A stretch of 64,000 bases of DNA from a virus (taxonomy: Duplodnaviria; Heunggongvirae; Uroviricota; Caudoviricetes). The position numbers were made by a program, and so were the translations under genes. The stretch lies in the IMG/VR virus record IMGVR_UViG_3300031998_000007; one strand, written 5' to 3'. The notes below the pieces were generated by a model that was not told where the DNA came from, did not search any database, and saw only the letters and a program-made list of their open reading frames with translations. Of this stretch, positions 1 to 64,000 are shown piece by piece. Within the stretch, counting starts at the first letter, position 1; each line of letters opens with the position of its first letter.

Positions 1-27
1 CTCCCCGAAGACCTGCCGGGCACGATC

Positions 28-984
28 ATGATGAGCATTACCCGCAAGTTCCTCGACACCAAGAAGTTCGTGTATTCGTTTACGGAAAACGGTGCACTGA
101 ACCCGCAGAAACGCGCAGTTGTCGATTACAAGCCGTTGCCGGAAAAGTTCGATGCCTATGTCAAGTCCTTCAGGACGATGTTCGACAAGGGCCTGCATCG
201 CGGTATCTGCTTCGTCGGCAGTCCTGGCTGCGGCAAGAGCACGCTTATGCGCCAGATTTCCGACCGTTTCCCGGAATATATGACAATCCGCCTGGAACCG
301 GACATGTTGGACCGCCCCCAGGCGCTCCGCAACATGTACGAGTTCATCCGCGTGATGCGCAACGTGATTATTCTCTGCGACGACCTTGACGGATGGGTCA
401 AGAAGGACAATGCGAAGGACCGCCACATTTCCAAGTGGATTGAGGTGTTTGATCGCCTGAACGAGCTCCATACCAGCGACGGGGTGTCGTACCTGTTCTG
501 CTGCACGATGAACGACCCGAGCGTGGTAAACAGCACTATCATCCGCCGCAGCGGCCGTATTGACGAAGTGGAAACGATTGGCAAACTTACCCGGGAACAG
601 CTCAACTACCTGCTTCCGACGTATGATGCCGCAGTGAATGGGCAGTCGAAGACTGACTTTACTGCGCCGGAGTTCGACTGTGTGAAGGATGCCATCATCG
701 CCCGCAACTTTACCCCGGCGGACATCTACAACATCTTCTCGCATGTGGCAATCGACGGTACGTTTGCCGGTACCTACACGCCGGAGATGCTGATGGAAAC
801 CTTCACTGTTATCGAGCAGCGTAACGCGGCATCCCATACCAACTTCCTTGACGATGGGAGCGGCGGGCAGCCTGGTTTCTGGAACAACATGCCGAAGCCG
901 GAACAGGATCCTCCGTATAATCTTCCCATAAAGCATGCTACGCTCGGGGTCGATACTCCGTTCCCCGGCCAGATGCAGCAATAA
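28..984 (+). CDS. P-loop / AAA+ family ATPase
   Basis: Walker A GSPGCGKST and Walker B-like IILCDDLDG; 318 aa ORF with ATG start; followed by a hairpin terminator. Confidence 0.55.
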   Translation: MMSITRKFLDTKKFVYSFTENGALNPQKRAVVDYKPLPEKFDAYVKSFRTMFDKGLHRGICFVGSPGCGKSTLMRQISDRFPEYMTIRLEPDMLDRPQALRNMYEFIRVMRNVIILCDDLDGWVKKDNAKDRHISKWIEVFDRLNELHTSDGVSYLFCCTMNDPSVVNSTIIRRSGRIDEVETIGKLTREQLNYLLPTYDAAVNGQSKTDFTAPEFDCVKDAIIARNFTPADIYNIFSHVAIDGTFAGTYTPEMLMETFTVIEQRNAASHTNFLDDGSGGQPGFWNNMPKPEQDPPYNLPIKHATLGVDTPFPGQMQQ

Positions 985-1016
985 GTGTGTGCCATAATAG
1001 AAATCCGATAGAAACA

Positions 1017-1040
1017 GCCCGCGGGAGACCGCGGGCTTTT
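1017..1040. terminator. bidirectional intrinsic terminator between convergent genes
   Basis: gcccgcgg-gaga-ccgcgggc hairpin followed by TTTT; lies between the +ATPase gene and the minus-strand ORF ending at 1045. Confidence 0.6.
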
Positions 1041-1044
1041 ACGT

Positions 1045-2058
1045 TTACCACATCCCGAACTTGTTGCTGCAGGCATACCAGTCCGGGTCCTGCGTGACGT
1101 TCTTGACGCACTTCTTGACTTCCGGTGGGTGGAACAGGACATCCTTCTTCATCTCGTCCACGATGTCCGAGACGTCGAAGGCGTAGCCCGGGGTGATGCT
1201 CGTGGCCTGCTGTTCCCCGGTTGCTCCGGTCTGGAGGTTGTTCAGGCCGAGGAGGTTGTCGATGAAGTGGCGCTGCTCCGGGTCGTTCTTCACGCTCTCG
1301 GAGACCTGCATGCCGTTGTCGAGTGCGACTTCGAGGTAGAGCTTCCAGAAATACTTTCTCCACTTGTATTCGTATTCCGGGATCTCGTCGGTGACGCTGC
1401 TGACGTTATAGAGCTTGTTGTCGTAGAGCGGTTTCAGCTTGTCCCCGGCCTTGGGGAAAATCTGGTCCGCCGTATAGCCGAAGTAACGGAATTCCTCGTA
1501 GCCGCGCTGCCACCAGATGGGGTTGTGCTCCTTCGGGTCGCATTTCGGCACCACGCCTTCCCTTCGGAGGCTTGCGTAGTTCCGTTCGAGGAACAGCGGC
1601 ATGTGGAGGTAGATTTCCTGCTTCGCCGTGTATTGGAGACCGAAGCGCTTGTAGAGCTCGTTCTGCGGGTTGAAACCGACGAGGGCCGGTATCTCGAAGT
1701 ACCGGTCTATCGTGCGGTTGTTGTCCTCCTTGTGGAGGGGGTCCGAGCTGACATCGAAGGTGGTCGTGTAGTAGGCGAACTTCGTGCCGGCCTGGCGCTT
1801 CATTACCGCCTTGATCATGACGTCGTAGCGGTTCTGGTCGCGGAACGAGTTGTGCTGGCGGAAGTGGTAGGTGTAGCCCTTGTCTTCCGTATGCTCGAAC
1901 TCGGGCTGGTTGGCCTGTATCTTTTCGGGGCGCTCGACGAAACCCTGGGCACGCTTGTTCCAGAACGGCATTGATACGTTCGCTAGGACGCTGAAATTGG
2001 GAACGAGGCGCGATGTGTGGCGGACGTTCGCCTTGATGTCGAGTATGAGTTCGGGCAT
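1045..2058 (-). CDS. hypothetical protein
   Basis: 337 aa ORF, GC3-rich codon usage, no recognisable motif. Confidence 0.55.
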   Translation of the reverse strand: MPELILDIKANVRHTSRLVPNFSVLANVSMPFWNKRAQGFVERPEKIQANQPEFEHTEDKGYTYHFRQHNSFRDQNRYDVMIKAVMKRQAGTKFAYYTTTFDVSSDPLHKEDNNRTIDRYFEIPALVGFNPQNELYKRFGLQYTAKQEIYLHMPLFLERNYASLRREGVVPKCDPKEHNPIWWQRGYEEFRYFGYTADQIFPKAGDKLKPLYDNKLYNVSSVTDEIPEYEYKWRKYFWKLYLEVALDNGMQVSESVKNDPEQRHFIDNLLGLNNLQTGATGEQQATSITPGYAFDVSDIVDEMKKDVLFHPPEVKKCVKNVTQDPDWYACSNKFGMW

Positions 2059-2144
2059 GCCAATAGTTTAGAGACTGGCGGTCCGAAAACTGCCCCGCGA
2101 CCCCTCCGGGACTATAAACTAGGGATAAGTTTTGGATCAAGAGA

Positions 2145-4778
2145 ATGGCAGCCAGGAAATATACTAAAATACGGTTCGAGGACATCCAGTCCGAACTGAT
2201 GACCATTTTGAAGGCCAAGGGCGGACCCCTCGCTGACCTCTCCGACAGCTCATACGGTCGTATCCTCCTCGACCTGTTCGCGGGCACCGCGGACCTCATG
2301 GCGTATTACGCAGAATCGTCCTTCCAGAACGCTTTCCTGGAAACGGCGACCAACCTCGGGTCCATCTATGCCGGTGGCCGCATGCTCGGCTACAGCCCGA
2401 GACGCCCCGTTCCCGCAAAGGCGGGCGTCGGCATTCAGACCACGACGACGGGCCAGTATGACACGATCCGCGTGTTCATCCCGAAGGGCTGTGAATTTGC
2501 CCTCGGCGGGCTCACGCTCACCGCAATGTCCGACATGGAGTTTTCCTATGACCGCAACCTGGACGCGAACCACACGGGCCTCATGACGCTCATGAGCGGC
2601 TATGCCGTCCTCGCGGAAGGTATCAGCAAGACGGTGAACTTCGTGTCTTCCGGCAAGCAGCACCAGGTATTCATCATCAACGACCCTACGTTTGCCGACT
2701 ATTTTGGTGAAAGCGACCCGAATTATGCCGATGACGGCAACGTTTCACACCGCGCGTCGGGTTTCACGACGGTGACTTCCGATGCGACGCTCGTTGACGG
2801 GGTCGATATGGACTCCGTCATGGCCGACCGTCTCTACTGGCGAATTTCCCGCCGCGGTTTCACGGATCCGTCCAAGGATTCTTCCGCCAACGACCTTTCC
2901 GGCTTTGTCCCGGGTTCCGGCAGCTACACGACCAACTATACCGTAATCCTGAACACGTCCAACGACGGCAACGTCCAGATGAAGTTCAGCGACGGTCTCA
3001 AGGCGGCAATCCCTTACGGCATCATCTCCGTGACCTACTTCTCCACGCATGGCGAAGCGGGCAACCTGACCAACGTTTCCGGCTCTACGCTTTCGACATC
3101 TGCCTCCAGCATCACGATTACGCAGGCCGACGGTTCCGAGAGTGACATCACGATTAACGACCTCAACATCGCGCTCACTACCGACATCAGCGGTGGCCAG
3201 CCGATGGAAAGCGCCGAGTCCATCAAGAACAACTCCCCGGAAATCTACAACACGCTCGACCACCTCATCAACGGCACGAGTTACAGCGTGTTCCTCCGCC
3301 GCTATGCGGACGTGAAGTATGCGATTGCTTTCGGCGAAGACATCCTCAATACGAAACTGAGGAACGGTGGCATCAATGTGAAGTATATGAACCAGGTGCG
3401 TTTCTCCGCGTTGAAGGACCTTTACCGCGAGCGTGAGGGCACTTACTACCCGACCACTTCCGACGAGTATTTCCTTTCCGGCGCGAAGGTCAATGGCCTC
3501 ATGTACACCTGGGAATACGATTACCAGGATGTCGATGCGATTGGCGCGGTGAACCAGACCGAGCTGCGGAATACGATTGAGGCAATCCGCACAAAGCTGG
3601 CTTCCGACCTTGCCGCCAACCATCTCGGTAGCCGCTGGGTGGACGGCGCGTCTGACCCGGAAGGCTTCGCCAACGAAATCATCTCGAACTACCTTACCGC
3701 CCTTGTCCCGAAATACCCGCTCGACTACAAGGTGTTCAACGCGAACCTCAGCCCGATGGATTTCGTCGAGCCGGGTTCCGAGCTGCACTCCATCATGGTT
3801 GCACTCAACCGTCGCGGCATGCTTACCGTAGGTGGCGGGTTCCACTCCTACGTCTATCCGTCCGTGCACACGATGCAGCTGCTCATGGACGTTACCCTCT
3901 ACAAGGGCAACAAGTTCACCGACATCCGCGACCGCATCAAGAATGTGGTCTATGCCTACTTGAAGGACAACACGGAGTTCTCCGTCCCGATCTACCGTTC
4001 CCGCATCGAGGCGCTCATCCACCAGATGGTCGAGGTGGCCGGCGTGGATGTCCGTTTCGAGCCGATTGATGACGGGTTCCGCAACCTCGACCTTGCCACC
4101 CTCCCGTGGCTCGGCGAGCTGACCTACGAGTATATCACGCCGGATTCCGTCGATGATGAGGGCAACGAGTTCACCTTGCAGTATCGCTATGCCGGGGAGG
4201 CATCCGCTTCCCTCCATCAGGACGTGTTCAAGATGCGCAAGCAGACCGGCGAGATGGACCAGGGCAGCATGCAATACCGCATACAGGAGTTCTACAAGCA
4301 GAATGTGGCCCCGAAACTCGCTGCCGGCAAGCTGACCGACAAGCAGATCGATACGTTCGTCGCCTACATCTGGGAACAGGTGATGCAGGAGATTTTCACC
4401 CCGGTTTACGAGGCGCTGACCGAGGCCCGCACTACCGGCGACGTGGCTACTGCCGGGCGCCTCTATGACGTAATCAACGCCATCAAGGGCTGGAGCATGG
4501 AAGCCGACGGGCTTACGTTCAAGGACACCGAGAACGTGGTCGGCATGGCCGAAATCAACGGTTCCGGCCTTTACAGCTACATGCGCTATGGCCAGGAGTA
4601 TATCAAGCTGGTGCGCAACGTGCTCGAATACTACGTGTGCGCGTCGCTCATCGACGAGCAGGGCAACATCACCAACTACTCCAACCGCAACGAAATCGTG
4701 CAGATAGTGATTCCTACCGAGGGCATCGAGCTTTCTGTCGATTACAATGTCTCACTTAAGACTTCGATGGATACCTAA
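2145..4778 (+). CDS. large hypothetical protein, virion structural-like (877 aa)
   Basis: 877 aa uninterrupted ORF, Ser/Thr/Gly/Asn-rich like tail or baseplate proteins; stop overlaps the start of the next ORF (ATGA). Confidence 0.65.
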   Translation: MAARKYTKIRFEDIQSELMTILKAKGGPLADLSDSSYGRILLDLFAGTADLMAYYAESSFQNAFLETATNLGSIYAGGRMLGYSPRRPVPAKAGVGIQTTTTGQYDTIRVFIPKGCEFALGGLTLTAMSDMEFSYDRNLDANHTGLMTLMSGYAVLAEGISKTVNFVSSGKQHQVFIINDPTFADYFGESDPNYADDGNVSHRASGFTTVTSDATLVDGVDMDSVMADRLYWRISRRGFTDPSKDSSANDLSGFVPGSGSYTTNYTVILNTSNDGNVQMKFSDGLKAAIPYGIISVTYFSTHGEAGNLTNVSGSTLSTSASSITITQADGSESDITINDLNIALTTDISGGQPMESAESIKNNSPEIYNTLDHLINGTSYSVFLRRYADVKYAIAFGEDILNTKLRNGGINVKYMNQVRFSALKDLYREREGTYYPTTSDEYFLSGAKVNGLMYTWEYDYQDVDAIGAVNQTELRNTIEAIRTKLASDLAANHLGSRWVDGASDPEGFANEIISNYLTALVPKYPLDYKVFNANLSPMDFVEPGSELHSIMVALNRRGMLTVGGGFHSYVYPSVHTMQLLMDVTLYKGNKFTDIRDRIKNVVYAYLKDNTEFSVPIYRSRIEALIHQMVEVAGVDVRFEPIDDGFRNLDLATLPWLGELTYEYITPDSVDDEGNEFTLQYRYAGEASASLHQDVFKMRKQTGEMDQGSMQYRIQEFYKQNVAPKLAAGKLTDKQIDTFVAYIWEQVMQEIFTPVYEALTEARTTGDVATAGRLYDVINAIKGWSMEADGLTFKDTENVVGMAEINGSGLYSYMRYGQEYIKLVRNVLEYYVCASLIDEQGNITNYSNRNEIVQIVIPTEGIELSVDYNVSLKTSMDT

Positions 4779-7700
4779 TGAGAGCGATACCGTATAACGA
4801 CGGCGGTCAGTTTAGACACAGCGACTTTGTCGCCTACCTCCCGGACTTCCTGAAGACGGAGCCCGACGTTGTAGAGTTCGTCCAGGTGATGAGCGACTAC
4901 ATCAACAACGCATATCGCAACCTGCGGACGACCACCGAGTTCGAGATTGTCCGGGTGTGCTCCGAAACGGACGTGTTCCGTGTCAAGCAGGCGCAGTCCA
5001 AGTTGAAGGACATGTTCGAGCACGCCATGCACAGGGCATCCCCCATCCTGCTCCTTTCCGCGCCGCGCAACAACGTGCGCAGCAACGCCGCCCTGGGCAA
5101 CGTAAACGCGGAATATCCGGTTACCATGCGCGTCCAGACCGAGAAGGAGGACGTGGTTCCCAATGCCTCGATCAGGGGCCTCGGGACCGGCGTCGCCGAC
5201 GGCCAGGTCGTGTATGTCGAGTTTGCCGGTGGGGATGTGCACCCCTATTACTATGACAAGGCTTCCGACAGCCTTCGCCCCGACCCGATGGGAAATTCCC
5301 AGGACCCGTTCGACGGGACCGACAATACCACGGACAGCGTGGTTTCCTTCGTCGTTGACGAGGTGGGGAGTGTCTATGCCCGTTACTTGAAGACGGTAAA
5401 CGGGATCAACTACTACGAAGTCTATTTCCGCTTCCATGTGTCGTCGGTGTCCCGCACGGTGGAGAGTGGCGAGAACGGAAACCTCGTGGTTGACTACCTC
5501 AACTACGTGGTGAACCCTGGCGACCATATCAGGACGTCCCTCGTATCTACCGACAGCGCCGTGTATTCATGGAAGAACGGTTTCCCGACCGGCATGTTCT
5601 ACATGCGCGACATGAGCACGGCCAACATCGTGAACCTTTCCGGTGACGGCGGGGACATGGCGAAGGACCCGTCCCAGGCCGATGTCACCGAGAAATGTGC
5701 AATCGCGACTGCAGAATACAGTTCCGGCGTGCTCCGGCTTACGTTCAAGCAGCTCCCGACAATCGCCGACGGGGCATACTGCTATCTCGTCCATCGCAAG
5801 AACAAGGACGTTTACTACGAGTTCAAGATGAGCTTCCCCGACCCGTCTTCGACGATGGCGGTGGATGGCCTCGTCACGCTCACGCTCGTGCCCACACGCG
5901 CCTGCGACATGACGGCAATCGTGGAGAACATCACGCAGTATGAGTTCACCCAATATCCGCTCTTCGAGAGCTACTGGTCACTCGACTACGAGCACCCGAA
6001 GACGGTGGTCAAGTGGAATGCGCAGGTTCCCCTCTGCGGTCATGGGACGATAAGCTCCGGGAAGGCCTCCTTCCGTGGCTACCGCGATGCCGACATCGTG
6101 AATGATGTCGTGTATGAGGGATATGTCCCGAGTTCTCGCCTCTGCGGCGGTGACGGCTTCTACATGGACCATGGCGACTTTGACATCGGCGACCCGGTGT
6201 ATTCCGACGACCTCATGTGGGAAGGGGTCGCGATGATCCGCGACAAGGTTACCGGCGTGTTTATCGACGGTATCGAATATACGCAGTATTTCCTCAGCGA
6301 GGGTGTCCGCGTGGCCCGTTCCTCATACGGGAAGAAGGTCAACATCACCCGCGTCCGCGGCGGTATCATCACCGCAGGGTCGGACAGCAACGCCGACTGT
6401 GTCTATTCTGGCGATACGATGCCTTCCGCGGGGGACTTGCTTTTGCTGACGGCGGTCGATGACCCGATGGACCGGCACTTCATGCAGGTCGCCAGCGCGG
6501 CAGACCGCACAGTGTTTTTCGATTGCAGCACCCTGTCAATCGGCAAGCGCTATTTCGTCACCAAGCTCGTCAAGGACGAGAGCATGTTCGCGAACGGCGT
6601 AGTCCGCTATATCTATGGCGATGACGAGACCTCCGCGGTGCTCGATTTCTGTACCGGCATCAAGATTACTACGGCCAAGTGGCTCGTTGCGACTGACCGC
6701 GAGACGGAAGGCAAGGCCCTCCTCGTCATGACGACCGGCGTCAAGACCGACGGCGAACAGCTGTTTGACGGGGACCTTGTTTACGATCCGGTCGATGACC
6801 AGATTGACGAGGTCCGTCACGGGATGCGCTATGCCGACAAGCTCTCTTGTCGCGCGTTCAATTTCATCTCGATCCGTAACCAGTTTGTCCCGTTCTTTGG
6901 GCAGTATGACACGCTCGAACTCGGCGAGGAGCCGGATTACTCCCTCCCGCACGATGTCCTTACTTCGCTGACCTACATCCGCAAGGTGAACACGACTGGC
7001 CTGAAATTTGGCTACAAGGACAGGGAATGGCTCTATCATGCGGCGGAGCTGAATATCGCTGCCGATGACCGCAACGGTTTCGTGGAGTTCATGTCCGCTG
7101 GCCAGTATTCCGACATCGTTGACAGCGACCTGACCAAGTTCCGGGATGCCGTAATCGACTATCCTGTGGTTGCCTATGGTGCCGACAAGGAAATCCGCAA
7201 TGACATCGACTCCGTGATGGCCGTCGATAACAACGACGGGACATGGACAGTTACCGTGTCCTCTGCCGCGCACGGGCTCGTCGACGGCGTTACCGTGGAT
7301 ATTTCCGGCATCGACAGCGAGGATGCGCTCGCGAACGACATCCTGTTCAATCTTTCCGGCGTGGCCGTGCATGTCGTGGATAACGACACCGTGAGCTACA
7401 CCGTGGAAACCGACGAGGTGTTTACCCGCCGCGTGTTCGAGATTTCCGACCAGGATGCGGTGATGGTCTATGACCGTTCATACAGGTATTCAGTGGCGGG
7501 TGTCCGCGTCAGCGACGATCCGGTTTCCGGCAATACCTACCTTCTCCGCGTGGAGGCGGTGAACGGTGACGGGGTGCTCCATGTGGGCCGCTCGCTCACT
7601 TTCGACAAGTGCTTTGTCCAGTTCCCCAATCTCCTCGAACCGGTCGAGCTTACCGGGACGCACGAGATTATTTCCGACCCGGCTGCGGGCAGCTCCGACA

Positions 7701-9754
7701 CGGACAAGTATGCCTGCATCGAGTATTCGTTCGGCGTGGATGTCCATGGACAGCAGGGAACTCCCGTTTCCGGCGCTGCCATCAGGATAGCCCCGGAAGA
7801 AGGCGACATCGTCACCGTCGGGGAAACCCTTTACAGGGTAGGCCCGGGCGCATGGGAAGAACTTGACCCGAAGGCCATCATCACGCCATGCACGCTGTAT
7901 TCTAGGCAGAACCTGTTCGACACGTCGGACGACAATCCGGTGAACTCCATGGGCGAGACGGTAAATATCCGTTCCATCCGCTACATGGGCGACGGACGCG
8001 CCCTCGTCGAGCTCTCGAAGTCCGTCCCGTATCTCAACAAGGCCGATGCCAAGTATGCGAACGGGAGCATGGAGGTGTTCATCTCCAATGTCTATCCGAC
8101 CGAATATAACGGCTGGCATACTGTCGAGGAGGTCATGGGCGCCGGGTTCATCGTGATCCGCGTGAACGACCAGACGGGAACTCCGCTTCTCGACGGCAAC
8201 CCGGTGGATAACCGCGTGATGGAACTCCGCCCGGGAACGTGGTACAAGTACACCATCAAGAGCCTTGAATGGGACCGCGTTTCCCACTGCACCACCTATT
8301 CCATGCAGAACGTGGTCGTGGAGGCCCATGCGGGCGTCGCGGCGAACGGAGAGAACGAGGCGTGGACCTATATCACCACCAAGGCGCCGCACAGGTTCTC
8401 CGAGCACGATTTCATCGTGGTTGACTATGCGGGCACCGGTGTGGCCGACATGAAGAGCGGAACCGCGGTAAGGCTTGCCAGGGCCTATGTCATGAAGGTT
8501 ACGGGCGACTGCACGTTTGCCGTGTATGGCAACTATGTGCCCGCCTGCGAAGCCGGCACGAGCACCGTATTCAAGGGCTATGTCCTTGACAAGGCGGGAG
8601 ACAACCTGCGCAACCTGCAGGGTGCCTATGCGTTCAATTCTGCCAGCTACGGGCAGGTGCTGCGTTTTGCCGATGGCGACATCGTGGTTGCACTTGCGCA
8701 GTCCAGGCCGGACGAGCGTATCGGATGGCGTGTGTCCGCAAATGCCAGCTGGATTCCCGTCCGCACGAAGCGCGTCATGAAGATCCGCGACATCTCGGTG
8801 GACATGATGAAGAACGCCGCATACCTCGAAGCCGGTTCGGAAGACGGGGTGCCGGAATACCTGTATATCCCGCACGACCACATCAGCGTGATGAAGGCTG
8901 CCGAGACGCAGGATTCTACATATACCGTCCCGCGCGGGTTCGCGCGTAACTACAATTTCGACAACAAGGCGCTCGAAAACATCGACACTACCGGCAACGG
9001 CATGCTCCAGTATTCATCGAAGTATGACTACGGTTCTGTCGCTTCCCGTCGCAACATGGATTCGTCCTTCAAGGGCGTTCCCGACATGGGCTATCCGCTT
9101 GCCGAAAAGATCGAGCGTCTCGCCTACCTCCGCGACGCGAGCGTCATCGACTATGACCTCATCGGGTATCTCGCGAGGTTCATGGGCTTCGACATCTCCG
9201 GCATGGACGACAACATCAACGAGAACCCCCTCTACAACACGGAAGCCATGCGCCGCATGGCCGTCAGGTCCGTCGTGGAGAACCTCCCGGACATCTACTC
9301 GCACTCAGGCACCGATGCGGGCGTATGCGCCGTGATGTCCCTGTTTGGCGTCGTGGGCAAGGTCCTGACGAAGTGGACCGAGACGAGCCAGCCGTATGTC
9401 GAGCTGCTTTCCGCGGACGAGGTCGCCGAGCGTATCGAGACCGAGGGCGAAATCAAGAGCAAGTGGGTCCCGACACCGCACATCGACCTTGAAGTGCAGG
9501 CCGAGACGGCTACCGGGCGCAGTCTGGTGGGTATCAACTCGATGGACTACTTGAAGGACATCATCCGGGTAATCAAGCCTATCGACGTGGTGTTCGACAA
9601 GCTCTGCATCGTCATCAACGCGACGTTCGACGTCGGTGTCAGCTTGTCCGTCCACGGTGGCACGCTGTCCGCGGGCAGCAGCCCGTTCGCCTCTACGGCG
9701 GGCGAGGACGTGATAATCGTTGACGGCCCGATTGACGAGGACTGCCTGCAGTAG
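4778..9754 (+). CDS. very large hypothetical protein, putative virion structural or tail-fibre-like (1658 aa)
   Basis: 1658 aa uninterrupted ORF, translationally coupled to the upstream 877 aa ORF; Gly/Asp/Val/Thr-rich. Confidence 0.7.
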   Translation: MRAIPYNDGGQFRHSDFVAYLPDFLKTEPDVVEFVQVMSDYINNAYRNLRTTTEFEIVRVCSETDVFRVKQAQSKLKDMFEHAMHRASPILLLSAPRNNVRSNAALGNVNAEYPVTMRVQTEKEDVVPNASIRGLGTGVADGQVVYVEFAGGDVHPYYYDKASDSLRPDPMGNSQDPFDGTDNTTDSVVSFVVDEVGSVYARYLKTVNGINYYEVYFRFHVSSVSRTVESGENGNLVVDYLNYVVNPGDHIRTSLVSTDSAVYSWKNGFPTGMFYMRDMSTANIVNLSGDGGDMAKDPSQADVTEKCAIATAEYSSGVLRLTFKQLPTIADGAYCYLVHRKNKDVYYEFKMSFPDPSSTMAVDGLVTLTLVPTRACDMTAIVENITQYEFTQYPLFESYWSLDYEHPKTVVKWNAQVPLCGHGTISSGKASFRGYRDADIVNDVVYEGYVPSSRLCGGDGFYMDHGDFDIGDPVYSDDLMWEGVAMIRDKVTGVFIDGIEYTQYFLSEGVRVARSSYGKKVNITRVRGGIITAGSDSNADCVYSGDTMPSAGDLLLLTAVDDPMDRHFMQVASAADRTVFFDCSTLSIGKRYFVTKLVKDESMFANGVVRYIYGDDETSAVLDFCTGIKITTAKWLVATDRETEGKALLVMTTGVKTDGEQLFDGDLVYDPVDDQIDEVRHGMRYADKLSCRAFNFISIRNQFVPFFGQYDTLELGEEPDYSLPHDVLTSLTYIRKVNTTGLKFGYKDREWLYHAAELNIAADDRNGFVEFMSAGQYSDIVDSDLTKFRDAVIDYPVVAYGADKEIRNDIDSVMAVDNNDGTWTVTVSSAAHGLVDGVTVDISGIDSEDALANDILFNLSGVAVHVVDNDTVSYTVETDEVFTRRVFEISDQDAVMVYDRSYRYSVAGVRVSDDPVSGNTYLLRVEAVNGDGVLHVGRSLTFDKCFVQFPNLLEPVELTGTHEIISDPAAGSSDTDKYACIEYSFGVDVHGQQGTPVSGAAIRIAPEEGDIVTVGETLYRVGPGAWEELDPKAIITPCTLYSRQNLFDTSDDNPVNSMGETVNIRSIRYMGDGRALVELSKSVPYLNKADAKYANGSMEVFISNVYPTEYNGWHTVEEVMGAGFIVIRVNDQTGTPLLDGNPVDNRVMELRPGTWYKYTIKSLEWDRVSHCTTYSMQNVVVEAHAGVAANGENEAWTYITTKAPHRFSEHDFIVVDYAGTGVADMKSGTAVRLARAYVMKVTGDCTFAVYGNYVPACEAGTSTVFKGYVLDKAGDNLRNLQGAYAFNSASYGQVLRFADGDIVVALAQSRPDERIGWRVSANASWIPVRTKRVMKIRDISVDMMKNAAYLEAGSEDGVPEYLYIPHDHISVMKAAETQDSTYTVPRGFARNYNFDNKALENIDTTGNGMLQYSSKYDYGSVASRRNMDSSFKGVPDMGYPLAEKIERLAYLRDASVIDYDLIGYLARFMGFDISGMDDNINENPLYNTEAMRRMAVRSVVENLPDIYSHSGTDAGVCAVMSLFGVVGKVLTKWTETSQPYVELLSADEVAERIETEGEIKSKWVPTPHIDLEVQAETATGRSLVGINSMDYLKDIIRVIKPIDVVFDKLCIVINATFDVGVSLSVHGGTLSAGSSPFASTAGEDVIIVDGPIDEDCLQ

Positions 9755-9769
9755 TTTTTGCTATATTTC
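9755..9769 (+). promoter_or_regulatory. extended -10 promoter motif TTTTTGCTATATTTC
   Basis: Conserved AT-rich 15-mer in GC-rich DNA; ends 7 nt before the ATG at 9777 (leaderless arrangement). Confidence 0.6.
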
Positions 9770-9776
9770 ATCTACC

Positions 9777-11225
9777 ATGGTAGAAACAGTAACTTTTTCC
9801 GAACTCGAAGAAAACTTGGAGTTCATCCCGCCGGAAGTGGCCGTCCTGCTGGTCGGCCCGGCCGGTATCGGCAAATCCTCGTTTGCCAAAGCCTGGGCTG
9901 CACACCAGGAAGGGTATCGCTATTACGAGAAGAATGTCGCGGAAGTCCTTGACATAGGCGACTTCCTGGGACGCAACAGCGTGGTTGACGGGCGCACCGT
10001 ACTCAATCCACCGCCATGGTTTTCCGATACGGAAAAGACTATCCTCTTTATCGACGAAATCAACCGTGCGGGCGCGAACTCAATCGTCCGCGGCTGCATG
10101 GGTCTTGTCCTCAACCGTGCAATCGCCGAGCTCAAGATGCCGGAAGGTTCCCGCATCCTATCGGCAGCGAACCCGGATATGGGGCCGATGTATGACATCA
10201 TTCCCTTCGATCTTGCGCAGTCCGACCGTTTCTATGTCGCCGAGGTGATGTGCGATGCCCAATACTGGCTGAACCGCATCGCCGGGCCGCAGCATTTCAA
10301 CTCCGCCGTTGTCGAGTTCATTCGCAAGTACCCCGATTATCTCCACCAGCTTTCCAACCCGAAGCTCGCAAACGACGCCATGACACGCGAGCATTACAGA
10401 AACGTGCTCTCCACGCCGCGTTCCTGGGACATGTTCAGCCGTTCTCTCAACAACATGGAACGCAAGATGGGTGAGGGCAATCCGCCTACGCGTAGGCGCC
10501 TGGAAACACTCGGTGCCGGCTTTGTCGGCCCGCTCCTTGCGACCAGCTTTGCGACATTCTACCTCGACATGAAGGTGCTGTCCAAGATTGACGTGATTGA
10601 AGTCCTCACGCAGGCAAACATGAGCATTGAGGAACATGACAAGGCCATGAAGGTTCTCGAAGAGATCGTCAAGACGGATCCTACTCGCGCAATCGGCATG
10701 CTTACCGACATCCACAGTTACCTCCTTCACGAGGGGGCGACTGTGCTCAAAAAGAAGATTGCCCTGGCTGCCATCGCGGAAAACTATTATACCATCATGA
10801 GCATGTGTTCCGCCGAACTGCGCCAGCTTGTGTTTACCAATCACCTGACCCCGCTGGCTGGGCAGAAGGGATGCTATATCGACCGCATCCGTTCTGTGAA
10901 GCCGGAAGTGGAGGACCTTTTCGATACTAAGAAAACCGTTCTGCCAAAATCACGGGCAGGAGTGCTCCCGATACAGACCCAATGGGCAAATCCGACCAAC
11001 CAGGAATTCGACAACCTCGCCGACGCGTGGTCTAAGCCGGGTTCGGGTGTCTCCGGGCCATTTACGGTGACGCCGTCAAGCAATCCAGATGCACAGAGGC
11101 TGCTCAATTCATTGAAGACCCAGATGCAGTATAATTCGGCAAAGGTCGATAATATTGCGACGACGCTCACCGATACCGACTTGATAGATCTGTCGCCGGC
11201 AAGCGATGGTTCCAGGACAGCATAA
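9777..11225 (+). CDS. MoxR-like (AAA_5) AAA+ ATPase
   Basis: Walker A GPAGIGKSS; ILFIDEINRA motif typical of MoxR/CbbQ-type ATPases. The ORF tool starts at 9720, but that extension is the promoter translated (FCYIS). Confidence 0.65.
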   Translation: MVETVTFSELEENLEFIPPEVAVLLVGPAGIGKSSFAKAWAAHQEGYRYYEKNVAEVLDIGDFLGRNSVVDGRTVLNPPPWFSDTEKTILFIDEINRAGANSIVRGCMGLVLNRAIAELKMPEGSRILSAANPDMGPMYDIIPFDLAQSDRFYVAEVMCDAQYWLNRIAGPQHFNSAVVEFIRKYPDYLHQLSNPKLANDAMTREHYRNVLSTPRSWDMFSRSLNNMERKMGEGNPPTRRRLETLGAGFVGPLLATSFATFYLDMKVLSKIDVIEVLTQANMSIEEHDKAMKVLEEIVKTDPTRAIGMLTDIHSYLLHEGATVLKKKIALAAIAENYYTIMSMCSAELRQLVFTNHLTPLAGQKGCYIDRIRSVKPEVEDLFDTKKTVLPKSRAGVLPIQTQWANPTNQEFDNLADAWSKPGSGVSGPFTVTPSSNPDAQRLLNSLKTQMQYNSAKVDNIATTLTDTDLIDLSPASDGSRTA

Positions 11226-11227
11226 GA

Positions 11228-11252
11228 AAAGGCCGCATCTAGCGGCCTTATT
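11228..11252. terminator. bidirectional intrinsic terminator
   Basis: aaggccgc-atcta-gcggcctt hairpin flanked by A-run and T-run between convergent genes. Confidence 0.55.
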
Positions 11253-12160
11253 CATTTCGTCATGCGCAATCGCGGCACAAATTCCTTTGACAGCCACCCA
11301 TGCAGGTGCATCCGTGCCATCAGGTCCTCCCGCATCGCTTCCAGGTATGGAATGAACTGCGGGTGGTCATACTTGTTCATTGGTCGCACATGCGGCTGGT
11401 GGATGATGCCGTTATCCCCGTTCGGCACGGCATATACCGGTATTCCGCTGTAAAAGCACTCCAGGCCGAGGAACCCGTCCTCCCCACCCCATGTCCCGGT
11501 GAACTCGGAGGAGAACACTTCTTCCCGGCCGTATAGGGATGCGTTCATGCTGCATAGCTGCTTGATGGCATACATGTTCAGGCCGAAGTTGCAGGTCCAG
11601 ACGACACCGCTGTCAACGAACCAGAACTCGTTGTCGATGAGCCTCGGGGTGTCCGTGAACAGGTGGCAGACAGACTTGGGGCTTGCCATGCGCTGGTCTT
11701 CCATGTTCCAGATGATTTCCCTGCGGCGACCGACGGTGGCGATCGGGGAGCTCTTTTCGGACAGGGTATCGACATGCCCCGAAATCAGGTGCGGCTCGGG
11801 TACGCAGTCTCCGTCGATGAAGATTACGTAGTGGAAGTCGTTCTTGATTGCGTATTCGACCTGCGTATTCCTCACGTAGCCGGTAAGGAAATAGTCCGAA
11901 CCGGCGTTCATCTGCGGGTGCCCCACCCATTCCGGGTACCCCTCGCTCTTGAGTATCTTGACGAAACCGAGGTTGCCGTCGGCTATCCGGTTGGCCTTGG
12001 CATAAATTTCCAGGGCTTCCTCGTATTCGCCGGGTTGCGGGCGGTCGATGACATACCGGCACTCGGTCGGATATACGCTCAGCTTGGACAGCCGGTCCAG
12101 CATCTTCGGGAGGAAGATGTTCTGGCCATGGGCCGGGATTACTAGCAGAACCTTTATCAT
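11252..12160 (-). CDS. putative glycosyltransferase (GT-A fold, DXD)
   Basis: FIDGDCVPE DXD-like motif; N-terminal VLLVIPAHGQ beta strand typical of nucleotide-sugar transferases. Weak. Confidence 0.4.
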   Translation of the reverse strand: MIKVLLVIPAHGQNIFLPKMLDRLSKLSVYPTECRYVIDRPQPGEYEEALEIYAKANRIADGNLGFVKILKSEGYPEWVGHPQMNAGSDYFLTGYVRNTQVEYAIKNDFHYVIFIDGDCVPEPHLISGHVDTLSEKSSPIATVGRRREIIWNMEDQRMASPKSVCHLFTDTPRLIDNEFWFVDSGVVWTCNFGLNMYAIKQLCSMNASLYGREEVFSSEFTGTWGGEDGFLGLECFYSGIPVYAVPNGDNGIIHQPHVRPMNKYDHPQFIPYLEAMREDLMARMHLHGWLSKEFVPRLRMTK

Positions 12161-13542
12161 GTGAGTACCGTCAGTCTTTCCGCGGCACGGGTGAACGCGG
12201 TGTATTTCAGCTTGTTGCGCTGCAAGTGGTTCTCGCGGAGGCGGTTGATGTCGCTTTCGATACAGAACACGTTGGTAATCGTGCTACCCTGTGCCGTGTG
12301 GATTGTCTGCGAATAGACGTAGCCCGCCCAGAGGAAGAAGTTTTTCAGCTTCATGTAGTCGGCCCAGGCTTCCTTCTTGGAGTAGAACTTGCCACCGAAA
12401 CGACATTCCTTTTCCTTGTCGAGGGCTTCCTTGCGCTTTTCTTCGAGCAGGGTCATGTACATGCTTTCCGCGGTCGGGTCGGGACGGAGGATGTATGCCG
12501 TGACGGAGCTCTGGGTCCTGCTGGATGATTCCGTCGCATGGACGCGGACCTTGAAGCAGGGGAGACCGTAGCTCGGGTCGTTCATCGCGGTAATGGTCTC
12601 GATCTTGATGCGGTCTTCGGTGTTGTAGACCACATGGGAGCCCTTGCCGTTGGCATTTTCCATGATGTAGGGCTTCGCGACGCGGAGTTCTTCACCCTTG
12701 ACATACCCGTCGGCATCCTTGCCGTAGATATGCTCGCGGACCTTGGTATTCGCTTCCTTGACCATCGCGTTCGTGTAGGCAAGGATGGCTGCATAGGAGC
12801 TGTCCGCCTTGTATTCGTCTGTATCGAACGCGGCGAAGGCCTTTTCATAGAACTCGTCCTGGTTGGTGACGAACTCGATACCGCGCCCGTCTTCGGTAAG
12901 GTGCGTTTCGTGCTTGAACAGGTCTTCCGGGGAAGCCATGTTCTGGCGGATGGTCGTCACGACATCGAGGATGGGGTTCGCGTCGGCAACGCGCATGACC
13001 TTGGTGAGGTTCACTCGCAGCGGCAGCTCGAACACCCTGGACTGGGTAAGGCCGCGCATTTCGTCTGACACCGGCGGGAGCTGACAGGCATCGCCGACAT
13101 AGATGACCTTCGTCTTCGGATGTGCCTGGAGAGCGGACTGGATTTGCATAATCATGCTTTCGTCAAGCATGGACGATTCGTCAATCACCACCAGGCTATA
13201 CTGGTGGATGGTGCTTTCGCCTTGCTGCTTGAGGTACGGCTTGCCGTTGCCGTAGTCGATGAGGACGAGGCCGAGCAGTCCGCATACGGTCTTGTTGTAG
13301 TTTTTCTTCGTGGCCCTGGAAATGACGCTTACCGCCTTGTTTGTCGGGGCGGTGCACACGATCGGGTAGTTCTTGTTGTTGCCGAGTTCAGAAAGCACCA
13401 CGTTGAGCAGTGCGGTCTTGCCGGTGCCGGCAGGCCCGGTAAGTATCATTTGCCGGTTGGGGCCTTCGATGAATTTATGGATATAGTCAAGAGCGGCGGT
13501 CTGGTCGTCGTTCAGGTCCTTTTTCGTGATGGTCTTTTTCAT
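12157..13542 (-). CDS. Dda/RecD-like SF1 DNA helicase
   Basis: Walker A GPAGTGKTA, Walker B VVIDESSML, motif VI-like TIHTAQGST as in T4 Dda / RecD / Pif1. Confidence 0.8.
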   Translation of the reverse strand: MKKTITKKDLNDDQTAALDYIHKFIEGPNRQMILTGPAGTGKTALLNVVLSELGNNKNYPIVCTAPTNKAVSVISRATKKNYNKTVCGLLGLVLIDYGNGKPYLKQQGESTIHQYSLVVIDESSMLDESMIMQIQSALQAHPKTKVIYVGDACQLPPVSDEMRGLTQSRVFELPLRVNLTKVMRVADANPILDVVTTIRQNMASPEDLFKHETHLTEDGRGIEFVTNQDEFYEKAFAAFDTDEYKADSSYAAILAYTNAMVKEANTKVREHIYGKDADGYVKGEELRVAKPYIMENANGKGSHVVYNTEDRIKIETITAMNDPSYGLPCFKVRVHATESSSRTQSSVTAYILRPDPTAESMYMTLLEEKRKEALDKEKECRFGGKFYSKKEAWADYMKLKNFFLWAGYVYSQTIHTAQGSTITNVFCIESDINRLRENHLQRNKLKYTAFTRAAERLTVLT

Positions 13543-13547
13543 GCTAC

Positions 13548-13563
13548 GAAATATAGCAAAAAC
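13548..13563 (-). promoter_or_regulatory. extended -10 promoter motif (minus strand) for the helicase gene
   Basis: Reverse complement gtttttgctatatttcg ends 5 nt before the ATG at 13542. Confidence 0.55.
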
Positions 13564-13608
13564 TGGTGGGTTATAAACTACGGGTTAAGGCCTGAAAGGT
13601 AATCTGAC

Positions 13609-14850
13609 ATGAAATCGTCAATGTCCGCAGAATTTGAAAAAATCAAGACCGGCGAGAACGCCGCGATGCTGGAGGCGATAGACTCCGGGTGTGCGCTTAT
13701 CGAGAATTGGTTCGGGACCGCGATGCACAAGGGCCACGATTTCCTCATGGGCGACCCGACGAAGGTTGCTGCCCAATCAGTCCAGATTACCCCGTATGAC
13801 CGGCAGAAGATTGCCGAGGACGAACGGACACTTGACGGCGACCTCGACAAGTACATGAACGCCTTGCAGGACCTGGTTGAGCTCGTGGAAACCTATGGGC
13901 CCACCCAATACAATCGTATCGCGTCGTCGGAAAGGTTCCGCAAGGCATGTGCCGAAGGCCGCAGGCTCGACAGTCTCAGGAAGAACCCGATGATCGAGTC
14001 CATCGTCGCCGGGCGCCAGTTTGCCGCCATGCTTGAAAGTGCGGCGAAGCGGATGGACAGGGATAGCGCAGTCAAGGCCGGGCAGATATTCCTGGAAGCG
14101 AACGAACGCGCGGCGCTGGCGCTGTCGGAAGGCAAACTTGCCGCATACGAAATCGCGTTCGATGATGTCTGGACGGAGAATGTCAAGGTTACTTACCGAC
14201 CGGATTTCGATTCTTACATCATTGATGCCGACATATCATTCGCGGGGGACGGGCATGGTCCCGACTGGTCAATCGTCGATACGCTCGGGGACACCCCTCG
14301 GTACACGGGGCACATAAATTTGACAATACCTGACAGGCAAATCAAGTGGTCCGATTGCGCTACCCTGACGGACGCTGGATTCGGTGCAGGAATACAGCAG
14401 AAATTGGAGGAACTGGAGCAGGCCTTCCAGAACCTTTCCATATCGGACTATAAGAGCCAGTCTGACTGGACGGAGAACAAGTTTGACCCGACGAAATTCG
14501 GCGGTGCCAATGTATTCATCGACTTCACCAATTCCGCTGCGCGGGTGGACTTCGCCGACGGCGGTCCGTGCAAGATGAAACTTGAAATCGACCCCAGCTT
14601 TTCCGATGATGTCGGGGATGCCTTTGCGGGCGATGTCGAGCCGTTTGGCGAGGCCGTCATGGCGCCTGCCAAGTCCGCCCTCGACGACGTAATCGGGGAG
14701 AGCGTGGCCAGCTCGTTCCAGACCGTGATGAACATTATCGCGGAATTCATTTCCAAGCATGGCATCTACACATGGGATGACTTCCAGCGCACCGAGAAGT
14801 GGCGCAATGCCTATTCTCACGGTGGGCAGCGTGTGGCGGTGGCTAACTAA
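13609..14850 (+). CDS. hypothetical protein
   Basis: 413 aa ORF; TATAAACTACGGG motif about 25 nt upstream. Confidence 0.55.
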   Translation: MKSSMSAEFEKIKTGENAAMLEAIDSGCALIENWFGTAMHKGHDFLMGDPTKVAAQSVQITPYDRQKIAEDERTLDGDLDKYMNALQDLVELVETYGPTQYNRIASSERFRKACAEGRRLDSLRKNPMIESIVAGRQFAAMLESAAKRMDRDSAVKAGQIFLEANERAALALSEGKLAAYEIAFDDVWTENVKVTYRPDFDSYIIDADISFAGDGHGPDWSIVDTLGDTPRYTGHINLTIPDRQIKWSDCATLTDAGFGAGIQQKLEELEQAFQNLSISDYKSQSDWTENKFDPTKFGGANVFIDFTNSAARVDFADGGPCKMKLEIDPSFSDDVGDAFAGDVEPFGEAVMAPAKSALDDVIGESVASSFQTVMNIIAEFISKHGIYTWDDFQRTEKWRNAYSHGGQRVAVAN

Positions 14851-14876
14851 GGTCTAAACTACTTTGTATTGAAGTC

Positions 14877-15401
14877 ATGTCTTTGGAGAGTGTAATGAAC
14901 GGTATTGAGGCGGCAACCCAGACGATCACACAGTTCACGGCGCTAATTGCATCGGTGACGGTTCTGTTGACGACTGTTGGTGCATTTATTACGCCGATTC
15001 GTGAGTGGTTTATAAGAAAAATAAAAGAAAAATTTACGGAAAAGAACAAGATTGACTTAATCTTGAGCGACGTAAAGAAGCTGAACGACGGGTTGGACCA
15101 CGTAAATGTCAAGATGGTTGACAGGGATGCCGAAATGGTTGCCATGAAGGCAGCAATCATCGCATCTTTGAGGAATGACATCACGACGGGATATTACAGG
15201 GCATTGGACGAGGGCGGTGTGACCGACAAGGGTCGCGAGAACCTGATAGGCCTATGCGACGTTTATTTCAAGCTCGGCGGAAACTGCTTCGTCCATGACA
15301 TCTACAAGGATGTGATGCACATGCCCCGTATTACGGAGAGCCCCAAGCGAAAAAGTTCCAAACCTTACCGGCGTCCAATCCCGTATATCAACCGTTCTTA
15401 G
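14877..15401 (+). CDS. hypothetical protein with N-terminal transmembrane helix
   Basis: 174 aa; hydrophobic segment ALIASVTVLLTTVGAFI. Confidence 0.45.
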   Translation: MSLESVMNGIEAATQTITQFTALIASVTVLLTTVGAFITPIREWFIRKIKEKFTEKNKIDLILSDVKKLNDGLDHVNVKMVDRDAEMVAMKAAIIASLRNDITTGYYRALDEGGVTDKGRENLIGLCDVYFKLGGNCFVHDIYKDVMHMPRITESPKRKSSKPYRRPIPYINRS

Positions 15402-15816
15402 CCTTTCTGGCAAGCTCCCGCCTTATTTTCCATGACCGGTAGGAATACCAGATACGTAAAATCCTGCCATGCAGCCTGTGCAGCGCCAGGCGGATGCGCC
15501 AGGTGCGCGGATAGTCCTTGCGGTAGTTGTCACGCTCCCAATCGTCATAGATGCGGTCGGCAAACGCCATAGCCTCTTTTTGGGTGAGATCCCCGCCATA
15601 GCTGTCGCCGGTTATCGAACCGACGCATGCGCCGAAATATTCGCAACCTTGGCACATCGAGGATGCGTAAAAATTGCAGAAATCACACGGAAGGAACCTC
15701 TTTTCGGGGTCGTGGTTTGCAAATGCAGGCGGTTTGGGGGTATCGCTGACCTGTTCCTTGCCAGGCGGCAACAGGTCGGTCTTTTCGGAAAAGTTACATT
15801 CTTGATATTCAGCCAT
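15388..15816 (-). CDS. hypothetical Cys-rich protein
   Basis: CDFCNFYASSMCQGCEYFGAC cluster. Start moved to the internal ATG at 15816 because the upstream 15 codons are the promoter motif translated (GFCYISG). Confidence 0.5.
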   Translation of the reverse strand: MAEYQECNFSEKTDLLPPGKEQVSDTPKPPAFANHDPEKRFLPCDFCNFYASSMCQGCEYFGACVGSITGDSYGGDLTQKEAMAFADRIYDDWERDNYRKDYPRTWRIRLALHRLHGRILRIWYSYRSWKIRRELARKAKNG

Positions 15817-15820
15817 GCCC

Positions 15821-15835
15821 GAAATATAGCAAAAC
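15821..15835 (-). promoter_or_regulatory. extended -10 promoter motif (minus)
   Basis: gttttgctatatttc, 4 nt before the ATG at 15816. Confidence 0.55.
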
Positions 15836-15882
15836 CCGCGGTGCGCCCGCGGGTTTGCCATTAAAGGTGCCTGTCTGGGTCG

Positions 15883-16362
15883 TTAGTCGGCGACTGTCCA
15901 GAAGCCGAAATCAGCGCCGTCGCCTTCGTGGGCGCCGAAGTAGCATCCTTCCGGTGCGATGGTGTCCATCGACTTGAAGAGGTCTTCGAGGATGTCTCCG
16001 AGGTTTTCGTCAGGGATGGTCGCCGGGTCGATGGCTTCATACTGCTTGGCTTCTTCCGGGTTGTACTGCTTCAGAACCGCGACGAACTTGGGGATGAGAT
16101 CCGACGCGAGCATTGTGCCGGTCGAGATGCTCTTGTCGCGGAGTTCTTCCGTGTTGGCTCCCTGCGGTGCAGGGGTCGGGGCGGTGTTGGCTGCCGTGGC
16201 AGGGTCAGGTTCCGGGGTGGGTGTCGGTTCGGTGGCGAGTGTGTCGTCCTGTGCCTCGAAGATGGCCGAGGCAATCTGTTCGACGCGTTCTTGTTCCCCT
16301 ACCGGGATGCGCACGCCGACACGCTGGATCGATTCGACGAGGAGCTTGGTTTTTTCGGACAT
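15883..16362 (-). CDS. hypothetical acidic protein
   Basis: 159 aa, Asp/Glu-rich with a Pro/Thr/Ala linker; TATAAACTAGGG motif about 28 nt upstream. Confidence 0.5.
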   Translation of the reverse strand: MSEKTKLLVESIQRVGVRIPVGEQERVEQIASAIFEAQDDTLATEPTPTPEPDPATAANTAPTPAPQGANTEELRDKSISTGTMLASDLIPKFVAVLKQYNPEEAKQYEAIDPATIPDENLGDILEDLFKSMDTIAPEGCYFGAHEGDGADFGFWTVAD

Positions 16363-16459
16363 CTTGCAATTCCTGTTGGTGTTTTATACCCTAGTTTATA
16401 GTGCCCGGACGTAGTCATAAAACCTAGTTTACGGTCAGTAATCTACAAACGAGGCAAAA

Positions 16460-17137
16460 ATGAACTTTGCAGAAAAATTGACCAATGCCCAAGTTGGTCT
16501 CATCATCGGTGCCATCGCGGTAATCGTGATTCTCGTGGTGTGGCGCCTGGTCCATAAACGCATTGTGCGCGGTTCGGGTTTCCCGATCGACATCGCGCCG
16601 GAAGAGCCGAAGCCGGTGCTCGCTGACGAACAGCCGAGCATTTCCCAGGCGGACGTGAAGCCGACCGTGGTAATCCTCCCGGAAGACCCGCATCCCTATG
16701 CCAAGCCTATACTGGCGTCTGAGCCGATTGTCGTGGAAGCGCCTCCCGCCGATGCCGCCCCTGCTGATACTACCCCCGATGCCGCCCCTGCCGAACCCGT
16801 TGAAGAATTGCCTGTAGAACTTACTCCCGTGACCCCGGAACCGCAGCCGGAACCCCAGATTGCCACAGAACCGGAACCGCCGAAGGAAACGGTTGCTGTG
16901 GAAAATGCTCCGGTAAAACCCGTCCGCAAGCGCGTCAGGAAGGCTCCCGCCAAGGCCCCGTTCGCCAAGACGAAGAACCCTGCAAGGACGGTCACGAAGG
17001 CCACGCCGAAGAAGGTGACTGCGCCGAAGAAGGCAAAGACTTCTACGAAGAAGGCCGCGGACACCAAGAAGACGGCAAAGCCGGCAAAGACCACCAAGGC
17101 AGCGCCGGCCAAGAAGACCACCAAGAAGGCTAAGTAA
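16460..17137 (+). CDS. membrane-anchored protein with Pro/Ala-rich linker and histone H1-like Lys/Ala-rich C-terminal tail
   Basis: N-terminal TM helix LIIGAIAVIVILVVW; PEP/PAD repeats; C-terminus KAPAKAPFAKTKNPARTVTKATPKKVTAPKKAKTSTKKAADTKKTAKPAKTTKAAPAKKTTKKAK. Confidence 0.6.
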   Translation: MNFAEKLTNAQVGLIIGAIAVIVILVVWRLVHKRIVRGSGFPIDIAPEEPKPVLADEQPSISQADVKPTVVILPEDPHPYAKPILASEPIVVEAPPADAAPADTTPDAAPAEPVEELPVELTPVTPEPQPEPQIATEPEPPKETVAVENAPVKPVRKRVRKAPAKAPFAKTKNPARTVTKATPKKVTAPKKAKTSTKKAADTKKTAKPAKTTKAAPAKKTTKKAK

Positions 17138-17571
17138 TGGCCGGAAAGGACTTCTGCTGCGGAAAGGCCATAATCACGGCCGGGGACTCTTCACTGAGTG
17201 CCCGGCTTCTCAAATATGGCCAGGAAGCCTACGCTGACCTGAAAAAGGAACAGCGGGTCATCATGTGGATTTTCGCCTGGATTGACGAGAAGAACATGTG
17301 CCAGAAGTGCCGTTCCGACTTTGCGGACATGATCGAGTGGTTCAACAAGTACGATCTGTTCGAGAACCCGGCCCGGGCAGCCAGGCTCGTAATCGAAACC
17401 AAGCCCGAAAATAACAGAATCCTGGGAGACAGGGAGATAACCAAGCTGCCGCTATTCCTCTATTGCGACGAGCATGGGCGCATAATCGACGAGCGCTTCA
17501 TGTTCCCGGAGGTCAAATGGCTGGAGCAGAATATCCTCCCTTACTTTCAGTCGGACGCGAGCATTTTCTAA
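17137..17571 (+). CDS. hypothetical protein (CxxC-containing)
   Basis: 144 aa; CQKC motif; start overlaps the upstream stop (TAATG). Confidence 0.45.
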   Translation: MAGKDFCCGKAIITAGDSSLSARLLKYGQEAYADLKKEQRVIMWIFAWIDEKNMCQKCRSDFADMIEWFNKYDLFENPARAARLVIETKPENNRILGDREITKLPLFLYCDEHGRIIDERFMFPEVKWLEQNILPYFQSDASIF

Positions 17572-17572
17572 T

Positions 17573-18602
17573 GGCAGAACTAAAGACATACGTTATCGGT
17601 TACTCGCTCGACGCGGTAATCAACGCGTGCATCCTGGCCGTGGAGGGCAAGGATGTGACATTCGTCAGGACGGGCGTCCTGGCGGAACCGATGGACTCCT
17701 ACCACGACATGGTGACGACGAACTATGCCGCCGTGCTGGAACAGTTCCTCCCGGGCCTGGAATACAAGTATTACCGGAACCCGAGGCACATGTACCTCCC
17801 GTTCTCCAAGGTCAGCGTCACCAACCGCGACAACGGCATATTCAGGCTCCCGTTCTCCAAGTGCACGTTCACGCCGGAGGAAGGCAAGAAGTTCGCCGAG
17901 GCCATGCAGCACCCGGACATCCAGAAGGCCTACGGGGACAAGTCCGGGACGCCCTCCATGCTCATTTCCGCCATGCGCAAGAACATGCCGCAGGAGTTCG
18001 TCGATACGTTCATCCGCCCGATGCAGCTGACCCGCTGGCGCGGCATCCCGCTCTCGTCGCTCACGATGTATGGCTACCTCTACGAGATGCCCCTGGAACA
18101 CTTCGGGGAGGATTTCGACGAGGCGTTCGCCAGGCCGAACATCCCGTTCGAGGAAATCGCCTCGCAGATGCTCGCAAGGTGCGCCATCGACCAGATGGAG
18201 ATGCGCCCGGAGGCCGTCGGCGAGTTCGTGAAGAAGAAGGATGACTCCCGCGAGGTCTATATCATGGACAACCGCGTTGACCAGTTCTTCGACTATGTCT
18301 GCGGGCAGTTCGACCGCATCAAGATGACCTGTACCCAGACGGCATGCCCCAAGCTGCTCGCCCTCGCGAAGGACGGCATCTACTACACGCCGCTCCATGA
18401 ATACTGGGGCCTGATGATTGACGGGGACTGCTGCTACAAGTATGAATCCGAGCTCGTGCAGACGCTCTACGGCACCGGCATCACCGAGATACCGCTGACC
18501 CGCACGAACGCGAAGACCTACGACGAATACCGGAAGATAGTGTCACGCTACGGTAAGATCACCCTTGACCTCGGCCAGCGCACCCTTACCCTCGTCAGGT
18601 AG
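17573..18602 (+). CDS. hypothetical protein, possible degenerate Rossmann-fold
   Basis: N-terminal KTYVIGYSLDAVINACILAVEGKDVTFV resembles a beta-alpha-beta dinucleotide fold but lacks GxGxxG. Start chosen at MAELK (the ORF tool start at 17463 overlaps the previous gene). Confidence 0.5.
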
Positions 18603-18908
18603 CGGCGCGAGGAGCGACTTTATGTGCTCCTGGACGAAGATGAACTCCCAGTTTATGCTGACTGGCTTTCGGTTATACACCGCCAGGACCAGCATGCCGT
18701 CGCGGTTCCGGGTGACCTCGAAATAGTCCTTCGTCTTGTCCGCGCATACGGTCACGACGAAGTCGGAATAGCGGTAGCCACGCATTCCCTTGTCATTTAG
18801 CTTTACCTCCATGGTCGCGCCGTGGAGGTTTTCTTTTACGAAACGGGTGCACTGGTCGCAGAATTCCTGCTGGTCCAGCGTAAGTATCAGGTTGTGCTCT
18901 TCTTTCAT
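18543..18908 (-). CDS. hypothetical protein
   Basis: 121 aa ORF; convergent 60-nt overlap with the previous gene makes this call tentative. Confidence 0.35.
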   Translation of the reverse strand: MKEEHNLILTLDQQEFCDQCTRFVKENLHGATMEVKLNDKGMRGYRYSDFVVTVCADKTKDYFEVTRNRDGMLVLAVYNRKPVSINWEFIFVQEHIKSLLAPLPDEGKGALAEVKGDLTVA

Positions 18909-18918
18909 GGCATCAAAA

Positions 18919-18945
18919 AAGGCGGCCCGCGAAGGCCGCCTGGGA
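18919..18945 (-). terminator. intrinsic terminator (minus)
   Basis: aggcggcc-cgcgaa-ggccgcct hairpin followed on the minus strand by TTTTTT. Confidence 0.55.
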
Positions 18946-18956
18946 TTGTGTTAGGT

Positions 18957-19949
18957 TTACATGACCGCGACCTTCACGCCCGTGGCACTTGCGCGGAGGT
19001 TCATCGTCACATGGAGGACGCCGTCCTTGAACGAGGCCTTGATCGAGTTTTCGTCGATGGGGAGCGGGAAGGGGAAGCTGAACTTGAACTTGCCGGAAAG
19101 GTAATCCGGTATGGTAATCTGCGATTCGAAGGTCGGTCTCCGTCCCTTTTCGCCCTTGGCCGTCTTCTTCATGAGGGTTGACTGGAGTTCCCTGACGCCG
19201 CTGATTTCCACGGCGCCGTCGATATACTGGACATCGACTGCGGACTTGTTCACGCCCGGGAGGTCAACGTAGAAGTGATAGGTGTCGTTCAGGAGGATCA
19301 TTTCGTAGTACGGTTCCCCGTCTACGACGCGCACCTGATGCGCTTCGGCAGGCTGTTCTTGCTGCGGGGCGGGTGCCTGCGCCTGTGCCTGCTGTTGCTG
19401 CATCTGGGCTGCCTGCGCCTGTTGCTGCTGTGCCATACGCATCTGCTGCTGTTGCATCTGCATCTGCTGGATTTGCTGCGGGGTCATCTGCGGCTGGGGC
19501 TGGGCATAGCGCATCTGCTGCGGGGGCATTGCCGCCTGCTGCGGATATTGCTGGAACCCCTGCTGCTGCGGGTAGCCTTGCTGATACTGCATCTGCATCT
19601 GCTGTTGCGGGTAGCCCTGCGGCTGTTGCTGCGGGTAGCCCTGTGGATATTGCATGGGTTGCATAGGTTGCTGCATGTTTGGTCTCCTGGCGTTTACCTG
19701 TCCGGGGATTACGAACGTGTCGGCGTAGTCCTGGTTGATGCGAGAGTTTTTGATGGTTTCGTTCCATCCCATACGCGGTCCACTGTTGTCACCGCCGTAT
19801 GAGACGCCACCAAGCGGCATCCCGGTCAGGCCGTCTACGTCTAGCGTGTCCTGGAAAATTGTAGGCATTTCTTCGCTCCCGTGCGCGTCATGGCTGTCCG
19901 GCTTCTTGCCGAACCCGAACAGGTTAAGCAATTTGGTGAAAACTGACAC
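18957..19949 (-). CDS. small heat-shock protein (alpha-crystallin/Hsp20 domain) with Q/P-rich low-complexity region
   Basis: C-terminal domain FYVDLPGVNKSAVDVQYIDGAVEISG...KFSFPFPLPIDENSIKASFKDGVLHVTMNL is alpha-crystallin-like; central QQPQGYPQQQMQMQYQQGYPQQQ repeats. Confidence 0.65.
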   Translation of the reverse strand: MSVFTKLLNLFGFGKKPDSHDAHGSEEMPTIFQDTLDVDGLTGMPLGGVSYGGDNSGPRMGWNETIKNSRINQDYADTFVIPGQVNARRPNMQQPMQPMQYPQGYPQQQPQGYPQQQMQMQYQQGYPQQQGFQQYPQQAAMPPQQMRYAQPQPQMTPQQIQQMQMQQQQMRMAQQQQAQAAQMQQQQAQAQAPAPQQEQPAEAHQVRVVDGEPYYEMILLNDTYHFYVDLPGVNKSAVDVQYIDGAVEISGVRELQSTLMKKTAKGEKGRRPTFESQITIPDYLSGKFKFSFPFPLPIDENSIKASFKDGVLHVTMNLRASATGVKVAVM

Positions 19950-19986
19950 ATTTGTACCATGAGCGGTTAGTTGGTTTGAACGAAAA

Positions 19987-20826
19987 CTAGGTTTTTACGA
20001 TGCCGGTACATTCTTCGAAGAGTTCCTGCAAATTTGCGTTTTTTCGCAGTTTTTCGAGGGCAGCCATCTTGATCGTCCTGATGTGGGCCTTGGAGACCCC
20101 CGTGCAGGCCGCGATGTCCTTGGACGTCATGTCGTAGCCGTTGAAGCCGAAGGACGAACATACCACGCTGAGCTCGCGCTCATCGAGGGTTTCCTTCATC
20201 GCGGCGAGCAGGGTTTCCCTGACCGCCGGGTCCAGGAACGTAGTGTCCACGTCGGCATCCGTCGTGCCGGTGAGTGTGTCCTCTATCGTCACGCTGCCGT
20301 CCTCCGTCACCCTGTCGTATGTGGAGCAGGTGTTGTAGAGCACCGCCTCGGCTTCCTCGCCGAACATGACGCTGCTTGCCGGCTTGCCTTCCTTCTTTGC
20401 CTTGATGACGCGCTGGCGCACCTTCGGCGGGAGGTGTATCGGGTCGGACGTGTCGATGAACTGCTGCATCTGCCAACGGATGTACCATACGGCGTAGCTA
20501 CCGAACTTCGTCGTCTCGTCGGGGTTGTATGTGTTGATGGCGGTCATGAGGCCGAGCTTCCCGGCTGCGTAGAAATCCGTCACCGGGAGCTGGTAACGCG
20601 CGGCGTAGTCTGTCGCCATGCGGAAAACGAATCTCAGGTGGGATTGCATTATGCGGAGCTTGATAGTCTCGCGGTATGAGCGCTTCCTGGTCTTCTTGTA
20701 TATCCTGAACATTTCGCGCTCGGTGGCGTCGTCGAGGATTTTGCATGCGTGAAGTTCCGCAAAGATTGTCTTCGGCGTGCCGCCTAGAATGGGCTTTTGC
20801 ATTGTGCAACCATTCAGTTTTGTCAT
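19987..20826 (-). CDS. sigma-70 family RNA polymerase sigma factor
   Basis: Region 2 TKFGSYAVWYIRWQMQQFI and region 4 HTH AHIRTIKMAALEKLRK. Start set at MTKLNG (20826): the 11 upstream codons of the ORF-tool start are the promoter motif translated (KFVYYS). Confidence 0.75.
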   Translation of the reverse strand: MTKLNGCTMQKPILGGTPKTIFAELHACKILDDATEREMFRIYKKTRKRSYRETIKLRIMQSHLRFVFRMATDYAARYQLPVTDFYAAGKLGLMTAINTYNPDETTKFGSYAVWYIRWQMQQFIDTSDPIHLPPKVRQRVIKAKKEGKPASSVMFGEEAEAVLYNTCSTYDRVTEDGSVTIEDTLTGTTDADVDTTFLDPAVRETLLAAMKETLDERELSVVCSSFGFNGYDMTSKDIAACTGVSKAHIRTIKMAALEKLRKNANLQELFEECTGIVKT

Positions 20827-20830
20827 AGAA

Positions 20831-20845
20831 TAATATACAAATTTC
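20831..20845 (-). promoter_or_regulatory. extended -10 promoter variant AATTTGTATATTATT (minus) for the sigma gene
   Basis: TGTATATTA, 4 nt before the ATG at 20826. Confidence 0.5.
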
Positions 20846-20930
20846 AAATATTTTTCCAAAATGCTTGGAATGAATTTTCAAAAAATATATTTTAGTAGCA
20901 TAATCACTACATAAAACGCGCAGGTGTAAA

Positions 20931-22271
20931 TTGAGCAAACATGAAACCGCACTATCCGACAAGCGTCTATTGACACTTATCGGGAAACCGACCCCGGGCA
21001 CTCAATATACAAAGACTGACCTTCCGCCGGTCGAGAAACTCCTCAAACATTACGGCTATGACAACAACAAGGTATATCCGTATTACGCTGTCTTGAAGAA
21101 ACTCGGATGGGTGACGGACGCACCTGACGCTTTCCGCTCCAACGTGCGCAAGCAATGCAAGCGCCTGAAGGACACCGCGAACGTCGTCGAGACCGAGGGC
21201 GAAGACATCCTTTCCAGCATCCACCTCGCTTCCGAAGGCCAGATTGCGGTCCTCCGCCAGGAACTCGCCAAGAAGCAGAAGGTGCTCGACGAGGCCAAGA
21301 CGGACAAGTTCATCGCGCAGACGGTCATCGAGGCTCTCGAACGCTCAATCAAGACGGTCAAGCCCGCGAACGTCACGATCAATGTCGATAAGCCGGCAAA
21401 GAGCAGGCGCGTGAAGGGCAAGTTCTTCAACATCCTGCCGATTTCCGACGTGCACTACGGCGAAGTGGTGAATGGCGGCACGATTAACGGCATCAACAAC
21501 TACAACATGGCGATTTCCAAGAAGCGCCACATGCTGCTCTTCAAGAAGAACTACGAGTTTGCCTCGGTCTATGGCTGCGACGAACTCCACATCTTCATGC
21601 TTGGCGACATCTTCTCCGGCAACATCCATGCCGAGCTCCGCGAAACGAACGAGACCGTGATTACCGAGTGCGTGACCGACTACTACTCCTTCATCATCGG
21701 CCTTATCGACGAATACTCCAAGCTCTACAAGAAGATTACGATTTCCTGCGTCGTAGGCAACCATGCCCGCAATACGGAAAAGTTCCAGTTCAAGAACAAG
21801 GGTAAGGACTCCTACGAATACATCCTCTATGCCTTCATGCGCAACTACTACTCGAGCGACCGCTCCCCGAGCAACGTTACCGTCAACCTGACGGAAAGCA
21901 CGGTGCAGTTCGCCCGCGTCGGCAAGCAGCTCTGGAAGCTGGAACACGGCGACCGCTACAAGGGCGGTTCCGCGTTCGTGTCCCCGTTCTCCACGGTCGT
22001 CCGCGACAATTTCAAGGACAAGGGCATGTTCTCCGGCAACGAGGAACAGGACTTCGATGCCGTCATCATGGGCCACTGGCACATCGGTGGCGAGATGGCG
22101 CTTTACGGCACGAACACCCCGGTGTATCTCAACCCGAGCATCGTTGGCCCAGGCGAATACTCCGTGCATAACTTGCACAGCAGCTACCCGGCATCCAGCT
22201 TCGTGTTCGTTACCGACGGCAAGAACGTCGTCGCCAAGGGGTCGGTTGACCTCATGTGCATCCAGCGATAG
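20931..22271 (+). CDS. calcineurin-like metallophosphoesterase (Mre11/SbcD-type motifs) with N-terminal coiled-coil region
   Basis: Motifs SDVHYG, GDIFSGN, GNHA, GHWH. Confidence 0.7.
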   Translation: MSKHETALSDKRLLTLIGKPTPGTQYTKTDLPPVEKLLKHYGYDNNKVYPYYAVLKKLGWVTDAPDAFRSNVRKQCKRLKDTANVVETEGEDILSSIHLASEGQIAVLRQELAKKQKVLDEAKTDKFIAQTVIEALERSIKTVKPANVTINVDKPAKSRRVKGKFFNILPISDVHYGEVVNGGTINGINNYNMAISKKRHMLLFKKNYEFASVYGCDELHIFMLGDIFSGNIHAELRETNETVITECVTDYYSFIIGLIDEYSKLYKKITISCVVGNHARNTEKFQFKNKGKDSYEYILYAFMRNYYSSDRSPSNVTVNLTESTVQFARVGKQLWKLEHGDRYKGGSAFVSPFSTVVRDNFKDKGMFSGNEEQDFDAVIMGHWHIGGEMALYGTNTPVYLNPSIVGPGEYSVHNLHSSYPASSFVFVTDGKNVVAKGSVDLMCIQR

Positions 22272-22292
22272 TATTACGTAGCCATAGCAGAA

Positions 22293-22320
22293 CGCCACCC
22301 GTAACTGGGTGGCGTTTCTG
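22293..22320 (+). terminator. intrinsic terminator
   Basis: cgccaccc-gtaact-gggtggcg hairpin followed by TTTCTG. Confidence 0.5.
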
Positions 22321-22749
22321 TTATCTCCTGCGGGGCGGAGGAGGTTGTCTCGGGGGCTTGGGTCCGCAGCAGCAACGCGGCGGGACGGGCGCCTGCCTCG
22401 GCATGCACCCGCACAGCGGACCGGGCATCCAGCCCTTCGGGAGCCACCAGTAGGGGACAGTCGGCCACGGACGGGGTGTCCACGGGCCCCAGGCATGACC
22501 CCACCAGAACGGCACCGGGTCTCCGGGACGGTGGTTCCAGAAATCGGGGTAGAGGTGGGAAGGCACGTATTCCCACGGGCCCGCCTGCGGTTCACGGGGT
22601 TGGCACGGGCCACTCGGCTTCGGCTGCATCGGTATGAACAGCGGTCCCTTGGGGATCATGTGGAGGTACGATATGCACGGACGCGTAATCGGAGAAAACG
22701 GGTCAGCATATCCCCTTAGCATAGCATGATGTCTGCACGGTTCGCACAT
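22321..22749 (-). CDS. hypothetical Pro/Trp/Cys-rich small protein
   Basis: ORF with GC3-rich codons; GGTGA Shine-Dalgarno-like sequence 11 nt before the ATG; odd composition (PFWWGHAWGPWTPRPWP...CCCGPKPP). Could be spurious. Confidence 0.3.
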   Translation of the reverse strand: MCEPCRHHAMLRGYADPFSPITRPCISYLHMIPKGPLFIPMQPKPSGPCQPREPQAGPWEYVPSHLYPDFWNHRPGDPVPFWWGHAWGPWTPRPWPTVPYWWLPKGWMPGPLCGCMPRQAPVPPRCCCGPKPPRQPPPPRRR

Positions 22750-22800
22750 GTTAGGTCCTTTCACCTCTATCGTATAGAGTTTACAAAACACGTTTCCGAT

Positions 22801-22815
22801 TTTTTGCTATATTTC
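22801..22815 (+). promoter_or_regulatory. extended -10 promoter motif TTTTTGCTATATTTC
   Basis: 7 nt before the rtcB ATG at 22823. Confidence 0.6.
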
Positions 22816-22822
22816 TTGCATT

Positions 22823-24028
22823 ATGATAGAAATTCCGGGAAAATACTGTACGGCGAAGGTCTATACCGACAATGTCGAGGAGGCCGCGCTTAAACAGATA
22901 ATGAACTTGATGAACCAGCCGTTTGCGGCGGGTTCCAACTGCGCAATCATGCCCGACTGCCACGCGGGCGTGGGTTGCGTTATCGGCCTCACAGCAAAGA
23001 TTACCGACAAGGTGGTCCCGAACCTGGTGGGGGTGGATATCGGGTGTTCTATGCTTGTCCTCAAAGTGGACAAGTCGTTCGCGTTCGACCTGAAGCAGGT
23101 GGACAAGATTTGGCACCGCGACATCCCGTCCGGCATGAACCACCGCAAGTCCAAGCACAAGTATGCCGACAAGGCTGACCTCGAAAACATGATAGCCCCG
23201 GTGAACGTGGACAAGCTGAAACTGTCCATCGGGACACTCGGCGGGGGCAACCACTTCGGCGAAATCAACGTAGATGATGCGGGCAACCATTACATCGTCA
23301 TCCACTCCGGTTCCCGGCACCTCGGCATCGAGGTATGCCGCTATTACCAGGACCTCGCTATCAAGTATCACCGCAACGACCGTGCGGCGATGCAGGATGC
23401 CATCAAGCAGCTGAAGAAGGCTGGCCGCGAGCGCGAAATCGAGGAAACCTTGCAGAAGATGAACGCGGACCGTCCGGCAATCCCGAACGAGCTCGCCTAT
23501 CTCGAAGGCGCCCTCATGGAAGACTACCTGCATGACATGAAGATTGCGCAGGAGTTTGCCATCTGGAACCGCGAGGCAATGATGGACGTGTTGGTTGACG
23601 GCCTGGGTATCAAGCCAAGGTATGTGCTGGATAAGTGGTGTACCATGCACAATTACGTTGACTTGGAACATAGAATTTTGCGCAAGGGAGCAATCTCATT
23701 GCAGAAAGATGAGATTGCACTAATTCCGATGAACATGAGGGATGGTTCCCTTATCGTCCGCGGCAAGGGCAACTCCGACTGGAACTGTTCCGGTCCGCAC
23801 GGTGCCGGCCGTCTCATGTCCCGTTCCAAGGCCAAGGAGACGCTCAGGATGGAAGACTTCAAGGCTTCCATGGAAGGCATTTATACGACCTGCGTTTCGA
23901 CCGGGACGATTGACGAGAGCCCGATGGCCTACAAGCCGTTCGACGAAATCATGCGCAACATCGAGCCGACCGCCGACATCGTCGAGCGCATCCGCCCGAT
24001 CTACAACTTCAAGGCGTCGGAGGGATAA
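22823..24028 (+). CDS. rtcB: RtcB RNA 3'-phosphate/5'-OH ligase
   Basis: Motifs MPDCHAGVG, GGGNHFGE, HSGSRHLG, HNYV, SGPHGAGR diagnostic of the RtcB family. Confidence 0.9.
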   Translation: MIEIPGKYCTAKVYTDNVEEAALKQIMNLMNQPFAAGSNCAIMPDCHAGVGCVIGLTAKITDKVVPNLVGVDIGCSMLVLKVDKSFAFDLKQVDKIWHRDIPSGMNHRKSKHKYADKADLENMIAPVNVDKLKLSIGTLGGGNHFGEINVDDAGNHYIVIHSGSRHLGIEVCRYYQDLAIKYHRNDRAAMQDAIKQLKKAGREREIEETLQKMNADRPAIPNELAYLEGALMEDYLHDMKIAQEFAIWNREAMMDVLVDGLGIKPRYVLDKWCTMHNYVDLEHRILRKGAISLQKDEIALIPMNMRDGSLIVRGKGNSDWNCSGPHGAGRLMSRSKAKETLRMEDFKASMEGIYTTCVSTGTIDESPMAYKPFDEIMRNIEPTADIVERIRPIYNFKASEG

Positions 24029-24481
24029 ATGCCGAGGGCCAAGAAACCGAAGGAAAGTTTCGAGATTGTCCTGTTCAACAGCAAGCCCACCGAGGGCGGT
24101 CATTTCTATGACCTCGAGACGCTGCAACGTATCGCCGACGACATCAACGCCGGCAAGGGGCTTGCGTTGGAGGAAATCGACCCGATTGCGCGGCAGGTCG
24201 AGGGGATTTCCGAAACCGAGGTCTGGAAGGAACGCATCATGGCCGATGCGGTGTCCTGCCGTCTCGAAGATGGCGTCTTGTGGGTCACGTTCGAGATACG
24301 CACCACCAAGTATGGGAAGCGCTTCAAGGCCGCGCTGGACACGCATGGCATCCGCGGCCTTTATTTCTTTCCCGTCGGCTATACACGCGAGCCGCTCGGT
24401 GAGAAGGGCGTAATCAAGAACTACTGCCTGTGCTACGTTTCGTTCGAGCCCCGGAACGCAATCAAGTTACCCAATTCGTAA
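24029..24481 (+). CDS. hypothetical protein
   Basis: 150 aa; start codon abuts the rtcB stop (TAAATG), suggesting co-translation. Confidence 0.5.
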   Translation: MPRAKKPKESFEIVLFNSKPTEGGHFYDLETLQRIADDINAGKGLALEEIDPIARQVEGISETEVWKERIMADAVSCRLEDGVLWVTFEIRTTKYGKRFKAALDTHGIRGLYFFPVGYTREPLGEKGVIKNYCLCYVSFEPRNAIKLPNS

Positions 24482-24507
24482 ATTTTCATTAACAAAAGGA
24501 TCAAAAC

Positions 24508-25065
24508 ATGGAAGAAACAGAAAAATCCCTCGCTGCGTTGATCGTTACGCTCAAGTCCAGCAGCGGCGTGTCCATCAAGGACACTACCCTCACGAAGTTC
24601 AACTTCAAGGTAAACGGTTCCAGCGACGCGAAGGAACTCGCCAAGGTGCTTGAAAACAAGTTCGGTGTCGAGGATGCCTACTCGATGGTGACATCCCGCT
24701 GCCAGTTCAAGCCGGCCAAGCTCCCTCTCGAAGACTATAAGATTTACCTTGACGTCACGTTCGGGACCGAGCTCGAAACTGTCGCCACGTTCAGCGCACA
24801 GCTTCGCAGCGTGAGCTTCCGCCACACGGTCAAGGATGTCGGCGATGGCGTGGAAGATACCGTTGACGCCACGATGGAACTCTTGAAGAACGAAGACGGC
24901 GTGGAAGACAGCAAGGTCCGCCACTTCCTCAACTTCAAGGAAACCAACCCGCAGACCGGCAAGAAGATCCTCGTCCCGATGAAGTTCGAGTTCTGGAAGC
25001 GCGACAGCAATCCGATCGTCTATACCGAAATCGCGGAAGTGGCGCCCGAAGACGAAAGCCTCTAA
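24508..25065 (+). CDS. hypothetical protein
   Basis: 185 aa; AAAGGA ribosome-binding site upstream. Confidence 0.5.
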   Translation: MEETEKSLAALIVTLKSSSGVSIKDTTLTKFNFKVNGSSDAKELAKVLENKFGVEDAYSMVTSRCQFKPAKLPLEDYKIYLDVTFGTELETVATFSAQLRSVSFRHTVKDVGDGVEDTVDATMELLKNEDGVEDSKVRHFLNFKETNPQTGKKILVPMKFEFWKRDSNPIVYTEIAEVAPEDESL

Positions 25066-25084
25066 GGATTTCATCATGCTACGG

Positions 25085-25109
25085 CCCGGCAGGCGACTGC
25101 CGGGTTTTG
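25085..25109 (+). terminator. intrinsic terminator fused to downstream promoter
   Basis: cccggcag-gcga-ctgccggg hairpin followed by TTTTG that runs into TTTTGCTATATTTC. Confidence 0.5.
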
Positions 25110-25118
25110 CTATATTTC
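25105..25118 (+). promoter_or_regulatory. extended -10 promoter motif
   Basis: TTTTGCTATATTTC, 42 nt upstream of the ATG at 25160. Confidence 0.5.
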
Positions 25119-25159
25119 AATGTGCGGCACATAGTCGCACATTATTTTTATAGGTATTT

Positions 25160-27064
25160 ATGGACTACAAGAGAATATATGACATCTTCGTTGCCGACAG
25201 AAAGGCACACCCGACTACGGAACTGTATTCCAGCCTCCACCACATCATCCCGCTCGGGGACGGTGGCAAGGACTGCGAGGAGAACCTGGTTCGCCTTTCC
25301 ATCCGCGACCACCAGTTCGCCCACAAACTGATTGACCGCTTTACCGGGCGCAAGGCATGTCCCGAGTTCACCAGGTTTACTTCAAAGCGTCAGATTGCCG
25401 CAATGCAGAAGAACGGCATCGACCCGAAACGCGCAAAGCGTGCCAAGGCCGGTGTCGGAAAGTTCCGCCTGTGGCTGAATGATACGGCCAAGACCCTTGC
25501 CGATGACTTTTCCCAGCAGATCTGCGAAAGGGCCGCTGAGGCTAACCCGGGAATGTCCGTGGTTCCGTTCATTACCAAGCAGTCCTTCCCGATCTGGCTG
25601 TCCGCGCTTAACGGGCTGAGCAAGCACTTCGTCGTCAGTACCCAGAGCGACGAAAACCAGGCGGTCGGCCCGGGCATCAAGATGAGGGCGGGCGAAGTCA
25701 TCCATCTCGGGATGGAGAGCGAAATCGAGCTCGTGGTGAAGAATGTCGGGGAATATCTCAAAGGCAACCTCATGATGGCGATTACCGACGGCGTGGCCCG
25801 CGCATACGCATTTACCCGCGCCACCGAGAAGGACCGGGAAATGTTCATCAACACGGCCACCCGCATGATGCGCATTACCCTCGGCCAGCTGAAGGCCACT
25901 TACCGCGTAATCGAAATCCGCCATGTGTATGAAGTCGCCGACCGCTATGTCACCCGAGTGGTGAATGCCGCAATCATCGACCGCGGGGTGACCGAGTATA
26001 TCGACATGCTCACCCATCCGGTCCTGACGGAAAATGTTGATAAGGTGTTCGGAATGTTGGCAACCCTTGCTGACGAGGCTCCCGTCGATCCGGTCCTCGG
26101 TAACACGATGCACCTTATCGTAAAATACGCGCTCGACAAGTATGTTGACCCGGGCTATTCGATGTCCGGCGACCTGCGCAAGGGCATCGTCTATTGCGCA
26201 TGCAACGACCTTGCGAGAAAACTCGCAACGAAAAAAGACGTACTCGCCACGCATGACCTGAATAAGCTCACGTTCCACGCATGGCGTGAGGTGTTCGGTG
26301 TCCTGTTCGGCAGCATCGCCGACGCAGAAAAGTCCGCGCCCGGCGTCCCGGACTTGCAGGCGGCATATCGCACCTGCACCGACGAAGGTCTCCATGACGA
26401 CATCATGGCCGGCCTCCCGGTCGCCAATGAGCGTATTACCGCATGTCTCGTCGGGATGGTGGCTGCGAAGCTGCGCCCGCATGTGGATGACGGGATGCTT
26501 ACCCAGGAAGAGTTTGACTTTGCAATCGAACCGCGCAGGGTAATGTCTGTCGTCATGCCGGAACTGCAGACCTACACGAAGACGCTGAAAGATGCCAAGA
26601 CCAGGCTCCCGCTTGACCAGTTTGCCAAGAAGTGCCTGTTCGGGTATGCAACGTCATATTCCCGCAAGATTATCCTCTACATGCTCGGCAAGGATGTGAC
26701 CGAGGAGACCTATGGCCGCATTGCCGGTCTTGACGAGAAGTATATCACTGCCACGTTTACGGCGAAGTGCCGTCTCAATGTCGGCATGGTCACTGCAGCC
26801 GTCGAGCCCGGGGCATGTTTCCAGCTTCCGGTCCCGTTCCATGCGATGATCAAGAAGGCAATCGACGACATTAGCATGTTTACTCAGATTTCTAAGGCCA
26901 AGGCCATGCTTCTCAAATCGGAAATCTCCGCGGAACTCGGTAAGCGTATCATGGAAGACGTTTCCCTCCGTCGCCCGACGAGCGTCCAGTTCAACAATGT
27001 CTTTAAAGAAATCCGCCTGATTACCGCCGAGCATGTCCAGAAGGTTCTCGGGGGTGACAAATGA
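25160..27064 (+). CDS. large protein with N-terminal HNH nuclease motif
   Basis: HHIIPLGDGGKDCEENLVRLSIRDHQFAH (HNH); the remaining ~550 aa are unassigned. Confidence 0.6.
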   Translation: MDYKRIYDIFVADRKAHPTTELYSSLHHIIPLGDGGKDCEENLVRLSIRDHQFAHKLIDRFTGRKACPEFTRFTSKRQIAAMQKNGIDPKRAKRAKAGVGKFRLWLNDTAKTLADDFSQQICERAAEANPGMSVVPFITKQSFPIWLSALNGLSKHFVVSTQSDENQAVGPGIKMRAGEVIHLGMESEIELVVKNVGEYLKGNLMMAITDGVARAYAFTRATEKDREMFINTATRMMRITLGQLKATYRVIEIRHVYEVADRYVTRVVNAAIIDRGVTEYIDMLTHPVLTENVDKVFGMLATLADEAPVDPVLGNTMHLIVKYALDKYVDPGYSMSGDLRKGIVYCACNDLARKLATKKDVLATHDLNKLTFHAWREVFGVLFGSIADAEKSAPGVPDLQAAYRTCTDEGLHDDIMAGLPVANERITACLVGMVAAKLRPHVDDGMLTQEEFDFAIEPRRVMSVVMPELQTYTKTLKDAKTRLPLDQFAKKCLFGYATSYSRKIILYMLGKDVTEETYGRIAGLDEKYITATFTAKCRLNVGMVTAAVEPGACFQLPVPFHAMIKKAIDDISMFTQISKAKAMLLKSEISAELGKRIMEDVSLRRPTSVQFNNVFKEIRLITAEHVQKVLGGDK

Positions 27065-27606
27065 CGCTTTCCGAGCGATATATAAGCGAGAAGTATGGCG
27101 CCGGTGCGCTTGCGGACTTCCAGAAGTTCGTTGCCGAGGAAAAGGCAAAGAACCAGAAGGCCAGGAGGCAGCAGCGGCTGGCCACGCGCAATCCGCATGT
27201 CCTCTTGCTGCAGGTCCGGCTGGATTACGATTGCTATGACGGCGAAGGCGATGAGCATAGCTATTATGACGAGCGTAGCGTCGCGAGTTACCTGGATGAT
27301 GCGCTTGGCCTGAACATTATCGAGGCCACTGACGATACGGACGAGGACGAAAAGTTTTTCCGCATCGAGCAGGCAGCGAAATACTTGTCGAAATGCCGCG
27401 GTGTGCAGTATACGGACGATGACATTATCGAGCGCATCATCAGGGTCATCCGGTATGGCAGCGAACGCGCCAACGAGGAAATGGCCCGTGGCGCGGTTTC
27501 CCGTGACTATCGGGGGATAAGTAACAAGGATCTATATCCGAACGAGTTCATGGAACACTATTTCAGGGGATGCCGTTACAGGGTGTCCGATTACAGGAGG
27601 TTCTAG
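27061..27606 (+). CDS. hypothetical protein
   Basis: 181 aa, overlaps the upstream stop. Confidence 0.5.
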   Translation: MTLSERYISEKYGAGALADFQKFVAEEKAKNQKARRQQRLATRNPHVLLLQVRLDYDCYDGEGDEHSYYDERSVASYLDDALGLNIIEATDDTDEDEKFFRIEQAAKYLSKCRGVQYTDDDIIERIIRVIRYGSERANEEMARGAVSRDYRGISNKDLYPNEFMEHYFRGCRYRVSDYRRF

Positions 27607-27607
27607 T

Positions 27608-27985
27608 ATGGATTGGGAAATTACCGGCTATGACAGGTTCTGTGGGGAGATTTCCAGCCCGCCGATCGGCGATGGCGCTGAACCGCAGAAGACCCCGCAC
27701 GAGATAATCTCGGAAACGTTCATGTTCTACGGGGAAATGAACCCGGCGAAGATGAACGGTTTCTGCCGTGACCGCATGCGCACGGTATGTTTCAATTCGT
27801 TGCGGGCCGCACTCGGACTGTCCCCCAGCATCCAGGGCGACCTTGTCATATCGAAGCTGGTCGGCGCCTTCTACGGCCATTACGGCAGCGTGTCGGACTT
27901 CGACATGATCGTGTCGCTCTATGACATGCCGCTGAAAAAGACCGTCGAATACATCAACGGCCTTGATCCCACTAAGGTAATGTAG
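27608..27985 (+). CDS. hypothetical protein
   Basis: 125 aa ORF ending next to the tRNA array. Confidence 0.45.
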   Translation: MDWEITGYDRFCGEISSPPIGDGAEPQKTPHEIISETFMFYGEMNPAKMNGFCRDRMRTVCFNSLRAALGLSPSIQGDLVISKLVGAFYGHYGSVSDFDMIVSLYDMPLKKTVEYINGLDPTKVM

Positions 27986-28059
27986 AGCACTCGGAAGGGC
28001 TCGAACCTTCGCATGGGGGCTTTGCAGGCCCCTGCCTTGACCAACTTGGCTACGAGTGC
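27986..28059 (-). tRNA. tRNA-Cys(GCA)
   Basis: Manual fold: acceptor GCACTCG/CGAGTGC, anticodon loop CTGCAAA, T-arm GGTTCGAGCCC. Confidence 0.7.
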
Positions 28060-28070
28060 ATAAGATGTAG

Positions 28071-28152
28071 TCCCTTCGGGGAGAATCGAACTCCCACGCC
28101 TTTCAGCACAAGGGTTTGAACCGAGCGCGTCTACCAGTTCCGCCACGAAGGG
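28071..28152 (-). tRNA. tRNA-Leu(CAA), type II, weak anticodon stem
   Basis: Acceptor CCCTTCG/CGAAGGG, D-arm GCGGAACTGGTAGACGCG, loop TTCAAAC, long variable arm; anticodon stem has 2 mismatches. Confidence 0.5.
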
Positions 28153-28155
28153 GTA

Positions 28156-28226
28156 TTGGGCGGTGACGGCTCGAACGTCATCCGAGGGGTTCAAAGCCCC
28201 TAGTGCTACCATTACACCACGGCCCA
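28156..28226 (-). tRNA. tRNA-Gln(TTG)
   Basis: U1:A72 as in bacterial tRNA-Gln; anticodon stem AGGGG/CCCCT, loop CTTTGAA; one C:C mismatch in the acceptor. Confidence 0.6.
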
Positions 28227-28236
28227 AAAATTTTAG

Positions 28237-28320
28237 TCGGCAGGGCGGGACTCGAACCCGCACGTCCTTTCGGACACCGCATCCTGAGTGCGGCGCGGCT
28301 ACCAATTACGCCACCTGCCG
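28237..28320 (-). tRNA. tRNA-Leu(CAG), type II
   Basis: Acceptor CGGCAGG/CCTGCCG, anticodon loop CTCAGGA, variable stem GTCC-GAAA-GGAC, T-arm GCGGGTTCGAGTCCCGC. Confidence 0.7.
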
Positions 28321-28325
28321 ATTAG

Positions 28326-28407
28326 TCGGCCATGAGGGCATCGAACCCACACGTCTTGCGACAGACGATCTTAAATCGTCCGCGTCTGCCAATTCCGCCA
28401 ATAGCCG
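28326..28407 (-). tRNA. tRNA-Leu(TAA), type II
   Basis: Anticodon arm GACGA-TTTAAGA-TCGTC; U:U mismatch in the T-stem. Confidence 0.6.
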
Positions 28408-28411
28408 ATTA

Positions 28412-28495
28412 TCTCGTCGGTGGGACTCGAACCCACACGCCCTTTCGGGCACAGGCCCCTCAAACCTGCGCGTCTACCAATTCCGCCACGACGAG
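28412..28495 (-). tRNA. tRNA-Leu(GAG), type II
   Basis: Anticodon arm CAGGT-TTGAGGG-GCCTG; variable arm GCCC-GAAA-GGGC; T-arm GTGGGTTCGAGTCCCAC. Confidence 0.7.
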
Positions 28496-28501
28496 GAATA
28501 G

Positions 28502-28576
28502 GGTGACCGACGGGACTCGAACCCGCAACGGCTGCCTTCACAGGGCAGGGCTCCACCAGTTGAGCTACGGCGCACC
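28502..28576 (-). tRNA. tRNA-His(GTG) with G-1 and a bulged acceptor-stem nucleotide
   Basis: G-1:C73, D-arm GCTCAACTGGTGGAGC, anticodon arm CTGCC-CTGTGAA-GGCAG. Acceptor pairs only if one C is bulged. Confidence 0.5.
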
Positions 28577-28592
28577 ATAAGTGCCGATGTTT

Positions 28593-28718
28593 TTATTGTA
28601 GGAGAATCGGAGCTCCGGTAACTTGATGACAACAATGGCCCGGTAATAGCAAGCCAAGCACGGTCAGGGAAACGACCGCGAGGAGCAGGAGCCAGAATGT
28701 GATGTTGCCGCGTACCAT
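28593..28718 (-). CDS. small hydrophobic peptide (41 aa) inside the tRNA array
   Basis: MVRGNITFWLLLLAVVSLTVLGLLLPGHCCHQVTGAPILLQ; GGAG 7 nt before the ATG; below the ORF-track size cutoff. Confidence 0.3.
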   Translation of the reverse strand: MVRGNITFWLLLLAVVSLTVLGLLLPGHCCHQVTGAPILLQ

Positions 28719-28750
28719 GAGGATACTCCGTTAGTAAGAAAAATTCGTAG

Positions 28751-28839
28751 AGGAGACAGCAGGATTCGAACCTGCGGGGGCTTTGAGGGCCCCACGGCGT
28801 TAGCACCGCCGCGCCTTAAACCAGCTCGGCCATGTCTCC
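28751..28839 (-). tRNA. tRNA-Ser(GCT), type II
   Basis: Acceptor GGAGACA/TGTCTCC, anticodon arm CGGCG-GTGCTAA-CGCCG, long variable arm, T-arm GCAGGTTCGAATCCTGC. Confidence 0.7.
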
Positions 28840-28849
28840 AAATTTTTAG

Positions 28850-28938
28850 TGGGCAGGACAGGATTCGAACCTGTGATGTTTACCCAAAGGGACCTGATTT
28901 ACAGTCAGGCTGCTTCAAACCAGCTTGCATACCTACCC
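28850..28938 (-). tRNA. tRNA-Tyr(GTA), type II
   Basis: Anticodon arm CCTGA-CTGTAAA-TCAGG; long variable arm; T-arm ACAGGTTCGAATCCTGT. Confidence 0.65.
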
Positions 28939-28950
28939 AAAATGTCTTCG

Positions 28951-29034
28951 CGGAAGCGGAGGGAGTCGAACCCCCAAGCCCTTGCGGAACCACGGTTTTC
29001 AAGACCGCTTGAGTCGCCAGTCTCTTGCGCTTCC
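28951..29034 (-). tRNA. tRNA-Ser(TGA), type II
   Basis: Acceptor GGAAGCG/CGCTTCC with G73; anticodon loop CTTGAAA; T-arm GGGGGTTCGACTCCCTC. Confidence 0.6.
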
Positions 29035-29038
29035 ATAG

Positions 29039-29111
29039 CTCCACCTCCTGGACTCGAACCAGGGACCATCCGATTAACAGTCGGGCGCTCTACCAACTGA
29101 GCTAAGGTGGA
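29039..29111 (-). tRNA. tRNA-Asn(GTT)
   Basis: U1:A72, D-arm GCTCAGTTGGTAGAGC, anticodon loop CTGTTAA, T-arm CTGGTTCGAGTCCAG; resembles E. coli tRNA-Asn. Confidence 0.75.
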
Positions 29112-29127
29112 ATAAAAATCACGTCCA

Positions 29128-29925
29128 TTACGGTGTTGATTGGTTGGGATTTGCCCATATCCCACATTTATACGGGCCATATTTTGCCTCCCAGGCGGCA
29201 ATCCGGGATTTCAATTCTTCTAGCGTAATGGAGCATTTGGAACCCTTGGAAGTATTTTTGGTTTGCAAAATCAGTTTGCAATTCGCGGGATGCTCGATAA
29301 TCGTCGCGGGCACTTTATTGATGTAGCCCGCCTTTACGCTATACATGTGGTCGCGTGATACCCCGCCTGGGTTGTTGCCTTTATTGACGGGGCTGTACCA
29401 CCCATGTTTCTTTATCAATTCAAAATCAAACTCGTCTGGATAATCGGCAAGGTTGAATTTAAATTTGCATGCGTTCCTGTAGTTGATGAACTCGGCGGAA
29501 TACGCATTTGCACGTTGCCGTTTTCTGTACTCAATCCGGCATTGGTCCGAACAATATACACGGGTGTGCAATTTATGATGTATTTCAGCGCCGCAGTTTT
29601 TACAGCGCGTTACCGGAACCGAAATCCTGGTTCCCGCAACGATGGTTACTCTTTTGAGTTTTTCGCTAAGTTTTTGCCTTAACTCAGGTGTTCGTTCTCG
29701 ACCATTGGCACAGCTGCGTGAACAGTGGAGAGGCCATCTGCCTTTCTCATAGTCGATATTTCGTATCGCTTTTGTAAATTCTTTATCGCATTTGGTGCAT
29801 GTAAATGTATGTTCAGTTTTTGTTTGGTTATATTCTTTTATGCGGTGCATACTCAACTTGGCCTTTTCACGGCCTAGTTCAATATTTCGCCGATTTGCGG
29901 CTATTCGTTTTTCAGTGATAACCAT
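29128..29925 (-). CDS. HNH-type homing endonuclease with N-terminal zinc-ribbon motifs, AT-rich insertion inside the tRNA array
   Basis: CxxC pairs (CTKCDKEF, CKNCGAEIHH); C-terminal SRDHMYSVKAGY...HPANCKLILQTKNTSKGSK (HNH). Local GC clearly below the window average. Confidence 0.5.
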   Translation of the reverse strand: MVITEKRIAANRRNIELGREKAKLSMHRIKEYNQTKTEHTFTCTKCDKEFTKAIRNIDYEKGRWPLHCSRSCANGRERTPELRQKLSEKLKRVTIVAGTRISVPVTRCKNCGAEIHHKLHTRVYCSDQCRIEYRKRQRANAYSAEFINYRNACKFKFNLADYPDEFDFELIKKHGWYSPVNKGNNPGGVSRDHMYSVKAGYINKVPATIIEHPANCKLILQTKNTSKGSKCSITLEELKSRIAAWEAKYGPYKCGIWANPNQSTP

Positions 29926-29943
29926 AAGAATATCTCCATTTAG

Positions 29944-30016
29944 TGCCAGGAACTGGACTCGAACCAGTATCTGAGGCTTTTCAGACCCCCGCCGTGACCA
30001 TCTTGGCTATCCTGGC
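29944..30016 (-). tRNA. tRNA-Phe(GAA)
   Basis: Acceptor GCCAGGA/TCCTGGC, anticodon loop CTGAAAA, T-arm ACTGGTTCGAGTCCAGT. Confidence 0.65.
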
Positions 30017-30027
30017 ATAAAGTTTAG

Positions 30028-30100
30028 TAGCCCCTGCCGGATTCGAACCGACGTTCCTTGGCTGAAAACCAACTGTCCTAGTCCACTAGACGAAGGGGCC
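30028..30100 (-). tRNA. tRNA-Glu(TTC)
   Basis: Near-identical architecture to E. coli tRNA-Glu (CCCCTTCGTCTAG...), anticodon loop TTTTCAG, T-arm GTCGGTTCGAATCCGGC. Confidence 0.7.
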
Positions 30101-30103
30101 ATA

Positions 30104-30180
30104 TAGGCTATACTGGGATCGAACCAGTGACCTCGGGATTCGTAGTCCCGCGCTCTAAAATCCGGCTGAGCTAATAGCCT
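30104..30180 (-). tRNA. tRNA-Arg(ACG) with enlarged D-loop
   Basis: Anticodon arm CGGGA-CTACGAA-TCCCG as in E. coli argV; D-loop carries an extra TTT. Confidence 0.6.
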
Positions 30181-30188
30181 GAAAGTAA

Positions 30189-30261
30189 TGGACCCGGTGG
30201 GTAACGATCCCATCACAGTAACTGTGCCACAGTCACTCGCCACCATGGATCATGCGAGCCC
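30189..30261 (-). tRNA. tRNA-Ala-like (GGC), G3:U70, atypical D-region
   Basis: Acceptor GGGCTCG/CGGGTCC with G3:U70; anticodon arm GTGACT-GTGGCAC-AGTTAC; unusual T-loop ATCGTTA; D-region CATGATCC... does not form a normal stem. Confidence 0.4.
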
Positions 30262-30322
30262 AAAATAAAATCAACACCGTAATGTCAATATGCTGAATGG
30301 TTTCTCGAACCATTCGTGTTCG

Positions 30323-30396
30323 TGGACCGCTAGGGGCTCGAACCCTACACACCTACCTTGCGAAGGTAGATCGCCACCGGAGGAACATGGCAGCCC
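30323..30396 (-). tRNA. tRNA-Ala-like (CGC), G3:U70, atypical D-region
   Basis: Acceptor GGGCTGC/GCGGTCC with G3:U70; anticodon arm CTACC-TTCGCAA-GGTAG; T-arm TAGGGTTCGAGCCCCTA. Confidence 0.45.
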
Positions 30397-30410
30397 AAAT
30401 TTGTTTTTCG

Positions 30411-30485
30411 TGGACCCGGTGGGGCTCGAACCCACCACAACCGGCTTGCAAAGCCAGCTCGCCTCCAAGCGGATCATGCGAGCCC
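30411..30485 (-). tRNA. tRNA-Ala-like (TGC), G3:U70, atypical D-region
   Basis: Acceptor GGGCTCG/CGGGTCC; anticodon arm CTGGC-TTTGCAA-GCCGG (as in E. coli alaT); T-arm GTGGGTTCGAGCCCCAC; shares 15-nt 5' and 13-nt 3' ends with the GGC copy. Confidence 0.45.
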
Positions 30486-30500
30486 AAATGTTTGCCGCCT

Positions 30501-30540
30501 AACGAAAGAACCCCGGTTCAGTTTTCCTGTACCGGGGTTC
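30501..30540 (-). terminator. hairpin terminator between the HD-hydrolase gene and the tRNA array (minus)
   Basis: gaaccccggt-13 nt loop-accggggttc, followed on the minus strand by CTTTCGTT. Confidence 0.4.
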
Positions 30541-30797
30541 TCTTCGAGTAAGGCTAAGAAGAAGAGGTTATCACCCGGTCAGGCCACTTTCGGCATAGCA
30601 TGCGAAATGACGGCTGGCATTGCTGGATGCCAAGCGTTCATTCGAGAGATATGCTGAAAATAGTTGCTTCATGGGTTTTTCCTTTTCTGCCATTAAGTTT
30701 AGCAATTTATTTTTCGTCCGGCAAGGGTTTTTGACCCCATTTTGAAGAAATAATAAATAAATAAGTTTTGTGTAAGTTTCCCGTAAGAAAATGACCC

Positions 30798-31352
30798 CTA
30801 CATGAAGAAATCTGCATACATTTCGGTGGTCTGTTCGTCCTCGGAAAGGGTTGCGCGGAACTCCGCGAGGCGGCTGCTGAGGTAGTTGAACTCCTTCTGG
30901 TACCTGTCGTAGCGCTCGTAGTCCTTGTCGCTCTTCAAGTTGTTGCCGACAATCGTCATGTTGTCTTCGAGGTCGGCCAGCTTGATCTTCGTCGTGATGA
31001 GGTTCTCGCCGACCTTCTTGATGTAGTCGTCCCTGCCGAGGCTCTTGCGCCTGGTGAGGATTTCTACGCATTTCCACACGACCTCCGGGAAATAGAGCAT
31101 GAGGTCCGATGTGGTCATGTTCCCTTCCTCTATGACATCGTGGAGATAGGCGATGGCGGTGATTGAGTCGTCCCCATACTGGCGGTCAAGCGCATTGGCC
31201 ACCCGGGTCGGGTGCTGCACGTATTCCTGGCCGCTCTTGTCCAGCTGGCCCTCGTGCGCGAACGTTGCGAACTCGCATGCCTTCTGGACCATGCTTCCGT
31301 CGAACCTGTTCATTCGTTTAAGGAAAGCCTTGATTTCGTCGCGTGAACGCAT
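30798..31352 (-). CDS. small alarmone hydrolase, (p)ppGpp pyrophosphohydrolase HD domain (RelA/SpoT/Mesh1-like)
   Basis: FATFAHEGQLDKSGQEYVQHPTRVA...AIAYLHDVIEEG, the HD hydrolase signature of SpoT/Mesh1. Confidence 0.7.
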   Translation of the reverse strand: MRSRDEIKAFLKRMNRFDGSMVQKACEFATFAHEGQLDKSGQEYVQHPTRVANALDRQYGDDSITAIAYLHDVIEEGNMTTSDLMLYFPEVVWKCVEILTRRKSLGRDDYIKKVGENLITTKIKLADLEDNMTIVGNNLKSDKDYERYDRYQKEFNYLSSRLAEFRATLSEDEQTTEMYADFFM

Positions 31353-31463
31353 TAAGATCTAAAAACTCCGATAAAGTCGTTAAAGCCATGGGTCCCGGCG
31401 GGACTCTTGAGTCTAAAAATAGGTTTTTTGATACGAAAAACCAAGAATTCCAGGGCCCGGTCG

Positions 31464-31814
31464 TTAAAAATTTTGCCCGCAGTCGGAATTGTTGAACCAG
31501 TAGTTCGGGGCGTCCATCCCCTCGCTGTTGGAGATTTCCCCGTGGGCGTCGTTGCCCGGCATGAACAGGGGCCCGTTGTTGTGGCAATGCCCGCCCGGGC
31601 AGTGGGCGTGCGCGATGAGGCGGTTGGTCCCGTCGGCCAGCTTGACCGCCTCGAACGCGTGGTCAGGGGTCGCGTGGACCTCGACGAACTTCTTTACGCC
31701 GAAGTTGATTTCCTCCTCGTAGGCGCCGGGCGGCAGGAACGGCATCGAGGCTGGGCTCATGATGTCCTGGTACGGGTTCGGCGAGGGATTGCATCTGCAA
31801 GGAGGCTTCTTCAT
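31464..31814 (-). CDS. hypothetical His/Cys-rich putative metal-binding protein
   Basis: HATPDHAFEA...HAHCPGGHCHNNGP cluster; 116 aa. Confidence 0.4.
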   Translation of the reverse strand: MKKPPCRCNPSPNPYQDIMSPASMPFLPPGAYEEEINFGVKKFVEVHATPDHAFEAVKLADGTNRLIAHAHCPGGHCHNNGPLFMPGNDAHGEISNSEGMDAPNYWFNNSDCGQNF

Positions 31815-31815
31815 G

Positions 31816-32445
31816 TTATCCTACCCAGATTTGGACGGGATGGCCGGAACCGTCGTCGGGGACTACCGCGACCATCTCGTAACCGTTGTTGATCATGCCG
31901 ACCATGGTCTCGCGGTCGTCCGCGTCAACCACGGTGAACGTAGTGATGCCGAGCTTCGCTATCTGCGCACGGAGCTCCGTCCCGAGGCCCATGCCGCGGT
32001 AGCCCTCGTCAACTGCGAAGAACTCCTGCTGGAGCATGCCGTCGAAGTTCTTGTCCGTGAGGAGGGAGTAAATCTCCACCGGGCGGAAGCCCTGGTAGGA
32101 TTCCTGCGTCGGGTCGACGATTGTCGCGACCGCCACGGGATTGTCCCCGTTCTCCGCGTCGCAGATATACACGACGGTGTCGGAGTTGAGGAGACGGTCG
32201 AGTGTCGCCGGGACCGGGCGGGTCGCCACCTCGGCATCCTTCGGCGTGGACGAATACTTCCCGTCGATGATTGCGACGAGCTGGTTCAGCCGTTCTTCTG
32301 GTATCTTGTCCGGGGTCTCGACGTAGGCCTTGAACCGGTTCGGGTCAAGTTTCTCCTGCTTTTCCTCGGACTGCTCCGACGCGGCGTCACATGCCGCGGC
32401 GAGGTTGTTCGCGCTGTCGTAATCGTAGAGTGGGTCGTTCATCAT
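31816..32445 (-). CDS. GNAT family N-acetyltransferase
   Basis: Motif A FFAVDEGYRGMGLGTELRAQI. Start at MMNDPL: the ORF-tool N-terminal 113 aa are Arg-rich junk. Start overlaps the upstream stop (TAATG). Confidence 0.65.
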   Translation of the reverse strand: MMNDPLYDYDSANNLAAACDAASEQSEEKQEKLDPNRFKAYVETPDKIPEERLNQLVAIIDGKYSSTPKDAEVATRPVPATLDRLLNSDTVVYICDAENGDNPVAVATIVDPTQESYQGFRPVEIYSLLTDKNFDGMLQQEFFAVDEGYRGMGLGTELRAQIAKLGITTFTVVDADDRETMVGMINNGYEMVAVVPDDGSGHPVQIWVG

Positions 32446-33137
32446 TAACCGCCTATGTTGGAGTCGGCCTCGAACCATGTCTGGAAGTCCGGGGCCATCG
32501 CGAGCTTCTGGTGATACATCTTGTTGATGGGGGCGACGAGTGCGCCGATGGAGCGCTGCTTGGCCTGCTTGAGTTCGGCCTCGGCCTGTTCCATCGCGGC
32601 AGTGTCGTTGGTGTCCTTTGCCGCGGCGAGTGCCTTCTGCGCCTTCTCGAAAGCCGGGCTGTGGAGTTCGCCGGAGACGATCTTCTTGTAGAGGTCGGTC
32701 GCCTTGCGCCACCCTTCCGTGTTGATCGGGTTCGGGTTGTCCGCCTGGTCGCGGTCGAGTTCCTGCGTGATGAGCACGAGACATTCCTGTCCGAGTTCGG
32801 CAATCTGCTCGTCAGTCATGCCGCGGTCGGCCTGGACGGAGAACTCCGCGGTCTTCAACGGGTCCACCTGGAGGCCCGGGTTCCCGGCACATGCCGTGAG
32901 GGATGCCCCGAGGACGCCTGCCGCAAGGAGGGTGCGCATGAACTTGCCCGCCTTGGCGACACCGCTTTTCAGGGTGGTCAGCTTGTCCTGGAGGCTCTCG
33001 AACTGGGCCTGCGGGATTTCACCCTTGCTGTGTGCGGAGACCAGCATGGCCTCCTGCACGCTTTCGAGAATGGCCGCCTTGCGCAGGTCAGCGCCCTGTT
33101 TCATGTCGTCGATGGTGTTGTAAACGCTCCAATCCAT
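32445..33137 (-). CDS. putative lipoprotein (lipobox LTAC), start uncertain
   Basis: MRTLLAAGVLGASLTACAGN signal peptide plus lipobox lies at residue 67 of the long ORF, so the true start may be the internal ATG at 32939; CTATAAACTATGGG motif sits upstream of 33137. Confidence 0.45.
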   Translation of the reverse strand: MDWSVYNTIDDMKQGADLRKAAILESVQEAMLVSAHSKGEIPQAQFESLQDKLTTLKSGVAKAGKFMRTLLAAGVLGASLTACAGNPGLQVDPLKTAEFSVQADRGMTDEQIAELGQECLVLITQELDRDQADNPNPINTEGWRKATDLYKKIVSGELHSPAFEKAQKALAAAKDTNDTAAMEQAEAELKQAKQRSIGALVAPINKMYHQKLAMAPDFQTWFEADSNIGG

Positions 33138-33184
33138 GATATTTGCCGTAAAATCTTGCCCATAGTTTATAGTTTCGGGGAGGA

Positions 33185-33198
33185 ATTTGCTATATTTC
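33185..33198 (+). promoter_or_regulatory. extended -10 promoter motif ATTTGCTATATTTC
   Basis: Upstream of the gene starting at 33252. Confidence 0.45.
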
Positions 33199-33251
33199 CA
33201 TTAAAGGGCGGCCCGTGCCGTTCCATAAACTATTATACCCAAGGAACTGAA

Positions 33252-33512
33252 ATGATTACAACCATCGCGGCGATGAAGGAAAAGGGGATGCGAATTGTCG
33301 TCCCGAAATGGTCCGGCGACTACAACGGCTACTTCAAGGTGGACCGTGGCTCGATGACGGACGAGGAGTGGAAGACATGGCTATCCGTGAACAAGGGCGA
33401 AATCTCCCGACAGATTTCCCTCTTCATGAAGGAAAAGCGCCCGTCGTCCGAACTCCAGGCATACATTATCAACTTCCTCACGGAAAAGGGGATTGACGCA
33501 TGCCCTGCCTAG
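33252..33512 (+). CDS. hypothetical protein
   Basis: 86 aa; ATG chosen after the promoter. Confidence 0.4.
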   Translation: MITTIAAMKEKGMRIVVPKWSGDYNGYFKVDRGSMTDEEWKTWLSVNKGEISRQISLFMKEKRPSSELQAYIINFLTEKGIDACPA

Positions 33513-34312
33513 CTGAACCAATCTACGATTCCGAAGCGATTGAAAAATCCTTCATGCGGGTTATCTACGACTCAAAGACGCTTGTCCTTGGAAGTCCCTA
33601 TGTCATGGCCAATCCGGCCCATGCGGAACCCGCAAGCAAGTGTCAGCTTGAATTTGACGACGAGAAGACCGATGTAATCAACGCATACGGCGGTCTCCGC
33701 GTCGATGAGAAGACCCACAGATATTACCCGGTCATCAGGATGACCCGCGGCATCATGTGCTGGCTCCGCGTTTCCGCGCTGTTCGCGTCGGCACTGTTTG
33801 TTGGCGAAAGCGCCGGCAAGGTGAAGAAGATGCTCAGGTTCCAGAGCGCCCGCGTGGATTCCATCCTCAATTCCCCCGGCGACGTGATGAACGAAATGAT
33901 GGCCCAGTTCAACCTGCCGACCGACGGCTACTTCCTCGACCTTTCCCGCAGGATGTTCCAGATGATGGTGACATGCGTTCTTGCGCACGAGGCTGGCCAT
34001 GTGTGCCTGTGGCACTCGTTCCGCGGCCAGGGCGCCGATGCTGGCGCTACCAACCGCAACGACGAACGCAGCGCGGACATTTTCGCATGCTCCGTCCTCC
34101 AGTCCCTCGGGACGGGCGAAGTGGGTGCCGTAGCTTTTGTATGCCAGATGGCGTCTCTCATGTTTACCAGCAAGAAGCGCGAAACCTATGACGGCATGGA
34201 CTCCCATCCGGCCACGGTAGAGCGCGTCAGGAACATCTACACCTCGTTTGCCAACGTGATGAAGTACAGCAAGGTGAAGTGGTCCGACATCGAGAAAATT
34301 ATATGCAAATAA
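33500..34312 (+). CDS. putative zinc metallopeptidase (HExxH)
   Basis: VLAHEAGHVCLWH motif; 270 aa. Confidence 0.5.
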   Translation: MPCLAEPIYDSEAIEKSFMRVIYDSKTLVLGSPYVMANPAHAEPASKCQLEFDDEKTDVINAYGGLRVDEKTHRYYPVIRMTRGIMCWLRVSALFASALFVGESAGKVKKMLRFQSARVDSILNSPGDVMNEMMAQFNLPTDGYFLDLSRRMFQMMVTCVLAHEAGHVCLWHSFRGQGADAGATNRNDERSADIFACSVLQSLGTGEVGAVAFVCQMASLMFTSKKRETYDGMDSHPATVERVRNIYTSFANVMKYSKVKWSDIEKIICK

Positions 34313-34761
34313 CCACTACGTTCACAGCACAGACGATGCTGAAGTCCAATGCGACCGACCTGCCGCTGTTCCGCCCGCCGGTCACGATCAAGAAGCTCTT
34401 CGACATCGAAATCGACGAGGAACTCCGCGGGTTCGTGGACAAGTACCTGGAAGCCCGCAAGGGCGACGAGGACACCCCGCAATACGGCGCGGATCCGTTC
34501 CTCATGGCGCGTCTCAGGAAGGAGATGCAGAAGGTCTTCGGGAAGGAGACCAAGGTTGACAAGATGGCAGACGACGATGTCGTCGATTCCGCCATCACCC
34601 ACGCCGTCGAGGACAAGGTCGAGGACCTGGTCCCGCTCAACTTGAAGGGCGCGAAGATTCTCGGTCTCGACCCGGAAAAGGACTGCCCGGAAGGGTTCCA
34701 TGTCGCGAATGTCTTTATCCGCCTGAAGGGATGGGAGGTAGGCGATGCCACTGCGCGATGA
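34303..34761 (+). CDS. hypothetical protein
   Basis: ORF beginning MQITTTF; overlaps the upstream stop. Confidence 0.4.
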   Translation: MQITTTFTAQTMLKSNATDLPLFRPPVTIKKLFDIEIDEELRGFVDKYLEARKGDEDTPQYGADPFLMARLRKEMQKVFGKETKVDKMADDDVVDSAITHAVEDKVEDLVPLNLKGAKILGLDPEKDCPEGFHVANVFIRLKGWEVGDATAR

Positions 34762-35044
34762 CATTATCCGCTCGTTTACCGAGGAGCAGAAACGGATCTA
34801 CGACAATGTCCTCGGGGACATCGAAGGCATCCACAAGGGCTGGCTCATGTGCCGGAAGTTCTACGACGATGCACAGAAGGTCATCGACGACAAGACAACC
34901 GGGCCGGAAGTCCGCCTGTTCCTCATGAACACTGTCCTGAAATTCTGGATGGGGAGAATGAAGGGCATCGAGACGCTGCTCAACTTCGCCGGGCATTCCG
35001 AACTGGTGCCTGCGTGGAAGAAGGAATTCAACGCCTCCAAGTAG
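34745..35044 (+). CDS. hypothetical protein
   Basis: 99 aa. Confidence 0.4.
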   Translation: MPLRDDIIRSFTEEQKRIYDNVLGDIEGIHKGWLMCRKFYDDAQKVIDDKTTGPEVRLFLMNTVLKFWMGRMKGIETLLNFAGHSELVPAWKKEFNASK

Positions 35045-36010
35045 CTACAATACGAGATAGAACAATGCGGCAATCGCCCCTCCGGTGACTGCCGTTATTG
35101 CATATAGTGCCTTGCGCATGCGGGATACGCTCTGTTCCAGGTCGTTCTTCTCGTTGACGACGGTCCCGACATGTTCCGCCAGGTCCTCCACGCTCTGCTT
35201 GGATGCCAGGTTCATCGAGGTAAGACGCTTGATGGCCGAGTTCGCGAGCGTGAGTGCGGCACTGGACTTCTTCGAAATTTCGTTGATTTTCGGCTCGTAG
35301 CCGTTGATTACGTCTTCCATCCGGTCAACATCGACGCATACGTCGTCCACGATGTCGGAAAGCCTTATCAGGGCCCGGTTTGTGTTTTCTTCCACCGCGA
35401 TGTCCCCGTCGTTGTCGAACGCGAGCGCGTCCTCCTCGGATTCCCGGCTGATCCGTTCGAGCTCGGTAAGCTGCTTGATGACGGAGTTCTGCGACCGCTT
35501 GGTCAGCTCCTGCCGGTTCATCCCCATCTCTTCGACGGCGATTGCCGTGGAGATTGCGTCGTCCCCGCCGTCTGCGAGGCCAACCGGCACCAGATGGTGC
35601 AGGTATCGGTTGTCGGACAGCTGTTCTGTGCCCACCGTCTTGTAAAGCTGGACGGCGACCTTTTCGAGCGGAGAAATGATTTCGAGCGGGCAGAATACAC
35701 CGGCCTTTACCATCTCGTTGAATATCGACGTGTCGGCGAATACGGAAATCTTCCCGATTTCATAGCCGGATGACTGGCGCACGACCTCGGCCAGGACCAG
35801 CGGGTCATCGGAGTAGACGACCTTCTGGATGTACTTCGACATGTAGTTCCACCCGCGGTTGGACGTCTCCTTCAGGGTAACCGCGAACGACCAGTCGAGG
35901 ATGTCGGTTATCGACTTGTTGCGGATGCAGTCGGAGTAGTCGAAGATGCTGTGCGGTGTGAAGGAACCGTTCTCGTTCACGCCAAGCCAGCAGGTGATGG
36001 TGTTTTCCAT
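35045..36010 (-). CDS. hypothetical protein with C-terminal transmembrane anchor
   Basis: C-terminus ITAVTGGAIAALFYLVL; GTAAAACCTAGTTTTCGG motif about 25 nt upstream of the ATG. Confidence 0.55.
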   Translation of the reverse strand: MENTITCWLGVNENGSFTPHSIFDYSDCIRNKSITDILDWSFAVTLKETSNRGWNYMSKYIQKVVYSDDPLVLAEVVRQSSGYEIGKISVFADTSIFNEMVKAGVFCPLEIISPLEKVAVQLYKTVGTEQLSDNRYLHHLVPVGLADGGDDAISTAIAVEEMGMNRQELTKRSQNSVIKQLTELERISRESEEDALAFDNDGDIAVEENTNRALIRLSDIVDDVCVDVDRMEDVINGYEPKINEISKKSSAALTLANSAIKRLTSMNLASKQSVEDLAEHVGTVVNEKNDLEQSVSRMRKALYAITAVTGGAIAALFYLVL

Positions 36011-36056
36011 GTCGCGGTGGTCGTTGTTACATCCGAAAACTAGGTTTTACGAAAAA

Positions 36057-36085
36057 CGGGCCCGCGCCGGAGCGCGGACCCTGCC
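36057..36085 (-). terminator. intrinsic terminator (minus)
   Basis: gggtccgcgc-tccg-gcgcgggccc hairpin followed by GTTTTTCG on the minus strand. Confidence 0.5.
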
Positions 36086-36108
36086 ATGCGGTGTCGTTGT
36101 CGGAATGA

Positions 36109-36786
36109 CTATGCCTTACTGACTTCCGTCGCGATTTCGGCCTGCAGCGCGTCGGTCATCGACTTCTGGAGCATGTCCTTGTCGAGAGCTTTCAGGTCTT
36201 GCTTGTCCGAGCGGCGGAGACCCTTCTCGAAGAAGCGTTTGTAGATTGGCGTCCCTTCCGCCATGAGCTTTACTGCGCGGCAATCCTTGCACTTCCCGTT
36301 GATGATGCGCTCGTAGAACTTTTCCGCGCTCCCGTGGGCACCGAACGACCAGAGACTGCTGATAATCTTCATCACGCCGATGGCGATTGCCTTCTGGCGG
36401 TTCGGCTTGTCGTCCGGGTGGCGGGAGACCGTGGTCGCGGCGAAACGGTTTGCATTCGGGTTGTTGTCGGGTGCGGGCATCTCGGGCATCTTGCCTTCGA
36501 GGGTCACCGTGGTCATGAGGGCCTTCGGGGAGAGCGGATTGTCCTCGTCCGTGCGCCGCACATGTTCGTTCCAGCGGATGAACAGGTTGTCGTCCACCGT
36601 GATGACTCCCATGTAGGGGGTCTTCGGGTCGTAGAGGACTTCGTCGAAGCTGCGGTGGACCGCGGCCATGTTGAGGAAGCCGTGGTCGGCGAGCCAGGCG
36701 AGGGTGTCGGCGCCGGACACCTTGCCGTCCATGTGTTCGGAAAGCCGCTTCAGGACGGCGGAGCGGGAGTTGATACTGGATTTCAT
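36109..36786 (-). CDS. hypothetical protein
   Basis: 225 aa. Confidence 0.55.
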   Translation of the reverse strand: MKSSINSRSAVLKRLSEHMDGKVSGADTLAWLADHGFLNMAAVHRSFDEVLYDPKTPYMGVITVDDNLFIRWNEHVRRTDEDNPLSPKALMTTVTLEGKMPEMPAPDNNPNANRFAATTVSRHPDDKPNRQKAIAIGVMKIISSLWSFGAHGSAEKFYERIINGKCKDCRAVKLMAEGTPIYKRFFEKGLRRSDKQDLKALDKDMLQKSMTDALQAEIATEVSKA

Positions 36787-36795
36787 CGTGTCTCC

Positions 36796-37182
36796 TTATT
36801 TGACAAATTTTGCTGTGTTGATCCAATCCGCGAGCATCGTGGCGACCGCGTTGATTGGTTCCATCACCTTGTTGTGGATGTTCGTGGCGATTTCGATTAC
36901 CTCGTCAACGTATGCCGGGCTCGGTTCCTTGGTGGCCTTGCCGATTTCGATGCGTTCAGGCAGCTTGCACCGGTCATGGATCCACGGGAACCGCAGGATC
37001 GCTTGACAATCCTTGTAGCCCTTCCCGGATTTGAGACGGTGGAACCTGATTTCGATAATTCCGTGGGGGAGGGAAATCTCAAACTCGTGCCAATCGTAGT
37101 AGTTGGCGGAGCAGTGTGCCTGCTTTGATTTGAGGTAGTCGATGGTTTCTTCAAATTTTTGGTCGCGTTCTGTGTTATTCAT
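36796..37182 (-). CDS. hypothetical protein
   Basis: 128 aa; promoter motif 4 nt before the ATG. Confidence 0.5.
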   Translation of the reverse strand: MNNTERDQKFEETIDYLKSKQAHCSANYYDWHEFEISLPHGIIEIRFHRLKSGKGYKDCQAILRFPWIHDRCKLPERIEIGKATKEPSPAYVDEVIEIATNIHNKVMEPINAVATMLADWINTAKFVK

Positions 37183-37186
37183 GCCA

Positions 37187-37213
37187 TAAATATAGCAAAA
37201 ATTGCTATATTTT
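37187..37213. promoter_or_regulatory. back-to-back (divergent) extended -10 promoter motifs
   Basis: aaatatagcaaaaattgctatattt: palindromic pair of TTGCTATATTT elements sharing a centre. Confidence 0.5.
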
Positions 37214-37291
37214 GTATCAGGGCCGTCGGATGGGTAACCCCGGAAACGCCGGAATTATCCCATACCAAACAATCCGACGGACCAATCCATT

Positions 37292-37675
37292 ATGACATAC
37301 GAGATATATTCCTCCTTTATTGTTCTTTCGGGGCTGTGCATGCTGTTTGGTGTGCTCACCCTGATGTGCAACAACCCGCGGCCGTTATGGATGACACTTG
37401 TCGGCACCAGTGTCGCCGTGTTCCTTGTCGTGAACATCGTCGCTCCTCCCAAGCCGGTGATGTTCCAGAACAGCGTGGAATACTATGAACAGAACCGTCC
37501 GTCCTGTCTTCTCCGCGACGGTGTCCCCGTTTCGTTGGACAGCCTGGAGTCCCGCTGCATAGTCGATTATATCGACTACCGTGTCGATTCCACCCATGCC
37601 GCGCAGCGTCTATGGGAATGGAAGATGCGTTCGTTCCACAAGGCCGTCCCGCAACTTTCACCGAGGAAAAACTGA
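37292..37675 (+). CDS. hypothetical membrane protein (2 TM)
   Basis: FIVLSGLCMLFGVLTLM and LVGTSVAVFLVVNIVAP. Confidence 0.45.
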   Translation: MTYEIYSSFIVLSGLCMLFGVLTLMCNNPRPLWMTLVGTSVAVFLVVNIVAPPKPVMFQNSVEYYEQNRPSCLLRDGVPVSLDSLESRCIVDYIDYRVDSTHAAQRLWEWKMRSFHKAVPQLSPRKN

Positions 37676-37677
37676 CC

Positions 37678-38034
37678 ATGCGAGTAATGACCAAAGCAGA
37701 AATTCTCGCGCTCGACACGCCCGTGCTTATACGCGAGTGGTCGCCGTGCGCCTATAACGACGCAGGATGGATGCTCACCTGCGGCAAGGATGTTTCCGGG
37801 CATACGTTCGGCGCCCTTGACCTCGATCCGAATCCGATGGGGCAGAAGGAAGAAATCAAGGAGACGTGGGACTGGGACGGGCCGCTGGACCTCGAAGACG
37901 ACAAGACCTATGTCGTCGCCGAACAGCGGGAAATCGCCATAATGATTGCCAGGCTCCGCCTTGCCGTGAAGAACTGCGATTTTACGGCAATCGCCAAGGC
38001 CGGCAAGGAGATGGAAACCTATGAAGCAGGATAA
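37678..38034 (+). CDS. hypothetical protein
   Basis: Start at MRVMTKAE (the ORF-tool start at 37612 overlaps the previous gene). Confidence 0.45.
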   Translation: MRVMTKAEILALDTPVLIREWSPCAYNDAGWMLTCGKDVSGHTFGALDLDPNPMGQKEEIKETWDWDGPLDLEDDKTYVVAEQREIAIMIARLRLAVKNCDFTAIAKAGKEMETYEAG

Positions 38035-38326
38035 CGAGCTGTTTTCGCCGGGAGCCGTGAAGGCGGTCACCCCTGGCCTGTGGGCCGGCATTAAGGAAGG
38101 CGGTGTCCCGAAATTCCCGGACAGCGTCACCTGGGTCGATGACGGGACCGTGGTCACGTTCTACGACCGCGAGACGATGAAGGAAATTTTCCATGCGAGC
38201 CGGGACGGCCTTGCCTACATGGGCCTTACGCTCGACGACGTTGCGACGGGAACGGTCCTGTGCGTGCTCGCCCGCGTGACGAACCGCTGGCGAGGCGACG
38301 ACATTCTTCATCCGCAGCCGTGGTAA
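38021..38326 (+). CDS. hypothetical protein
   Basis: 101 aa. Confidence 0.4.
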   Translation: MKQDNELFSPGAVKAVTPGLWAGIKEGGVPKFPDSVTWVDDGTVVTFYDRETMKEIFHASRDGLAYMGLTLDDVATGTVLCVLARVTNRWRGDDILHPQPW

Positions 38327-38368
38327 TTGTATTATTTTGTTTGATTCTGGTCGAATATTTTATATATT

Positions 38369-38623
38369 ATGAACACGGAGGTTCTTATGGCCAACAATGA
38401 CTGGAAACTGTGCAAGGATGAGCTACCGGCGACGCATGATCGGGCCGTTGCAATCTATCCCCCGTTCAAAGGCAAGGAATTTGCCTGCTGGAACGAACAC
38501 GAGGATTGCTGGGACACCGAGGACGGCGACGATTATCTTTGCACCAAGGACAAGGTCATTGCCTGGTTCGATATACCTCCGGTTCCAGAAGAAATCAAAC
38601 AGCTTTTAAGGAGTTCTACATGA
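38369..38623 (+). CDS. hypothetical protein
   Basis: 84 aa, Cys/Trp/Asp-rich. Confidence 0.4.
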   Translation: MNTEVLMANNDWKLCKDELPATHDRAVAIYPPFKGKEFACWNEHEDCWDTEDGDDYLCTKDKVIAWFDIPPVPEEIKQLLRSST

Positions 38624-38922
38624 ACAAGCAGGACATCATCAACAAGGTTTTCGCTGACAAGCAGCTCGGCCTCTCTTCCCGTGCAAGCGCCACCCGCACG
38701 GTTGACGCAGTTCTCGGCGCAATCCAGAACGGCTTGAAGGAAGACGGCGTTGTGCAGATGTACGGTTTCGGCACCTTCCGCGTTCGCACTCGCGCAGCAC
38801 GCACCGGACGCAACCCGCAGAACGGCCAGAAGATTAAGATCAAGGCTTCCAAGCGCGTCGGCTTCCGCGCCGGCGTGGACATGATGTCCAAGGCCGACCG
38901 TTTCAAGGCCAAGGTTCGCTAA
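38620..38922 (+). CDS. hup: HU/IHF family histone-like DNA-binding protein
   Basis: GFGTFRVRTRAARTGRNPQNGQKIKIKASKRVGFRAG matches the HU beta-arm signature; start at MNKQDIINK (ATGA overlap with the upstream gene). Confidence 0.85.
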   Translation: MNKQDIINKVFADKQLGLSSRASATRTVDAVLGAIQNGLKEDGVVQMYGFGTFRVRTRAARTGRNPQNGQKIKIKASKRVGFRAGVDMMSKADRFKAKVR

Positions 38923-38946
38923 CCTGCCGCCCGACGGAAATATGAA

Positions 38947-38972
38947 GGCTCCCGGACACCCGGGAGCCTTTT
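38947..38972 (+). terminator. intrinsic terminator
   Basis: ggctcccgg-acac-ccgggagcc followed by TTTT. Confidence 0.65.
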
Positions 38973-39081
38973 CTGCATCCGGTGTATGGGGGCCCGGACG
39001 CTTCCGGCTGTAGTTTATAGATTTCGTGGCGGGCGCCATGGCCGGACTGCCGCGGGCGGTATGCCGCGCTAAACTATCTGT

Positions 39082-39624
39082 ATGGATATGCCTAGCTTCG
39101 ATTCTTCAAAGATAGTCCGGCTGACCGGCTCGATTGACGAGGAAGCCTCCGAGAACTTTCTCGCGGGTCTCCGGGAAATGTCCCTCACCGGCGTCGATGG
39201 CGGCATCACGGTAGTGATACACAGCGACGGCGGTGACACCGAGGACGCGTTCCGAATACTCGACGCGTTCAGGCTGCTGAAAGACAGCGGGTTCAAGATA
39301 AGGACCATACTGACGGGCAAGGCCTATTCGATGGCGTCCTACATATTCTGCATGGGCGACTACCGCACAATCTACCCGAACGGGCGCCTGATGTTCCACA
39401 TGAGCCGCTACCCGGAGTTGCAGGATAACGACGTCACCTGCGCGAGGCTGATGGAGTTGTACAAGGACTTGAAGTTCTATGACGACAGGTTCGTCCAGAT
39501 AATGAAGTCCGTCGGCATCCCGAGGCGCCTGATTTCCCGGGCGAAGTCCGAGGACGTGTATCTGAGCGCCGAGGAGGCGGTAAAGCTCGGCGTGGCCCAT
39601 GCCATAGAGCACGAAATACTTTGA
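39082..39624 (+). CDS. ClpP-family serine peptidase (S14), possible prohead protease
   Basis: VVIHSDGGDT, GKAYSMASYIF (catalytic Ser), LMFHMS (catalytic His): ClpP fold signature. Confidence 0.7.
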   Translation: MDMPSFDSSKIVRLTGSIDEEASENFLAGLREMSLTGVDGGITVVIHSDGGDTEDAFRILDAFRLLKDSGFKIRTILTGKAYSMASYIFCMGDYRTIYPNGRLMFHMSRYPELQDNDVTCARLMELYKDLKFYDDRFVQIMKSVGIPRRLISRAKSEDVYLSAEEAVKLGVAHAIEHEIL

Positions 39625-39639
39625 TTTTTGCTATATTTT
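39625..39639 (+). promoter_or_regulatory. extended -10 promoter motif TTTTTGCTATATTTT
   Basis: 4 nt before the ATG at 39644. Confidence 0.55.
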
Positions 39640-39643
39640 GGTC

Positions 39644-40495
39644 ATGGACTTTATAAATTCCCCATTCCCGTATGCAGGCTGCAAGTATGACCTGCTCACC
39701 CACCTTGACCGGCTCATTCCGCAGGGCGAGCGCCTTTTTGACGTGTTCGGCGGTTCCGGTGCGGTCGGCGTGAACCTTTCCTACCGCTTCAACTACGTAT
39801 GCGTCACGGATATACTCCGCGACCTCGTGCAGATGCACCGCAGTCTCCAGAACGACGACCCGGACCAGGTCATCGCCAGGTTGAAGGAACTTTCATCCAA
39901 GGTCCCGGAAAAGTATGCCGAATTGCGCAGCGCCTACAACGCGCTCCCGCCGAATGACCCGGACCGCGGCTACCGTCTTTACGGACTTATCCTCTCCTGC
40001 ACGAACAACCTGATGCGCTTCAACCTCAAGGGCGGTTTCAACCAGACCTGCGGCAAGCGCCAGCTCACCGACAACAAGGAAAAGGAAATCCGTGCATGGT
40101 GCGAACGCCTGCAGTCCGCCAAGGGCAAGGTGTTCTTCGGCTACGGCTCGTTCGACCGCGTGCTCGACAGCATGGCGCAGCGCATCCCGGCGGAAGGGAC
40201 CGTCGTCTATCTCGATCCGCCGTATTCCAACACGGAAGCCGGCTACAATTCCACATGGACTGTCGCCGATGACGACAAGCTCTCCGCGTTCATGCTATCG
40301 CATCCCGGCTACAAGTATGTCCTGTCCAGCTGCAGCAAGGACGGGAAGACTACCCGACTGGTGGAGACTCTCCGCGACAGCGGAATGTACGACACGACGG
40401 AAGTCCCGCACGTTTACAAGGCCGCCAAGAAGAGCAAGACTTCCGAAACGGTAGAACTCATTTTGTGCAGCAAAAACTGCCAAATTTCGCAGTAA
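39644..40495 (+). CDS. Dam-like DNA N6-adenine methyltransferase
   Basis: FDVFGGSGAV (AdoMet-binding FxGxG) and VVYLDPPYS (DPPY). The ORF-tool start at 39638 is a TTG inside the promoter. Confidence 0.8.
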   Translation: MDFINSPFPYAGCKYDLLTHLDRLIPQGERLFDVFGGSGAVGVNLSYRFNYVCVTDILRDLVQMHRSLQNDDPDQVIARLKELSSKVPEKYAELRSAYNALPPNDPDRGYRLYGLILSCTNNLMRFNLKGGFNQTCGKRQLTDNKEKEIRAWCERLQSAKGKVFFGYGSFDRVLDSMAQRIPAEGTVVYLDPPYSNTEAGYNSTWTVADDDKLSAFMLSHPGYKYVLSSCSKDGKTTRLVETLRDSGMYDTTEVPHVYKAAKKSKTSETVELILCSKNCQISQ

Positions 40496-40509
40496 ATTTG
40501 TATATTTTG
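40495..40509 (+). promoter_or_regulatory. extended -10 promoter variant AAATTTGTATATTTT
   Basis: 3 nt before the ATG at 40513. Confidence 0.5.
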
Positions 40510-40512
40510 ACC

Positions 40513-41625
40513 ATGAACGACTATTGCGCACTCGTAGCATACAAGGAACCGTCGGCGGGGGCATACTTCCGCCGCAGAAACCTCATCGAGGTGGTGAACA
40601 ACTGGCTCAGGAACTTCCCGGAGGCGGACATCGTCGTCACGGAGCAGATCCGTAGCGGGACCGTCGAGCAGGCCGAGGCCCGGTGGGCCGGATATGCCGA
40701 GAAGTTCGTGGATGCCGGGACGGTTTCCCATATCATGGTCGAGTGCGACTACGACGCGTTCCACAAGACCCGCATCCTCAACGAGGCCATCCAGAAGTTC
40801 CCCAACTACAAGTTCTACATCCTCGCGGATGCCGACGCGTTCCTCGACATGGGCGCCTTCGACTATATCCGGGACCACAAGGACGACCATAACCTTGTCT
40901 TCCCGTATGCGGAAGTGTTCTACCTCGATGAGAGCGATACCCGCAACGTCATCAGCGGCAAGCCGATGCGTCCGGGCGTAAAGAACCACGGCGTGGTGAT
41001 TTCCCGCCAGACGGGTCTATGCAACGTGTTCTCCGGGGAGCTTTACCGTGCGGTCAAGGGTTTCGACGAGGAGTTCATCAACTGGGGTGCGGAGGACGAT
41101 GCCTTCTGCTTCAAGGTGAAGCGCCTCGGGCGCCAGGTGATCCGCAACAACACCGGCAGGGGTGCCGTGATGCACCTGTTCCACCCGAAGGTGAACACGC
41201 CGGAGTATGTCAAGTCCCTGGACTACCGCGAGAACCGCAAGCTGTGCGCCTGCATCCGCAAGATGACCGACGAGGACTGGGAACGCTACCTTCGCGGGGA
41301 GGAAGACCTCGGCGGACTTGCACAGGGATATAGCGACCGCGGCGCCCTGGTTACCCACATCGAGTGGCCGTGCGTCCCGGGAATGATCCTCACAATCGAC
41401 ACCACCATCTACGATGTCCTCGCCGACGGCGAGACCGTGGACAGCCTGACCTTCACGAAGCTCATGGACGTGGTGCTCCAGGAGGACGGGCCGGAAGTTG
41501 CCGTGCAGTTCCTCGACAACATCCTCATGCCGCTCAACCCGAAGACGCCCGAACAGCTCGCCGAGCTTAACGGTATCAGGGAGCGCCTCGTTAAACTGGC
41601 TAAGGAAGCTAGAGGCAAGGCATGA
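40513..41625 (+). CDS. GT-A fold glycosyltransferase
   Basis: YILADADAFLD (DXD) and FINWGAEDDAFCFKV (WGxEDDD motif, as in beta-1,4-galactosyltransferase and GT2 enzymes). Confidence 0.6.
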   Translation: MNDYCALVAYKEPSAGAYFRRRNLIEVVNNWLRNFPEADIVVTEQIRSGTVEQAEARWAGYAEKFVDAGTVSHIMVECDYDAFHKTRILNEAIQKFPNYKFYILADADAFLDMGAFDYIRDHKDDHNLVFPYAEVFYLDESDTRNVISGKPMRPGVKNHGVVISRQTGLCNVFSGELYRAVKGFDEEFINWGAEDDAFCFKVKRLGRQVIRNNTGRGAVMHLFHPKVNTPEYVKSLDYRENRKLCACIRKMTDEDWERYLRGEEDLGGLAQGYSDRGALVTHIEWPCVPGMILTIDTTIYDVLADGETVDSLTFTKLMDVVLQEDGPEVAVQFLDNILMPLNPKTPEQLAELNGIRERLVKLAKEARGKA

Positions 41626-42371
41626 TCCAGTTCATCCGCCAAGAGATAGGCCAGGAGTGTTCCAAGACGAACATGTTCGCGACATCGGTCGCGTCCTATC
41701 TCCACGATACGAGATATTTCGACATGTCGTCCCGTGCGCCGGTCGTGGTGCAGTGTGCGGACGGCAACATCCAGAAGGTTCCGGGAGGCTGGTACGGCCC
41801 GCGCATCGCCGTGCTGCACGACTGGTTCCCCAACTACAAGCCGGCTGCGCTGCTCGCCAAGCACGTCCTGTGCCTTGGCGGTTTCGATCACCCGGATTTT
41901 GGCAAGAAGTGCATCGACCTTCCGTCGTTTCCCCTCGACCTTGACCGGTTCGTCCACCTGCCGACGGCGATGGACTACGACGTGGTAATCGGGGGAGCCC
42001 TGCGGGATAACTCGCTGGACGCCCTTCGGAAGGCTTTCGACGCCAACCGGTTCAAGAAGGTTGCCCTCGTCTGCCATACAGTTTTTACCGGCACGGCACG
42101 GGTGTTTGCCGACCTTTCGGCGTTCCTCTCCCACGAGGGCGCCGAAGTCGTGTTCAGGCGCCAGAACATGCCGGCCAGGGTCCTGGAGACGCTCTACCTG
42201 AGCGCACCGGCCATCATCCACCTCGGCCACTGCGGCAGGGGGTGGCTCCATTCGCTCGCCGAATATCGCAGGCGTACCGGGGCCATTGACGTTTTCTGTG
42301 AAAAGGAGTTTGGAAATGAAGAATTTGCTTCGGTCAGACAAGTTGCTGAAATTCTTGGAAACGCAACTTAG
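41622..42371 (+). CDS. hypothetical protein
   Basis: 249 aa, translationally coupled. Confidence 0.5.
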   Translation: MIQFIRQEIGQECSKTNMFATSVASYLHDTRYFDMSSRAPVVVQCADGNIQKVPGGWYGPRIAVLHDWFPNYKPAALLAKHVLCLGGFDHPDFGKKCIDLPSFPLDLDRFVHLPTAMDYDVVIGGALRDNSLDALRKAFDANRFKKVALVCHTVFTGTARVFADLSAFLSHEGAEVVFRRQNMPARVLETLYLSAPAIIHLGHCGRGWLHSLAEYRRRTGAIDVFCEKEFGNEEFASVRQVAEILGNAT

Positions 42372-42573
42372 CGTGTACACGGCTACCGCCAAGAATGCCG
42401 CGCTGCACGGAAATATCGTCCGCGCCCTCTATGTGCTCGTGTTCGCCGTGTTCCTGTTCAGCACCGCGCGTGTAATCCGCCAGATTTGGATCAACGGGGG
42501 CACGACCACCCTCGTGAAGGTAAGCAACGGGGAAGCCGGCGATGTCCGCGCTCAGACCGAGGAAACCAAGTAA
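42316..42573 (+). CDS. small membrane protein
   Basis: AAGGAG ribosome-binding site 7 nt before the ATG; TM helix ALYVLVFAVFLFS. Confidence 0.45.
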   Translation: MKNLLRSDKLLKFLETQLSVYTATAKNAALHGNIVRALYVLVFAVFLFSTARVIRQIWINGGTTTLVKVSNGEAGDVRAQTEETK

Positions 42574-42576
42574 GGG

Positions 42577-44157
42577 GTGCAGATGACCAACCGCAATGAC
42601 GTGATTTTCGACATGAAGTCGATGTTGAAACGCTTCAACATCGACTCCGACCAGTGGGTGGGGAAGAATTTCAAGGAAAAGCTGGCCTACCTCAAGAAGC
42701 GCATGCGCTCCAACGACAAGATTGAGCTCGCCGAAAGCGGGTCCAAGCTGCTCGACGCGGTGTTCTACACCCTGCGCAACGCGTCCGAGAGCCGTATCGC
42801 CCACAAGTATATCGGTCTCGCACAGACCGCGTTCGACCTGTTCCGCATCAATTTCATCGTCAAGAACGCATTTGTCGCCGAGCAGTACGAGTATCGCGGA
42901 CGCTTCGACGCGATGGCCCAGGTGATTGGCGAGGACAACGACTGTAGCCTTACCGTTGCCGAGGTGAAGACCTCCGGCGACATGTGCCGCTATCTCCTCA
43001 ACATGAGCCAGGCCGACCAGGAAAAGTACGACATCCACTTCAAGAAGATCAAGAACCTTCTCCGCGACGACGATGACGAAGAAGAGGGCTACCGGCTCCG
43101 GTCCGCCGTCCTGTTCAGCCATGCCGGCCACAACTTCGTCATGCAGCTGGAAAACTACGCCGCGAGCAAGGCCGACCTCGGGAAGGACCATGAAGACTAC
43201 ATGGAAAGCAGTTACGCCGATGTCCGCGTCGCCATGCGCAACGAGGACTATGACGAGGAAGTCATTACGGATGCCGTCCATACCCTGTATACCGCATATC
43301 TCGGCAACGTTGACCTTTCCAAGTACATGTTCGAGATGGACAACGTGTTCTTCTCGAAGTTCAAGCGCGAAATCGTCGATTTCGACGTGTGCAACCTGGA
43401 CGTGGCCCGCATGCGCAGGGCAATCTCGAAGACCCTGGAGCACAACAAGAGCCGCAGCTTCCTTGTAGAGGGCGAGCCGGGCGTGGGCAAGACCATGTCC
43501 ATCGAGAAGGTGCTCGAAGGCGTGCCGCAATACCCGGTGTTCTGGGTCCCGCTCGAAGCCATTCAGCAGGCCTGCATCGACCAGACTTTCGAGACGCTCG
43601 CCCGCATCGACAAGTCGATTATCGTGTTCGACGACATCGACGGCATCGACATGAGCGAGAAGAACGAGTATGCCACCGACTTCATGGGTTATCTCGACGA
43701 GCTCCGCGAGACATCCAGCGGCCATATCATCATTATCATCGTGAACGAGCCGCAGAAGCTCCACCACATGTTCCGTTCGCGTCCGGGCCGTATCGACGAG
43801 GTGATCGTCGTGACTGCGCCGAAGACCGCGGAAGACGTGTTCGATGTCATCAAGCAGCGCTTCCGCCACGAGAACGTGGCGATGCCGAAATGGGCGTCGC
43901 TCGGCAACAAGCAGTTCAGGAAGGCCTGCGAGGACCTCGCGAAGAAGGGTATTACCCAGGCATACATCACCGGCATCATTTCCGACCTGGTGACGTTCTA
44001 TGACGGGGACCATTCGTTCAAGAACTTCAAGGACTCTGTCCGGTCCGCTATGGAAAGCCGGGACAACAGCATGCTCGTCGCGGGAAGTGATGGCCGTTTG
44101 TGCAGTGCCCAAACGGTCCAACAGACCGCCACCGCAAGTCAGGACGCGGGGGCCTAA
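42577..44157 (+). CDS. classic AAA-family ATPase
   Basis: Walker A GEPGVGKTM, Walker B IIVFDDIDG, second region of homology HIIIIIVNEPQKLHHMFRSRPGRIDE. Confidence 0.7.
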   Translation: MQMTNRNDVIFDMKSMLKRFNIDSDQWVGKNFKEKLAYLKKRMRSNDKIELAESGSKLLDAVFYTLRNASESRIAHKYIGLAQTAFDLFRINFIVKNAFVAEQYEYRGRFDAMAQVIGEDNDCSLTVAEVKTSGDMCRYLLNMSQADQEKYDIHFKKIKNLLRDDDDEEEGYRLRSAVLFSHAGHNFVMQLENYAASKADLGKDHEDYMESSYADVRVAMRNEDYDEEVITDAVHTLYTAYLGNVDLSKYMFEMDNVFFSKFKREIVDFDVCNLDVARMRRAISKTLEHNKSRSFLVEGEPGVGKTMSIEKVLEGVPQYPVFWVPLEAIQQACIDQTFETLARIDKSIIVFDDIDGIDMSEKNEYATDFMGYLDELRETSSGHIIIIIVNEPQKLHHMFRSRPGRIDEVIVVTAPKTAEDVFDVIKQRFRHENVAMPKWASLGNKQFRKACEDLAKKGITQAYITGIISDLVTFYDGDHSFKNFKDSVRSAMESRDNSMLVAGSDGRLCSAQTVQQTATASQDAGA

Positions 44158-44283
44158 AATCCCCGATTTTGTGCACATTTGTGCACTAACCTTGGCACCG
44201 TTTTTATTATAAACAATGACTACCCGCCGACGGAAACGGTCCTCCCGCACCGCCGGCCCAACTTCAACCTAAAGGATTCCTAC

Positions 44284-46854
44284 ATGGAAGAATTACAGGA
44301 CACGAAAATGTCGGAGCGCTCGTTCTTGAAGCAGGTCAAGAAGAAGGATGGCCCCCGGCAGAAGTTTGATCCCCTTAAAATCGAACGCTGCATCACCCAC
44401 GCACTCAATGACGCGAAGTGCACGCTCCCCCAGGAAAAAATCGAGGAAATGACCGGTGATGTGGTTGATTTGCTGTATGACTTGAAGCAGAAGTGCGTGA
44501 GCAATGAATCGGTTGCCATCGCTGTAAAGAAAGTTTTACGCGAAGTCAGCATGCCCGCCTATGATGCCTATGTCATCTTCCGCAACAACCGCGACCGCGA
44601 ACGCACCCTCCAGTCCCCCCTTATCAAGACCGTCCGCGAAATCAAGCATGCCGAGTTGCAGAGCTCCAATACCCTCCGCGACAACGCGAACGAGGCTGGC
44701 GGCACCCCGGCCGGCATGTTCGGCAAGATCGCCGGCGAAACCAACAAGATGTATAACCTGCTCGACAATGTGAGCAGGAAGTATGCGGAAGAGCACACCA
44801 ACGGCTACCTCCACATCCACGACCTCAACATGTATGACCTGACCTTCAACTGCCTCTTTGCCCCGGTAGGCAAGAAGTTGAGGACAGGCTTCGATTCCGG
44901 TACCGGCTTCCAGCGTCCGGCACAGACCATCCAGAGTGCTGCCGCGCTTACCGCCGTGATTCTCCAGTTGCAGTCCAACCAGCAATACGGCGGCATCGCC
45001 TGCGACAACTTCGATTTCGAGCTCGCCCCGTTCGTGGACCGTTCCTTCCGCAGGAACCTTGCCATCGAACTGAATGCGATGGCCGAATATCGGGAAGAGG
45101 ATGAGAACCTCGCCGAATATCGCACGCTCCCCGAAGAGTCCGACGACATCGAGAAGACTGTCAAGCGTATCGCGAAGGTGCTCGGCAAGGCCAATGTGTC
45201 CATGAACCAGCCGAGGAAGAAGCTCTATTGCAGTTTCCCGAAGAAGTGCGTCGACCGCGCATGGCTCTACACCGATGCCGATACGCATCAGGCAATGGAG
45301 GCCCTTGTCCACAACTTGAACTCCTTGCAGTCTCGCTCTGGAAACCAAGTTCCGTTCTCGTCGTTGAACTTTGGCCTTGATACTTCCAACTGCGGACGAA
45401 TGGTCAGCAAGAACCTCATGCGTGCCCAGTATGAGGGCATGGGCGACGGCCTGACCGCCATCTTCCCGATCCTCATCTTCAAGCTCATGAAGGGTTATAC
45501 CAAGAACCCGACCGACCCGAACTACGACCTTTACGAACAGGCCGTCGAATGTCTGGCCCGCCGTTTCTACCCGAACTTCGTGTCGGTGGACAGCACCTTC
45601 AACAAGCCCTATGTGAAGTACCGGACCAAGGAAATCGAACTCGCCGATGGGTTGCGCAACATCAAGCTCCGCGGAAAGGATGAGGGTTTCGCTGAATACC
45701 ACGGGATCATCGAACGCTCCGAATGCCCGGAATATGAATACGAGGTGGAGCCGGGCGAATACTGGGAAATCGTCGAATACGATGAAAAGAAGCTCTCCCT
45801 TCGCAAGCTGATCGAGAACACCACCATTGCGACGATGGGATGCCGCACCCGTGTCATCGGCAATGTCAACGGCCCGGAACAGACTACCGGCCGTGGCAAC
45901 TTTGCCTTCCATACGATGAACCTCCCGCGCCTTGCCATCGAATCCCATATCGAGAAGGACAGTACCGACGAACGCATCGCACGCTTCTACGAGAAGCTCG
46001 ACGCATTGCTCGACGATGCCAAGGAAAGCCTTGTTGAACGCTTTAACCTCGTGTGCCAGAAGACCTACGAGCGCTATCCGTTCACGATGCAGGAAGGTTT
46101 GTACCTCACTTCCGATGACAAGAAGCATGAACTGTCCGATACCATCGCCGAGGTGATGAAGCAGTCCACGCTCTCCATCGGCTATATCGGCATCGCCGAG
46201 ACGATCAACCTCCTTACCGGCAAGATTTACGGTGTCGATCATGAGGTGGATGGACTTGCGGTGGCCATCGTGAAGCACATCCGTGACTTCTGCGACGCTA
46301 CCCAGAAGAAGACCCACATGAACTGGTCCTGCTTCGCCACCCCGGCAGAAGCGGTCGCGGGCCGGTTCGCCACCATCGACGCCAACAAGTTCGCCGACAA
46401 CAAGAAACTTGCCGATGTGAACCTTGAACGCATCTTCGGAAAGGGCTACTACACCAATTCCCACATGATGGACTTCTCTCTCGATGTCTCCCTCGACGAG
46501 AAGATCAAGGTGGAAGCCCCGTTCCATGCCCTCACCAATGCCGGGCATATATTCTACTACAAGTTGAACGGCGACTTGACGAAGAACATCCCGGCAGTGA
46601 AGGCTGCCATCGACGCCATGTATGACGGCAACCTTGGGTACTTCACCGTCACGATGGATTCGGACGACTGTCTCAAGTGCGGCTACCATGGCATCATCGA
46701 CAATGTATGCCCGAAGTGCGGCTGCAAGGATGAACGCTATTTCGTCCGTGTCAGGCGAATTACCGGATATTTAACCGGTTCACCGCGGAAGAGTATTCTG
46801 GATGCTTGGTGCGATGGAAAGAAGAAGGAGCTCATCGATCGGCACAATATCTAG
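44284..46854 (+). CDS. nrdD: anaerobic ribonucleoside-triphosphate reductase (class III RNR)
   Basis: C-terminal zinc ribbon CLKCGYHGIIDNVCPKCGC and glycyl-radical motif VRVRRITGYLTG; N-terminal ATP-cone-like region; start chosen at MEELQD with an AAGGA ribosome-binding site. Confidence 0.8.
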   Translation: MEELQDTKMSERSFLKQVKKKDGPRQKFDPLKIERCITHALNDAKCTLPQEKIEEMTGDVVDLLYDLKQKCVSNESVAIAVKKVLREVSMPAYDAYVIFRNNRDRERTLQSPLIKTVREIKHAELQSSNTLRDNANEAGGTPAGMFGKIAGETNKMYNLLDNVSRKYAEEHTNGYLHIHDLNMYDLTFNCLFAPVGKKLRTGFDSGTGFQRPAQTIQSAAALTAVILQLQSNQQYGGIACDNFDFELAPFVDRSFRRNLAIELNAMAEYREEDENLAEYRTLPEESDDIEKTVKRIAKVLGKANVSMNQPRKKLYCSFPKKCVDRAWLYTDADTHQAMEALVHNLNSLQSRSGNQVPFSSLNFGLDTSNCGRMVSKNLMRAQYEGMGDGLTAIFPILIFKLMKGYTKNPTDPNYDLYEQAVECLARRFYPNFVSVDSTFNKPYVKYRTKEIELADGLRNIKLRGKDEGFAEYHGIIERSECPEYEYEVEPGEYWEIVEYDEKKLSLRKLIENTTIATMGCRTRVIGNVNGPEQTTGRGNFAFHTMNLPRLAIESHIEKDSTDERIARFYEKLDALLDDAKESLVERFNLVCQKTYERYPFTMQEGLYLTSDDKKHELSDTIAEVMKQSTLSIGYIGIAETINLLTGKIYGVDHEVDGLAVAIVKHIRDFCDATQKKTHMNWSCFATPAEAVAGRFATIDANKFADNKKLADVNLERIFGKGYYTNSHMMDFSLDVSLDEKIKVEAPFHALTNAGHIFYYKLNGDLTKNIPAVKAAIDAMYDGNLGYFTVTMDSDDCLKCGYHGIIDNVCPKCGCKDERYFVRVRRITGYLTGSPRKSILDAWCDGKKKELIDRHNI

Positions 46855-46874
46855 CGTATTTTTACTTAAAATAA

Positions 46875-46903
46875 GTGCAGCCGTCGAACGGCTGCACTTT
46901 TTG
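46875..46903 (+). terminator. intrinsic terminator after nrdD
   Basis: gtgcagccg-tcgaa-cggctgcac followed by TTTTTG. Confidence 0.65.
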
Positions 46904-46920
46904 TTTGGTTTCTAAACTGT

Positions 46921-46935
46921 ATTTTGCTATATTTC
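46921..46935 (+). promoter_or_regulatory. extended -10 promoter motif ATTTTGCTATATTTC
   Basis: Upstream of the gene at 46968. Confidence 0.5.
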
Positions 46936-46967
46936 CATGAGAAGATAATTGATTTTCGGGGATACCT

Positions 46968-48878
46968 ATGGAGCTCAATTTCATTTGTAAAATTTGTAAT
47001 AAGCCGTTTGGCAAAACCGGGTTGACTAATCACATCCAGCGCACCCATAAAATGTCATATAAGGAGTATTATGACACTTTCATTGATGGAAGCGAGCACC
47101 TGTGTCCCTATTGCGGCAAAGAGTGTGGGTTTGTTAGCCATTATGGTTATTACGAAACTTGTTGTGATCCCACATGTGTCAGAAAGGCGCAGCACCGGAC
47201 AATGTATGCTCGATATGGTAAGGCCTGTCGCCACCCAGACAAAATTAAGGTAAAACCAATTATTGACTATCCATACCATTGCGAAATATGTGGTCAAGGC
47301 ACAAAGAATTTGCCGATGCTGAATAGGCATCTGAAAAAATATCACCCTGATGTAGATATTGAAAACTACTATAATACATATCTGGGAGTTAAACCACAAG
47401 TATGTGAGGTATGCGGTGGCCGAGCAAAGTGGTTGGGAACGCATTACCATAATGTTTGCGGATGCCCGGAGTGTACTAGCGTATTGCGTGGCAAGAATAA
47501 TGCAATGAATAACCCGGTCTACCGCAAAAAAGCGAGGGATGCGCTAATTGCATTGCCGGACGAAAAAAAGCGGGCAATTCGCGAAAAGGTGGAGCAAACT
47601 TGCTTGGCACGCTTTGGGTATCGGCATAATTGGAGTTCCCCCGAACTGCGTGAGGCTGGCCAGTACGCCACATGCAAGGCACTATATGGCGATCGGAATT
47701 ACCATAATGTTGCGCAAATGCAGAATACTTGCACAGAACGGTTTGGCGTTAGGTCGTTTTCGCAGACTGTTTCGTTTCAATCAAAAATGTGGCATAAATT
47801 CAAGGTGGGTGAAATTACATTTGACTCGTCGTATGAGTATGCACTATATAATTTCTTGAATGCCGCTAAATTGCCATTTATTTATCATCCGAAGGAATCT
47901 ATTCGTTATGAATATGCCGGTAAAGAACACATGTTCTTTCCAGATTTCAAAATAAATGGCCATTTTTACGAGGTTAAGGGCGAGCACCTGTATAAATATA
48001 TGCAGACCCCGAACACTAAGGAGCATGCGAAACTGGAGTGCATTTTAGCAAACAATATCACACTTATAACAAAATGCGATGTATTTGCGTTTATTGATGC
48101 CGTATTTGGAAAATCGTTGAGTATTGATGCTATCGTTGAGCAATGCTTGCATACCGAGTTCCCGGGCAATGCGAAATGGCCTGCATCACATCCCATTTGG
48201 GATTGCTTTGTTCCCGGGCATACTGATCCCCGCACTGCATGGGCAGACCCGGTGTTGGTTCGTAAAGGTGTTCTTAATTTAGTAAAGACATTGAACGACG
48301 CTCTCGTTTCTGGAAAATATCCGGCATTCTGCACAAGATATATCAAATCTCTGCTGAGTGGAAATTACTTTGATAAGGTCCTGGATAGGTTTACTATTGC
48401 AAAGATCGCGCCGAAAGTAACTGCATTACACGAAACCGAACTGTTGCGAATTATTGAGGAATCCGGTGTAGATTTAAGCCCCGGTGTGTATTGCCCAATG
48501 GCTGGGTTTGGCGGCATAGTTCGCGGTGTCAGACGGTGGTTTGAAACTCGCGGTATGTGCGGAGATATTGAGGCCTATGACATCAATGACCGGTTCTGTA
48601 ATTGGTATGGGTGGACTAGGCGTGATGTTTTGGCACAGGTGGTGCACACGAACAAGGTGGTTGTTGTTTGCCCGCCGTTTGGAAAGCAGTATGAGCACTG
48701 GAAGGGAACACCGGACGAAATGTCGGATATTACATTTAAACAATGGGTTTCCTTGATTAAGGAGCATGTCATTGCACCGAATTACATATTTATTGGCCCA
48801 GAAGTCGATGACGGCAAGAACCGTTGTGGCCTATTTAAACGAAAGGTTGGAATTTCATTATATAAGGATGGTATATGA
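46968..48878 (+). CDS. multi zinc-finger protein with PD-(D/E)xK nuclease motif; candidate homing endonuclease in an AT-rich insertion
   Basis: Repeated CxxC...H/C fingers (CKICNK..HIQRTH, CPYCGK, CEICGQ, CEVCGG); FFPDFKINGHFYEVKGEH (PD...EVK). Local GC much lower than the flanks; sits between nrdD and nrdG. Confidence 0.5.
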   Translation: MELNFICKICNKPFGKTGLTNHIQRTHKMSYKEYYDTFIDGSEHLCPYCGKECGFVSHYGYYETCCDPTCVRKAQHRTMYARYGKACRHPDKIKVKPIIDYPYHCEICGQGTKNLPMLNRHLKKYHPDVDIENYYNTYLGVKPQVCEVCGGRAKWLGTHYHNVCGCPECTSVLRGKNNAMNNPVYRKKARDALIALPDEKKRAIREKVEQTCLARFGYRHNWSSPELREAGQYATCKALYGDRNYHNVAQMQNTCTERFGVRSFSQTVSFQSKMWHKFKVGEITFDSSYEYALYNFLNAAKLPFIYHPKESIRYEYAGKEHMFFPDFKINGHFYEVKGEHLYKYMQTPNTKEHAKLECILANNITLITKCDVFAFIDAVFGKSLSIDAIVEQCLHTEFPGNAKWPASHPIWDCFVPGHTDPRTAWADPVLVRKGVLNLVKTLNDALVSGKYPAFCTRYIKSLLSGNYFDKVLDRFTIAKIAPKVTALHETELLRIIEESGVDLSPGVYCPMAGFGGIVRGVRRWFETRGMCGDIEAYDINDRFCNWYGWTRRDVLAQVVHTNKVVVVCPPFGKQYEHWKGTPDEMSDITFKQWVSLIKEHVIAPNYIFIGPEVDDGKNRCGLFKRKVGISLYKDGI

Positions 48879-49408
48879 ACTTTTCAAAGATTGATCCGAT
48901 GTCCATCGTGGACGGCGAAGGCTGCCGCGTGACGCTGTTCGTGTCAGGCTGCCGGAACCATTGTCCCGGGTGCTTCAACGAGGCTACGTGGGACTTCTCA
49001 TACGGCAAGGAGTTCACCGAAATCGAGGCTAACGAGATTATCGAGGCGTGCCGGAAGCCCTATATCGCGGGCATTACAGTCCTCGGCGGTGAACCGATGG
49101 AGGAGGAGAACCAGCCGGCCGTGCTCGAACTTCTCAGGAAGTTCAGGGCGGAGCTCCCGGAGAAGAACATCTGGCTCTATACCGGCTACGTGATGGAGCG
49201 CGACCTCTATCCGGGCGGAAGGAAGCATGTGCCTGGCGTTACCGGGGAAATCCTGAAACTGGCCGACGTGCTCGTTGACGGCCCGTTCATCCAACAAAAA
49301 CGGGACCTCGCACTGAGGTTCCGTGGAAGTTCCAACCAGCGCATCCTCCGCAAGAAGGATGGCCGCTTTGTGGAAGACGCTACCAGTTCGATTCCGACTC
49401 GAGTCTGA
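48875..49408 (+). CDS. nrdG: anaerobic RNR activating protein (radical SAM)
   Basis: GCRNHCPGCFN CxxxCxxC cluster near the N-terminus, typical NrdG length. Confidence 0.8.
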   Translation: MNFSKIDPMSIVDGEGCRVTLFVSGCRNHCPGCFNEATWDFSYGKEFTEIEANEIIEACRKPYIAGITVLGGEPMEEENQPAVLELLRKFRAELPEKNIWLYTGYVMERDLYPGGRKHVPGVTGEILKLADVLVDGPFIQQKRDLALRFRGSSNQRILRKKDGRFVEDATSSIPTRV

Positions 49409-50075
49409 GACCGCCTGGAACGTTACATAACGGGGAGTTGTCCTGGACCGACACCTTGACACCTGCATCGAACGCAGCCTTCCTCTCGTCGTAGGACATC
49501 CTCCTGCGACGTTTTTTGCTGTACGCGGGTCGTCTATCCTGCGGTTTGGCTTCGAATGATAGGCCCGGTTCCAATGAAACTCCGCAAAATGCGGCATTGT
49601 ACCCATACGGGTTCACCGATGCCTCGTTTTTGATGTCGTTTACCAGGTCGCCGAGGTCTCGTTGCATCCTTTTCAGTTTCTCGAGCGTGTTCGGGGAGGC
49701 GTATTTGCCTTCGAACGATTTGATTTCAGCATACCGGTTGGCCAGGTCCTTCCAGTATTTCGGCATCATTGAATACGGGACCAGTTCCCCGGTCAAGCCA
49801 TATACGGCATCCCGGATTGCGTCGAAATCTGTCTCGTATGGGGTGACTTCCGGCTCGGCGATCTTGATTTCCTTGTCTGGCGCCGAGGAAACCTCCATGT
49901 CGAGTTCCTTGTGCCTGCGTTCCAGTCGGCCCAGCCTGGATTCGAGAAACAGCTTGGTGGTCTTTGCCGCGTCGTTGCCGGAGAGCTGGACTATGCTGTC
50001 CCGCGTCCTGGCGATTTCGACGGAATATTTTTCTTTTAACGAGCTTAAATAGGCTTCCCGGGCGTGTGTCTGCAT
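49380..50075 (-). CDS. hypothetical protein
   Basis: 231 aa; promoter variant plus GGAG ribosome-binding site upstream. Confidence 0.5.
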   Translation of the reverse strand: MQTHAREAYLSSLKEKYSVEIARTRDSIVQLSGNDAAKTTKLFLESRLGRLERRHKELDMEVSSAPDKEIKIAEPEVTPYETDFDAIRDAVYGLTGELVPYSMMPKYWKDLANRYAEIKSFEGKYASPNTLEKLKRMQRDLGDLVNDIKNEASVNPYGYNAAFCGVSLEPGLSFEAKPQDRRPAYSKKRRRRMSYDERKAAFDAGVKVSVQDNSPLCNVPGGLRLESESNW

Positions 50076-50092
50076 TTGCGTATCTCCTACAC

Positions 50093-50144
50093 AAAATATA
50101 GCAATTTCGGGCCAGTTTTCCTATCTTGAATTTTGCTATATTTC
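50093..50144. promoter_or_regulatory. divergent pair of extended -10 promoter motifs
   Basis: aaaatatagcaattt (minus) and attttgctatatttc (plus), about 25 nt apart, serving the genes at 50075(-) and 50149(+). Confidence 0.55.
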
Positions 50145-50148
50145 ACGC

Positions 50149-50427
50149 ATGCGAGCCGACAAAGTGTTATTCTATCTAGTCAAGCGTAACTCGGACGGGC
50201 TATACCTGGTGGATAGCGGCACGTGCACGTTCGGTAAGTTTTACATGGGGCATACCGCGTCTTCGCGGACACGGGGCGACGCAGACCTTCTCGTCGACCG
50301 TATCATGAAGCGCAGGGGGATGAACCGTGACGAACTTTCCGTGGTTGCGGTCGGGGAGCTAGACACTTCAACAAAAGAGGACAATCAATGTCTATCCCAC
50401 TCATCTGTATCATTGCCGGAGCAGTAA
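50149..50427 (+). CDS. hypothetical protein
   Basis: 92 aa; leaderless arrangement. Confidence 0.4.
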   Translation: MRADKVLFYLVKRNSDGLYLVDSGTCTFGKFYMGHTASSRTRGDADLLVDRIMKRRGMNRDELSVVAVGELDTSTKEDNQCLSHSSVSLPEQ

Positions 50428-52142
50428 TCCTGGCAATCATTTTCATGGTCGGCTACGTCAAGGCACCGCCTGACAAGGCATTTATCATTTCCGGTTGGCG
50501 TGAAAAACCGAAGGTCCTCGTGGGCCGCGCCGGCTTCCGCATCCCGTTCATCGAACGACTTGACATCGTTGACTTGAAGATCATGACCATCCTCATCAAC
50601 AAGACCGATCCGGTCCCGACCATCGACTGCATGTTCGTCAAGGTTGATGCGGTTGCTACGGCAAAGGTTGATGCGACCGCGGAACATATTGCAATCGCCG
50701 CACAGAACTTCCTTAACATGGAATCCGGCGATACGAGCAAGATTAGTGACAAGTCCGAATTTTCGTCCAGGAAGGTCAATAGCAGCATCGCGAGCATGAT
50801 TGACAATATTTTGGATGGTTCGCTGCGTGAAGTTATCGGCCAGATCAAGATTGAGGACCTCGTCAGCAAGCGCGATGAAATCACCCGCCTCGTGAACGCA
50901 AGTGCAACCAAGGACCTCCAAAAGCTCGGCATCCGTCTCGATACCTTCAACATCCAGAAGTTCGACGACGAATACATCGACGGCGAAGGTGTCAAGCACA
51001 GCATGATCAAGGAACTCGGTACGGAACGCGCCACGGCCATTCTTAAGACAGCCGCCAACGCAAGGGCAGCTGCGGATGCGGACATCCGTATCGCAAAGGC
51101 CGAAGCCGACAAGCGTGCAAACGATGTCGAAGTCGAAAACGGTCTTGCCATTGCCAAGCGCCAGAACGACCTCGAAGTCAAGAAGCACGAACTCGCCCAG
51201 ATTGAACAGACTAAGAAGGCCGATGCAGACACCGCTTACGAAATCAAGCTGAAACAGCAGCAGAAGCTCATCAACATCGCCGACGCGGAAGCGAACATCG
51301 CGGCGGAAGAAAAGAATATCGAGCTCAGCGAACGCAAGGTGTCTGTCCGCGAACGTGAACTCCAGGCCGAAATCGAAAAGAAGGCCGAAGCCAACTACAA
51401 GGCACAGATCCACGATTCCGACGCTGCCTACTATAAGGCACAGAAGGACGCCGATGCCGAACTTTACAAGGCAAAGACGGACGCCGAAGCCGACCTTTAT
51501 CGCCGCTCCAAGGATGCAGACGCAGGCCTCGTCCAGCGCCAGAAGTCCGCTGAAGGTGACCTCTACGACCAGGAACAGAAGGCAAAGGGTATCACCGCAA
51601 TCGCAGACGCAAACCTCCACAAGGCAACCAACGAAGCCAACGCAATCAAGGCAACCGGTCTCGCCGAAGCTGACGCAATCAAGGCCAAGGGTCTTGCCGA
51701 AGCCGAAGCAATCGACAAGAAGGCCGACGCCATGAACAAGTATGGCGAAGCCCCGATTACCGAAATGCGCATCAAGGCCACGGAAAAGTTCTTCGAACAG
51801 CTCCCGGCAATGACCGCTGCAGCCGCAAAGCCGATGGAAAAGATTGGCAACATCACCATCTACGACGGCGGTCCGGCAAAGCTCACCGAAAGCGTCACCA
51901 AGACCATCAAGCAGGTCTCGGACGGCCTTACGGATTCGCTCGGGTTCAGCCTTCCCAATGCGGTCAACAGCCTTCTCGGCGGTGCTCTTGCCGGCAAGAT
52001 GATTGGCAAGGGCATGCAGGAGGCCCAGCAGGACCAGGCCCAGCAGGCGCTCTCCCAGGAAAACGTCAAGCAGCTCGCCGGCGCCGTGCTCGATGCAGTC
52101 CAGCAGCCCAGGCAAGACGCTACGCCCAAGAACCCCTGGTAA
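50388..52142 (+). CDS. flotillin-like SPFH/band-7 domain membrane protein
   Basis: N-terminal TM LICIIAGAVILAIIFMVGY followed by KAPPDKAFIISGWREKPKVLVGRAGFRIPFIERLDIVDL (SPFH, YqiK-like) and a long EA-repeat coiled coil. Confidence 0.7.
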   Translation: MSIPLICIIAGAVILAIIFMVGYVKAPPDKAFIISGWREKPKVLVGRAGFRIPFIERLDIVDLKIMTILINKTDPVPTIDCMFVKVDAVATAKVDATAEHIAIAAQNFLNMESGDTSKISDKSEFSSRKVNSSIASMIDNILDGSLREVIGQIKIEDLVSKRDEITRLVNASATKDLQKLGIRLDTFNIQKFDDEYIDGEGVKHSMIKELGTERATAILKTAANARAAADADIRIAKAEADKRANDVEVENGLAIAKRQNDLEVKKHELAQIEQTKKADADTAYEIKLKQQQKLINIADAEANIAAEEKNIELSERKVSVRERELQAEIEKKAEANYKAQIHDSDAAYYKAQKDADAELYKAKTDAEADLYRRSKDADAGLVQRQKSAEGDLYDQEQKAKGITAIADANLHKATNEANAIKATGLAEADAIKAKGLAEAEAIDKKADAMNKYGEAPITEMRIKATEKFFEQLPAMTAAAAKPMEKIGNITIYDGGPAKLTESVTKTIKQVSDGLTDSLGFSLPNAVNSLLGGALAGKMIGKGMQEAQQDQAQQALSQENVKQLAGAVLDAVQQPRQDATPKNPW

Positions 52143-52159
52143 CAACTAACCAAGAAACC

Positions 52160-52196
52160 CGGCCGCGGGGCAATTCCGTCCCGCGGCTTTCTTTTG
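52160..52196 (+). terminator. intrinsic terminator
   Basis: gccgcggg-loop-cccgcggc followed by TTTCTTTTGG. Confidence 0.6.
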
Positions 52197-52200
52197 GAAT

Positions 52201-53010
52201 TTGAAAATGTCCTATTCGCTGTTTTTCGGTGACTGTCTGGAGGAGATGAAGAAGCTCGCCCCCAAGTCGGTCGATATGATCCTATGTGACCTCCCCTACG
52301 GCGTCACGCACAACCCGCACGACAAGCGTATTGCCTTCGCGCCCCTATGGGAACAGTATGAACGCGTCATCAAGGACGACGGGGCAATCGTCCTGTTCGC
52401 CCAGGGCCTGTTCTACGTTGACCTGGTGCAGTCCAAGCGCAAGCTGTTCCGCTACGACCTGGTCTGGAACAAGAAACTCGTCACCGGGTTCCTGAACGCC
52501 AAGCGCATGCCTCTCCGCTCCCACGAGCAGCTCGCCGTGTTCTACAAGACCATGCCGAAGTTCCACCCGCAGTTCCATGAAGGGAAGCCCCTCCACGGCC
52601 GCGGCAAGTCCTACATGTCTAAGGACATGGTGAACAACAACTACGGCAAGTTCAAGGCCACGGACGACGTCCGCAAGGGTAGCACCCAGAAATACCCGGT
52701 GTCCATCATCGACATCCCGAAACCGCACCCGTCCAAGTCCGAACACCGCACGGAAAAGCCCGTGGAACTTCTTTCCTGGCTTATCCGTTCCTACACGGAA
52801 CCGGGCGATGTCGTCCTTGACAACTGCATGGGATGCGGCAGTACAGGCCTTGCCGCGCTGAAGGAAGGACGCACGTTCATCGGCATGGAAATCGACAAGG
52901 AATACTTCGAGATTGCCTGGACACGCATTACCAAGCTGGCTGCCGACATGAACAAGGGCGACTTCCACGATGGCATCAAGACTGTCTTCAAGGAGGAAGC
53001 CGATGAGTAG
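52201..53010 (+). CDS. beta-class DNA methyltransferase (N6-adenine or N4-cytosine)
   Basis: VDMILCDLPYG (motif IV D-L-P-Y) near the N-terminus and C-terminal VVLDNCMGCGSTGLAA (motif I): circular permutation typical of the beta group. Confidence 0.75.
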   Translation: MKMSYSLFFGDCLEEMKKLAPKSVDMILCDLPYGVTHNPHDKRIAFAPLWEQYERVIKDDGAIVLFAQGLFYVDLVQSKRKLFRYDLVWNKKLVTGFLNAKRMPLRSHEQLAVFYKTMPKFHPQFHEGKPLHGRGKSYMSKDMVNNNYGKFKATDDVRKGSTQKYPVSIIDIPKPHPSKSEHRTEKPVELLSWLIRSYTEPGDVVLDNCMGCGSTGLAALKEGRTFIGMEIDKEYFEIAWTRITKLAADMNKGDFHDGIKTVFKEEADE

Positions 53011-54289
53011 TAAAGCTGACATGGAACTGATGGAACCGAATAATTCCGTCGGGTTTCCCGTTCGTGCAGAAAAGTTTGCGAATGAATGGGTTGCCAGGTT
53101 CCCATTCAGGGAGCGGTTCGGCATCCGCATGCAGGGATTAGACATCGACACCAAGGTGTTTGACCGCCGGGTACCCATTCTCTACCGCGAGCGCAAGCAG
53201 GAAGTCATGGATGCGCTCGGGTTCACCATGATTAGCCACATGCAGAAAGATACCTACGATTTTTGGAGCACGAGCTACCCGCAAGTGGATGTGGTCGAGG
53301 ACATGGTCAAGAATGCGTTTTCCAGGACGGATGGCTACCCGGACCGGCTCACGTCGGCAATCAGGACGCTCAATCCCGATTGGGAATATGGCCAGCCGAC
53401 CAATGCGGTAGGCGTCCTGTTTACCGGAGGCCTGGACAGCACGGCGCTAGTCCTCAAGAACCTGGACGAGGGAAAGGTCGTCTTACCGATTTACAACTGG
53501 ATTAACTCCGAGTTTAAAGTTGCCCCGATACTCGCATATACGATGCTTGCCGCAATATCGAAGACCTACAAGGGCCCGGGCATCCTGATGCCTATGTATC
53601 GTGGCATCAATTTCCCTGCCGGGACGTGTAACTATGGCGGCAAGTTCGAGGGTTTCATCCAGCAGCCGGTCAATACGTTCAGCCTTGCCTACATCAACCC
53701 GCAAATCACGTCCCTGCTGGACGAGGTGCAGATGGGAATTGTCAAGGGGGACCAGTCCGAGACGTTCATCGAGGACATGCGGAAACTTTATGACGGCACG
53801 TTTGCGCTCAGTCACCTGTACGGAAACCATGCACCGGAGTTCGAGAGCCAGGTTGCCCGCAAGCCGTCCTATACGTTCCCGCTCATCAAGTGGGACAAGG
53901 CCATGGTTACCGAGTTCGTGGAGAAGCACGGCTTGGGCGGTCTCCCGCTCAGCTGCGAAGCGCCCTCGATTGCCTGCACGGTGTATGCCAAGTTCACCGA
54001 TGAGGAACGTGCGATAATCTACGGGCCCAGCGGGGACATGGCGATCAAGAGCGTCTTTGCCGGTCCTCGCCAGTGGTTGCTCCATGTGGTAATTTGCGAC
54101 TGCGATGATTGCCATTCCTGCGGGAGAAGCCGCAATGAGGGCTATAATACGCGTGCAGTCTCGTTGCAATTCGGCATGGAAACCCTGGGCGGGGACGATA
54201 TTGACCCGGCGTTCATTGACTACGGGGACATAATTAGGCCTGGCGTCACAATACGCAACGATGTCATGGTCCCGCACCTGTACAAATAA
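53003..54289 (+). CDS. PP-loop ATPase domain protein (QueC/ExsB-like) with extra N-terminal domain and C-terminal Cys cluster
   Basis: VGVLFTGGLDSTALV (SGGxDS PP-loop), C-terminal CDCDDCHSCGRS; GGAGGAAG ribosome-binding site before the ATG at 53003. Confidence 0.55.
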   Translation: MSSKADMELMEPNNSVGFPVRAEKFANEWVARFPFRERFGIRMQGLDIDTKVFDRRVPILYRERKQEVMDALGFTMISHMQKDTYDFWSTSYPQVDVVEDMVKNAFSRTDGYPDRLTSAIRTLNPDWEYGQPTNAVGVLFTGGLDSTALVLKNLDEGKVVLPIYNWINSEFKVAPILAYTMLAAISKTYKGPGILMPMYRGINFPAGTCNYGGKFEGFIQQPVNTFSLAYINPQITSLLDEVQMGIVKGDQSETFIEDMRKLYDGTFALSHLYGNHAPEFESQVARKPSYTFPLIKWDKAMVTEFVEKHGLGGLPLSCEAPSIACTVYAKFTDEERAIIYGPSGDMAIKSVFAGPRQWLLHVVICDCDDCHSCGRSRNEGYNTRAVSLQFGMETLGGDDIDPAFIDYGDIIRPGVTIRNDVMVPHLYK

Positions 54290-54295
54290 AACAAA

Positions 54296-54323
54296 GACGC
54301 CGCAGGAAACTGCGGCGTTTTTC
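54296..54323 (+). terminator. intrinsic terminator
   Basis: acgccgcag-gaaa-ctgcggcgt followed by TTTTT. Confidence 0.65.
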
Positions 54324-54349
54324 GTTCCGGCACCCGGAATGACTTTTGG

Positions 54350-54778
54350 TTACCATTCGACGATGAAGCGGGTCTCGAGAAAGCGCTTCTCGAATTCCTT
54401 CTTCTGCTGTACGCGCGGGTCAGATGCCGCATTGTCGAGGGTGATGATGTTGGACGGCTTGTCTTCCGTGACCTTGAACCCGTTGTCCTTGAGCTTCTGG
54501 ATGAGGTCATGCTGCATCTGGTACATCTCGTTCACGCGGATGTCGTCCGCCTTCTGGCCGGCACCGGCGAACTGCATCTCGAAGAAGTTCTTCTTCATGA
54601 TGTCGACGGGGCAGCCGCGGACGCCTGCCGCAAGAGTCATTCGTTCAAATTCCTGAAGGTGGGTCTTGTAAACGCGTTCGATTGCCGGGAGATTGGCAAG
54701 TTCTGCAAGTCTTTCTGCGTCGTTCATGATGTCTCCGTATAAAAGGGGTGGCAGTTTTCCGTTACCGGGTTTGATCAT
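54350..54778 (-). CDS. hypothetical protein
   Basis: 142 aa. Confidence 0.5.
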   Translation of the reverse strand: MIKPGNGKLPPLLYGDIMNDAERLAELANLPAIERVYKTHLQEFERMTLAAGVRGCPVDIMKKNFFEMQFAGAGQKADDIRVNEMYQMQHDLIQKLKDNGFKVTEDKPSNIITLDNAASDPRVQQKKEFEKRFLETRFIVEW

Positions 54779-54943
54779 CCCGAGGCTGCCAACTCGTCCG
54801 GCTTACGATCCGGCCACTACGTGACGCACAGTTTGCACGTCCGACCGCGCAGACGATTTCGCTACCAGGGGAGGAGCTAATGCCTGCCGTCTTAGGTTCG
54901 GTGGGATGTTTCGGTCCGCTCTAGAAACGGCTGTGACATTAAA

Positions 54944-54966
54944 TATACAAAAATGCCGGCGCCGGT
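54944..54966 (-). terminator. intrinsic terminator (minus)
   Basis: ccggcgccgg palindrome followed on the minus strand by CATTTTTGT. Confidence 0.5.
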
Positions 54967-54974
54967 CCAAGCGA

Positions 54975-55145
54975 TTAACGCCTTTTCTTCCGGTTGAGGA
55001 ACCGGAGCTGGAAGTAGTCGCCCTTGTAGCCGCATTCGACTACGCTGTCGGAAAGGTCCGGGATGACGACTTCGGGGATGAACGGGCGGATGAACGTATC
55101 AACCAGGCGTGCTCGTAAGGATTTGCGTTTGATGTGTTTGCTCAT
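54975..55145 (-). CDS. small basic protein (56 aa)
   Basis: MSKHIKRKSLRARLVDTFIRPF...; below the ORF-track cutoff; followed immediately by a terminator. Confidence 0.3.
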   Translation of the reverse strand: MSKHIKRKSLRARLVDTFIRPFIPEVVIPDLSDSVVECGYKGDYFQLRFLNRKKRR

Positions 55146-55200
55146 GCGATGAAACTAGGTTATCCGGCAGGAAAAATGTATATTTGGGACGGAGGCATAT

Positions 55201-56184
55201 ATGCGAACACTTCAAGCATTTCAACGCGAATACTACAGGTTCTGCCATGACGACCGCACCCCGTTCGAGCGGGACGGCATGCGCCTGTTGCCGGTGGACA
55301 TCAAGCGGGATGAGAAAAACTTTACGCCGCACGGCATGCTGGTCGGGAACGGGCCGATTGCCGGCAAGAAGACCGAGGTCAAGGTGGCACAGGTCTGTGC
55401 ACTCGTCCCGGCGCTCGCCATGCCCGTAGTGGTGAAGACCGAGGACGGCAAGCAGGAGTTCTATTCCGACTGTGCGGAAATACTGCCGAAATGGGAACTC
55501 GACACGTTCGCCGAGCGGATGGTCAAGGAGTTCGGTGACCCGAAGAAGGGCGACTTCGACGGCCTGTTCGAGTTCAACATGACGACCATCCGGTATGTCG
55601 GCCCGGGTGCCGCGAGCGACATGCACACAAGGGGCTGGACGCTTGACATCGCCGGGCACAAAGGCATGTTCACCGACATTGTCGGGAAGGATGGCGGTAG
55701 CCACCTGTTCCGTCTTTCATACGGCGAGAACAAGCACAGGGAGTGGGCGGATGTTACCGATGCCGACGTGGAGAGGGTGGTTTCCCAGCTGCGCGAGTTC
55801 ATCAAGGTCCATACCGGGAAATGGAACGCCAAGCGCATATACACCCACCTGGACGACACGCTCGGCGAGTTCTTCGTAATCAACGAAGACGGGGTCGCGT
55901 TCATTCCGGCAATCCGCCTTGCACTGGCCAGGCGCAAGTCCCTTGCCTCCCCGGTGATCGTGAGCGCGAGCGGTTTTGCCGTCGTTCCCTGCGACAAGAA
56001 CGGGGAGAACGAGAACGCGATAGTCGGCGTCGAACTGGACAAGTTCTGCGATGCCGACTACATCGCACTGTTCAACTACGTAAAGAATACGCTGGCGACC
56101 GCATTCGCCTACCTTGCCGCCACAATAAAAAGAAACGAGCCGACCATTGATAGTCAGCTCGTCAAGCAAGAGGCCAAGGACTAG
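55201..56184 (+). CDS. hypothetical protein
   Basis: 327 aa. Confidence 0.55.
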   Translation: MRTLQAFQREYYRFCHDDRTPFERDGMRLLPVDIKRDEKNFTPHGMLVGNGPIAGKKTEVKVAQVCALVPALAMPVVVKTEDGKQEFYSDCAEILPKWELDTFAERMVKEFGDPKKGDFDGLFEFNMTTIRYVGPGAASDMHTRGWTLDIAGHKGMFTDIVGKDGGSHLFRLSYGENKHREWADVTDADVERVVSQLREFIKVHTGKWNAKRIYTHLDDTLGEFFVINEDGVAFIPAIRLALARRKSLASPVIVSASGFAVVPCDKNGENENAIVGVELDKFCDADYIALFNYVKNTLATAFAYLAATIKRNEPTIDSQLVKQEAKD

Positions 56185-56648
56185 GCCTTTGCGGATGTCT
56201 CCGGGAGGTCTCCCACGTCACGCAAGTATGTGAGGCGGGAGCAGAACTCCTGGACGGTCAGCACCGTGTGGTGGGTGTCGTGCTTTCCCACGGAGTGGGT
56301 GAGCGTCGCCTTGTTGGTCGCGAGCAGTGCGCTGCGGAACCCGGGGTTCTTGTTCAGCTGGTTGTATGCGCGGTTCAGCAGGATCTGGTATGCTTCGGAG
56401 TCACGCTTGATGGGGATGCCCTTCCAGTAGAGCGTCTGGTCGCGGTACCAGTTCTTGTGCTTGCCCTTGTGCTTTGCCTTGATGCCCACGAGAGAGCATA
56501 CGTAGATCTGCATCTCCGGGTTGGAGAACTTGAGCGATTGCAGGAAGCCTTCCATCGAGGCGCACTCCACCCCGTCGAACGTGAACGGGTGAGGGGCGAA
56601 GTTGCTGAGGGTTCCTGCCGGGTATGAGTTGTTGCTTCCAATATCCAT
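56181..56648 (-). CDS. NADAR (YbiA/DUF1768) domain protein
   Basis: LSNFAPHPFTFDGVECASMEGFLQSLKF matches the N-terminal signature of NADAR/YbiA. Confidence 0.7.
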   Translation of the reverse strand: MDIGSNNSYPAGTLSNFAPHPFTFDGVECASMEGFLQSLKFSNPEMQIYVCSLVGIKAKHKGKHKNWYRDQTLYWKGIPIKRDSEAYQILLNRAYNQLNKNPGFRSALLATNKATLTHSVGKHDTHHTVLTVQEFCSRLTYLRDVGDLPETSAKA

Positions 56649-56670
56649 AGTAGTTACCTCTTTGATAACT

Positions 56671-56703
56671 GAAATATAGCAATTTTCGTTTTTGCTATAT
56701 TTC
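56671..56703. promoter_or_regulatory. divergent pair of extended -10 promoter motifs
   Basis: gaaatatagcaatttt (minus) and gtttttgctatatttc (plus), each followed by a GAGG ribosome-binding site and ATG about 22 nt away. Confidence 0.55.
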
Positions 56704-56724
56704 AGTCAACGAAAGAGGTTACAC

Positions 56725-57774
56725 ATGTCAGAACAATTCCATTTTGCCGGCCTTGACCTGAAAGAAGTGCAGGTCCCCGGCTTCACGATGCACACACAGA
56801 CCAAGCGCACCCGCATGTTCAAGATTGAAAACTTGGACATCCCCAGCTATTCGATTACGGCGCGTGACGCCCTCGGAACGGACGAACGCCGCGAGGTTGG
56901 CCGTTTCCGCATCTACAATATCTATTTGCTGATTTCTGCGGAAATCGGCGACAACAACAACAATTATTGCTGGACGACCGATAACAAGGTCCTGTATGAC
57001 ATCTACGACACATCCGTTTCTGTCGGCGGGCACACTTACCAGGTCAGGTCTCCCCGCATTGGCGACGGCAGTGGCATTCGCGACTGGAACGCCTCCGTGG
57101 ACTACGAACAGAAAACCAATTACCATGGATGGTTGCAGACCCACCTCAGTTCCATTCACTGGGCACACGGATTCTTTAACCCGGCCGCGGGAAGCAAGCG
57201 TTTCTTCAATGACGCCCCGCTCGACAAGTGCCTGGAAAACGCGGAAGAAAAACTGAAGATTAGCTACATTCGCGACCAGCTTGAACGCAATCTTGGCGAA
57301 ACGGCACGCGACGTTTTCAACGCCATCGTTTCGTCGATAGAAGAAAAGTATGCCGACCGTTTCGGTTCGTATTTTGACGCAACTACCCAGCGCGTGGTGA
57401 AATCCGTCACAAACGTGGACTTTGACCGCGACCTGGACATGGTGGGACGCATTACCCTTACTCCGGCAGGCTTTGCCCAGGTATGCAAGGTATGTGCCGA
57501 TACCGAACGCAAGGAGCTTTTTGAAAACTGGAAAGCATACTGCACCGAATCGTTCCGCCACCAGATTAAGACGCATGAAAAGATGAGTTCGGTAAGCATC
57601 TACGTTCCGGTCATCCGCCCGTGGTCGTTCGAAGCGTATTGCGCAATCCACGATCGCCAGGCAAAGGAAGATTTTTCCGCGGCGGAAGAAATCGCAAAAC
57701 AGCTTGCCAAGGACACCGGGAAGGAGTTCAACGACGATCCGGTCCTCTATTCAACAGGGTACAGCAATGACTAA
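56725..57774 (+). CDS. hypothetical protein
   Basis: Start at MSEQFHF after an AAAGAGG ribosome-binding site; the ORF-tool TTG start lies inside the promoter. Confidence 0.5.
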
Positions 57775-58261
57775 CGAAGAAAACAAAGACAGAACTATCA
57801 CCCCCGGCAGCACCTGGGCGCACTTCAAGGGCGCCACTTCCCAGGTGATTACCGTCGCCAAGCACTCCGAGACAGGCGAGGAACTCGTCATCTACAAGTG
57901 CATGGGCAACGCGGGGAAGACCAACCACAAGGACGGCATCTACGCCCGACCGAAGGAAATGTTCCTTTCCGAGGTTGACCGTGCGGCCTACCCGGAAGCT
58001 ACCGCGAAATACCGCTTCACCAAGATTAGCGACGGCCCGGCGCCGCATCTCTATCTGGTGAATACGCGCATCCGTGCGGTGAACCCGGACCATGAAGGTT
58101 CGATCCCGACGAAGGACGGGCTGCCCTATCGGCTGAAAAGCAACAAGACCGGCGCTGCCCTGTACGACGACCTCTGCTGCCAGGTGCATGAACAATCGAA
58201 CGACAGCGCCCTGACTGTCACGGATGTTATCGGGTTTACCGACCTCGGACCCGCCGATTAG
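57764..58261 (+). CDS. hypothetical protein (DUF1653-like)
   Basis: [35 protein letters not shown]...[11 protein letters not shown] resembles DUF1653. Weak. Confidence 0.45.
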
Positions 58262-58285
58262 CGTAAATCGGCAGATTTTTACAGG

Positions 58286-58310
58286 AACCCACCGCATACG
58301 GTGGGTTTTT
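58286..58310 (+). terminator. intrinsic terminator fused to promoter
   Basis: aacccaccg-cata-cggtgggtt followed by TTTTG that is the start of the promoter motif. Confidence 0.55.
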
Positions 58311-58320
58311 GCTATATTTC
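58306..58320 (+). promoter_or_regulatory. extended -10 promoter motif TTTTTGCTATATTTC
   Basis: Followed by a GAGGTAAAAAT ribosome-binding site and the ATG at 58337. Confidence 0.55.
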
Positions 58321-58336
58321 AGGCAGAGGTAAAAAT

Positions 58337-58846
58337 ATGTCAAACGAAAATGAAACCGTTGTTGTCCCGCTCTCCAAGATGCTCGTAACCGAAAAGAAGC
58401 CGTATGAAGGCGAACTCGAACGCCCGCCGTTCGCTGCCGACTGGCCGTTCCTCCCGAGCGAAATCCCCGGCGTTGACGTTTCCAACGCATCCACTTCGAT
58501 CACTCCCGACATGGACATCAAGGCCCTCGCCATGGCTGCCCTCCGAATCAATCGCGACGCGAAGCGCTATGTCGCAATCAACACAAACCAGGGCACCGGT
58601 AGCCATACCGCGAAGCTCCTCGCCAAGAACATCGCGTGCGCCCTCAAGGCGGCGCTCAACGCCAGCTACGTCGGCAAGAACCTCGGCGACGCGATTGGTG
58701 ATGCCGCATGCCTGGAAGAAATCCGTAATGCGGGCAGCGACACTACCATTTATGACAAGCACGACCGCGTCAACAAGGCAATCGAACAGGCCAGGATGCT
58801 CAGGCTGTTCTTCATCGTCAATACACTCAACGATTTCAGGGTATGA
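58337..58846 (+). CDS. hypothetical protein
   Basis: Start at MSNENET (the ORF-tool N-terminus MGFCYISG is the promoter translated). Confidence 0.5.
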   Translation: MSNENETVVVPLSKMLVTEKKPYEGELERPPFAADWPFLPSEIPGVDVSNASTSITPDMDIKALAMAALRINRDAKRYVAINTNQGTGSHTAKLLAKNIACALKAALNASYVGKNLGDAIGDAACLEEIRNAGSDTTIYDKHDRVNKAIEQARMLRLFFIVNTLNDFRV

Positions 58847-60867
58847 TGTCCAAGAACCGCAATTTGAGAGAGGCCAAGACGGCCAAGAATGACGAGTTCT
58901 ACACCAGTTACAGCGCAGTCTCCCATGAAATGAAGGCGCTGTTCGAGCGTGACCCCGGCTTCTTCGCCAACCGCACCGTCCTGTGCCCGTGTAACGACCT
59001 CGAACATACGGGGTTCCGTGACTTCTTCATCGACAACTTCCAGGGTCTGGGTCTCCGCAGGCTCACCTGTACCAGCTATGTCCCGGGCCATCGCGGCCAC
59101 GCGGAGACGGTTACGCTCAAACAGGACGGTAGCGTCAACGTCGTCCGCTGGGTGCTGGATGGCGACGGGGACTTCCGTTCCCCGGAAATCACGAAGTTCA
59201 TGCAGCATTCCGACCTGGTCGTGACCAACCCCCCTTTCAGCTGTTTCTCTTCAGATACCGAGGTGCTCACCGACGGAGGCTGGAAGCTGTTTACCGCCGT
59301 CAAGCCGGGCGACCTCGTCCTCAGCATGGACCCGGCAACCCGCAAGGTCGAATACGCCCGCATCGTTCGTTTCTACGACACCCCGTACAAGGGCGAGCTG
59401 TTCCACTTCAAGAAGTCCGGCATGGACCTCATGGTGACCGGAAACCACCGCATGATCTGCAACGAGCGCAAGGACCTGTTCTGCCGCGCCGACGAGGTGG
59501 TCCCCCACTACCACTCGGTGCCTATCCGCGGGCTGGAATACGACTGGAGCGGCATCCACGAGGAGTTCTTCACTCTCCCGAGCGTCATGCAGAACGAGCG
59601 CTACACCCACAAGGACATCACCGTCCCGGAAAAGAAAATCCCGATGGGCGACTGGCTGGAGTTCCTCGGGTTCTGGCTCGCCGACGGCTGCGTCCGTTTC
59701 GGCAACAATGTCAACGGCAATCCCCGCTACACGATCAGCATCAAGCAGAACGAGGAGAACGAGAAGTACGTCATCGACCTCTACGCCAAGATAGGCTTCC
59801 CGTGCAAGGTCGAGCGTTCCTCCAAGACTAGGAACCACAACTACACCGTTTACAGCAAGCAGCTGTGGACCTACCTCGCGAAGTTCGGCAAGGGCATCGA
59901 GAAGAAGTTCCCGACGGAAGTCCTCTACATGGAACCGGCCTACATGGCCCGCTTCCTCGACGGCTACATGAAGGGCAACTCCCATCTCTCCCACATCGGC
60001 GGGAAGGTGAGCCAGGCAATCGGCAGCACCGCCCCGAAGCTGTGCGAGGGCCTGCAGGAGCTCATCCTGAAAGTGCGCGGCGTGCTCGTGCAGTTCATCC
60101 AGCGCAAGTCCAAGGGAAACCCCTACTGGATGGCGAACTGGGCAATCGAGACCAAGAAGCGCAATACGGACTATCCAGTGCCGGAGAAGGTCCAGTATGA
60201 CGGGACCGTGCACTGCCTGGAACTCGACCGCAACCATACCATGCTCGTCCGCAGGAACGGCCTGGCGACCTGGTGCGGGAACTGCTTCCGGGACTTCGTG
60301 GACTGGGCCGACGGCGCCGACAGGGACTTCTATGTCATCGGCAACAAGAACTGCGTCAACTACAACGAGGTGTTCCGCAAGATGCGTTCCGGCAGGATCC
60401 AGCTCGGCATCACCTCCCCGGACGAGTTCGAGACGCCGGAAGGCGAGACCGAGAAGGTCACCGGCCTTTGCCGGTGGTACACGAACATGTTCGTCCCCCG
60501 GACGGAAGACGAGCGAGGCATCTGTCTGCGGGCCACCTACGACCCGGCGAAATACCCCAAGTTCGAGAACTTCGACGCGATCAACGTCGACAGGGTTTCC
60601 GACATCCCGAAGGACTACTACGGGGTGATGGGCGTCCCGATTACGTTCTTCGACCATTTCGACCCGAAGCAGTTCGAGGTCCTTGGCCGGAGCGGGGACA
60701 CCGCGTGGGTATTCGGCGAGTGCGAGTTCTTTACGCCCCCGCCGGAGGAACGGCAGAAGGCGTACAAGGCCTACTACAAGAACTGGCGGGTGCAGAACAG
60801 CTACCTGCTCGACGAGAACGGGATGCCGAAGTGCATCTATTACAGAGTTTTCATAAGGAGAAGATGA
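58843..60867 (+). CDS. DNA N6-adenine methyltransferase (EFYT...NPPF) interrupted by a LAGLIDADG intein
   Basis: Extein motifs NDEFYTSY and VVTNPPFS|C; 347-aa in-frame insertion begins CFSSDTEVLTDGGW (Hint block A), contains LEFLGFWLADGCV and ARFLDGYMKGNS (two LAGLIDADG motifs) and ends ...NHTMLVRRNGLATWCGN|C. Confidence 0.7.
   Translation: MMSKNRNLREAKTAKNDEFYTSYSAVSHEMKALFERDPGFFANRTVLCPCNDLEHTGFRDFFIDNFQGLGLRRLTCTSYVPGHRGHAETVTLKQDGSVNVVRWVLDGDGDFRSPEITKFMQHSDLVVTNPPFSCFSSDTEVLTDGGWKLFTAVKPGDLVLSMDPATRKVEYARIVRFYDTPYKGELFHFKKSGMDLMVTGNHRMICNERKDLFCRADEVVPHYHSVPIRGLEYDWSGIHEEFFTLPSVMQNERYTHKDITVPEKKIPMGDWLEFLGFWLADGCVRFGNNVNGNPRYTISIKQNEENEKYVIDLYAKIGFPCKVERSSKTRNHNYTVYSKQLWTYLAKFGKGIEKKFPTEVLYMEPAYMARFLDGYMKGNSHLSHIGGKVSQAIGSTAPKLCEGLQELILKVRGVLVQFIQRKSKGNPYWMANWAIETKKRNTDYPVPEKVQYDGTVHCLELDRNHTMLVRRNGLATWCGNCFRDFVDWADGADRDFYVIGNKNCVNYNEVFRKMRSGRIQLGITSPDEFETPEGETEKVTGLCRWYTNMFVPRTEDERGICLRATYDPAKYPKFENFDAINVDRVSDIPKDYYGVMGVPITFFDHFDPKQFEVLGRSGDTAWVFGECEFFTPPPEERQKAYKAYYKNWRVQNSYLLDENGMPKCIYYRVFIRRR
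59242..60282 (+). mobile_element. intein with LAGLIDADG homing endonuclease domain
   Basis: Cys1 at 59242, terminal Asn at 60280-60282, +1 Cys at 60283; blocks A, C/E (LAGLIDADG x2), F and G recognisable. Confidence 0.65.
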
Positions 60868-61448
60868 TGAGCGAATACGCATCAATCAGTGAACTTCGCG
60901 AACGTCTGGCAAAGCTGCCGAAAATCAACTCGGAAGCCTTCATCCAGGCATGCCGCGAACGCGGCCCCATTGCCCCGTTCGACTTGGAGAACGCGGTGAA
61001 GAACAAGATCAAGGAATCCACCGTGTACTACATCTATGTCGGTGCCGGCGGAAAGTTCAGGTTCAAGCCCTACACGCTCAAGCGTGACGAACCGACCTTG
61101 AAGTGCGCGAAGAACTGGGCGGACAACCACTGCTTCGACCGTCGCTTCTACCAGGACGAGGAAGAAGCCCGCGCGATGTGCGCCTTCCTCAACGGCAACT
61201 GCCCGGACGCGGAAATCGTCCGCACCCGCATCGAGAACACCGTGGCCACGGCGATGAGCTGGGGGACCGACAACAAGATCGGTGAAATTGACTACGCGAC
61301 CACCGTTTTGCGCGAAATCTCCAACATCCCCGGGCTCCACCCGGACCTTGTCCGCGCGGCAATCTATGCGGAAAATTTCCTCACTTCCTATCGCGCATAC
61401 CACGAACAGATGGAGACTGTCGCGAGGGAGGATGAACACGATGTCTGA
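60864..61448 (+). CDS. hypothetical protein
   Basis: Start at MMSEYAS after an AGGAGAAG ribosome-binding site. Confidence 0.5.
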   Translation: MMSEYASISELRERLAKLPKINSEAFIQACRERGPIAPFDLENAVKNKIKESTVYYIYVGAGGKFRFKPYTLKRDEPTLKCAKNWADNHCFDRRFYQDEEEARAMCAFLNGNCPDAEIVRTRIENTVATAMSWGTDNKIGEIDYATTVLREISNIPGLHPDLVRAAIYAENFLTSYRAYHEQMETVAREDEHDV

Positions 61449-61701
61449 TGAAGTGAGGAACGGCCGGGTCGACTGGCAAGCCGAAAAGTGTCGCGACTGG
61501 CTTGACCGGAATGACGGTTCCGCAACCGACACGGACGACCGGTTGAAGGAGGCCCTCTACGAGTTCGAGGTCGATTGGTTCGGGTCCCACGGGACCTGTA
61601 ACGACGCCAACGCCGAGGGCGGGTATACGCCGGAATACTATTCCGCAAGGTTCTGGTACTTGAAGGAACGCGGCCTGGAGCTCCCCGATGAAAAGGATTA
61701 G
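61441..61701 (+). CDS. hypothetical protein
   Basis: 86 aa, ATGTCTGATGA overlap with the upstream stop. Confidence 0.4.
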   Translation: MSDEVRNGRVDWQAEKCRDWLDRNDGSATDTDDRLKEALYEFEVDWFGSHGTCNDANAEGGYTPEYYSARFWYLKERGLELPDEKD

Positions 61702-61984
61702 CCTCGTCGTTGACCGGGTCGTCTCGATATTCGGCCCTCCGCTGGATTTTGTGACCGGCGTCGCCCTCCTGTTTCCGACGCTGGCCACGGTCATCGCCCT
61801 GTGCGTATGGCCGTTGCTCCTGTGCATATACGGAAACTGCAACGGGTGGTTCCCGCCCGGGTTCGCCTATCTGGTTGTCGGCATCCCGTCCACCGTCCTG
61901 TGGGTCGCCATCGTGTTCGCCGTCGTCATGCGGATCGGCAGCCATCGAGAAAAGCCGGATGACGGCGTGGAACCTGGCGCCTAA
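61688..61984 (+). CDS. small integral membrane protein (3 TM)
   Basis: Hydrophobic segments GVALLFPTLATVIALCVWPLLLCIY and LVVGIPSTVLWVAIVFAVVM. Confidence 0.5.
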   Translation: MKRISLVVDRVVSIFGPPLDFVTGVALLFPTLATVIALCVWPLLLCIYGNCNGWFPPGFAYLVVGIPSTVLWVAIVFAVVMRIGSHREKPDDGVEPGA

Positions 61985-62013
61985 TTTTGTATTTTTCCTG
62001 CAAGGAGATTACT

Positions 62014-62601
62014 ATGAGCAATAAGAAACAAGAAACTTCCAGTATGTCGCTGGCTGCGGACCTGTCCCGCAGGGAATTTTCCAACTGCGTCGGAGACTTT
62101 TCCGACTTCATGCGTCACACCTTCAAGAGCCTGGACATCGAGTTCGTGGCGACTACGCGCAATACCAAGAACGACCGCGGCGTGCTCAACGAGCTCTGCC
62201 TGGTCCTCGGCCCGTCCTGGCCGGAAAACTTCCGCGGGGTCAGGTTCTCCTCGGTCAAGGCGAGCGAGTTCGAGAAGCTGTGCAACAAGGGGCTTACCGG
62301 GGAAGGCAGCGTCAAGCGCGTCCACTATGAATGGTCCCCGTCCGACCTCGAAAAATGCAGGTTCCTGACCGCGGACATCACTTCGCTGTATTTCAGTTCC
62401 GGGAAGCTCGACCGCTACAATACTTACGGTTCCGTCACCGGCCTCGGGGCGCTCCTCACCTATGCGACGGACTTCAAGAACGCCGTGTTCCTCTCGAACA
62501 TCGCTGCCACCTATATCCGGGCCGCGGATGGCTTGCGGAAGGCCTCCAACGGTGAAACGCCAGTCGTCGAAGTAGAGGACAAGAATGCTAAGGTCTCCTG
62601 A
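62014..62601 (+). CDS. hypothetical protein
   Basis: Start at MSNKKQE after an AGGAG ribosome-binding site. Confidence 0.5.
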   Translation: MSNKKQETSSMSLAADLSRREFSNCVGDFSDFMRHTFKSLDIEFVATTRNTKNDRGVLNELCLVLGPSWPENFRGVRFSSVKASEFEKLCNKGLTGEGSVKRVHYEWSPSDLEKCRFLTADITSLYFSSGKLDRYNTYGSVTGLGALLTYATDFKNAVFLSNIAATYIRAADGLRKASNGETPVVEVEDKNAKVS

Positions 62602-62902
62602 CGAAGCCAAGGTCGAGCGCAAGTTCCGCGGGCGGTGCGTGATGCAGATCGACAAGAAGCACCGCATCGTCTGTAACAAGCTGTTGATGAACGCCTATCC
62701 CCAGTGGAAGGGTCGGTTCTTCTGGCACCGGTACAAGTCCTACTCGATAGATACGGCAATGGGTTCACTCATCCTGTATTCCGTGTTCCAGGACCCGGTG
62801 TTCTTCCTCCTGTATGCGGATGCGCTCACGTTTATCCACGCGGCCATCGAGCAGGAGAAGAAAGGCAAGAAGATTGGGGAATACTACTACGAGGAGATAT
62901 AG
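62585..62902 (+). CDS. hypothetical protein
   Basis: 105 aa. Confidence 0.4.
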   Translation: MLRSPDEAKVERKFRGRCVMQIDKKHRIVCNKLLMNAYPQWKGRFFWHRYKSYSIDTAMGSLILYSVFQDPVFFLLYADALTFIHAAIEQEKKGKKIGEYYYEEI

Positions 62903-62915
62903 GTTCCCGAAAATA

Positions 62916-62950
62916 CAAAAAAGACGCGGTCGCCCGCGTCTTTTCTGTTT
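62916..62950. terminator. bidirectional intrinsic terminator
   Basis: agacgcgg-tcgc-ccgcgtct hairpin flanked by AAAAAA and TTTTCTGTTTT between convergent genes. Confidence 0.65.
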
Positions 62951-62959
62951 TCATGAAGG

Positions 62960-63432
62960 TTAAAGTTTCGAGATGAACTGGAGCAGTTCCATCTTCATGC
63001 CCATCAGCATGTGCTCCGGGATTTCCGCGTGCCCGAACCCGCCCCAGGCCATGTCCTGGGACATCTCGATGAAGCGGTGCAGCTTTTCCGGGATGACCTT
63101 GTTGATGATGCCGGCGAGCAGCTTGCAGCGCTCCTCGGTCGTCTTGCTGCCGGTATATTTGAGGTTCACCAGGTCGCAGCACAGACCCGTCCTGGCGTAG
63201 TCCAGCGGGGTATAGTTGCCGTCCGGCGGGGTTGCATGCTGTCCCGACCTCAGCAGGTTGCCTTCGAGGGTGAGCCCGTATTGGCTGAGACGAAGCGGCT
63301 CTTTTTCTGCCAGGCGTTTGAGGATGTCCAGTTCCCTCGGATCCTCGATTATGATGCACGTCTTTCCGACGATGCGTGTCAAAATGCCGTCGAACATGAC
63401 GTTCTCGTTGTAGTCCAGTTCGCTGCGTTCGT
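62960..63432 (-). CDS. hypothetical protein
   Basis: Start at MNERSE with a GGAGAAAC ribosome-binding site; the ORF-tool 5' extension is antisense-type junk. Confidence 0.5.
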
Positions 63433-63846
63433 TCATCTTGGTTTCTCCAGGTTGAGTTCCTTGCACCACTCTTTGCCGAACCAGTCGGCCACCAGGTGCC
63501 TGTGACAGAAGTCCCCCGGCTTCTCGTAGCACAGGAGGACTATCTTCGAATGGGGGACTTTGGTGAGGGCTTCGAGTTCCCTGATGGCGACGCCGCGCTG
63601 GCAAATCGGCATCAGGACTTCCTCGTTGAAGCGCTCGATGTAATACTTGTTGTCGCCCTTGTGGCTGCCGTATTTCCACTCCTTGAAGAAACCTTTCTTC
63701 GGGGCGAGCTTCGGGTAGCGGAAGCCGCTGAACCACGCGGGCGTGTACAGGGCGATTGACACCGGGGTGTAGCCGAGCGCGATATAGCGGCTGGTCCTGT
63801 CGAAATATCCCGTGAACATGTTTACCCAAGCGCTTGCGGGGCGCAT
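63433..63846 (-). CDS. DUF488-like protein
   Basis: KIVLLCYEKPGDFCHRHLVADW resembles the DUF488 signature; ATGA-coupled to the downstream gene. Confidence 0.45.
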   Translation of the reverse strand: MRPASAWVNMFTGYFDRTSRYIALGYTPVSIALYTPAWFSGFRYPKLAPKKGFFKEWKYGSHKGDNKYYIERFNEEVLMPICQRGVAIRELEALTKVPHSKIVLLCYEKPGDFCHRHLVADWFGKEWCKELNLEKPR

Positions 63847-64000
63847 GCCGCGTTGCGGCGGGCGTTGTCTTCGTGTATGCCGCGTTCGATTTCTTCGCGG
63901 GCCCAGTAGTTCACGAGGTTCTGGAAGAACAGGCTTGCTGCGGTAAGGAAGCGGAGACGGCGGTCGTAGAACGTTCCGTCGTCGCTGACTTCGACGAACT
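63822..64000 (-). CDS. partial CDS (3' end) running off the window
   Basis: Open frame ...EFVEVSDDGTFYDRRLRFLTAASLFFQNLVNYWAREE... ending in TAA at 63822; start lies beyond the window. Confidence 0.3.
   Translation of the reverse strand, partial: FVEVSDDGTFYDRRLRFLTAASLFFQNLVNYWAREEIERGIHEDNARRNAACAPQALG

Follow-up and report, generated by a model that had tools for sequence, protein, structure and literature searches.

The DNA studied here comes from an uncultivated T4-like phage of ruminant gut metagenomes (rumen), a phage of the 415-470 kb size range (about 430 kb in this case). In the 64-kb stretch that was analysed, hereafter called the window, a short motif recurs in front of many genes, and the locus raises the question of what this motif does and by which polymerase it is read. 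A preliminary description had proposed a reiterated extended -10 promoter, often leaderless, and this proposal agreed with all the sequence tests that we ran (geometry, +1 purine, placement, and conservation). The motif, designated class A (TGCTATATT core), is almost certainly the promoter of the non-structural genes of the phage. It probably acts as a -35-independent extended -10 core promoter of non-structural early/middle units, often giving leaderless mRNAs.

The enrichment of the motif was observed directly in the DNA, as were its placement, orientation, conservation, and spacing. The core occurs in 15 exact copies in the 64-kb window, against 0.22 expected, and none of 100 shuffles matched that number. 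The regular expression proposed earlier likewise gave 15 matches in the window, against 0.05 expected, and in an unbiased k-mer census the 9-mers of the motif were the most over-represented 9-mers of the window (about 60-fold). All 17 coordinates listed in the preliminary description are real, and they correspond to 15 exact TGC cores and two TGT variants (TTTGTATATT; 20831 on the minus strand and 40495 on the plus strand). Further variants were found at 54947 (-) and 55179 (+), giving a total of about 19 in the window (15 exact TGC cores and four TGT variants), and possible further variants at 2163 (-) and 38363 (+). The intergenic share of the window is at most 7.6% in our gene map. As had been claimed, none of the exact copies falls within a coding region of the 64-kb window: each of the 15 lies between genes or directly beside a start codon, and each points towards the gene that follows. 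The sites are listed in Table 1.

Table 1. Class A sites, their variants, and the sigma factor gene in the 64-kb window
Feature	Position	Strand	Predicted +1, start codon, and leader	Gene and context
Class A	9755..9774	+	Predicted +1 9774; ATG 9777; 3-nt leader	T-run, TGC, TATATT at 9762-9767; fills 22-nt gap between 1658-aa gene and AAA ATPase gene
Class A	13543..13562	-	Predicted +1 13542/3; ATG 13542; leader 0-1 nt	Dda-like helicase; back to back with class B motif at 13574 (+)
Class A	15816..15835	-	ATG 15816 = predicted +1	Fused to U-run of terminator hairpin 15856-15832
Sigma-70-family factor gene	19987..20802	-		271 aa; regions 2, 3, and 4
TGT variant AAATTTGTATATTATT	20825..20844	-	Leader about 23 nt, not leaderless	Sigma gene; conserved -35-like TTGGAA at 16-nt spacing
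Class A	22801..22820	+	Predicted +1 22820; ATG 22823; 3-nt leader	RtcB gene
Class A	25104..25123	+		Fused to preceding terminator; hairpin with U-run in the leader (25119-25143); 634-aa HNH-like gene at 25160
Class A	33184..33203	+		Tandem with class B at 33226 (+); both upstream of 86-aa gene 33252-33512
Class A, divergent pair	37182..37201	-	ATG 37182 = predicted +1	128-aa gene
Class A, divergent partner	37199..37218	+	Leader about 74 nt	127-aa membrane-like ORF at 37292
Class A	39625..39644	+	ATG 39644 = predicted +1	In 19-nt gap; Dam-type methyltransferase
TGT variant	40494..40513	+	ATG 40513 = predicted +1	In 17-nt gap; glycosyltransferase-like gene
Class A	46921..46940	+		Low-GC homing-endonuclease-like gene 46968-48878, between nrdD and nrdG
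Class A, divergent pair	50088..50107	-	ATG 50075; 13-nt leader with AGGAG
Class A, divergent partner	50130..50149	+	ATG 50149 = predicted +1	92-aa gene, then SPFH/flotillin gene
Weaker TGT variant TTTTTGTATATTTA	54935..54954	-		Next gene about 157 nt off, assignment uncertain
Variant ATGTATATT	55172..55191	+	ATG 55201; 10-nt leader with GGAGG
Class A, divergent pair	56666..56685	-	ATG 56648; 18-nt leader with AGAGG	gp30.3-like gene
Class A, divergent partner	56689..56708	+	ATG 56725; leader with AGAGG
Class A	58306..58325	+	ATG 58337; 12-nt leader with AGAGG	Fused to preceding terminator hairpin; 58337 gene is followed by EcoRI-type methylase gene

The sites align to the consensus tTTTG(C/t)TATATTT(C/t), in which TTGCTATATTT is invariant across the 15-site alignment. 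The 15 exact copies and the four TGT variants all have TG at -15/-14, separated by one base from the -10 hexamer downstream, and the hexamer, TATATT in every copy, fits T-12, A-11, and T-7 (TANNNT). An A is found exactly 7 nt past the hexamer, at the expected +1, in 12 of the 15 sites, and it is also present in six of the eight exact sites whose ATG is distant from +1; a pyrimidine (C or T) occupies -1 in 12 of the 15. Upstream of -20, the 15-site alignment has no information content. A two-hexamer scan for a -35 element gave a match at only one of the exact copies covered, and no upstream k-mer is common among 24 non-redundant sites. The proposed element would consist of a short T-run (about -19 to -16), then TG at -15/-14, then C or, in some sites, T at -13, and then the hexamer TATATT, which spans -12 to -7; T(T/C) comes directly after the hexamer, and transcription would begin seven bases beyond the hexamer at the conserved A. 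The element would be bound via regions 2 and 3 of a primary-like sigma within a bacterial-type RNA polymerase; extended -10 promoters are recognised by regions 2.4 and 3.0.

A Bacteroidetes-type promoter (-33 TTTG / -7 TAnnTTTG) was considered and rejected: G does not occur at the eighth base, where C, T, or A is present, and TTTG is absent at the required distance of 19-21 nt upstream. GGAG-type Shine-Dalgarno sites, which are present at many genes, were also listed against this type.

The three back-to-back divergent pairs of the preliminary description are real (37187/37201, 50093/50130, and 56671/56688). The reported fusion with the preceding terminator at 25105 and 58306 was also borne out, the U-run of the hairpin being the T-run of the motif; 15821 (-) is a third such site, and the hairpins that share their U-run with the motif have a stability of about -20 kcal/mol. 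These arrangements bear on the possibility of a signal at the RNA level, namely an AU-rich site at which an enzyme such as RNase E or a phage endonuclease would cut polycistronic transcripts just before start codons. In favour of processing, the motif is AU-rich, stable hairpins often precede it, and start codons come directly after it; sites that mature phage mRNAs are found at such positions. However, no correctly oriented upstream transcript is expected at the divergent pairs, the intrinsic terminators followed by the motif should halt upstream transcripts, and the exact TGnTATAAT geometry with a purine at the canonical +1 also speaks against processing, which we consider very improbable. 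The motif might instead be the operator of a regulatory DNA-binding protein of the phage, or another site acting at the DNA level, for example a target for recombination or for an endonuclease, that merely overlaps weak promoters. Its invariance is operator-like, and the back-to-back pairs are near-palindromic (AAATATAGCA...TGCTATATTT), but most copies stand alone and lack symmetry, and every copy faces the gene downstream of it. Neither the conservation of A at +1 nor the constant spacing to the ATG would be explained by such an operator or target, and the gaps of 17-22 nt at 9755, 39625, and 40494 fit no other promoter-like sequence; this explanation is improbable in the extreme.

With the motif read as a promoter, start points of transcription and leaderless translation can be predicted from the sequence. 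The motif had been said to abut the ATG often, and at eight of the 19 sites we found the ATG 0-3 nt from the predicted start, being exactly 6 nt past the hexamer at five sites and 7-9 nt past it at three more. The start codon is ATG at all eight of these close-spaced sites, and its distance from the hexamer (6-9 nt) gives no room for a Shine-Dalgarno sequence. With the +1 A either belonging to the ATG itself or preceding it by 1-3 nt, the mRNAs of these eight sites are predicted to be leaderless, and they would be translated without a Shine-Dalgarno site; the leaderless starts at 15816, 37182, and 50149 are predictions from the spacing. Leaders of 10-75 nt are predicted at the other sites. The earlier statement that these all have a canonical GGAG/GAGG stands only in part, since such a site is clear in about five or six of the 11 leadered sites and not in the others.

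The ORFs at 9720, 15861, 20859, and 58301 had been regarded as artefacts in which the promoter is translated. All of them are first-start-after-stop extensions through the motif, and three have a better downstream start; for 15861, orthologues did not settle the start, and public gene callers took the longer ORF. Public calls for the helicase (461 aa) and the AAA ATPase (482 aa, that is, the 9777 start) have the same starts as here. We tested the true starts by the conservation of N-termini, and both proteins align from residue 1 across lineages. A leaderless sigma gene was rejected: relatives do not share the ATG next to the motif, and the true start lies at 20802.

At orthologous sites in lineages of about 71-72% protein identity, the motif forms a conserved island between diverging flanks. 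The arrangement of the helicase promoter (the 13543 site) is kept in L004, L005, L007, and L016. The leaderless arrangement is conserved together with the N-terminus for the helicase in three lineages and for the AAA ATPase in two; the AAA ATPase orthologue in L016/L014 has TATATT, 7 nt, and then ATG. At the RtcB position, relatives have a leadered version with GGAG at the equivalent site, and the promoter at 56666..56685 (-) is conserved in L062 (90% identical).

The genes behind class A function in replication, repair, and modification (helicase, RtcB, and methylases, as well as DNA polymerase in L075 and exonuclease in L129). The phage also carries T4-like neck, sheath-terminator, and baseplate genes. 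Upstream of structural genes stands a second motif, TAAACTA or (cTA)TAAACTA, which resembles a late promoter; two of its copies abut start codons.

From the sequence we infer the temporal class and the identity of the sigma factor that reads class A. The phage sigma gene noted in the preliminary description is real and, as was stated there, lies behind a variant of the motif, namely a TGT variant. The encoded protein is primary-like over its whole length, with RpoS and SigA as the best solved matches. It retains the PIH motif of region 3.0, its segment that reads the -10/extended -10 is invariant in three lineages, and the helix-turn-helix of region 4.2 is conserved. The sigma gene promoter differs from class A by the conserved -35-like TTGGAA plus a palindrome; the architecture of another TGT variant, at 40498, is identical to that of the TGC sites. 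The phage sigma may read one of the two promoter classes. Given that the motif is a promoter, we lean towards the host primary sigma as the reader of class A, because the phage sigma gene sits behind a TGT variant of the same element. Against reading by the host sigma, the 11-14 near-invariant positions (including -13C, the T-run, and TTC after the hexamer) exceed the usual demand of a housekeeping sigma, and such invariance is more typical of promoters of dedicated phage factors.

The same promoter could have another reader, as a middle class read specifically by the phage RpoS/SigA-like sigma (19987-20802), with a promoter of the host type supplying this sigma beforehand. The near-invariance, which holds within the genome and between lineages as in phiEco32 gp36 promoters, is in favour of this, as are the primary-like character of the sigma throughout, its PIH motif, and its invariant reading segment. 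TTGGAA and the palindrome at the sigma gene fit host recognition of that promoter alone. In addition, TAAACTA resembles the T4 sequence TATAAATA and could belong to a gp55-like factor; the phage sigma would therefore be free for class A. On the other hand, the sigma gene uses the same T-run/TG/TATATT core, and the host polymerase must therefore be able to read the core. Region 4.2 of the sigma is conserved, yet class A is without a -35 element; and since the DNA examined showed no gene for a gp55-like factor, the phage sigma may serve the late class instead. Specific reading of class A by the phage sigma appears unlikely, though it deserves consideration beside reading by the host primary sigma.

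The phage sigma also figures in a three-step programme, which as a whole we find doubtful and offer only tentatively: a T4-like megaphage would have its own primary-like sigma in place of T4 MotA/AsiA. Host polymerase would make the phage sigma from the -35-containing promoter, the phage sigma would read the invariant -35-less TTTTGCTATATTTC and activate replication and modification genes, and the separate TAAACTA class would drive the structural genes. Leaderless mRNAs would be routine from both phage promoter classes, and if this programme is true, the host, or a phage-modified ribosome, would translate leaderless mRNAs efficiently.

The motif provides a regulatory map for an uncultivated rumen phage family with genomes of 415-470 kb, in that it defines transcription units and marks the probable split between early/middle and late genes. 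It also corrects gene starts, as ORF callers run through the promoter or miss leaderless starts. The many genes predicted to be leaderless and the promoters in gaps of 17-22 nt inform on the translation apparatus of the host and could help to delimit the possible hosts. That a primary-like phage sigma goes together with two single-element promoter classes can be tested directly in vitro.

RpoS-type promoters prefer C at -13, Campylobacter/Helicobacter promoters have a T-rich -16 region, and promoters of the latter kind have been described in which a T-run leading into G precedes the -10 and a -35 element is absent. The C before the hexamer, the T-run-G, and the absent -35 element of class A are a resemblance only to these promoters; the phage sigma has Pro-Pro-Lys where RpoS carries the Lys linked to -13C, and an inference of specificity is therefore unsafe. 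T4 late promoters have the sequence TATAAATA and are read by gp55/gp33/gp45. The TAAACTA motif is similarly a single -10-like element upstream of structural genes, but it differs from the T4 late sequence at three positions, and to our knowledge start-codon-abutting late promoters are no feature of T4. Single highly conserved elements are read by SPO1 gp28, like phiEco32 gp36. The promoters of gp36, which is itself phage-encoded, consist of the single element tAATGTAtA, with the start 6-8 bp downstream (PMC8948821). Class A likewise has one short, highly conserved element and no -35 element; its sequence is different, however, and gp36 is without region 4, whereas the sigma of the present phage has a conserved one.

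Transcripts of phages YS40 and Lalka27a are mostly leaderless (bioRxiv 10.64898/2026.04.20.719267), and a TA-like signal about 10 nt upstream of the start codon is a marker for leaderless genes (PMC3160421). As in the leaderless units of YS40/Lalka27a, Actinobacteria, and Deinococcus-Thermus, the initiator A would be at the 5' end, 6-7 nt past TANNNT (bioRxiv 10.64898/2026.04.20.719267; PMC3160421). In contrast to those systems, only about 40% of the class A units are predicted to be leaderless, the others having leaders with Shine-Dalgarno sites in part, and the phage is a T4-like rumen giant. The middle/late promoters of Thermus phage P23-45 are of the extended -10 type and still work when a phage protein prevents recognition of the -35 (PMC7403470). 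Class A differs from them in that it serves non-structural rather than late genes, and no gp39-like inhibitor was identified. It is like the extended -10 (TGn) sigma-70 promoters, those of P23-45 included, which do not depend on a -35 element, in having TG one base before a TATAAT-like hexamer and, as predicted here, a start about 7 nt on; unlike in these, 11-14 positions are near-invariant, with -13C, the T-run, and TTC, and the hexamer is always TATATT and never TATAAT. As biology, the motif involves no new mechanism; it is an orderly case of known principles and a clear-cut instance of a type of signal that is already known.

The reiterated motif, a T-run followed by TGC and the hexamer TATATT (class A), was counted in the whole window. 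TGCTATATT occurs 15 times against 0.22 expected, and the pattern proposed in the preliminary description matched 15 times against 0.05 expected. All 17 positions listed there were correct (15 exact cores and two TGT variants, with T in place of C), and two further variants were found (see the table). In an unbiased k-mer count of the window, class A 9-mers ranked first. Two other over-represented 9-mers, ACAAGTATG and ACTTCAAGG, lie within genes and are provisionally read as codon-usage effects, not signals. A literature search with the motif string found unrelated primers only and no occurrence in a promoter context.

On our own gene map, intergenic DNA makes up no more than 7.6% of the window. 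As had been claimed, each exact copy lies between genes or touches a start codon, every copy is directed towards the next gene downstream, and all three divergent pairs are real. At three sites, class A fills gaps of just 17-22 nt between genes. The reported fusions with terminators are also real, but they number three rather than two; the hairpins there have about -20 kcal/mol, and the hairpin U-run is the T-run of the motif.

Alignment of the 15 exact sites gave the consensus (a/t)tTTTGCTATATTT(C/t), in which TG occupies -15/-14, C lies at -13 and TATATT spans -12 to -7. At the seventh base after the hexamer, 12 of the 15 sites have A, and C or T directly precedes this position in 12 as well. 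As the A is also present in six of the eight exact sites with a distant ATG, it is not merely the first base of a start codon. The columns upstream of about -20 carry no information in this alignment, a two-hexamer scan (TTGACA/TATAAT) found a -35 match at only one exact site among those covered, and a census of the upstream regions of 24 non-redundant class A sites from four lineages found no k-mer common to them. The predicted geometry is thus that of an extended -10 promoter dispensing with a -35 element. A Bacteroidetes-type promoter was considered and rejected, because the eighth base is never G and no TTTG is found at the required distance. The AGTTTA that recurs upstream of some class A sites was likewise discarded as an upstream element; it is the class B motif (described below) on the opposite strand.

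The motif might instead be an RNA-processing site, or the operator of a regulator. Neither explanation accounts jointly for the divergent pairs, the exact promoter geometry and the conserved purine at +1, nor for the location right after terminators and the lack of space for another promoter in the shortest gaps. The promoter interpretation, with an extended -10 element and leaderless transcripts, was upheld by every test possible on sequence.

With +1 set at the seventh base after the hexamer, 8 of 19 sites are predicted to be leaderless or near-leaderless (0-3 nt), and the start codon is ATG in all eight. In the case of the helicase, three lineages keep the succession of hexamer, 7 nt and ATG, and the protein alignment starts at the first residue. 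For the AAA ATPase, the hexamer-ATG spacing is 9 nt in the window versus 7 nt in the metagenomic sequences L016 and L014, and the N-terminus is conserved. Independent public gene calls gave identical starts for both proteins (461 and 482 aa, respectively). The leader of RtcB is 3 nt in the window versus about 25 nt with GGAG in three relatives, the same promoter lying behind both versions; the two modes therefore appear to interconvert within the family, and RtcB seems to have switched recently between leadered and leaderless initiation. At the remaining sites, a Shine-Dalgarno sequence had been expected throughout; a clear GGAG, GAGG or AGGAG is present at five or six, and the others are without one. 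Upstream of the gene for a 634-aa HNH-like protein, a stable hairpin (-14.3 kcal/mol) with a U-run behind it starts at roughly +1 of the 25108 promoter, and relatives have a hairpin of other sequence in that place. The hairpin may serve as a leader attenuator or to stabilise the 5' end.

The phage sigma gene lies, as described, behind a variant with the same T-run/TG/TATATT core. The gene is not leaderless: the ATG adjoining the motif is absent in relatives, and the conserved start lies 24 nt further on. Upstream of its -10 lies a palindrome-like block, TCCAAGCATTTTGGA, of which four sequences from three lineages have identical copies. The block includes a -35-like TTGGAA at a spacing of 16 nt to the -10, and may act as a -35 element or as an operator for sigma expression.

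Class A is also kept at orthologous positions in relatives that share 71-72% identity with the window in sigma and helicase. In the divergent region at the helicase, a comparison of five sequences shows conservation only of class A, of a second motif on the opposite strand and of the two start codons. An exact 14-mer scan of IMG/VR gave mostly single chance matches in AT-rich contigs, and three family contigs of about 55% G+C (L062, L075 and L129). L062 shares 90% identity with window 52342-58311. L075, which derives from the rumen sample that also yielded the metagenomic sequence L010, has a terminator-fused motif upstream of its DNA polymerase gene; L129, a portion of a 224-kb contig, has one copy upstream of an exonuclease gene and a further one at a distance of 6 nt from an ATG.

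The window (56% G+C) contains T4-like baseplate-wedge genes, a Dda-like helicase, an SbcD-like exonuclease, RtcB, NrdD/NrdG, several DNA methyltransferases, the sigma-70-family gene and an array of 13 tRNA genes. Among GenBank phages, megablast with 15 kb of the window gave no match and tblastn with the helicase gave nothing above about 30% identity; thus, no annotated relative was found there. Exact-protein look-ups found identical proteins in gut metagenomes of cattle and other ruminants, on contigs of 415-473 kb, and T4 gp15- and gp13-like proteins are encoded directly upstream of the window. From the gene content, the GenBank searches, these contigs and these neighbours, we infer that the source is an uncultivated huge phage, distantly T4-like. 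Protein-pattern scans of IMG/VR (helicase; sigma) found no family member, and no relative emerged from two scans of GTDB genomes (NrdD; helicase alignment). Outside phages, the closest homologue of the sigma is a bacterial primary-like sigma adjoining pgk and tpi, which is too distant (29% identity) to serve as a host clue. Directly upstream of the tRNA array are three tRNA-like repeats in tandem, each about 80 nt long with acceptor- and T-arm-like ends, which ARAGORN and Rfam (gathering threshold) did not call; a weak tmRNA match (19.5 bits) was obtained.

In the window, class A precedes the genes for the AAA ATPase, the helicase, RtcB, the HNH-like protein, Dam and other methylases, a glycosyltransferase, and homing-endonuclease-like, SPFH/flotillin and gp30.3-like proteins; in other family contigs, the genes include those for DNA polymerase and exonuclease. 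These genes are non-structural. The homing-endonuclease-like gene (636 aa, low GC of 47%, DUF7487 and zinc-finger matches) sits between nrdD and nrdG; a class A promoter of its own and an upstream ORF of three codons precede it. Two stretches of the EcoRI-type adenine methylase match its Pfam family, and the interior of the protein has a LAGLIDADG-like segment (residues 275-349). NrdD, too, is matched in two stretches set apart from each other. Intein-like or endonuclease insertions may be present in each of these two proteins.

During the search for a -35 element, we met a second reiterated intergenic motif, (cTA)TAAACTA (class B). In the window, TAAACTA has 10 copies versus 1.66 expected, and ATAAACTA has 6 versus 0.42; class B also occurs in the metagenomic sequences L004, L007, L009, L016 and L075. 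It points towards genes, is conserved in relatives, and lies upstream of a baseplate-wedge gene, a prohead-protease-like gene and genes of the gp13/gp15 region. The motif fits TANNNT and is similar to the T4 late promoter TATAAATA. A k-mer census of 21 class B upstream regions gave nothing consistent. Judged from gene content, class A is probably an early/middle promoter and class B a late one. A hybrid, TGCTAAACT, combines the class A TGC with the class B hexamer TAAACT; an ORF of 43 codons, a terminator-like hairpin and the tRNA-like repeats lie downstream of it. Another element, AAAACCTAGTTT(A/T)CGG, occurs twice in the window, with related copies in L004 and L007, and reads on the opposite strand as the class B-like AAACTAGG.

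Positions of the features (window numbering unless a metagenomic sequence is named)
Feature	Position	Strand	Remark
Further class A variant	54947	-	
Further class A variant	55179	+	
ATG	15816		predicted leader 0 nt
ATG	37182		predicted leader 0 nt
ATG	39644		predicted leader 0 nt
ATG	40513		predicted leader 0 nt
ATG	50149		predicted leader 0 nt
ATG	13542		predicted leader 0-1 nt
ATG	9777		predicted leader 3 nt
ATG	22823		predicted leader 3 nt
RtcB leader region	22808-22825	+	
RtcB leader region, L004	7250-7296	-	
Leader hairpin	25119-25143	+	
Counterpart hairpin, L004	about 4265-4300	-	
Sigma gene	19987-20802	-	271 aa
TCCAAGCATTTTGGA block	20855-20869	-	
TAAACTA	2064-2070	-	5 nt before ATG
TAAACTA	2115-2121	+	
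TAAACTA	13574-13580	+	back to back with class A at 13548
TAAACTA	14855-14861	+	
TAAACTA	16392-16398	-	
TAAACTA	16425-16431	-	
TAAACTA	33163-33169	-	
TAAACTA	33226-33232	+	in tandem with class A at 33188
TAAACTA	39011-39017	-	
TAAACTA	39070-39076	+	5 nt before ATG
Hybrid TGCTAAACT	30696-30704	-	
AAAACCTAGTTT(A/T)CGG	16418-16432	+	
AAAACCTAGTTT(A/T)CGG	36038-36055	-	
tRNA-like repeats	30185-30488	-	
tRNA array	27985-30180		13 genes
nrdD	44179-46854	+	
Homing-endonuclease-like gene	46968-48878	+	
nrdG	48875-49408		
EcoRI-type methylase	58843-60867	+	

The phage sigma aligns over its full length with RpoS and SigA proteins, and Pfam recognises regions 2 and 4 in it; three lineages show no variation in its -10/extended -10 segment or in its region 4.2 helix-turn-helix. 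When about 50 proteins of the window were scanned against PHROG, none proved to be gp55-, gp33- or AsiA/MotA-like. Provided that class A is a promoter, we lean slightly towards the host primary sigma as its reader, because the motif is a near-perfect TGnTATAAT and the TGT variant at 40498 shares the architecture of the TGC sites. Moreover, the host polymerase would have to read the T-run/TG/TATATT core, since the sigma gene itself uses it, and the late-type class would need a dedicated factor, for which the phage sigma is the only candidate seen. On the same premise, recognition of class A by the phage sigma seems rather unlikely, with several observations in its favour: the invariance of class A is typical of phage-factor promoters, e.g., the phiEco32 gp36 sites (PMC8948821), the sigma-gene promoter is unlike class A in its conserved TTGGAA and palindrome, and class B resembles a gp55-type promoter. 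The finding would gain in interest if the phage sigma were the reader, or if the leaderless bias indicated an unexpected host.

As judged from DNA, the description of class A as a compact promoter that is specific to the phage, independent of a -35 element and frequently linked to leaderless starts holds up, and the phage family bearing it is previously undescribed. A TA-like signal about 10 nt upstream of the start codon is already in use as a mark of leaderless genes (PMC3160421). The closest described cases include extended -10 promoters generally and, among Thermus phages, the middle/late promoters of P23-45, which are of the extended -10 type (PMC7403470), and the transcripts of YS40 and Lalka27a, most of which lack a leader (bioRxiv 10.64898/2026.04.20.719267).

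Follow-up and report, generated by a model that had tools for sequence, protein, structure and literature searches.

A phage tRNA gene array with three non-canonical tRNA-Ala genes of a widespread family

Seventeen tRNA genes, all on the minus strand between positions 27985 and 30485, form a real tRNA cluster of a large phage, which is of an ordinary type apart from its alanine genes. On comparative evidence, the three alanine elements are real, non-canonical tRNA genes and not pseudogenes. Their family is widespread, has a rebuilt core and is overlooked by standard tRNA finders. The window analyzed here is the whole stretch of 64,000 nucleotides of the IMG/VR record IMGVR_UViG_3300031998_000007.

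Composition of the tRNA Array

The array was analyzed using ARAGORN, the Rfam model RF00005 and direct reading of the sequence, and all 17 genes of the original prediction were recovered with their positions and anticodons. ARAGORN called 13 of the 17 (Cys-GCA, Leu-CAA, Leu-CAG, Leu-TAA, Leu-GAG, Gln-TTG, Ser-GCT, Ser-TGA, Tyr-GTA, Asn-GTT, Phe-GAA, Glu-TTC and Arg-ACG), each with the predicted anticodon. RF00005 matched 12 of these 13 at its gathering threshold (41–68 bits) and, in addition, part of the His-GTG gene. About 14 of the 17 genes have a canonical fold, and the three Ala genes have a non-canonical core. The T-arm signature GGTTCGA, which had been predicted to recur, is present in 15 minus-strand copies between 28001 and 30432, 14 of them within T arms and one within an intergenic hairpin (30305–30311). 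On reading, all 17 genes lack an encoded CCA, and no obvious escape mutations were seen in the anticodon loops, though without a host reference for comparison. The array covers 11 of the 20 amino acids, the other nine having no tRNA gene in the window. Complete isoacceptor sets had been claimed for Leu, Ala and Ser; this is correct for Ala alone, as UAG is missing among the Leu anticodons, and GGA and CGA among those for Ser.

Along the minus-strand array from 3′ to 5′, the first gene is tRNA-Cys (GCA; 27985–28059; RF00005 64.2 bits). It is followed by the class II tRNA-Leu (CAA; 28070–28152; 41.9 bits), whose acceptor was read directly, by tRNA-Gln (UUG; 28155–28227; 41.3 bits) and by further tRNA-Leu genes with the anticodons CAG (28236–28320; 53.7 bits), UAA (28325–28407; 41.7 bits) and GAG (28412–28495; 50.8 bits). 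Each tRNA-Leu gene has a C1:G72 pair. Next are tRNA-His (GUG; 28502–28576) with G-1:C73, and a putative 41-codon ORF (28593–28718, minus strand), taken from the ORF list, whose translation has a hydrophobic core. The ORF precedes tRNA-Ser (GCU; 28750–28839; 52.6 bits), the class II tRNA-Tyr (GUA; 28849–28938; 54.6 bits), tRNA-Ser (UGA; 28950–29034) and tRNA-Asn (GUU; 29038–29111; 67.8 bits). Beyond an HNH ORF of 800 bp lie tRNA-Phe (GAA; 29943–30016; 62.8 bits), tRNA-Glu (UUC; 30027–30100; 49.7 bits) and tRNA-Arg (ACG; 30104–30180; 60.7 bits), and finally the three Ala genes.

The HNH ORF (29128–29925, minus strand, 265 aa) matches phrog_23051 (E 9.8e-37) and phrog_1271, annotated as HNH endonuclease (E 3.9e-8), and its GC3 is 0.47 compared with about 0.78 for the phage genes. 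The array is thus split by an inserted free-standing HNH homing-endonuclease gene. More endonuclease-like ORFs are found elsewhere in the window.

Several genes are atypical in detail. The His gene was not called by ARAGORN because its 5′ acceptor strand contains one additional, bulged C (GUG[C]GCCG facing CGGUCAC). It has a GUG anticodon loop on reading, its partial RF00005 match spans 28507–28570 (model positions 5–66, 43.7 bits), and an independent Logan assembly (L153) has exactly the same sequence. In the tRNA-Gln gene, reading shows that positions 6 and 67 of the acceptor stem are mismatched (C6·C67). Owing to this mismatch and the His bulge, either gene could be defective. The Ser-UGA gene carries C8, and its top Rfam match is the tRNA-Sec model with 42.8 bits, under the gathering score of 47.

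Two minus-strand hairpins were found by reading. The first, GAAUGGUU-CGAG-(A)AACCAUUC (30294–30314), is located between Ala-CGC and Ala-GGC and is followed on its 3′ side by TTGACA (30283–30288), a 15-nt spacer and TATTTT; it was not called by the promoter and terminator scan. A comparable hairpin, with TTGACA and TATAAT after it, lies between Ala genes of L045, a contig from a related phage. The second hairpin (30508–30540), directly upstream of the first Ala gene, is formed by GAACCCCGG and CCGGGGUUC with nine pairs (seven of them G-C) and a 15-nt loop, followed by UUUCGUU; it falls outside the terminator scan because its loop is too long.

Non-canonical tRNA-Ala Genes

The Ala genes with the anticodons UGC (30411–30485), CGC (30323–30396) and GGC (30189–30261) were called neither by ARAGORN nor by RF00005, and a 310-nt Rfam search at E ≤ 10 returned at most weak tmRNA or mascRNA matches. 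For Ala-UGC the sole Rfam match is tmRNA (19.5 and 11.3 bits). This structural oddity had been missed in the original prediction.

The D region of these genes is near-invariant (CAUGWUCC-N2-4-GG-N-GGCGA), and intact 7-nt anticodon loops carry the three different Ala anticodons. Each of 41 family members (41 of 41) has both G3:U70 and A73. Strong covariation is seen in the acceptor, anticodon (including 26:44) and T stems: 95.6% of cells pair, whereas shuffles give 75% and slid controls reach no more than 52%. The acceptor pairs 6-67 and 7-66 of Ala-CGC are compensated relative to other copies, and the T-loop type of Ala-GGC (AUCGUUA) recurs in L045. The family model R1 scores Ala-UGC with 81.9 bits, Ala-CGC with 80.7 bits and Ala-GGC, which is part of its training set, with 77.9 bits. 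Members outside the training set (second copies of L008 and L019, two further copies of L045, and L022b) reach 73.8–88.7 bits, and the best non-family matches, canonical tRNAs included, at most 45 bits.

In the model which we favor, the D-arm core of the Ala genes is rewired, and we infer its exact fold as follows. The pairs U10·G24, G11-C23, C14-G22 and C15-G21 would form around a two-base bulge at positions 12-13, G18G19 would remain displayed in a short loop, and A25-U45 together with 26-44 would extend the anticodon helix to 7 bp. The model provides a partner for every invariant base, and 100% of the cells pair. RNAalifold independently suggests 14:22, 15:21 and 25:45. C15-G21 is replaced by U15-A21 in L267 and L269; this double change counts as one compensatory event, as the two sequences, though distinct, probably belong to one lineage. 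Positions 10, 11, 23 and 24 are invariant in the alignment, although the invariance of the module is partly selected for, because the alignments were built from matches to patterns fixing part of it. The invariant bases and the one compensatory event are what speaks for a rewired D arm.

Atypical elongator tRNAs include tRNA-Sec, tRNA-Pyl, allo-tRNAs and the Hirsh D-arm suppressor of tRNA-Trp, and D-arm changes in tRNA-Trp are known to alter decoding. The modeled Ala genes share with them a longer anticodon helix, a shorter variable region, an altered D arm and the retained G18G19/T-loop contacts of the L-shape, and tRNA-Trp is also one of the tRNAs in which the module occurs. However, the acceptor stem (7 bp) and T stem (5 bp) are normal, a long variable arm is missing, the Ala and Trp identities are ordinary, and recoding is not implied. 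To our knowledge, the D-module sequence matches none of these classes.

Distribution of the D Module

At least 32 IMG/VR contigs match the first module pattern, almost all of them within tRNA arrays. A second search, using a parser that tests cloverleaf compatibility, identified 108 distinct genes, every one with Ala or Trp identity. Altogether, the module occurs in more than 100 IMG/VR contigs and in cultured phages of Pseudomonas, Pectobacterium, Bacillus and Phaeobacter. Furthermore, about 58 chromosomal loci of Pirellulales carry it inside long tRNA arrays with up to 39 tRNA genes per 8 kb fetched. Two metagenome scans, run without a positive control in that collection, found no variants of the module.

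In bacteria, long tRNA arrays show co-regulation with rtcB and lie next to a homing endonuclease (PMC8421152). The array in the window shares with them more than two tRNA genes per kb, the links to rtcB and homing endonucleases, and horizontal spread (PMC8421152, PMC4758250), and the Pirellulales arrays contain the same variant Ala-UGC gene. Unlike them, it is located in a phage and, with 17 genes, stays under the 20-gene definition. In the Pirellulales arrays the variant core is limited to Ala-UGC, beside canonical Ala genes (GGC, CGC and sometimes a second UGC).

Phage Context and Flanking Genes

The window encodes a baseplate wedge protein, a Dda-like helicase, a gp46/47-like exonuclease and NrdD. 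Its source is a large phage with T4-type baseplate and replication genes, probably of jumbo size. No close sequence relative was found among 50,697 GenBank phage records. Known phage tRNA clusters (T4 with SegB, T5, jumbo or "huge" phages) likewise consist of dense same-strand genes in a large lytic-type phage, are interrupted by free-standing homing-endonuclease genes and include some imperfect tRNAs, but here all three Ala isoacceptors have a non-canonical core.

An RtcB RNA ligase of 401 aa is encoded at 22823–24028 on the plus strand (PF01139, E 3.6e-63; NCBIfam RtcB models), and an identical RtcB is found on other contigs, among them one block of 0.2–1 Mb. The gene had been described as lying 4 kb upstream of the tRNA genes. 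It is real, but belongs to a plus-strand gene block which ends at 27985 and is convergent with the array, and is not co-transcribed with it. A phage RNA ligase near tRNA genes is also known from RtcB-type RNA repair and from the T4 Pnkp/Rnl1 repair of PrrC-cleaved tRNA-Lys; in contrast to the T4 system, the ligase here is RtcB, on the opposite strand, without a tRNA-Lys gene or a known nuclease partner.

Directly upstream of the array and co-directional with it, a small-alarmone-hydrolase-type HD protein of 184 aa is encoded (30798–31352, minus strand). It matches PF13328 HD_4 (E 5e-8), phrog_990 (E 5.5e-36) and, in the PDB, 7smg, a "(p)ppApp hydrolase" (E 4.5e-23), as well as Rel hydrolase domains and MESH1. 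Enzymes of this family can reverse alarmone- or pyrophosphate-based toxicity, and the gene is a candidate for a second tRNA-related gene by the array.

Function of the Array

The likely explanation is a genuine large-phage tRNA cluster, with the Ala genes as non-canonical decoders, which provides a phage-made tRNA supply sustaining translation.

It is possible, if doubtful, that the array is a tailored replacement for host tRNAs cut by anticodon nucleases (colicin E5-, colicin D- or PrrC-like), with RtcB as the repair enzyme. Besides RtcB and the adjoining HD gene, the presence of Tyr, His, Asn, Arg and Glu tRNAs is consistent with this, and tRNAs for scarcely used codons (UUA, 1% of Leu) fit replacement better than usage tuning. 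Yet colicin E5 targets include Asp tRNA, PrrC and PARIS target Lys tRNA, and according to the ARAGORN calls both Asp and Lys genes are absent from the array. The original prediction of an anticodon-nuclease target set is therefore a selective reading, and, since the array serves 11 of the 20 amino acids, a chance overlap with the targets of some nuclease is expected. Additionally, L045, whose exonuclease is 66% identical, has the same UGC/CGC/GGC Ala triple followed by Arg-ACG and Glu-UUC, but beyond these genes for Ile, Lys, Met, Asp, Val and Trp tRNAs; the amino-acid repertoire is thus not a conserved design. In favor of replacement, phage tRNAs are described as neutralizing tRNA-targeting defenses in three publications (PMC10264068, PMC11464382, PMC11555353).

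Compensation for codons used more by the phage than by its host is an unlikely explanation. The codon figures refer to the genes of the window and describe the phage's own usage. Jointly, the Ala trio reads every GCN codon (7.3% of codons). The top Leu codons, CUC (45%) and CUG (28%), correspond to Leu-GAG and Leu-CAG, and CGC/CGU, which make up 66% of Arg codons, to Arg-ACG. However, Leu-UAA, Leu-CAA and Gln-UUG read rare codons (UUA; UUG, 7%; CAA, 12%), so that the phage's own codon usage suits the Leu-UAA and Gln-UUG tRNAs poorly. The commonest Ser codon UCC (39%) has no dedicated tRNA with a GGA anticodon, and Asp, Val, Gly, Lys and Thr, though abundant, are unserved in the array.

That the Ala-like elements are non-decoders, i.e., decayed pseudogenes, toxin decoys or sponges, or tmRNA- or Y-RNA-like modules, is quite improbable. 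Their rejection by standard tRNA models would fit, and a homologous Trp gene of Bacillus phage Mater is annotated as tRNA-Pseudo. The variant Ala-UGC adjoins a canonical Ala-UGC in L008, L019, L027, L024, L031 and the Pirellulales locus L068, which suggests non-redundancy, and a sponge role has been proposed for array tRNAs (PMC8421152). On the other hand, compensatory changes kept in three stems are not expected of pseudogenes, and the core is invariant across phages of different bacterial phyla. The family retains U33 and A37, its anticodons are those of Ala or Trp only, and the discriminator matches in each case (A73 or G73). In both the window and L045, exactly those three Ala anticodons are retained that cover all GCN codons, and no canonical Ala gene was found in the sequence at hand. 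The tRNA-like domain of tmRNA shares the G3:U70 acceptor, the T arm, the Ala identity and the weak Rfam matches, but these are far under the gathering score of 47, and the genes, with only 73–75 nt, have a full anticodon stem-loop and neither a tag ORF nor pseudoknots.

Very improbable is a cluster of mainly selfish cargo, in which homing endonucleases move tRNA blocks between co-infecting phages and composition reflects history and not function: the HNH ORF of foreign composition, the other endonuclease-like ORFs, the precedent of T4 SegB (cited in PMC8421152) and homing endonucleases as the sole recurrent protein families near module-bearing arrays (86 loci, at most 10 per family, types judged by eye from representatives) account for the arrangement, but not for purifying selection on stems, identity elements and the complete Ala set.

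Under the preferred explanation of a phage-made tRNA supply, the array would provide the infected cell with tRNAs and keep translation going, the three Ala tRNAs would decode after being charged by AlaRS via G3:U70 and A73, and RtcB would rejoin breaks with 2′,3′-cyclic-phosphate and 5′-OH ends. Expression and aminoacylation of the array, like any counter-defense role, we infer. On sequence grounds, a role of the cluster in tRNA supply and maintenance during infection is plausible.

tRNA genes of the array

The array of 17 tRNA genes (27985-30485, minus strand) is a routine feature of large phages. In the 64-kb window 13 tRNA genes were called by ARAGORN, all of them minus-strand genes within 27985-30180, and 12 of these 13 are supported by the Rfam model RF00005 at its gathering threshold (41-68 bits). 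A gene was regarded as canonical when its cloverleaf was accepted by ARAGORN and/or scored at least 29 bits with RF00005. This applies to all 13 ARAGORN genes, with 12 passing both; the remaining one, Ser-UGA, was called by ARAGORN only, and its top Rfam match is the tRNA-Sec model with 42.8 bits, under the gathering score of 47 for that model. Together with a direct reading of the sequence, these searches confirm the 17 loci, coordinates and anticodons of the original prediction, and no further tRNA was found by ARAGORN elsewhere in the 64-kb window. The T-arm signature GGTTCGA, which had been described as recurrent, is present in 15 minus-strand copies in the region, 14 of them within T arms. 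A tRNA array unit is defined by at least 20 tRNA genes at at least 2 per kb (PMC4758250); the density found here, 6.8 genes per kb, is sufficient, and the number of genes falls short. CCA is encoded by none of the 17 genes. All four tRNA-Leu genes of the window (28070-28495) open with C1:G72, the usual first pair of tRNA-Leu being G1:C72. This may reflect preferences of LeuRS or RNase P in the host; in a host inference by tRNA similarity the window tRNAs had no close match among the fetched loci except L153, an independent Logan assembly of the window itself.

The tRNA-His gene (28502-28576) was not called by ARAGORN and is matched by RF00005 in part (28507-28570, model positions 5-66 only, 43.7 bits). 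A direct reading shows G-1 facing C73, CUGUGAA as anticodon loop (GUG) and normal D and T arms, with one extra C in the 5′ acceptor strand that requires a bulged base for the stem to form. The gene is the same in L153. With this gene and the three Ala genes, four of the 17 loci are not ordinary tRNA genes.

Three Ala genes with an abnormal D region

The Ala genes with the anticodons UGC (30411-30485), CGC (30323-30396) and GGC (30189-30261) were not called by ARAGORN, and a search of 310 nt with the cutoff relaxed to E ≤ 10 gave no RF00005 match to them either, returning just a tmRNA match of 11.3 bits and similar noise. They show neither an RF00005 score of at least 29 bits nor a canonical D arm. 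When aligned to each other, they share the acceptor start GGGCU with G3:U70 and A73. Their anticodon stems are fully compensated (CUGGC/GCCGG, CUACC/GGUAG, UGACU/AGUUA), as are their T stems, the acceptor pairs 6-67 and 7-66 show a compensated swap, and the anticodons sit in 7-nt loops. Canonical tRNAs have U8, A14, R15 and A21 and form the D-stem pairs 10-25 to 13-22. The D region of the Ala genes is abnormal, reading CAUGWUCC-N2-4-GG-N-GGCGA with C8, C14, C15 and G21, and the canonical stem is impossible, with 11-24 being G·G and 12-23 W·C. The identity elements of tRNA-Ala are present: G3:U70, A73 and a 7-nt loop that has U33, A37 and an NGC anticodon.

A tmRNA or Y-RNA mimic was rejected, as all matches are sub-threshold (for tmRNA 19.5 and 11.3 bits against the RF00023 cutoff of 47, with model positions 1-374 compressed into 78 nt), neither a tag-peptide reading frame nor pseudoknots were found, and ARAGORN called no tmRNA in the window.

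Between two variant Ala genes a hairpin followed by TTGACA...TAT(A/T)(A/T)T was observed both in the window (30262-30322) and in the related phage contig L045 (10546-10604), which suggests an internal terminator/promoter pair within the array. In a promoter and terminator scan of the window, sites were no more numerous than in shuffled sequences.

Conservation and structural model of the core

The three Ala genes fit a family defined by the pattern [C/A/U]AUG-W-W-CC-N2-5-GG-N1-5-GGCGA, a Watson-Crick or GU pair at 26:44 and a UG(N)G variable region. R1, a covariance model built from sequences of this family, scores the window Ala genes at 77.9-81.9 bits, these being part of its training set. 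On 568 kb of phage loci it reaches 73.8-88.7 bits for members outside the training set, whereas the highest-scoring other matches, which include canonical tRNAs, stay at or below 45 bits. Across 41 members strong covariation was found in the acceptor, the T stem and a 6-bp anticodon stem including 26:44, with 95.6% paired cells compared to 75% in shuffles and at most 52% with the partners slid, and with double changes in 13 pairs. The G3:U70 wobble is present in all three window copies and in 41 of 41 members; A73, G35, C36 and A37 are invariant in the family, and U33 is found in at least 90% of its members. Relaxing either half of the pattern in IMG/VR added a few true members and much noise, the module (i.e., the D region shared by these genes) being almost invariant. 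Judged from these sequence comparisons, the abnormal D region appears to be a conserved feature of the family and not a product of decay.

For this core a model with a bulged D arm is proposed. The D arm would be formed by U10·G24 and G11-C23, followed by C14-G22 and C15-G21, with a bulge at 12-13, where, unlike elsewhere in the core, both U and A occur, and a short loop that would still present G18G19. A25-U45 would stack on 26:44, resulting in a 7-bp anticodon helix, and the variable region would consist of G46-N47-G48. The pairs 14:22, 15:21 and 25:45 were independently proposed by RNAalifold, and in an alignment of 31 Ala and Trp sequences 10·24, 11-23, 14-22, 15-21 and 25-45 are paired in 100% of the cells. 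Only 15-21 is doubly changed (CG n=29, UA n=2), the remaining pairs being invariant; in a scan with positions 14, 15, 21 and 22 free, the change from C15-G21 to U15-A21 was found in three contigs with two distinct sequences. Since a scan with positions 10, 11, 23 and 24 free gave no variants, the rewired-core fold is considered plausible, resting on one compensatory event. Metagenomes were also scanned, without a positive control, for variation at positions 11 and 10, and no matches were obtained.

Of the other pairings considered, a shifted 4-bp D stem (10·24, 11-23, 12·22, 13·21) is 93.9% paired, but it leaves the A12/A13 variants uncompensated and the C15-to-U15 change unexplained and was superseded by the bulged model. 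Pairing of C8-G11 with UGUG of the variable loop is broken by the loci L033 (AAUG with UGAG) and L030 (UGAG). The helix U5-C8/G22-A25, perfect in two window copies, was rejected because the acceptor positions 6-7 vary freely (CG, GG, GC, CU, GU, UA) and are always compensated at 66-67, with GCGA remaining fixed.

In the U15-A21 lineage (loci L267, L268 and L269) G48 is replaced by U48, a hint of a tertiary contact 15-21-48; the Trp member L163, however, has U48 with C15-G21 unchanged. In locus L004 (6477-6552) a tRNA-Trp module carries a 5-nt insert after G18G19 (AAUGUUCCAAGG-AUAUA-GGCGA), so that the loop side 3′ of G19 is length-tolerant, as in canonical D loops.

Distribution among phages and Pirellulales

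With an exact-pattern scan the module was identified in 32 IMG/VR contigs of 7.9-424 kb, nearly always inside large tRNA arrays, and just two of the module copies in these contigs were called by ARAGORN. A broader scan combined with a cloverleaf-checking parser revealed at least 108 distinct genes carrying it. Among the matches listed, every module gene is of the Ala or Trp type, the former with A73, G3:U70 and mostly the anticodon UGC (few CGC, GGC or AGC), the latter with a CCA anticodon and G73. By BLAST against GenBank phages the module was also found in several cultured isolates. In Pseudomonas putida phages it is annotated as tRNA-Ala in three genomes and is unannotated or a 'hypothetical protein' in two; it is likewise present in Pectobacterium phage Bobbio, in Phaeobacter phage MD18 and in a Trp gene of Bacillus phage Mater, annotated as tRNA-Pseudo. 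An E. coli-like variant Trp gene had no copy in E. coli genomes.

In a set of 185,579 species genomes, nearly all copies of the Ala type were found in chromosomes of Pirellulales (Planctomycetota). There, the copies lie in arrays of up to 39 tRNA genes within the 8 kb fetched, in the recurring order ...Val-GAC, Thr-GGT, variant Ala-UGC, Ala-GGC, Ser-GCT... Long tRNA arrays are known from Planctomycetes (PMC8421152, PMC4758250). In Pirellulales as well as in several phage arrays, the variant Ala-UGC adjoins canonical Ala-UGC genes. The window and L045 have the variant type for each of the three Ala isoacceptors, and no canonical Ala gene is present in the available sequence of either.

Clustering of the neighboring proteins at 86 loci revealed no common partner near the module, only homing endonucleases being recurrent. 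Ro60/TROVE-like proteins lie near a few of these 86 module-bearing loci, all family types being judged by eye; L157 and L032, with two further loci for each of them, encode such proteins of about 500 aa with vWA-like motifs near the array. Bacterial Ro60 binds tRNA-like Y RNAs.

Further observations concern the composition of the related arrays. A long variable arm is the rule in bacterial tRNA-Leu; many short tRNA-Leu genes of 73-77 nt, with a short variable region, a class-I-like shape and A73 kept, were seen in Pirellulales and in some phage arrays (e.g., the Pirellulales array L068, 1220-1911, and locus L007, 1891-2205). tmRNA genes are located inside or beside the tRNA arrays of related phage contigs (L131, 16735-17079; L038, 5465-5805; L015, 7388-7778), and suppressor-type tRNAs were found there with the anticodons CUA ('Pyl' calls; L005, L009, L021) and UUA (L026).

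Neighboring genes and role of the array

The window encodes baseplate wedge proteins, a Dda-like helicase, a gp46/47-like exonuclease, NrdD and a sigma factor and is thus of phage origin; no close relative was found among GenBank phage isolates. The RtcB reported at 22823-24028 is well supported as a predicted gene product (PF01139, 214.7 bits against a curated cutoff of 27). Its gene belongs to a plus-strand block convergent on the array, and identical RtcB proteins occur on other contigs, including one block of 0.2-1 Mb.

A 184-aa HD protein is encoded immediately upstream of the array in the same orientation (30798-31352, minus strand). It matches PF13328 (HD_4) with 33.3 bits against a cutoff of 27.2, and among solved structures it is most similar to the (p)ppApp hydrolase 7smg (E 4.5e-23), with Rel hydrolase domains and MESH1 as the next matches. 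With a single HD_4 domain in about 180 aa, it is a putative small alarmone hydrolase. Such hydrolases can counter toxic alarmone synthetases. Toxic alarmone synthetases that pyrophosphorylate the tRNA 3′ end are described in a preprint as acting in phage defence (bioRxiv 10.1101/2024.07.05.602228). In view of these two points the adjacency of the HD gene and the array is suggestive, making the HD protein a candidate antagonist of alarmone- or tRNA-pyrophosphorylating toxins. A 'GNAT' ORF (31816-32784, minus strand) was discarded, as its Pfam match is weak and codon-position GC and an Arg/Gly/Pro-rich translation mark it as a shadow ORF.

The array is split by a 265-aa HNH-type ORF matching phrog_23051 (E 9.8e-37) and phrog_1271 (E 3.9e-8); in Pfam it has no HNH match and only a weak one to the treble-clef DUF2116. 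Its GC3 of 0.47 versus about 0.78 for phage genes makes it a typical homing-endonuclease intruder, and a profile match in a free-standing ORF of atypical composition within a conserved block is what a putative HNH homing endonuclease would show. Further signs of mobile endonucleases were seen in the window at 44179-48878, 25160-27064 and 58843-60867. The NrdD profile match is divided in two by a gap at residues 476-546, and a homing-endonuclease-like ORF of low GC3 (0.45) follows NrdD at 46968-48878. A homing-endonuclease-like domain lies at the N terminus of a 634-aa protein, and an EcoRI-type methylase carries a LAGLIDADG-like insert.

Regarding its role, the array is best read as probably keeping the tRNA pool working, with a contribution of RtcB and perhaps of the HD enzyme. 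This would parallel the role shown for a cyanobacterial long tRNA array, which is co-regulated with rtcB (PMC8421152). Codon usage of the phage agrees with the array in part, fitting for CUC, CUG, CGC and GCN and not for UUA (1%) and CAA (12%). The isoacceptor sets had been proposed to be complete for Leu, Ala and Ser; this holds for Ala, whereas UAG is missing for Leu, and GGA and CGA are missing for Ser. The phage genes use UCC more often than any other Ser codon, yet the GGA Ser tRNA is absent. Colicin E5 targets the tRNAs for Tyr, His, Asn and Asp, and PrrC that for Lys. The proposed set of nuclease targets is incomplete, as ARAGORN found neither Asp nor Lys genes in the window, and an array covering 11 of the 20 amino acids makes any overlap with published nuclease targets uninformative. 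In L045, which is related to the window phage (exonuclease with 66% identity), the three variant Ala genes, Arg-ACG and Glu-UUC are followed by Ile, Lys, Met, Asp, Val and Trp. Comparing the two, the lineage evidently conserves the Ala triple and not the tRNA repertoire.

Implications of the proposed rewired core

A conserved alternative core is common to the Ala tRNAs of the window, to more than 100 phage contigs and to planctomycete chromosomes. The core cassette may comprise the rewired D arm, the 7-bp anticodon helix and the 3-nt variable region, and it may spread between phages whose hosts are unrelated and may also reach the long tRNA arrays found in Pirellulales. No description of such an Ala/Trp tRNA family was found in the literature, which is no proof of novelty. 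That the Ala genes represent an undescribed tRNA architecture, a fixed mobile core cassette used for Ala and Trp only and perhaps serving beyond the function of normal tRNA-Ala, is a tentative and rather doubtful reading. Because the variant lies beside a canonical Ala-UGC in many arrays, it may do what normal tRNA-Ala cannot. Possibly, the canonical core is what a tRNA-directed nuclease, toxin or modification dependence recognizes and the variant escapes it, or the variant core could alter decoding kinetics, as in D-arm mutants of tRNA-Trp.

The alternative core is in most cases not accepted by ARAGORN or the Rfam tRNA model, and annotation pipelines mostly miss it. Annotation in cultured phages is inconsistent, ranging from tRNA-Ala over 'tRNA-Pseudo' and 'hypothetical protein' to none. 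This way, phage tRNA repertoires are undercounted, and Ala would be scored as absent from the window. Since the family has cultured carriers among phages of Pseudomonas putida, Bacillus and Phaeobacter, it lends itself to testing why phages encode tRNAs of their own. If confirmed, it would mean that the tRNA fold tolerates a second solution for the junction of D arm, variable region and anticodon helix, one that is under strong selection.

Follow-up and report, generated by a model that had tools for sequence, protein, structure and literature searches.

The locus at positions 58843–60867 (+ strand) of the 64,000 bp viral sequence analyzed here (the window; IMG/VR record IMGVR_UViG_3300031998_000007) raises the question of whether a 347 aa segment interrupting the catalytic center of a predicted DNA methyltransferase is excised by protein splicing, and if so by what route, or is instead a decayed remnant or a permanent part of the enzyme. 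Very probably the segment (59242–60282) is a bona fide, splicing-competent homing intein residing in a jumbo-phage methyltransferase of Pfam family PF13651; both its splicing and the class 1 route that we favor are predicted from the residues described below.

Organization of the split methyltransferase gene

The gene encodes a 674 aa product (78.3 kDa) and its ATG at 58843 overlaps the TGA of the upstream gene (ATGA). The relatives P0001 and P0121 begin at a second ATG, located at 58846. The N-extein (58843–59241, + strand; 133 aa) contains a DEFYT...SHEM stretch, a motif-I-like VLCPCND and the catalytic motif IV LVVTNPPFS (59215–59241), and is assigned by its Pfam match, its motif positions and its retention of family-invariant residues. 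The insert (59242–60282, + strand; 1041 nt, 347 aa, 40.1 kDa; precursor residues 134–480) begins CFSSDTEV, ends TWCGN, with Gly346-Asn347 as its last residues, and sits between NPPFS and CFRDF, dividing the methyltransferase where the helix after the NPPF catalytic loop begins. The C-extein (60283–60867, + strand; 194 aa plus the stop codon) begins with the Cys+1 codon (TGC) and contains this helix and the presumed target-recognition part. The spliced product is 327 aa (133 + 194). The reading frame, the quoted motif strings, the insert boundaries and the approximately 327 aa enzyme given in the preliminary description are thus correct to the base. Two other readings, a group I intron and an endonuclease gene standing on its own, were considered and rejected, as the frame is continuous and the ends of the insert are intein splice residues.

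The spliced extein matches PF13651 (EcoRI_methylase) with 249 bits (cut-off 26.4) and the unspliced precursor with 225.6 bits; spliced-extein residues 99–326 align with profile positions 115–344 in one stretch across the junction, as expected of a gap-free ligation. The extein has the (N/D)PP(Y/F) motif IV and class I SAM-methyltransferase fold, and retains 24 of the 24 family-invariant methyltransferase residues. The enzyme had been described as a DNA adenine methyltransferase of the phage Dam family (PF05869); the first part holds, but PF05869 does not match the spliced extein at E≤1 and PF13651 is the only family reported. A Foldseek search of the extein against the PDB returns nothing at E≤0.001, such that the family has no solved structure. 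No restriction endonuclease gene was seen beside the methyltransferase among the neighboring ORFs examined, and the enzyme therefore looks like an orphan. We conclude that the host is a putative gamma-type N6-adenine DNA methyltransferase of the EcoRI family, predicted to be active. As proposed earlier, it is the third DNA methyltransferase gene in the window, the others encoding MethyltransfD12 (39638–40495) and N6_N4_Mtase (52201–53010) proteins.

A baseplate wedge homologue, an array of 13 tRNA genes and synteny with a 436 kb contig place the window in a phage genome, and relatives of the gene are found on IMG/VR viral contigs of 100–253 kb. GC content is 0.57–0.63 over the exteins and the intein with no compositional break, and there is therefore no sign of recent foreign origin.

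Splice junctions and Hint domain

The only ORF in the window matched by a profile HMM built from 130 related inteins is 58843–60867 (E = 3.5e-97, well beyond chance); a second intein was looked for, especially in the 891 aa NrdD, and none was found. The curated models perform less well: searched with the insert alone, LAGLIDADG_3 (PF14528) scores above its gathering threshold (24.0 bits; cut-off 22.5), as anticipated, but Hint, Intein_splicing and TIGR01445 give only sub-threshold matches (E about 1e-3). An AlphaFold2 model of the intein nevertheless has a Hint fold with high confidence (pLDDT 95, pTM 0.92), and its top 16 Foldseek matches in the PDB are all inteins, of which the TliVMA intein is best (E = 7e-18), followed by PI-PkoII, PI-SceI and PI-PfuI.

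Block A (CFSSDTEVLTDGG; 59242–59280, + strand) starts with Cys1 (Cys134 of the precursor; TGT, 59242–59244), which is invariant in all 91 methyltransferase-borne inteins and in all 130 aligned family inteins, the latter having been chosen for this residue. Of 141 full-length copies in the wider family, 131 have Cys1; most of the ten others whose ends were inspected are 349–373 aa proteins with almost no flanks, and one, P0268, has Ser1 and is embedded in a 1238 aa host. Block B (GMDLMVTGNHRMIC; 59419–59460, + strand) contains Thr66-Gly-Asn-His69 and Met71 at B:12; Thr and Met are present in 91/91 methyltransferase-borne copies and His in 90/91. Block F (TVHCLELDRNHTMLVR; 60205–60252, + strand) has His332 and, at F:4, Cys325 (60214–60216). 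The residue at F:4 is Cys in 91/91 methyltransferase-borne inteins, and in the wider family (n = 130) it is Cys in 110, Asp in 11, Ser in six and Gly in three; a glycine at this position is incapable of acting as a nucleophile. Block G and the +1 residue (NGLATWCGN/C; 60256–60285, + strand) include Trp344, Cys345 at G:5 (Ser in 25/91), Gly346, Asn347 and Cys+1. All 86 homologues whose junctions are complete keep W(C/S)GN/CFR, apart from a single Phe for Trp and a single Ser at +1; Asn347 is invariant (91/91) and the +1 residue is otherwise Cys (85/86). Both Cys1 with block A and the terminal Asn with Cys+1 were part of the original proposal, and both stand.

Blocks F and G had also been described as canonical, which they are not. 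The residues that usually assist splicing are a penultimate His (G:6) and an Asp at F:4, and here these are Gly346 and Cys325, substitutions that are family-wide, with penultimate Gly being the norm (124/130). We regard these two residues as typical rather than strictly defining features of inteins. Splicing-competent phage inteins with non-His penultimate residues are documented, and penultimate Gly occurs in the mycobacteriophage Bethlehem gp51 intein, whose splicing has been assayed (PMC5050341).

Predicted route of splicing

By the class 1 route, the 78 kDa precursor would be translated as a single chain with the intein in frame between Ser133 and Cys481. Cys1 would form a thioester with Ser133, the N-extein would be passed to Cys+1, Asn347 would cyclise, and a peptide bond would be formed to give ...NPPFS-CFRDF.... 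The predicted outcome is an active ligated methyltransferase of 38 kDa (38.2 kDa calculated) and a free intein of 40 kDa (40.1 kDa) from the 78.3 kDa precursor. This reading is favored by the presence of Cys1 in 131 of 141 copies and by Asp, Ser or Gly in place of Cys at F:4 in 20 of 130. Two observations count against certainty on this point, namely the invariant F:4 Cys of the methyltransferase-borne copies and the fact that the closest solved relative is a class 3 intein.

There is a small chance that the intein instead follows a class 3 or hybrid route, in which Cys325 attacks the N-terminal junction, a branched thioester at block F is resolved by transfer to Cys+1, and Cys1 is redundant or regulatory. 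The F:4 Cys is consistent with this, as are Met at B:12 and the lack of a penultimate His, both shared with the proven class 3 intein AceL NrdHF and its 'MCT' triplet (PMC7891396). AceL NrdHF is also the best solved sequence relative (E = 1.2e-3 with the single sequence and 5e-11 with a Hint-only profile), although the similarity is confined to the N-terminal subdomain. Class 3 inteins are defined in PMC7891396 by the lack of a nucleophilic Cys or Ser as first residue, and the intein described here has Cys1; however, a missing N-terminal nucleophile is not demanded of the class, and Ser1 or Cys1 is known from WCT inteins (PMC2807308, PMC5222942). The B:12 Trp and the G:5 Thr of the WCT triplet are replaced here by Met71 and Cys345, and G:5 is Cys or Ser rather than Thr in the family. 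Cys1 is present in nearly every host-embedded copy, a degree of conservation that would be unexpected were it dispensable, and the replacement of the F:4 Cys by Asp, Ser or Gly in 20 of the 130 relatives also counts against this route. Cys+1 is moreover very rare among class 3 inteins, with Bvi IcmO the only example known in PMC5222942. The class 1 route is thus the one we adopt.

The LAGLIDADG endonuclease domain

A LAGLIDADG homing endonuclease domain (59644–60159, + strand; intein residues about 135–306) is nested in the Hint fold, as identified by PF14528, by Foldseek and by helices in the model. For the inner domain, Foldseek returns I-DmoI and I-Tsp061I (E about 1e-6), and the AlphaFold2 model contains the two helices (residues 135–148 and 232–246) of a double-motif pseudo-dimer with the alpha-beta-beta-alpha-beta-beta-alpha fold. 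Both of the LAGLIDADG motifs noted at the outset can be located, but only one has the acidic catalytic residue expected to close it. The first (WLEFLGFWLADGC; 59653–59691, + strand) has the catalytic Asp148 (59683–59685), which is Asp in 90/91 homologues. The second (ARFLDGYMKGNSH; 59947–59985, + strand), given in the preliminary description as ARFLDGYMKGNS, has Asn246 (AAC, 59977–59979) in place of the catalytic Asp; this position is Asp in 86/91 homologues and in 121/130 of the wider family, and Asn is found in four homologues (this intein, P0001, P0003 and P0024). Because the second catalytic Asp is replaced, double-strand cutting, and hence active homing, has probably been lost or reduced, and the endonuclease is probably impaired in this copy.

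This substitution could be taken as a sign of homing-cycle decay, and together with the missing penultimate His and the sub-threshold matches to curated Hint models it is what would be expected of a degenerate, splicing-dead remnant, leaving the methyltransferase effectively a pseudogene or an inactive 78 kDa fusion. We consider this very improbable. All four positions essential for splicing are retained (Cys1, Thr66/His69, Asn347 and Cys+1), penultimate Gly is normal in the family, and there are no frameshifts or stops in a gene that keeps every family-invariant methyltransferase residue. Both intein and exteins are, moreover, under strong purifying selection. In the intein, 26 synonymous and seven non-synonymous changes separate the codons from those of L001, a syntenic relative (under neutrality, P about 2e-9); in the endonuclease part the counts are 12 and two. 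The intein is also the more conserved at the nucleotide level, with 96.7% identity to L001 compared with 90.2% and 94.8% for the exteins.

Empty alleles and distribution of the intein

The same gene lacking exactly the 1041 nt is present in two other samples (P0121/L002, and L004 of IMG/VR), with 89% amino acid and 89.7% nucleotide identity and no gaps, and a blastn alignment to the empty allele breaks exactly at window positions 59247/60282. These empty alleles read NPPFS-CFREF, with the Cys+1 present as a 'scar' without the intein. Ordinary intein-free family members, by comparison, have Leu at +1 (NPPFS-LFREF; consensus NPPFSLFREY), and Cys at this position accompanies the intein (85 Cys and one Ser among 86 complete junctions). 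The empty site of L002 and L004 (...CCCCCTTTCAGC/TGTTTCCGGGAATTC..., with the slash marking the insertion point) is a candidate cleavage substrate of the endonuclease.

The insertion at NPPFS/C is present in all 95 best-scoring homologue clusters, with both junctions identifiable in 90, and thousands of family members lack the insert. Ranked by similarity, exteins that have it alternate with exteins that do not (93.6% with, 89.3% without, 64% with and 58% without). A phmmer search of 1.84 billion representatives gave 7494 matches. Full-length copies of the same intein family are found inside a Mu-type portal, NrdD, GARS and other proteins, and directly after NPPF, NPPY or SPPY in several further hosts that, judged from this motif alone, are putatively methyltransferases.

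Homologues in which these 347 aa recur as a conserved domain had been named in advance as an observation that would count against an intein. Some 90 clusters are of this kind in the literal sense, and the intein assignment stands, because most of the family and an 89%-identical allele lack the insert and because the same element occurs in unrelated hosts. That the 347 aa are a permanent, non-excised domain, such as the nuclease module of a fused restriction-modification enzyme, is accordingly extremely improbable: the identical position of the insert in these clusters and the purifying selection on its endonuclease part are compatible with it, but the precisely empty allele, the interleaved exteins, the copies in portal, NrdD and GARS proteins and the exact intein splice residues at both termini are not, and a catalytic center split at the helix after motif IV should preclude activity. 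Empty-site alleles, fold match and conserved junction residues together bear out the proposal of a LAGLIDADG intein placed directly after the NPPF motif. At the DNA level, the element belongs to a large phage-borne intein family whose members invade intein-free alleles by homing.

Intein-bearing PF13651 genes are absent from the 50,697 GenBank phage records searched. Megablast of the gene against these gave no match, and tblastn returned intein-free methyltransferase homologues and distant inteins, none covering at least 80% of the query. Junction-specific patterns confirmed no locus among 185,579 species-representative genomes, and no published description of an intein-bearing PF13651 gene was found in the searchable literature.

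Implications

This intein is genuine but rather unexceptional within a large family of phage inteins, and current understanding of inteins is unchanged by it. Its position, one residue beyond the NPPF of motif IV, was originally singled out as notable but is not rare: the same intein family follows NPPF, NPPY or SPPY in several hosts, inteins in phage methylases are already published, and motif IV seems to have been invaded repeatedly by a single family of phage inteins. There is a small but real chance of broader significance, either as a large uncharacterised phage intein family marked by Cys1, Met(B:12)-Cys(F:4)-Cys/Ser(G:5) and a penultimate Gly, or as a thiol- or redox-gated switch (Cys1, Cys325, Cys345 and Cys+1) that would delay activation of the methyltransferase. 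Either would bear on the disputed origin of class 3 inteins, by divergence from class 1 or by convergence (PMC7664689).

With three states of the site in hand (intein-bearing, empty with the Cys+1 'scar' and ordinary with Leu+1), a jumbo-phage homing cycle is directly testable. Annotation refers to such genes only as 'EcoRI_methylase' at doubled length, and recognition of the intein gives the true 327 aa enzyme. The unusual catalytic signature and the kinship to a class 3 intein that serves as a fast and robust ligation tool make the family a reasonable source of new splicing reagents.

Comparison with known systems

The closest published parallels are the inteins in mycobacteriophage and actinophage DNA methylases, DNMT-1/2 (Kelley et al. 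2016; PMC5050341) and the Dorothy_75 family of phage methylase inteins (Gosselin et al. 2023; PMC9957025). These are similarly LAGLIDADG inteins in orphan phage DNA methyltransferases, with a patchy distribution, a conserved site and non-His penultimate residues. However, the DNMT-1/2 hosts are actinophage N6_N4_Mtase proteins (PF01555; PMC5050341), whereas the host here is a PF13651 protein of a jumbo phage with about 58% GC. The extein is of the M.EcoRI type but looks like an orphan, with no neighboring restriction endonuclease seen.

Among solved structures, TliVMA and PhoVMA (7qsu, 7qss and 7qst), PI-PkoII (2cw7), PI-SceI (1vde) and PI-PfuI (1dq3) have the same architecture, in which a double LAGLIDADG domain is set into a Hint domain. 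Foldseek matches to such endonuclease-bearing inteins have E values of 7e-18 to 3e-13 and TM scores of about 0.55–0.67, with 9–17% sequence identity. Those inteins are archaeal or yeast in origin and reside in VMA, polymerase or RNR genes. The phage intein is shorter (347 aa), lacks an extra DNA-recognition region or stirrup, and differs in its Gly-Asn C-terminus and F:4 Cys.

AceL NrdHF-1-1 (PDB 6zgq; PMC7891396) is a naturally split class 3 intein with the MCT triplet. It shares with the intein described here a block B of the form xPNHRM with Met at B:12, the F:4 Cys and the lack of a penultimate His. It differs in having Ala1 and a Thr at G:5, in lacking a His at F:13, in being split, and in that the endonuclease associated with it is of the GIY-YIG type and encoded by a free-standing gene, whereas the methyltransferase-borne intein has Cys1, Cys at G:5 and His332 and is contiguous with an internal LAGLIDADG domain; the likeness is detected over the N-terminal subdomain only. 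AceL NrdHF is likewise of metagenomic and likely phage origin.

Gene organization and context

The window derives from a tailed jumbo phage and is syntenic with a 436-kb contig (L001); relatives are located on IMG/VR viral contigs, and junction-specific patterns have no match in 185,579 representative bacterial and archaeal genomes. It contains a baseplate-wedge homologue (2145–4778), NrdD, SF1 helicase and flotillin genes, and a leftwards-transcribed array of 13 tRNAs (27985–30180; Cys, four Leu, Gln, two Ser, Tyr, Asn, Phe, Glu and Arg) typical of jumbo phages. As the preliminary description anticipated, there are three DNA methyltransferase genes, each of a different Pfam family: MethyltransfD12 (39638–40495), N6_N4_Mtase (52201–53010) and the rightwards-transcribed EcoRI_methylase (58843–60867), the only one carrying an intein. 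The 891-aa NrdD with an ATP-cone (44179–46854, rightwards) is matched by Pfam in two stretches and contains no intein. Two rightwards-transcribed ORFs (25160–27064 and 46968–48878) match the homing-endonuclease PHROGs phrog_655 and phrog_3339, so the window has several selfish nuclease genes.

The interrupted methyltransferase is a 674-aa ORF in the mechanical ORF list. Its 347-aa insert (CFSSDTEV...ATWCGN; residues 134–480, nt 59242–60282) separates a 133-aa N-extein ending in DLVVTNPPFS from a 194-aa C-extein beginning CFRDF, giving a 327-aa spliced product; the coordinates first proposed are exact, and all of the strings quoted with them are found in the translation. The ATG at 58843 overlaps the TGA of the upstream gene (gtATGATGtcc), and the second Met is the start used in relatives. 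ATGA-type start/stop overlaps at 58843–58846 and about 60864 join an upstream 181-aa ORF, the intein-containing gene and a downstream 194-aa ORF, which suggests translational coupling within a co-directional gene string. A leftwards 544-aa ORF (59251–60885) covering nearly all of the intein and C-extein is most likely a stop-free artefact opposite a coding strand of ~60% GC, not a gene.

An intein within an EcoRI-family methyltransferase

Pfam PF13651 (EcoRI_methylase; E = 1.1e-73, 249 bits) aligns to the spliced extein in a single stretch that runs through the junction (residues 99–326 against profile positions 115–344); the unspliced protein is matched in two pieces and at a reduced score of 225.6 bits. 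Searching with the spliced extein also recovers an intein-free homologue (P0121, 326 aa) that is 89% identical over its full length without a gap and reads NPPFS-CFREF at the junction. All 24 residues invariant in 61 intein-free relatives are present in the window exteins. PF13651 is the only family matched at E≤1, and the assignment of the extein to the Dam family (PF05869) is not borne out.

Curated sequence models are weak here: LAGLIDADG_3 exceeds its cut-off on the insert (24.0 versus 22.5 bits), the Hint, Intein_splicing and TIGR01445 models are sub-threshold (E about 1e-3), and the PHROGs matched comprise LAGLIDADG endonucleases together with ThyX and RNR families that contain inteins. 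The comparative evidence is stronger. All 95 of the best-scoring homologue clusters (600–900 aa, 37–96% identical) have the insertion between NPPFS and Cys, and both junctions can be delimited in 90 of them, as NPPFS followed by C(Y/F)S.DTEV and W(C/S)GN followed by CFR(E/D)(F/Y). An AlphaFold model of the intein (61 sequences) has a pLDDT of 95 and pTM of 0.92, and its top 16 Foldseek matches in the PDB are all endonuclease-bearing inteins, led by TliVMA (E = 7e-18), PI-PkoII, PI-SceI, PhoVMA and PI-PfuI; the next, to the inner domain, are the stand-alone LAGLIDADG enzymes I-DmoI and I-Tsp061I. L001 is collinear with the window (91% nucleotide identity over 12.8 kb), and the intein (96.7%) is closer to it than are the C-extein (94.8%) and N-extein (90.2%). 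The two inteins differ by 26 synonymous and seven non-synonymous codons (P about 2e-9, under a rough, assumed neutral expectation of 28% synonymous changes).

The gene encoding P0121 (on contig L002) is 89.7% identical in DNA to the window gene, and blastn aligns it with the window up to 59247 and again from 60282. The same empty allele occurs, as an independent second copy, on L004, an IMG/VR viral contig of 253 kb. Both contigs resemble the window only in the methyltransferase and a distant N6_N4 methylase, so the gene there occupies a different genomic neighbourhood. The intein is patchily distributed: as extein identity to the query falls, intein-bearing alleles (93.6%) give way to intein-free ones (89.3%), then to intein-bearing (about 64%) and again to intein-free ones (58%, 53% and 52%), and the remaining intein-bearing alleles average about 42%.

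Taken together, the empty sites, shared site, patchiness, fold, mobility and selection, as read from sequence comparison and the predicted structure, establish the insert as a real intein under selection for function. In combination they exclude both a chance string of motifs and a fixed domain. The proposal of an intein directly after the NPPF motif IV of a DNA methyltransferase is thus supported by empty alleles, conserved junctions, intein fold and a PF13651 extein.

Origin of the empty alleles

Intein-free family members read NPPFS-LFRE(F/Y) at the junction and the window exteins NPPFS-CFRDF; the +1 residue is Cys in both empty alleles and Leu in all 13 other intein-free relatives listed. 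The most economical explanation is that a once-occupied allele lost its intein precisely, the alternative being that Cys+1 marks a pre-adapted target. Consistent with loss, the first six nucleotides of the intein (TGTTTC) and of the C-extein (TGCTTC) form a five-of-six direct repeat (window 59239–59247 and 60280–60288), and the empty allele (L002 7458–7475, and L004) reads AGC followed by TGTTTCCGGGAATTC, beginning AGC-TGTTTC. Deletion between the repeats would generate exactly this allele, although a single nucleotide does little more than hint at such an origin.

In the empty allele, the insertion point is followed 8 nt downstream by an EcoRI site (GAATTC), within an EcoRI-family methylase gene, where the window copy reads GACTTC. 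IS605 OrfB/TnpB (Cas12f-like) genes are situated near the methyltransferase region in both the 436-kb relative (L001 1–2) and the empty-allele contig (L002 2292–3593).

Splicing blocks and endonuclease domain

Splicing residues were counted in the 91 inteins carried by methyltransferases and in 130 family members from other hosts, the latter chosen for Cys1 and terminal Asn, such that A:1 Cys1 and G:7 Asn347 (each 91/91) are 130/130 by selection. Block B contains Thr66 (B:7; 91/91 and 127/130), His69 (B:10; 90/91 and 130/130) and Met71 (B:12; 91/91 and 75/130, others aliphatic). Block F contains Cys325 (F:4; 91/91, and in the wider family Cys 110, Asp 11, Ser 6 and Gly 3) and His332 (F:13; 82/91 and 77/130), and block G contains Trp344 (G:4; 90/91 and 88/130), Cys345 (G:5; 66 Cys and 25 Ser of 91, 71 Cys and 43 Ser of 130) and the penultimate Gly346 (G:6; 91/91 and 124/130). 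Blocks F and G are therefore real but not canonical as first described, since the penultimate His is absent and F:4 is Cys instead of Asp. The penultimate His is often replaced in phage inteins, Gly being among the replacements (PMC5050341).

Standard inteins usually have Asp at F:4, and class 3 inteins have Cys there (PMC2807308). We favour the standard class 1 route from the residue pattern: of the 141 full-length family copies 131 keep Cys1, whereas F:4 is Asp, Ser or even Gly in 20 of 130, so that F:4 fits an assisting residue and not an obligate nucleophile. Most of the ten Cys1 exceptions with inspected ends are 349–373-aa proteins with almost no flanking sequence, although one (P0268, Ser1) is embedded in a 1238-aa host. 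The alternative is a class 3 or hybrid route, to which the class-3-like Cys at F:4 and the best solved sequence relative both point. This is the AceL NrdHF intein (6zgq), matched at E = 1.2e-3 by the single sequence and at 5e-11 by a Hint-only profile; it has been shown by experiment to belong to class 3, lacks a penultimate His and carries an atypical Met-Cys-Thr triplet (PMC7891396). Moreover, class 3 splicing does not require absence of the N-terminal nucleophile (PMC5222942). The near-constant Cys1 and variable F:4 argue against it. The combination of this signature with Cys1 is the one point where the element might exceed the routine.

Both of the proposed LAGLIDADG motifs are present, the first (LEFLGFWLADG) with its catalytic Asp148, but the second (FLDGYMKGNS) has Asn246 at the catalytic position. 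Asp occupies this position in 86 of 91 homologues and in 121 of 130 members of the wider family; the query shares Asn with P0001, P0003 and P0024. In I-CreI and PI-SceI, replacing Asp by Asn at these positions abolishes cleavage and preserves binding; we therefore infer that the window copy has probably lost efficient double-strand cleavage and may retain nicking at most. The endonuclease domain differs from that of L001 by 12 synonymous and two non-synonymous changes (P about 1e-5), indicating purifying selection after the two diverged, perhaps because some activity remains or because splicing needs an insert that folds well.

Relatives and known systems

With the insert as query, phmmer finds 7494 matches among 1.84 billion representative proteins (E≤1e-3), 216 of them at E≤1e-30; the top matches mostly span residues 1–347 within proteins of 500–3700 aa, often several per protein. 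Sampled hosts include Mu-type portal proteins, NrdD and GARS; in other metagenomic phages NrdD is interrupted (P0252). Ten relatives directly follow NPPF, NPPY or SPPY (P0254, P0258, P0264, P0267, P0271, P0279, P0299, P0304, P0324 and P0353), with C-exteins such as SLRNY and CANDF. The motif is the sole ground for reading these hosts as methyltransferases, Pfam having shown no methyltransferase domain in the four that were scanned (E≤1e-5), and motif IV of amino-methyltransferases appears to be a repeated target of this intein family. Seven proteins of 349–373 aa (P0233, P0234, P0241, P0281, P0287, P0288 and P0351) align to nearly the whole intein but are without Cys1, the terminal Asn or both, and hardly any extein flanks them; possible readings are intein-derived free-standing endonucleases and fragmentary gene calls.

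There is no intein-bearing homologue in 50,697 GenBank phage records, and the literature searched yielded no account of an intein at motif IV or in an EcoRI-family methylase. The rarity initially ascribed to the element does not hold, since the intein-bearing allele is common in metagenomes, relatives follow NPPF, NPPY or SPPY elsewhere, and phage-methylase inteins are published. Eleven LAGLIDADG inteins are reported in mycobacteriophage DNMT-1/2 (PMC5050341), and an actinophage methylase family has 21 inteins with evidence of horizontal transfer (PMC9957025). The DNMT-1/2 hosts are described as N6_N4_Mtase enzymes, whereas the window intein resides in an EcoRI-methylase (PF13651). LAGLIDADG inteins in phage DNA methylases are thus already known, and the present one is a cleanly delimited case, ordinary in principle.
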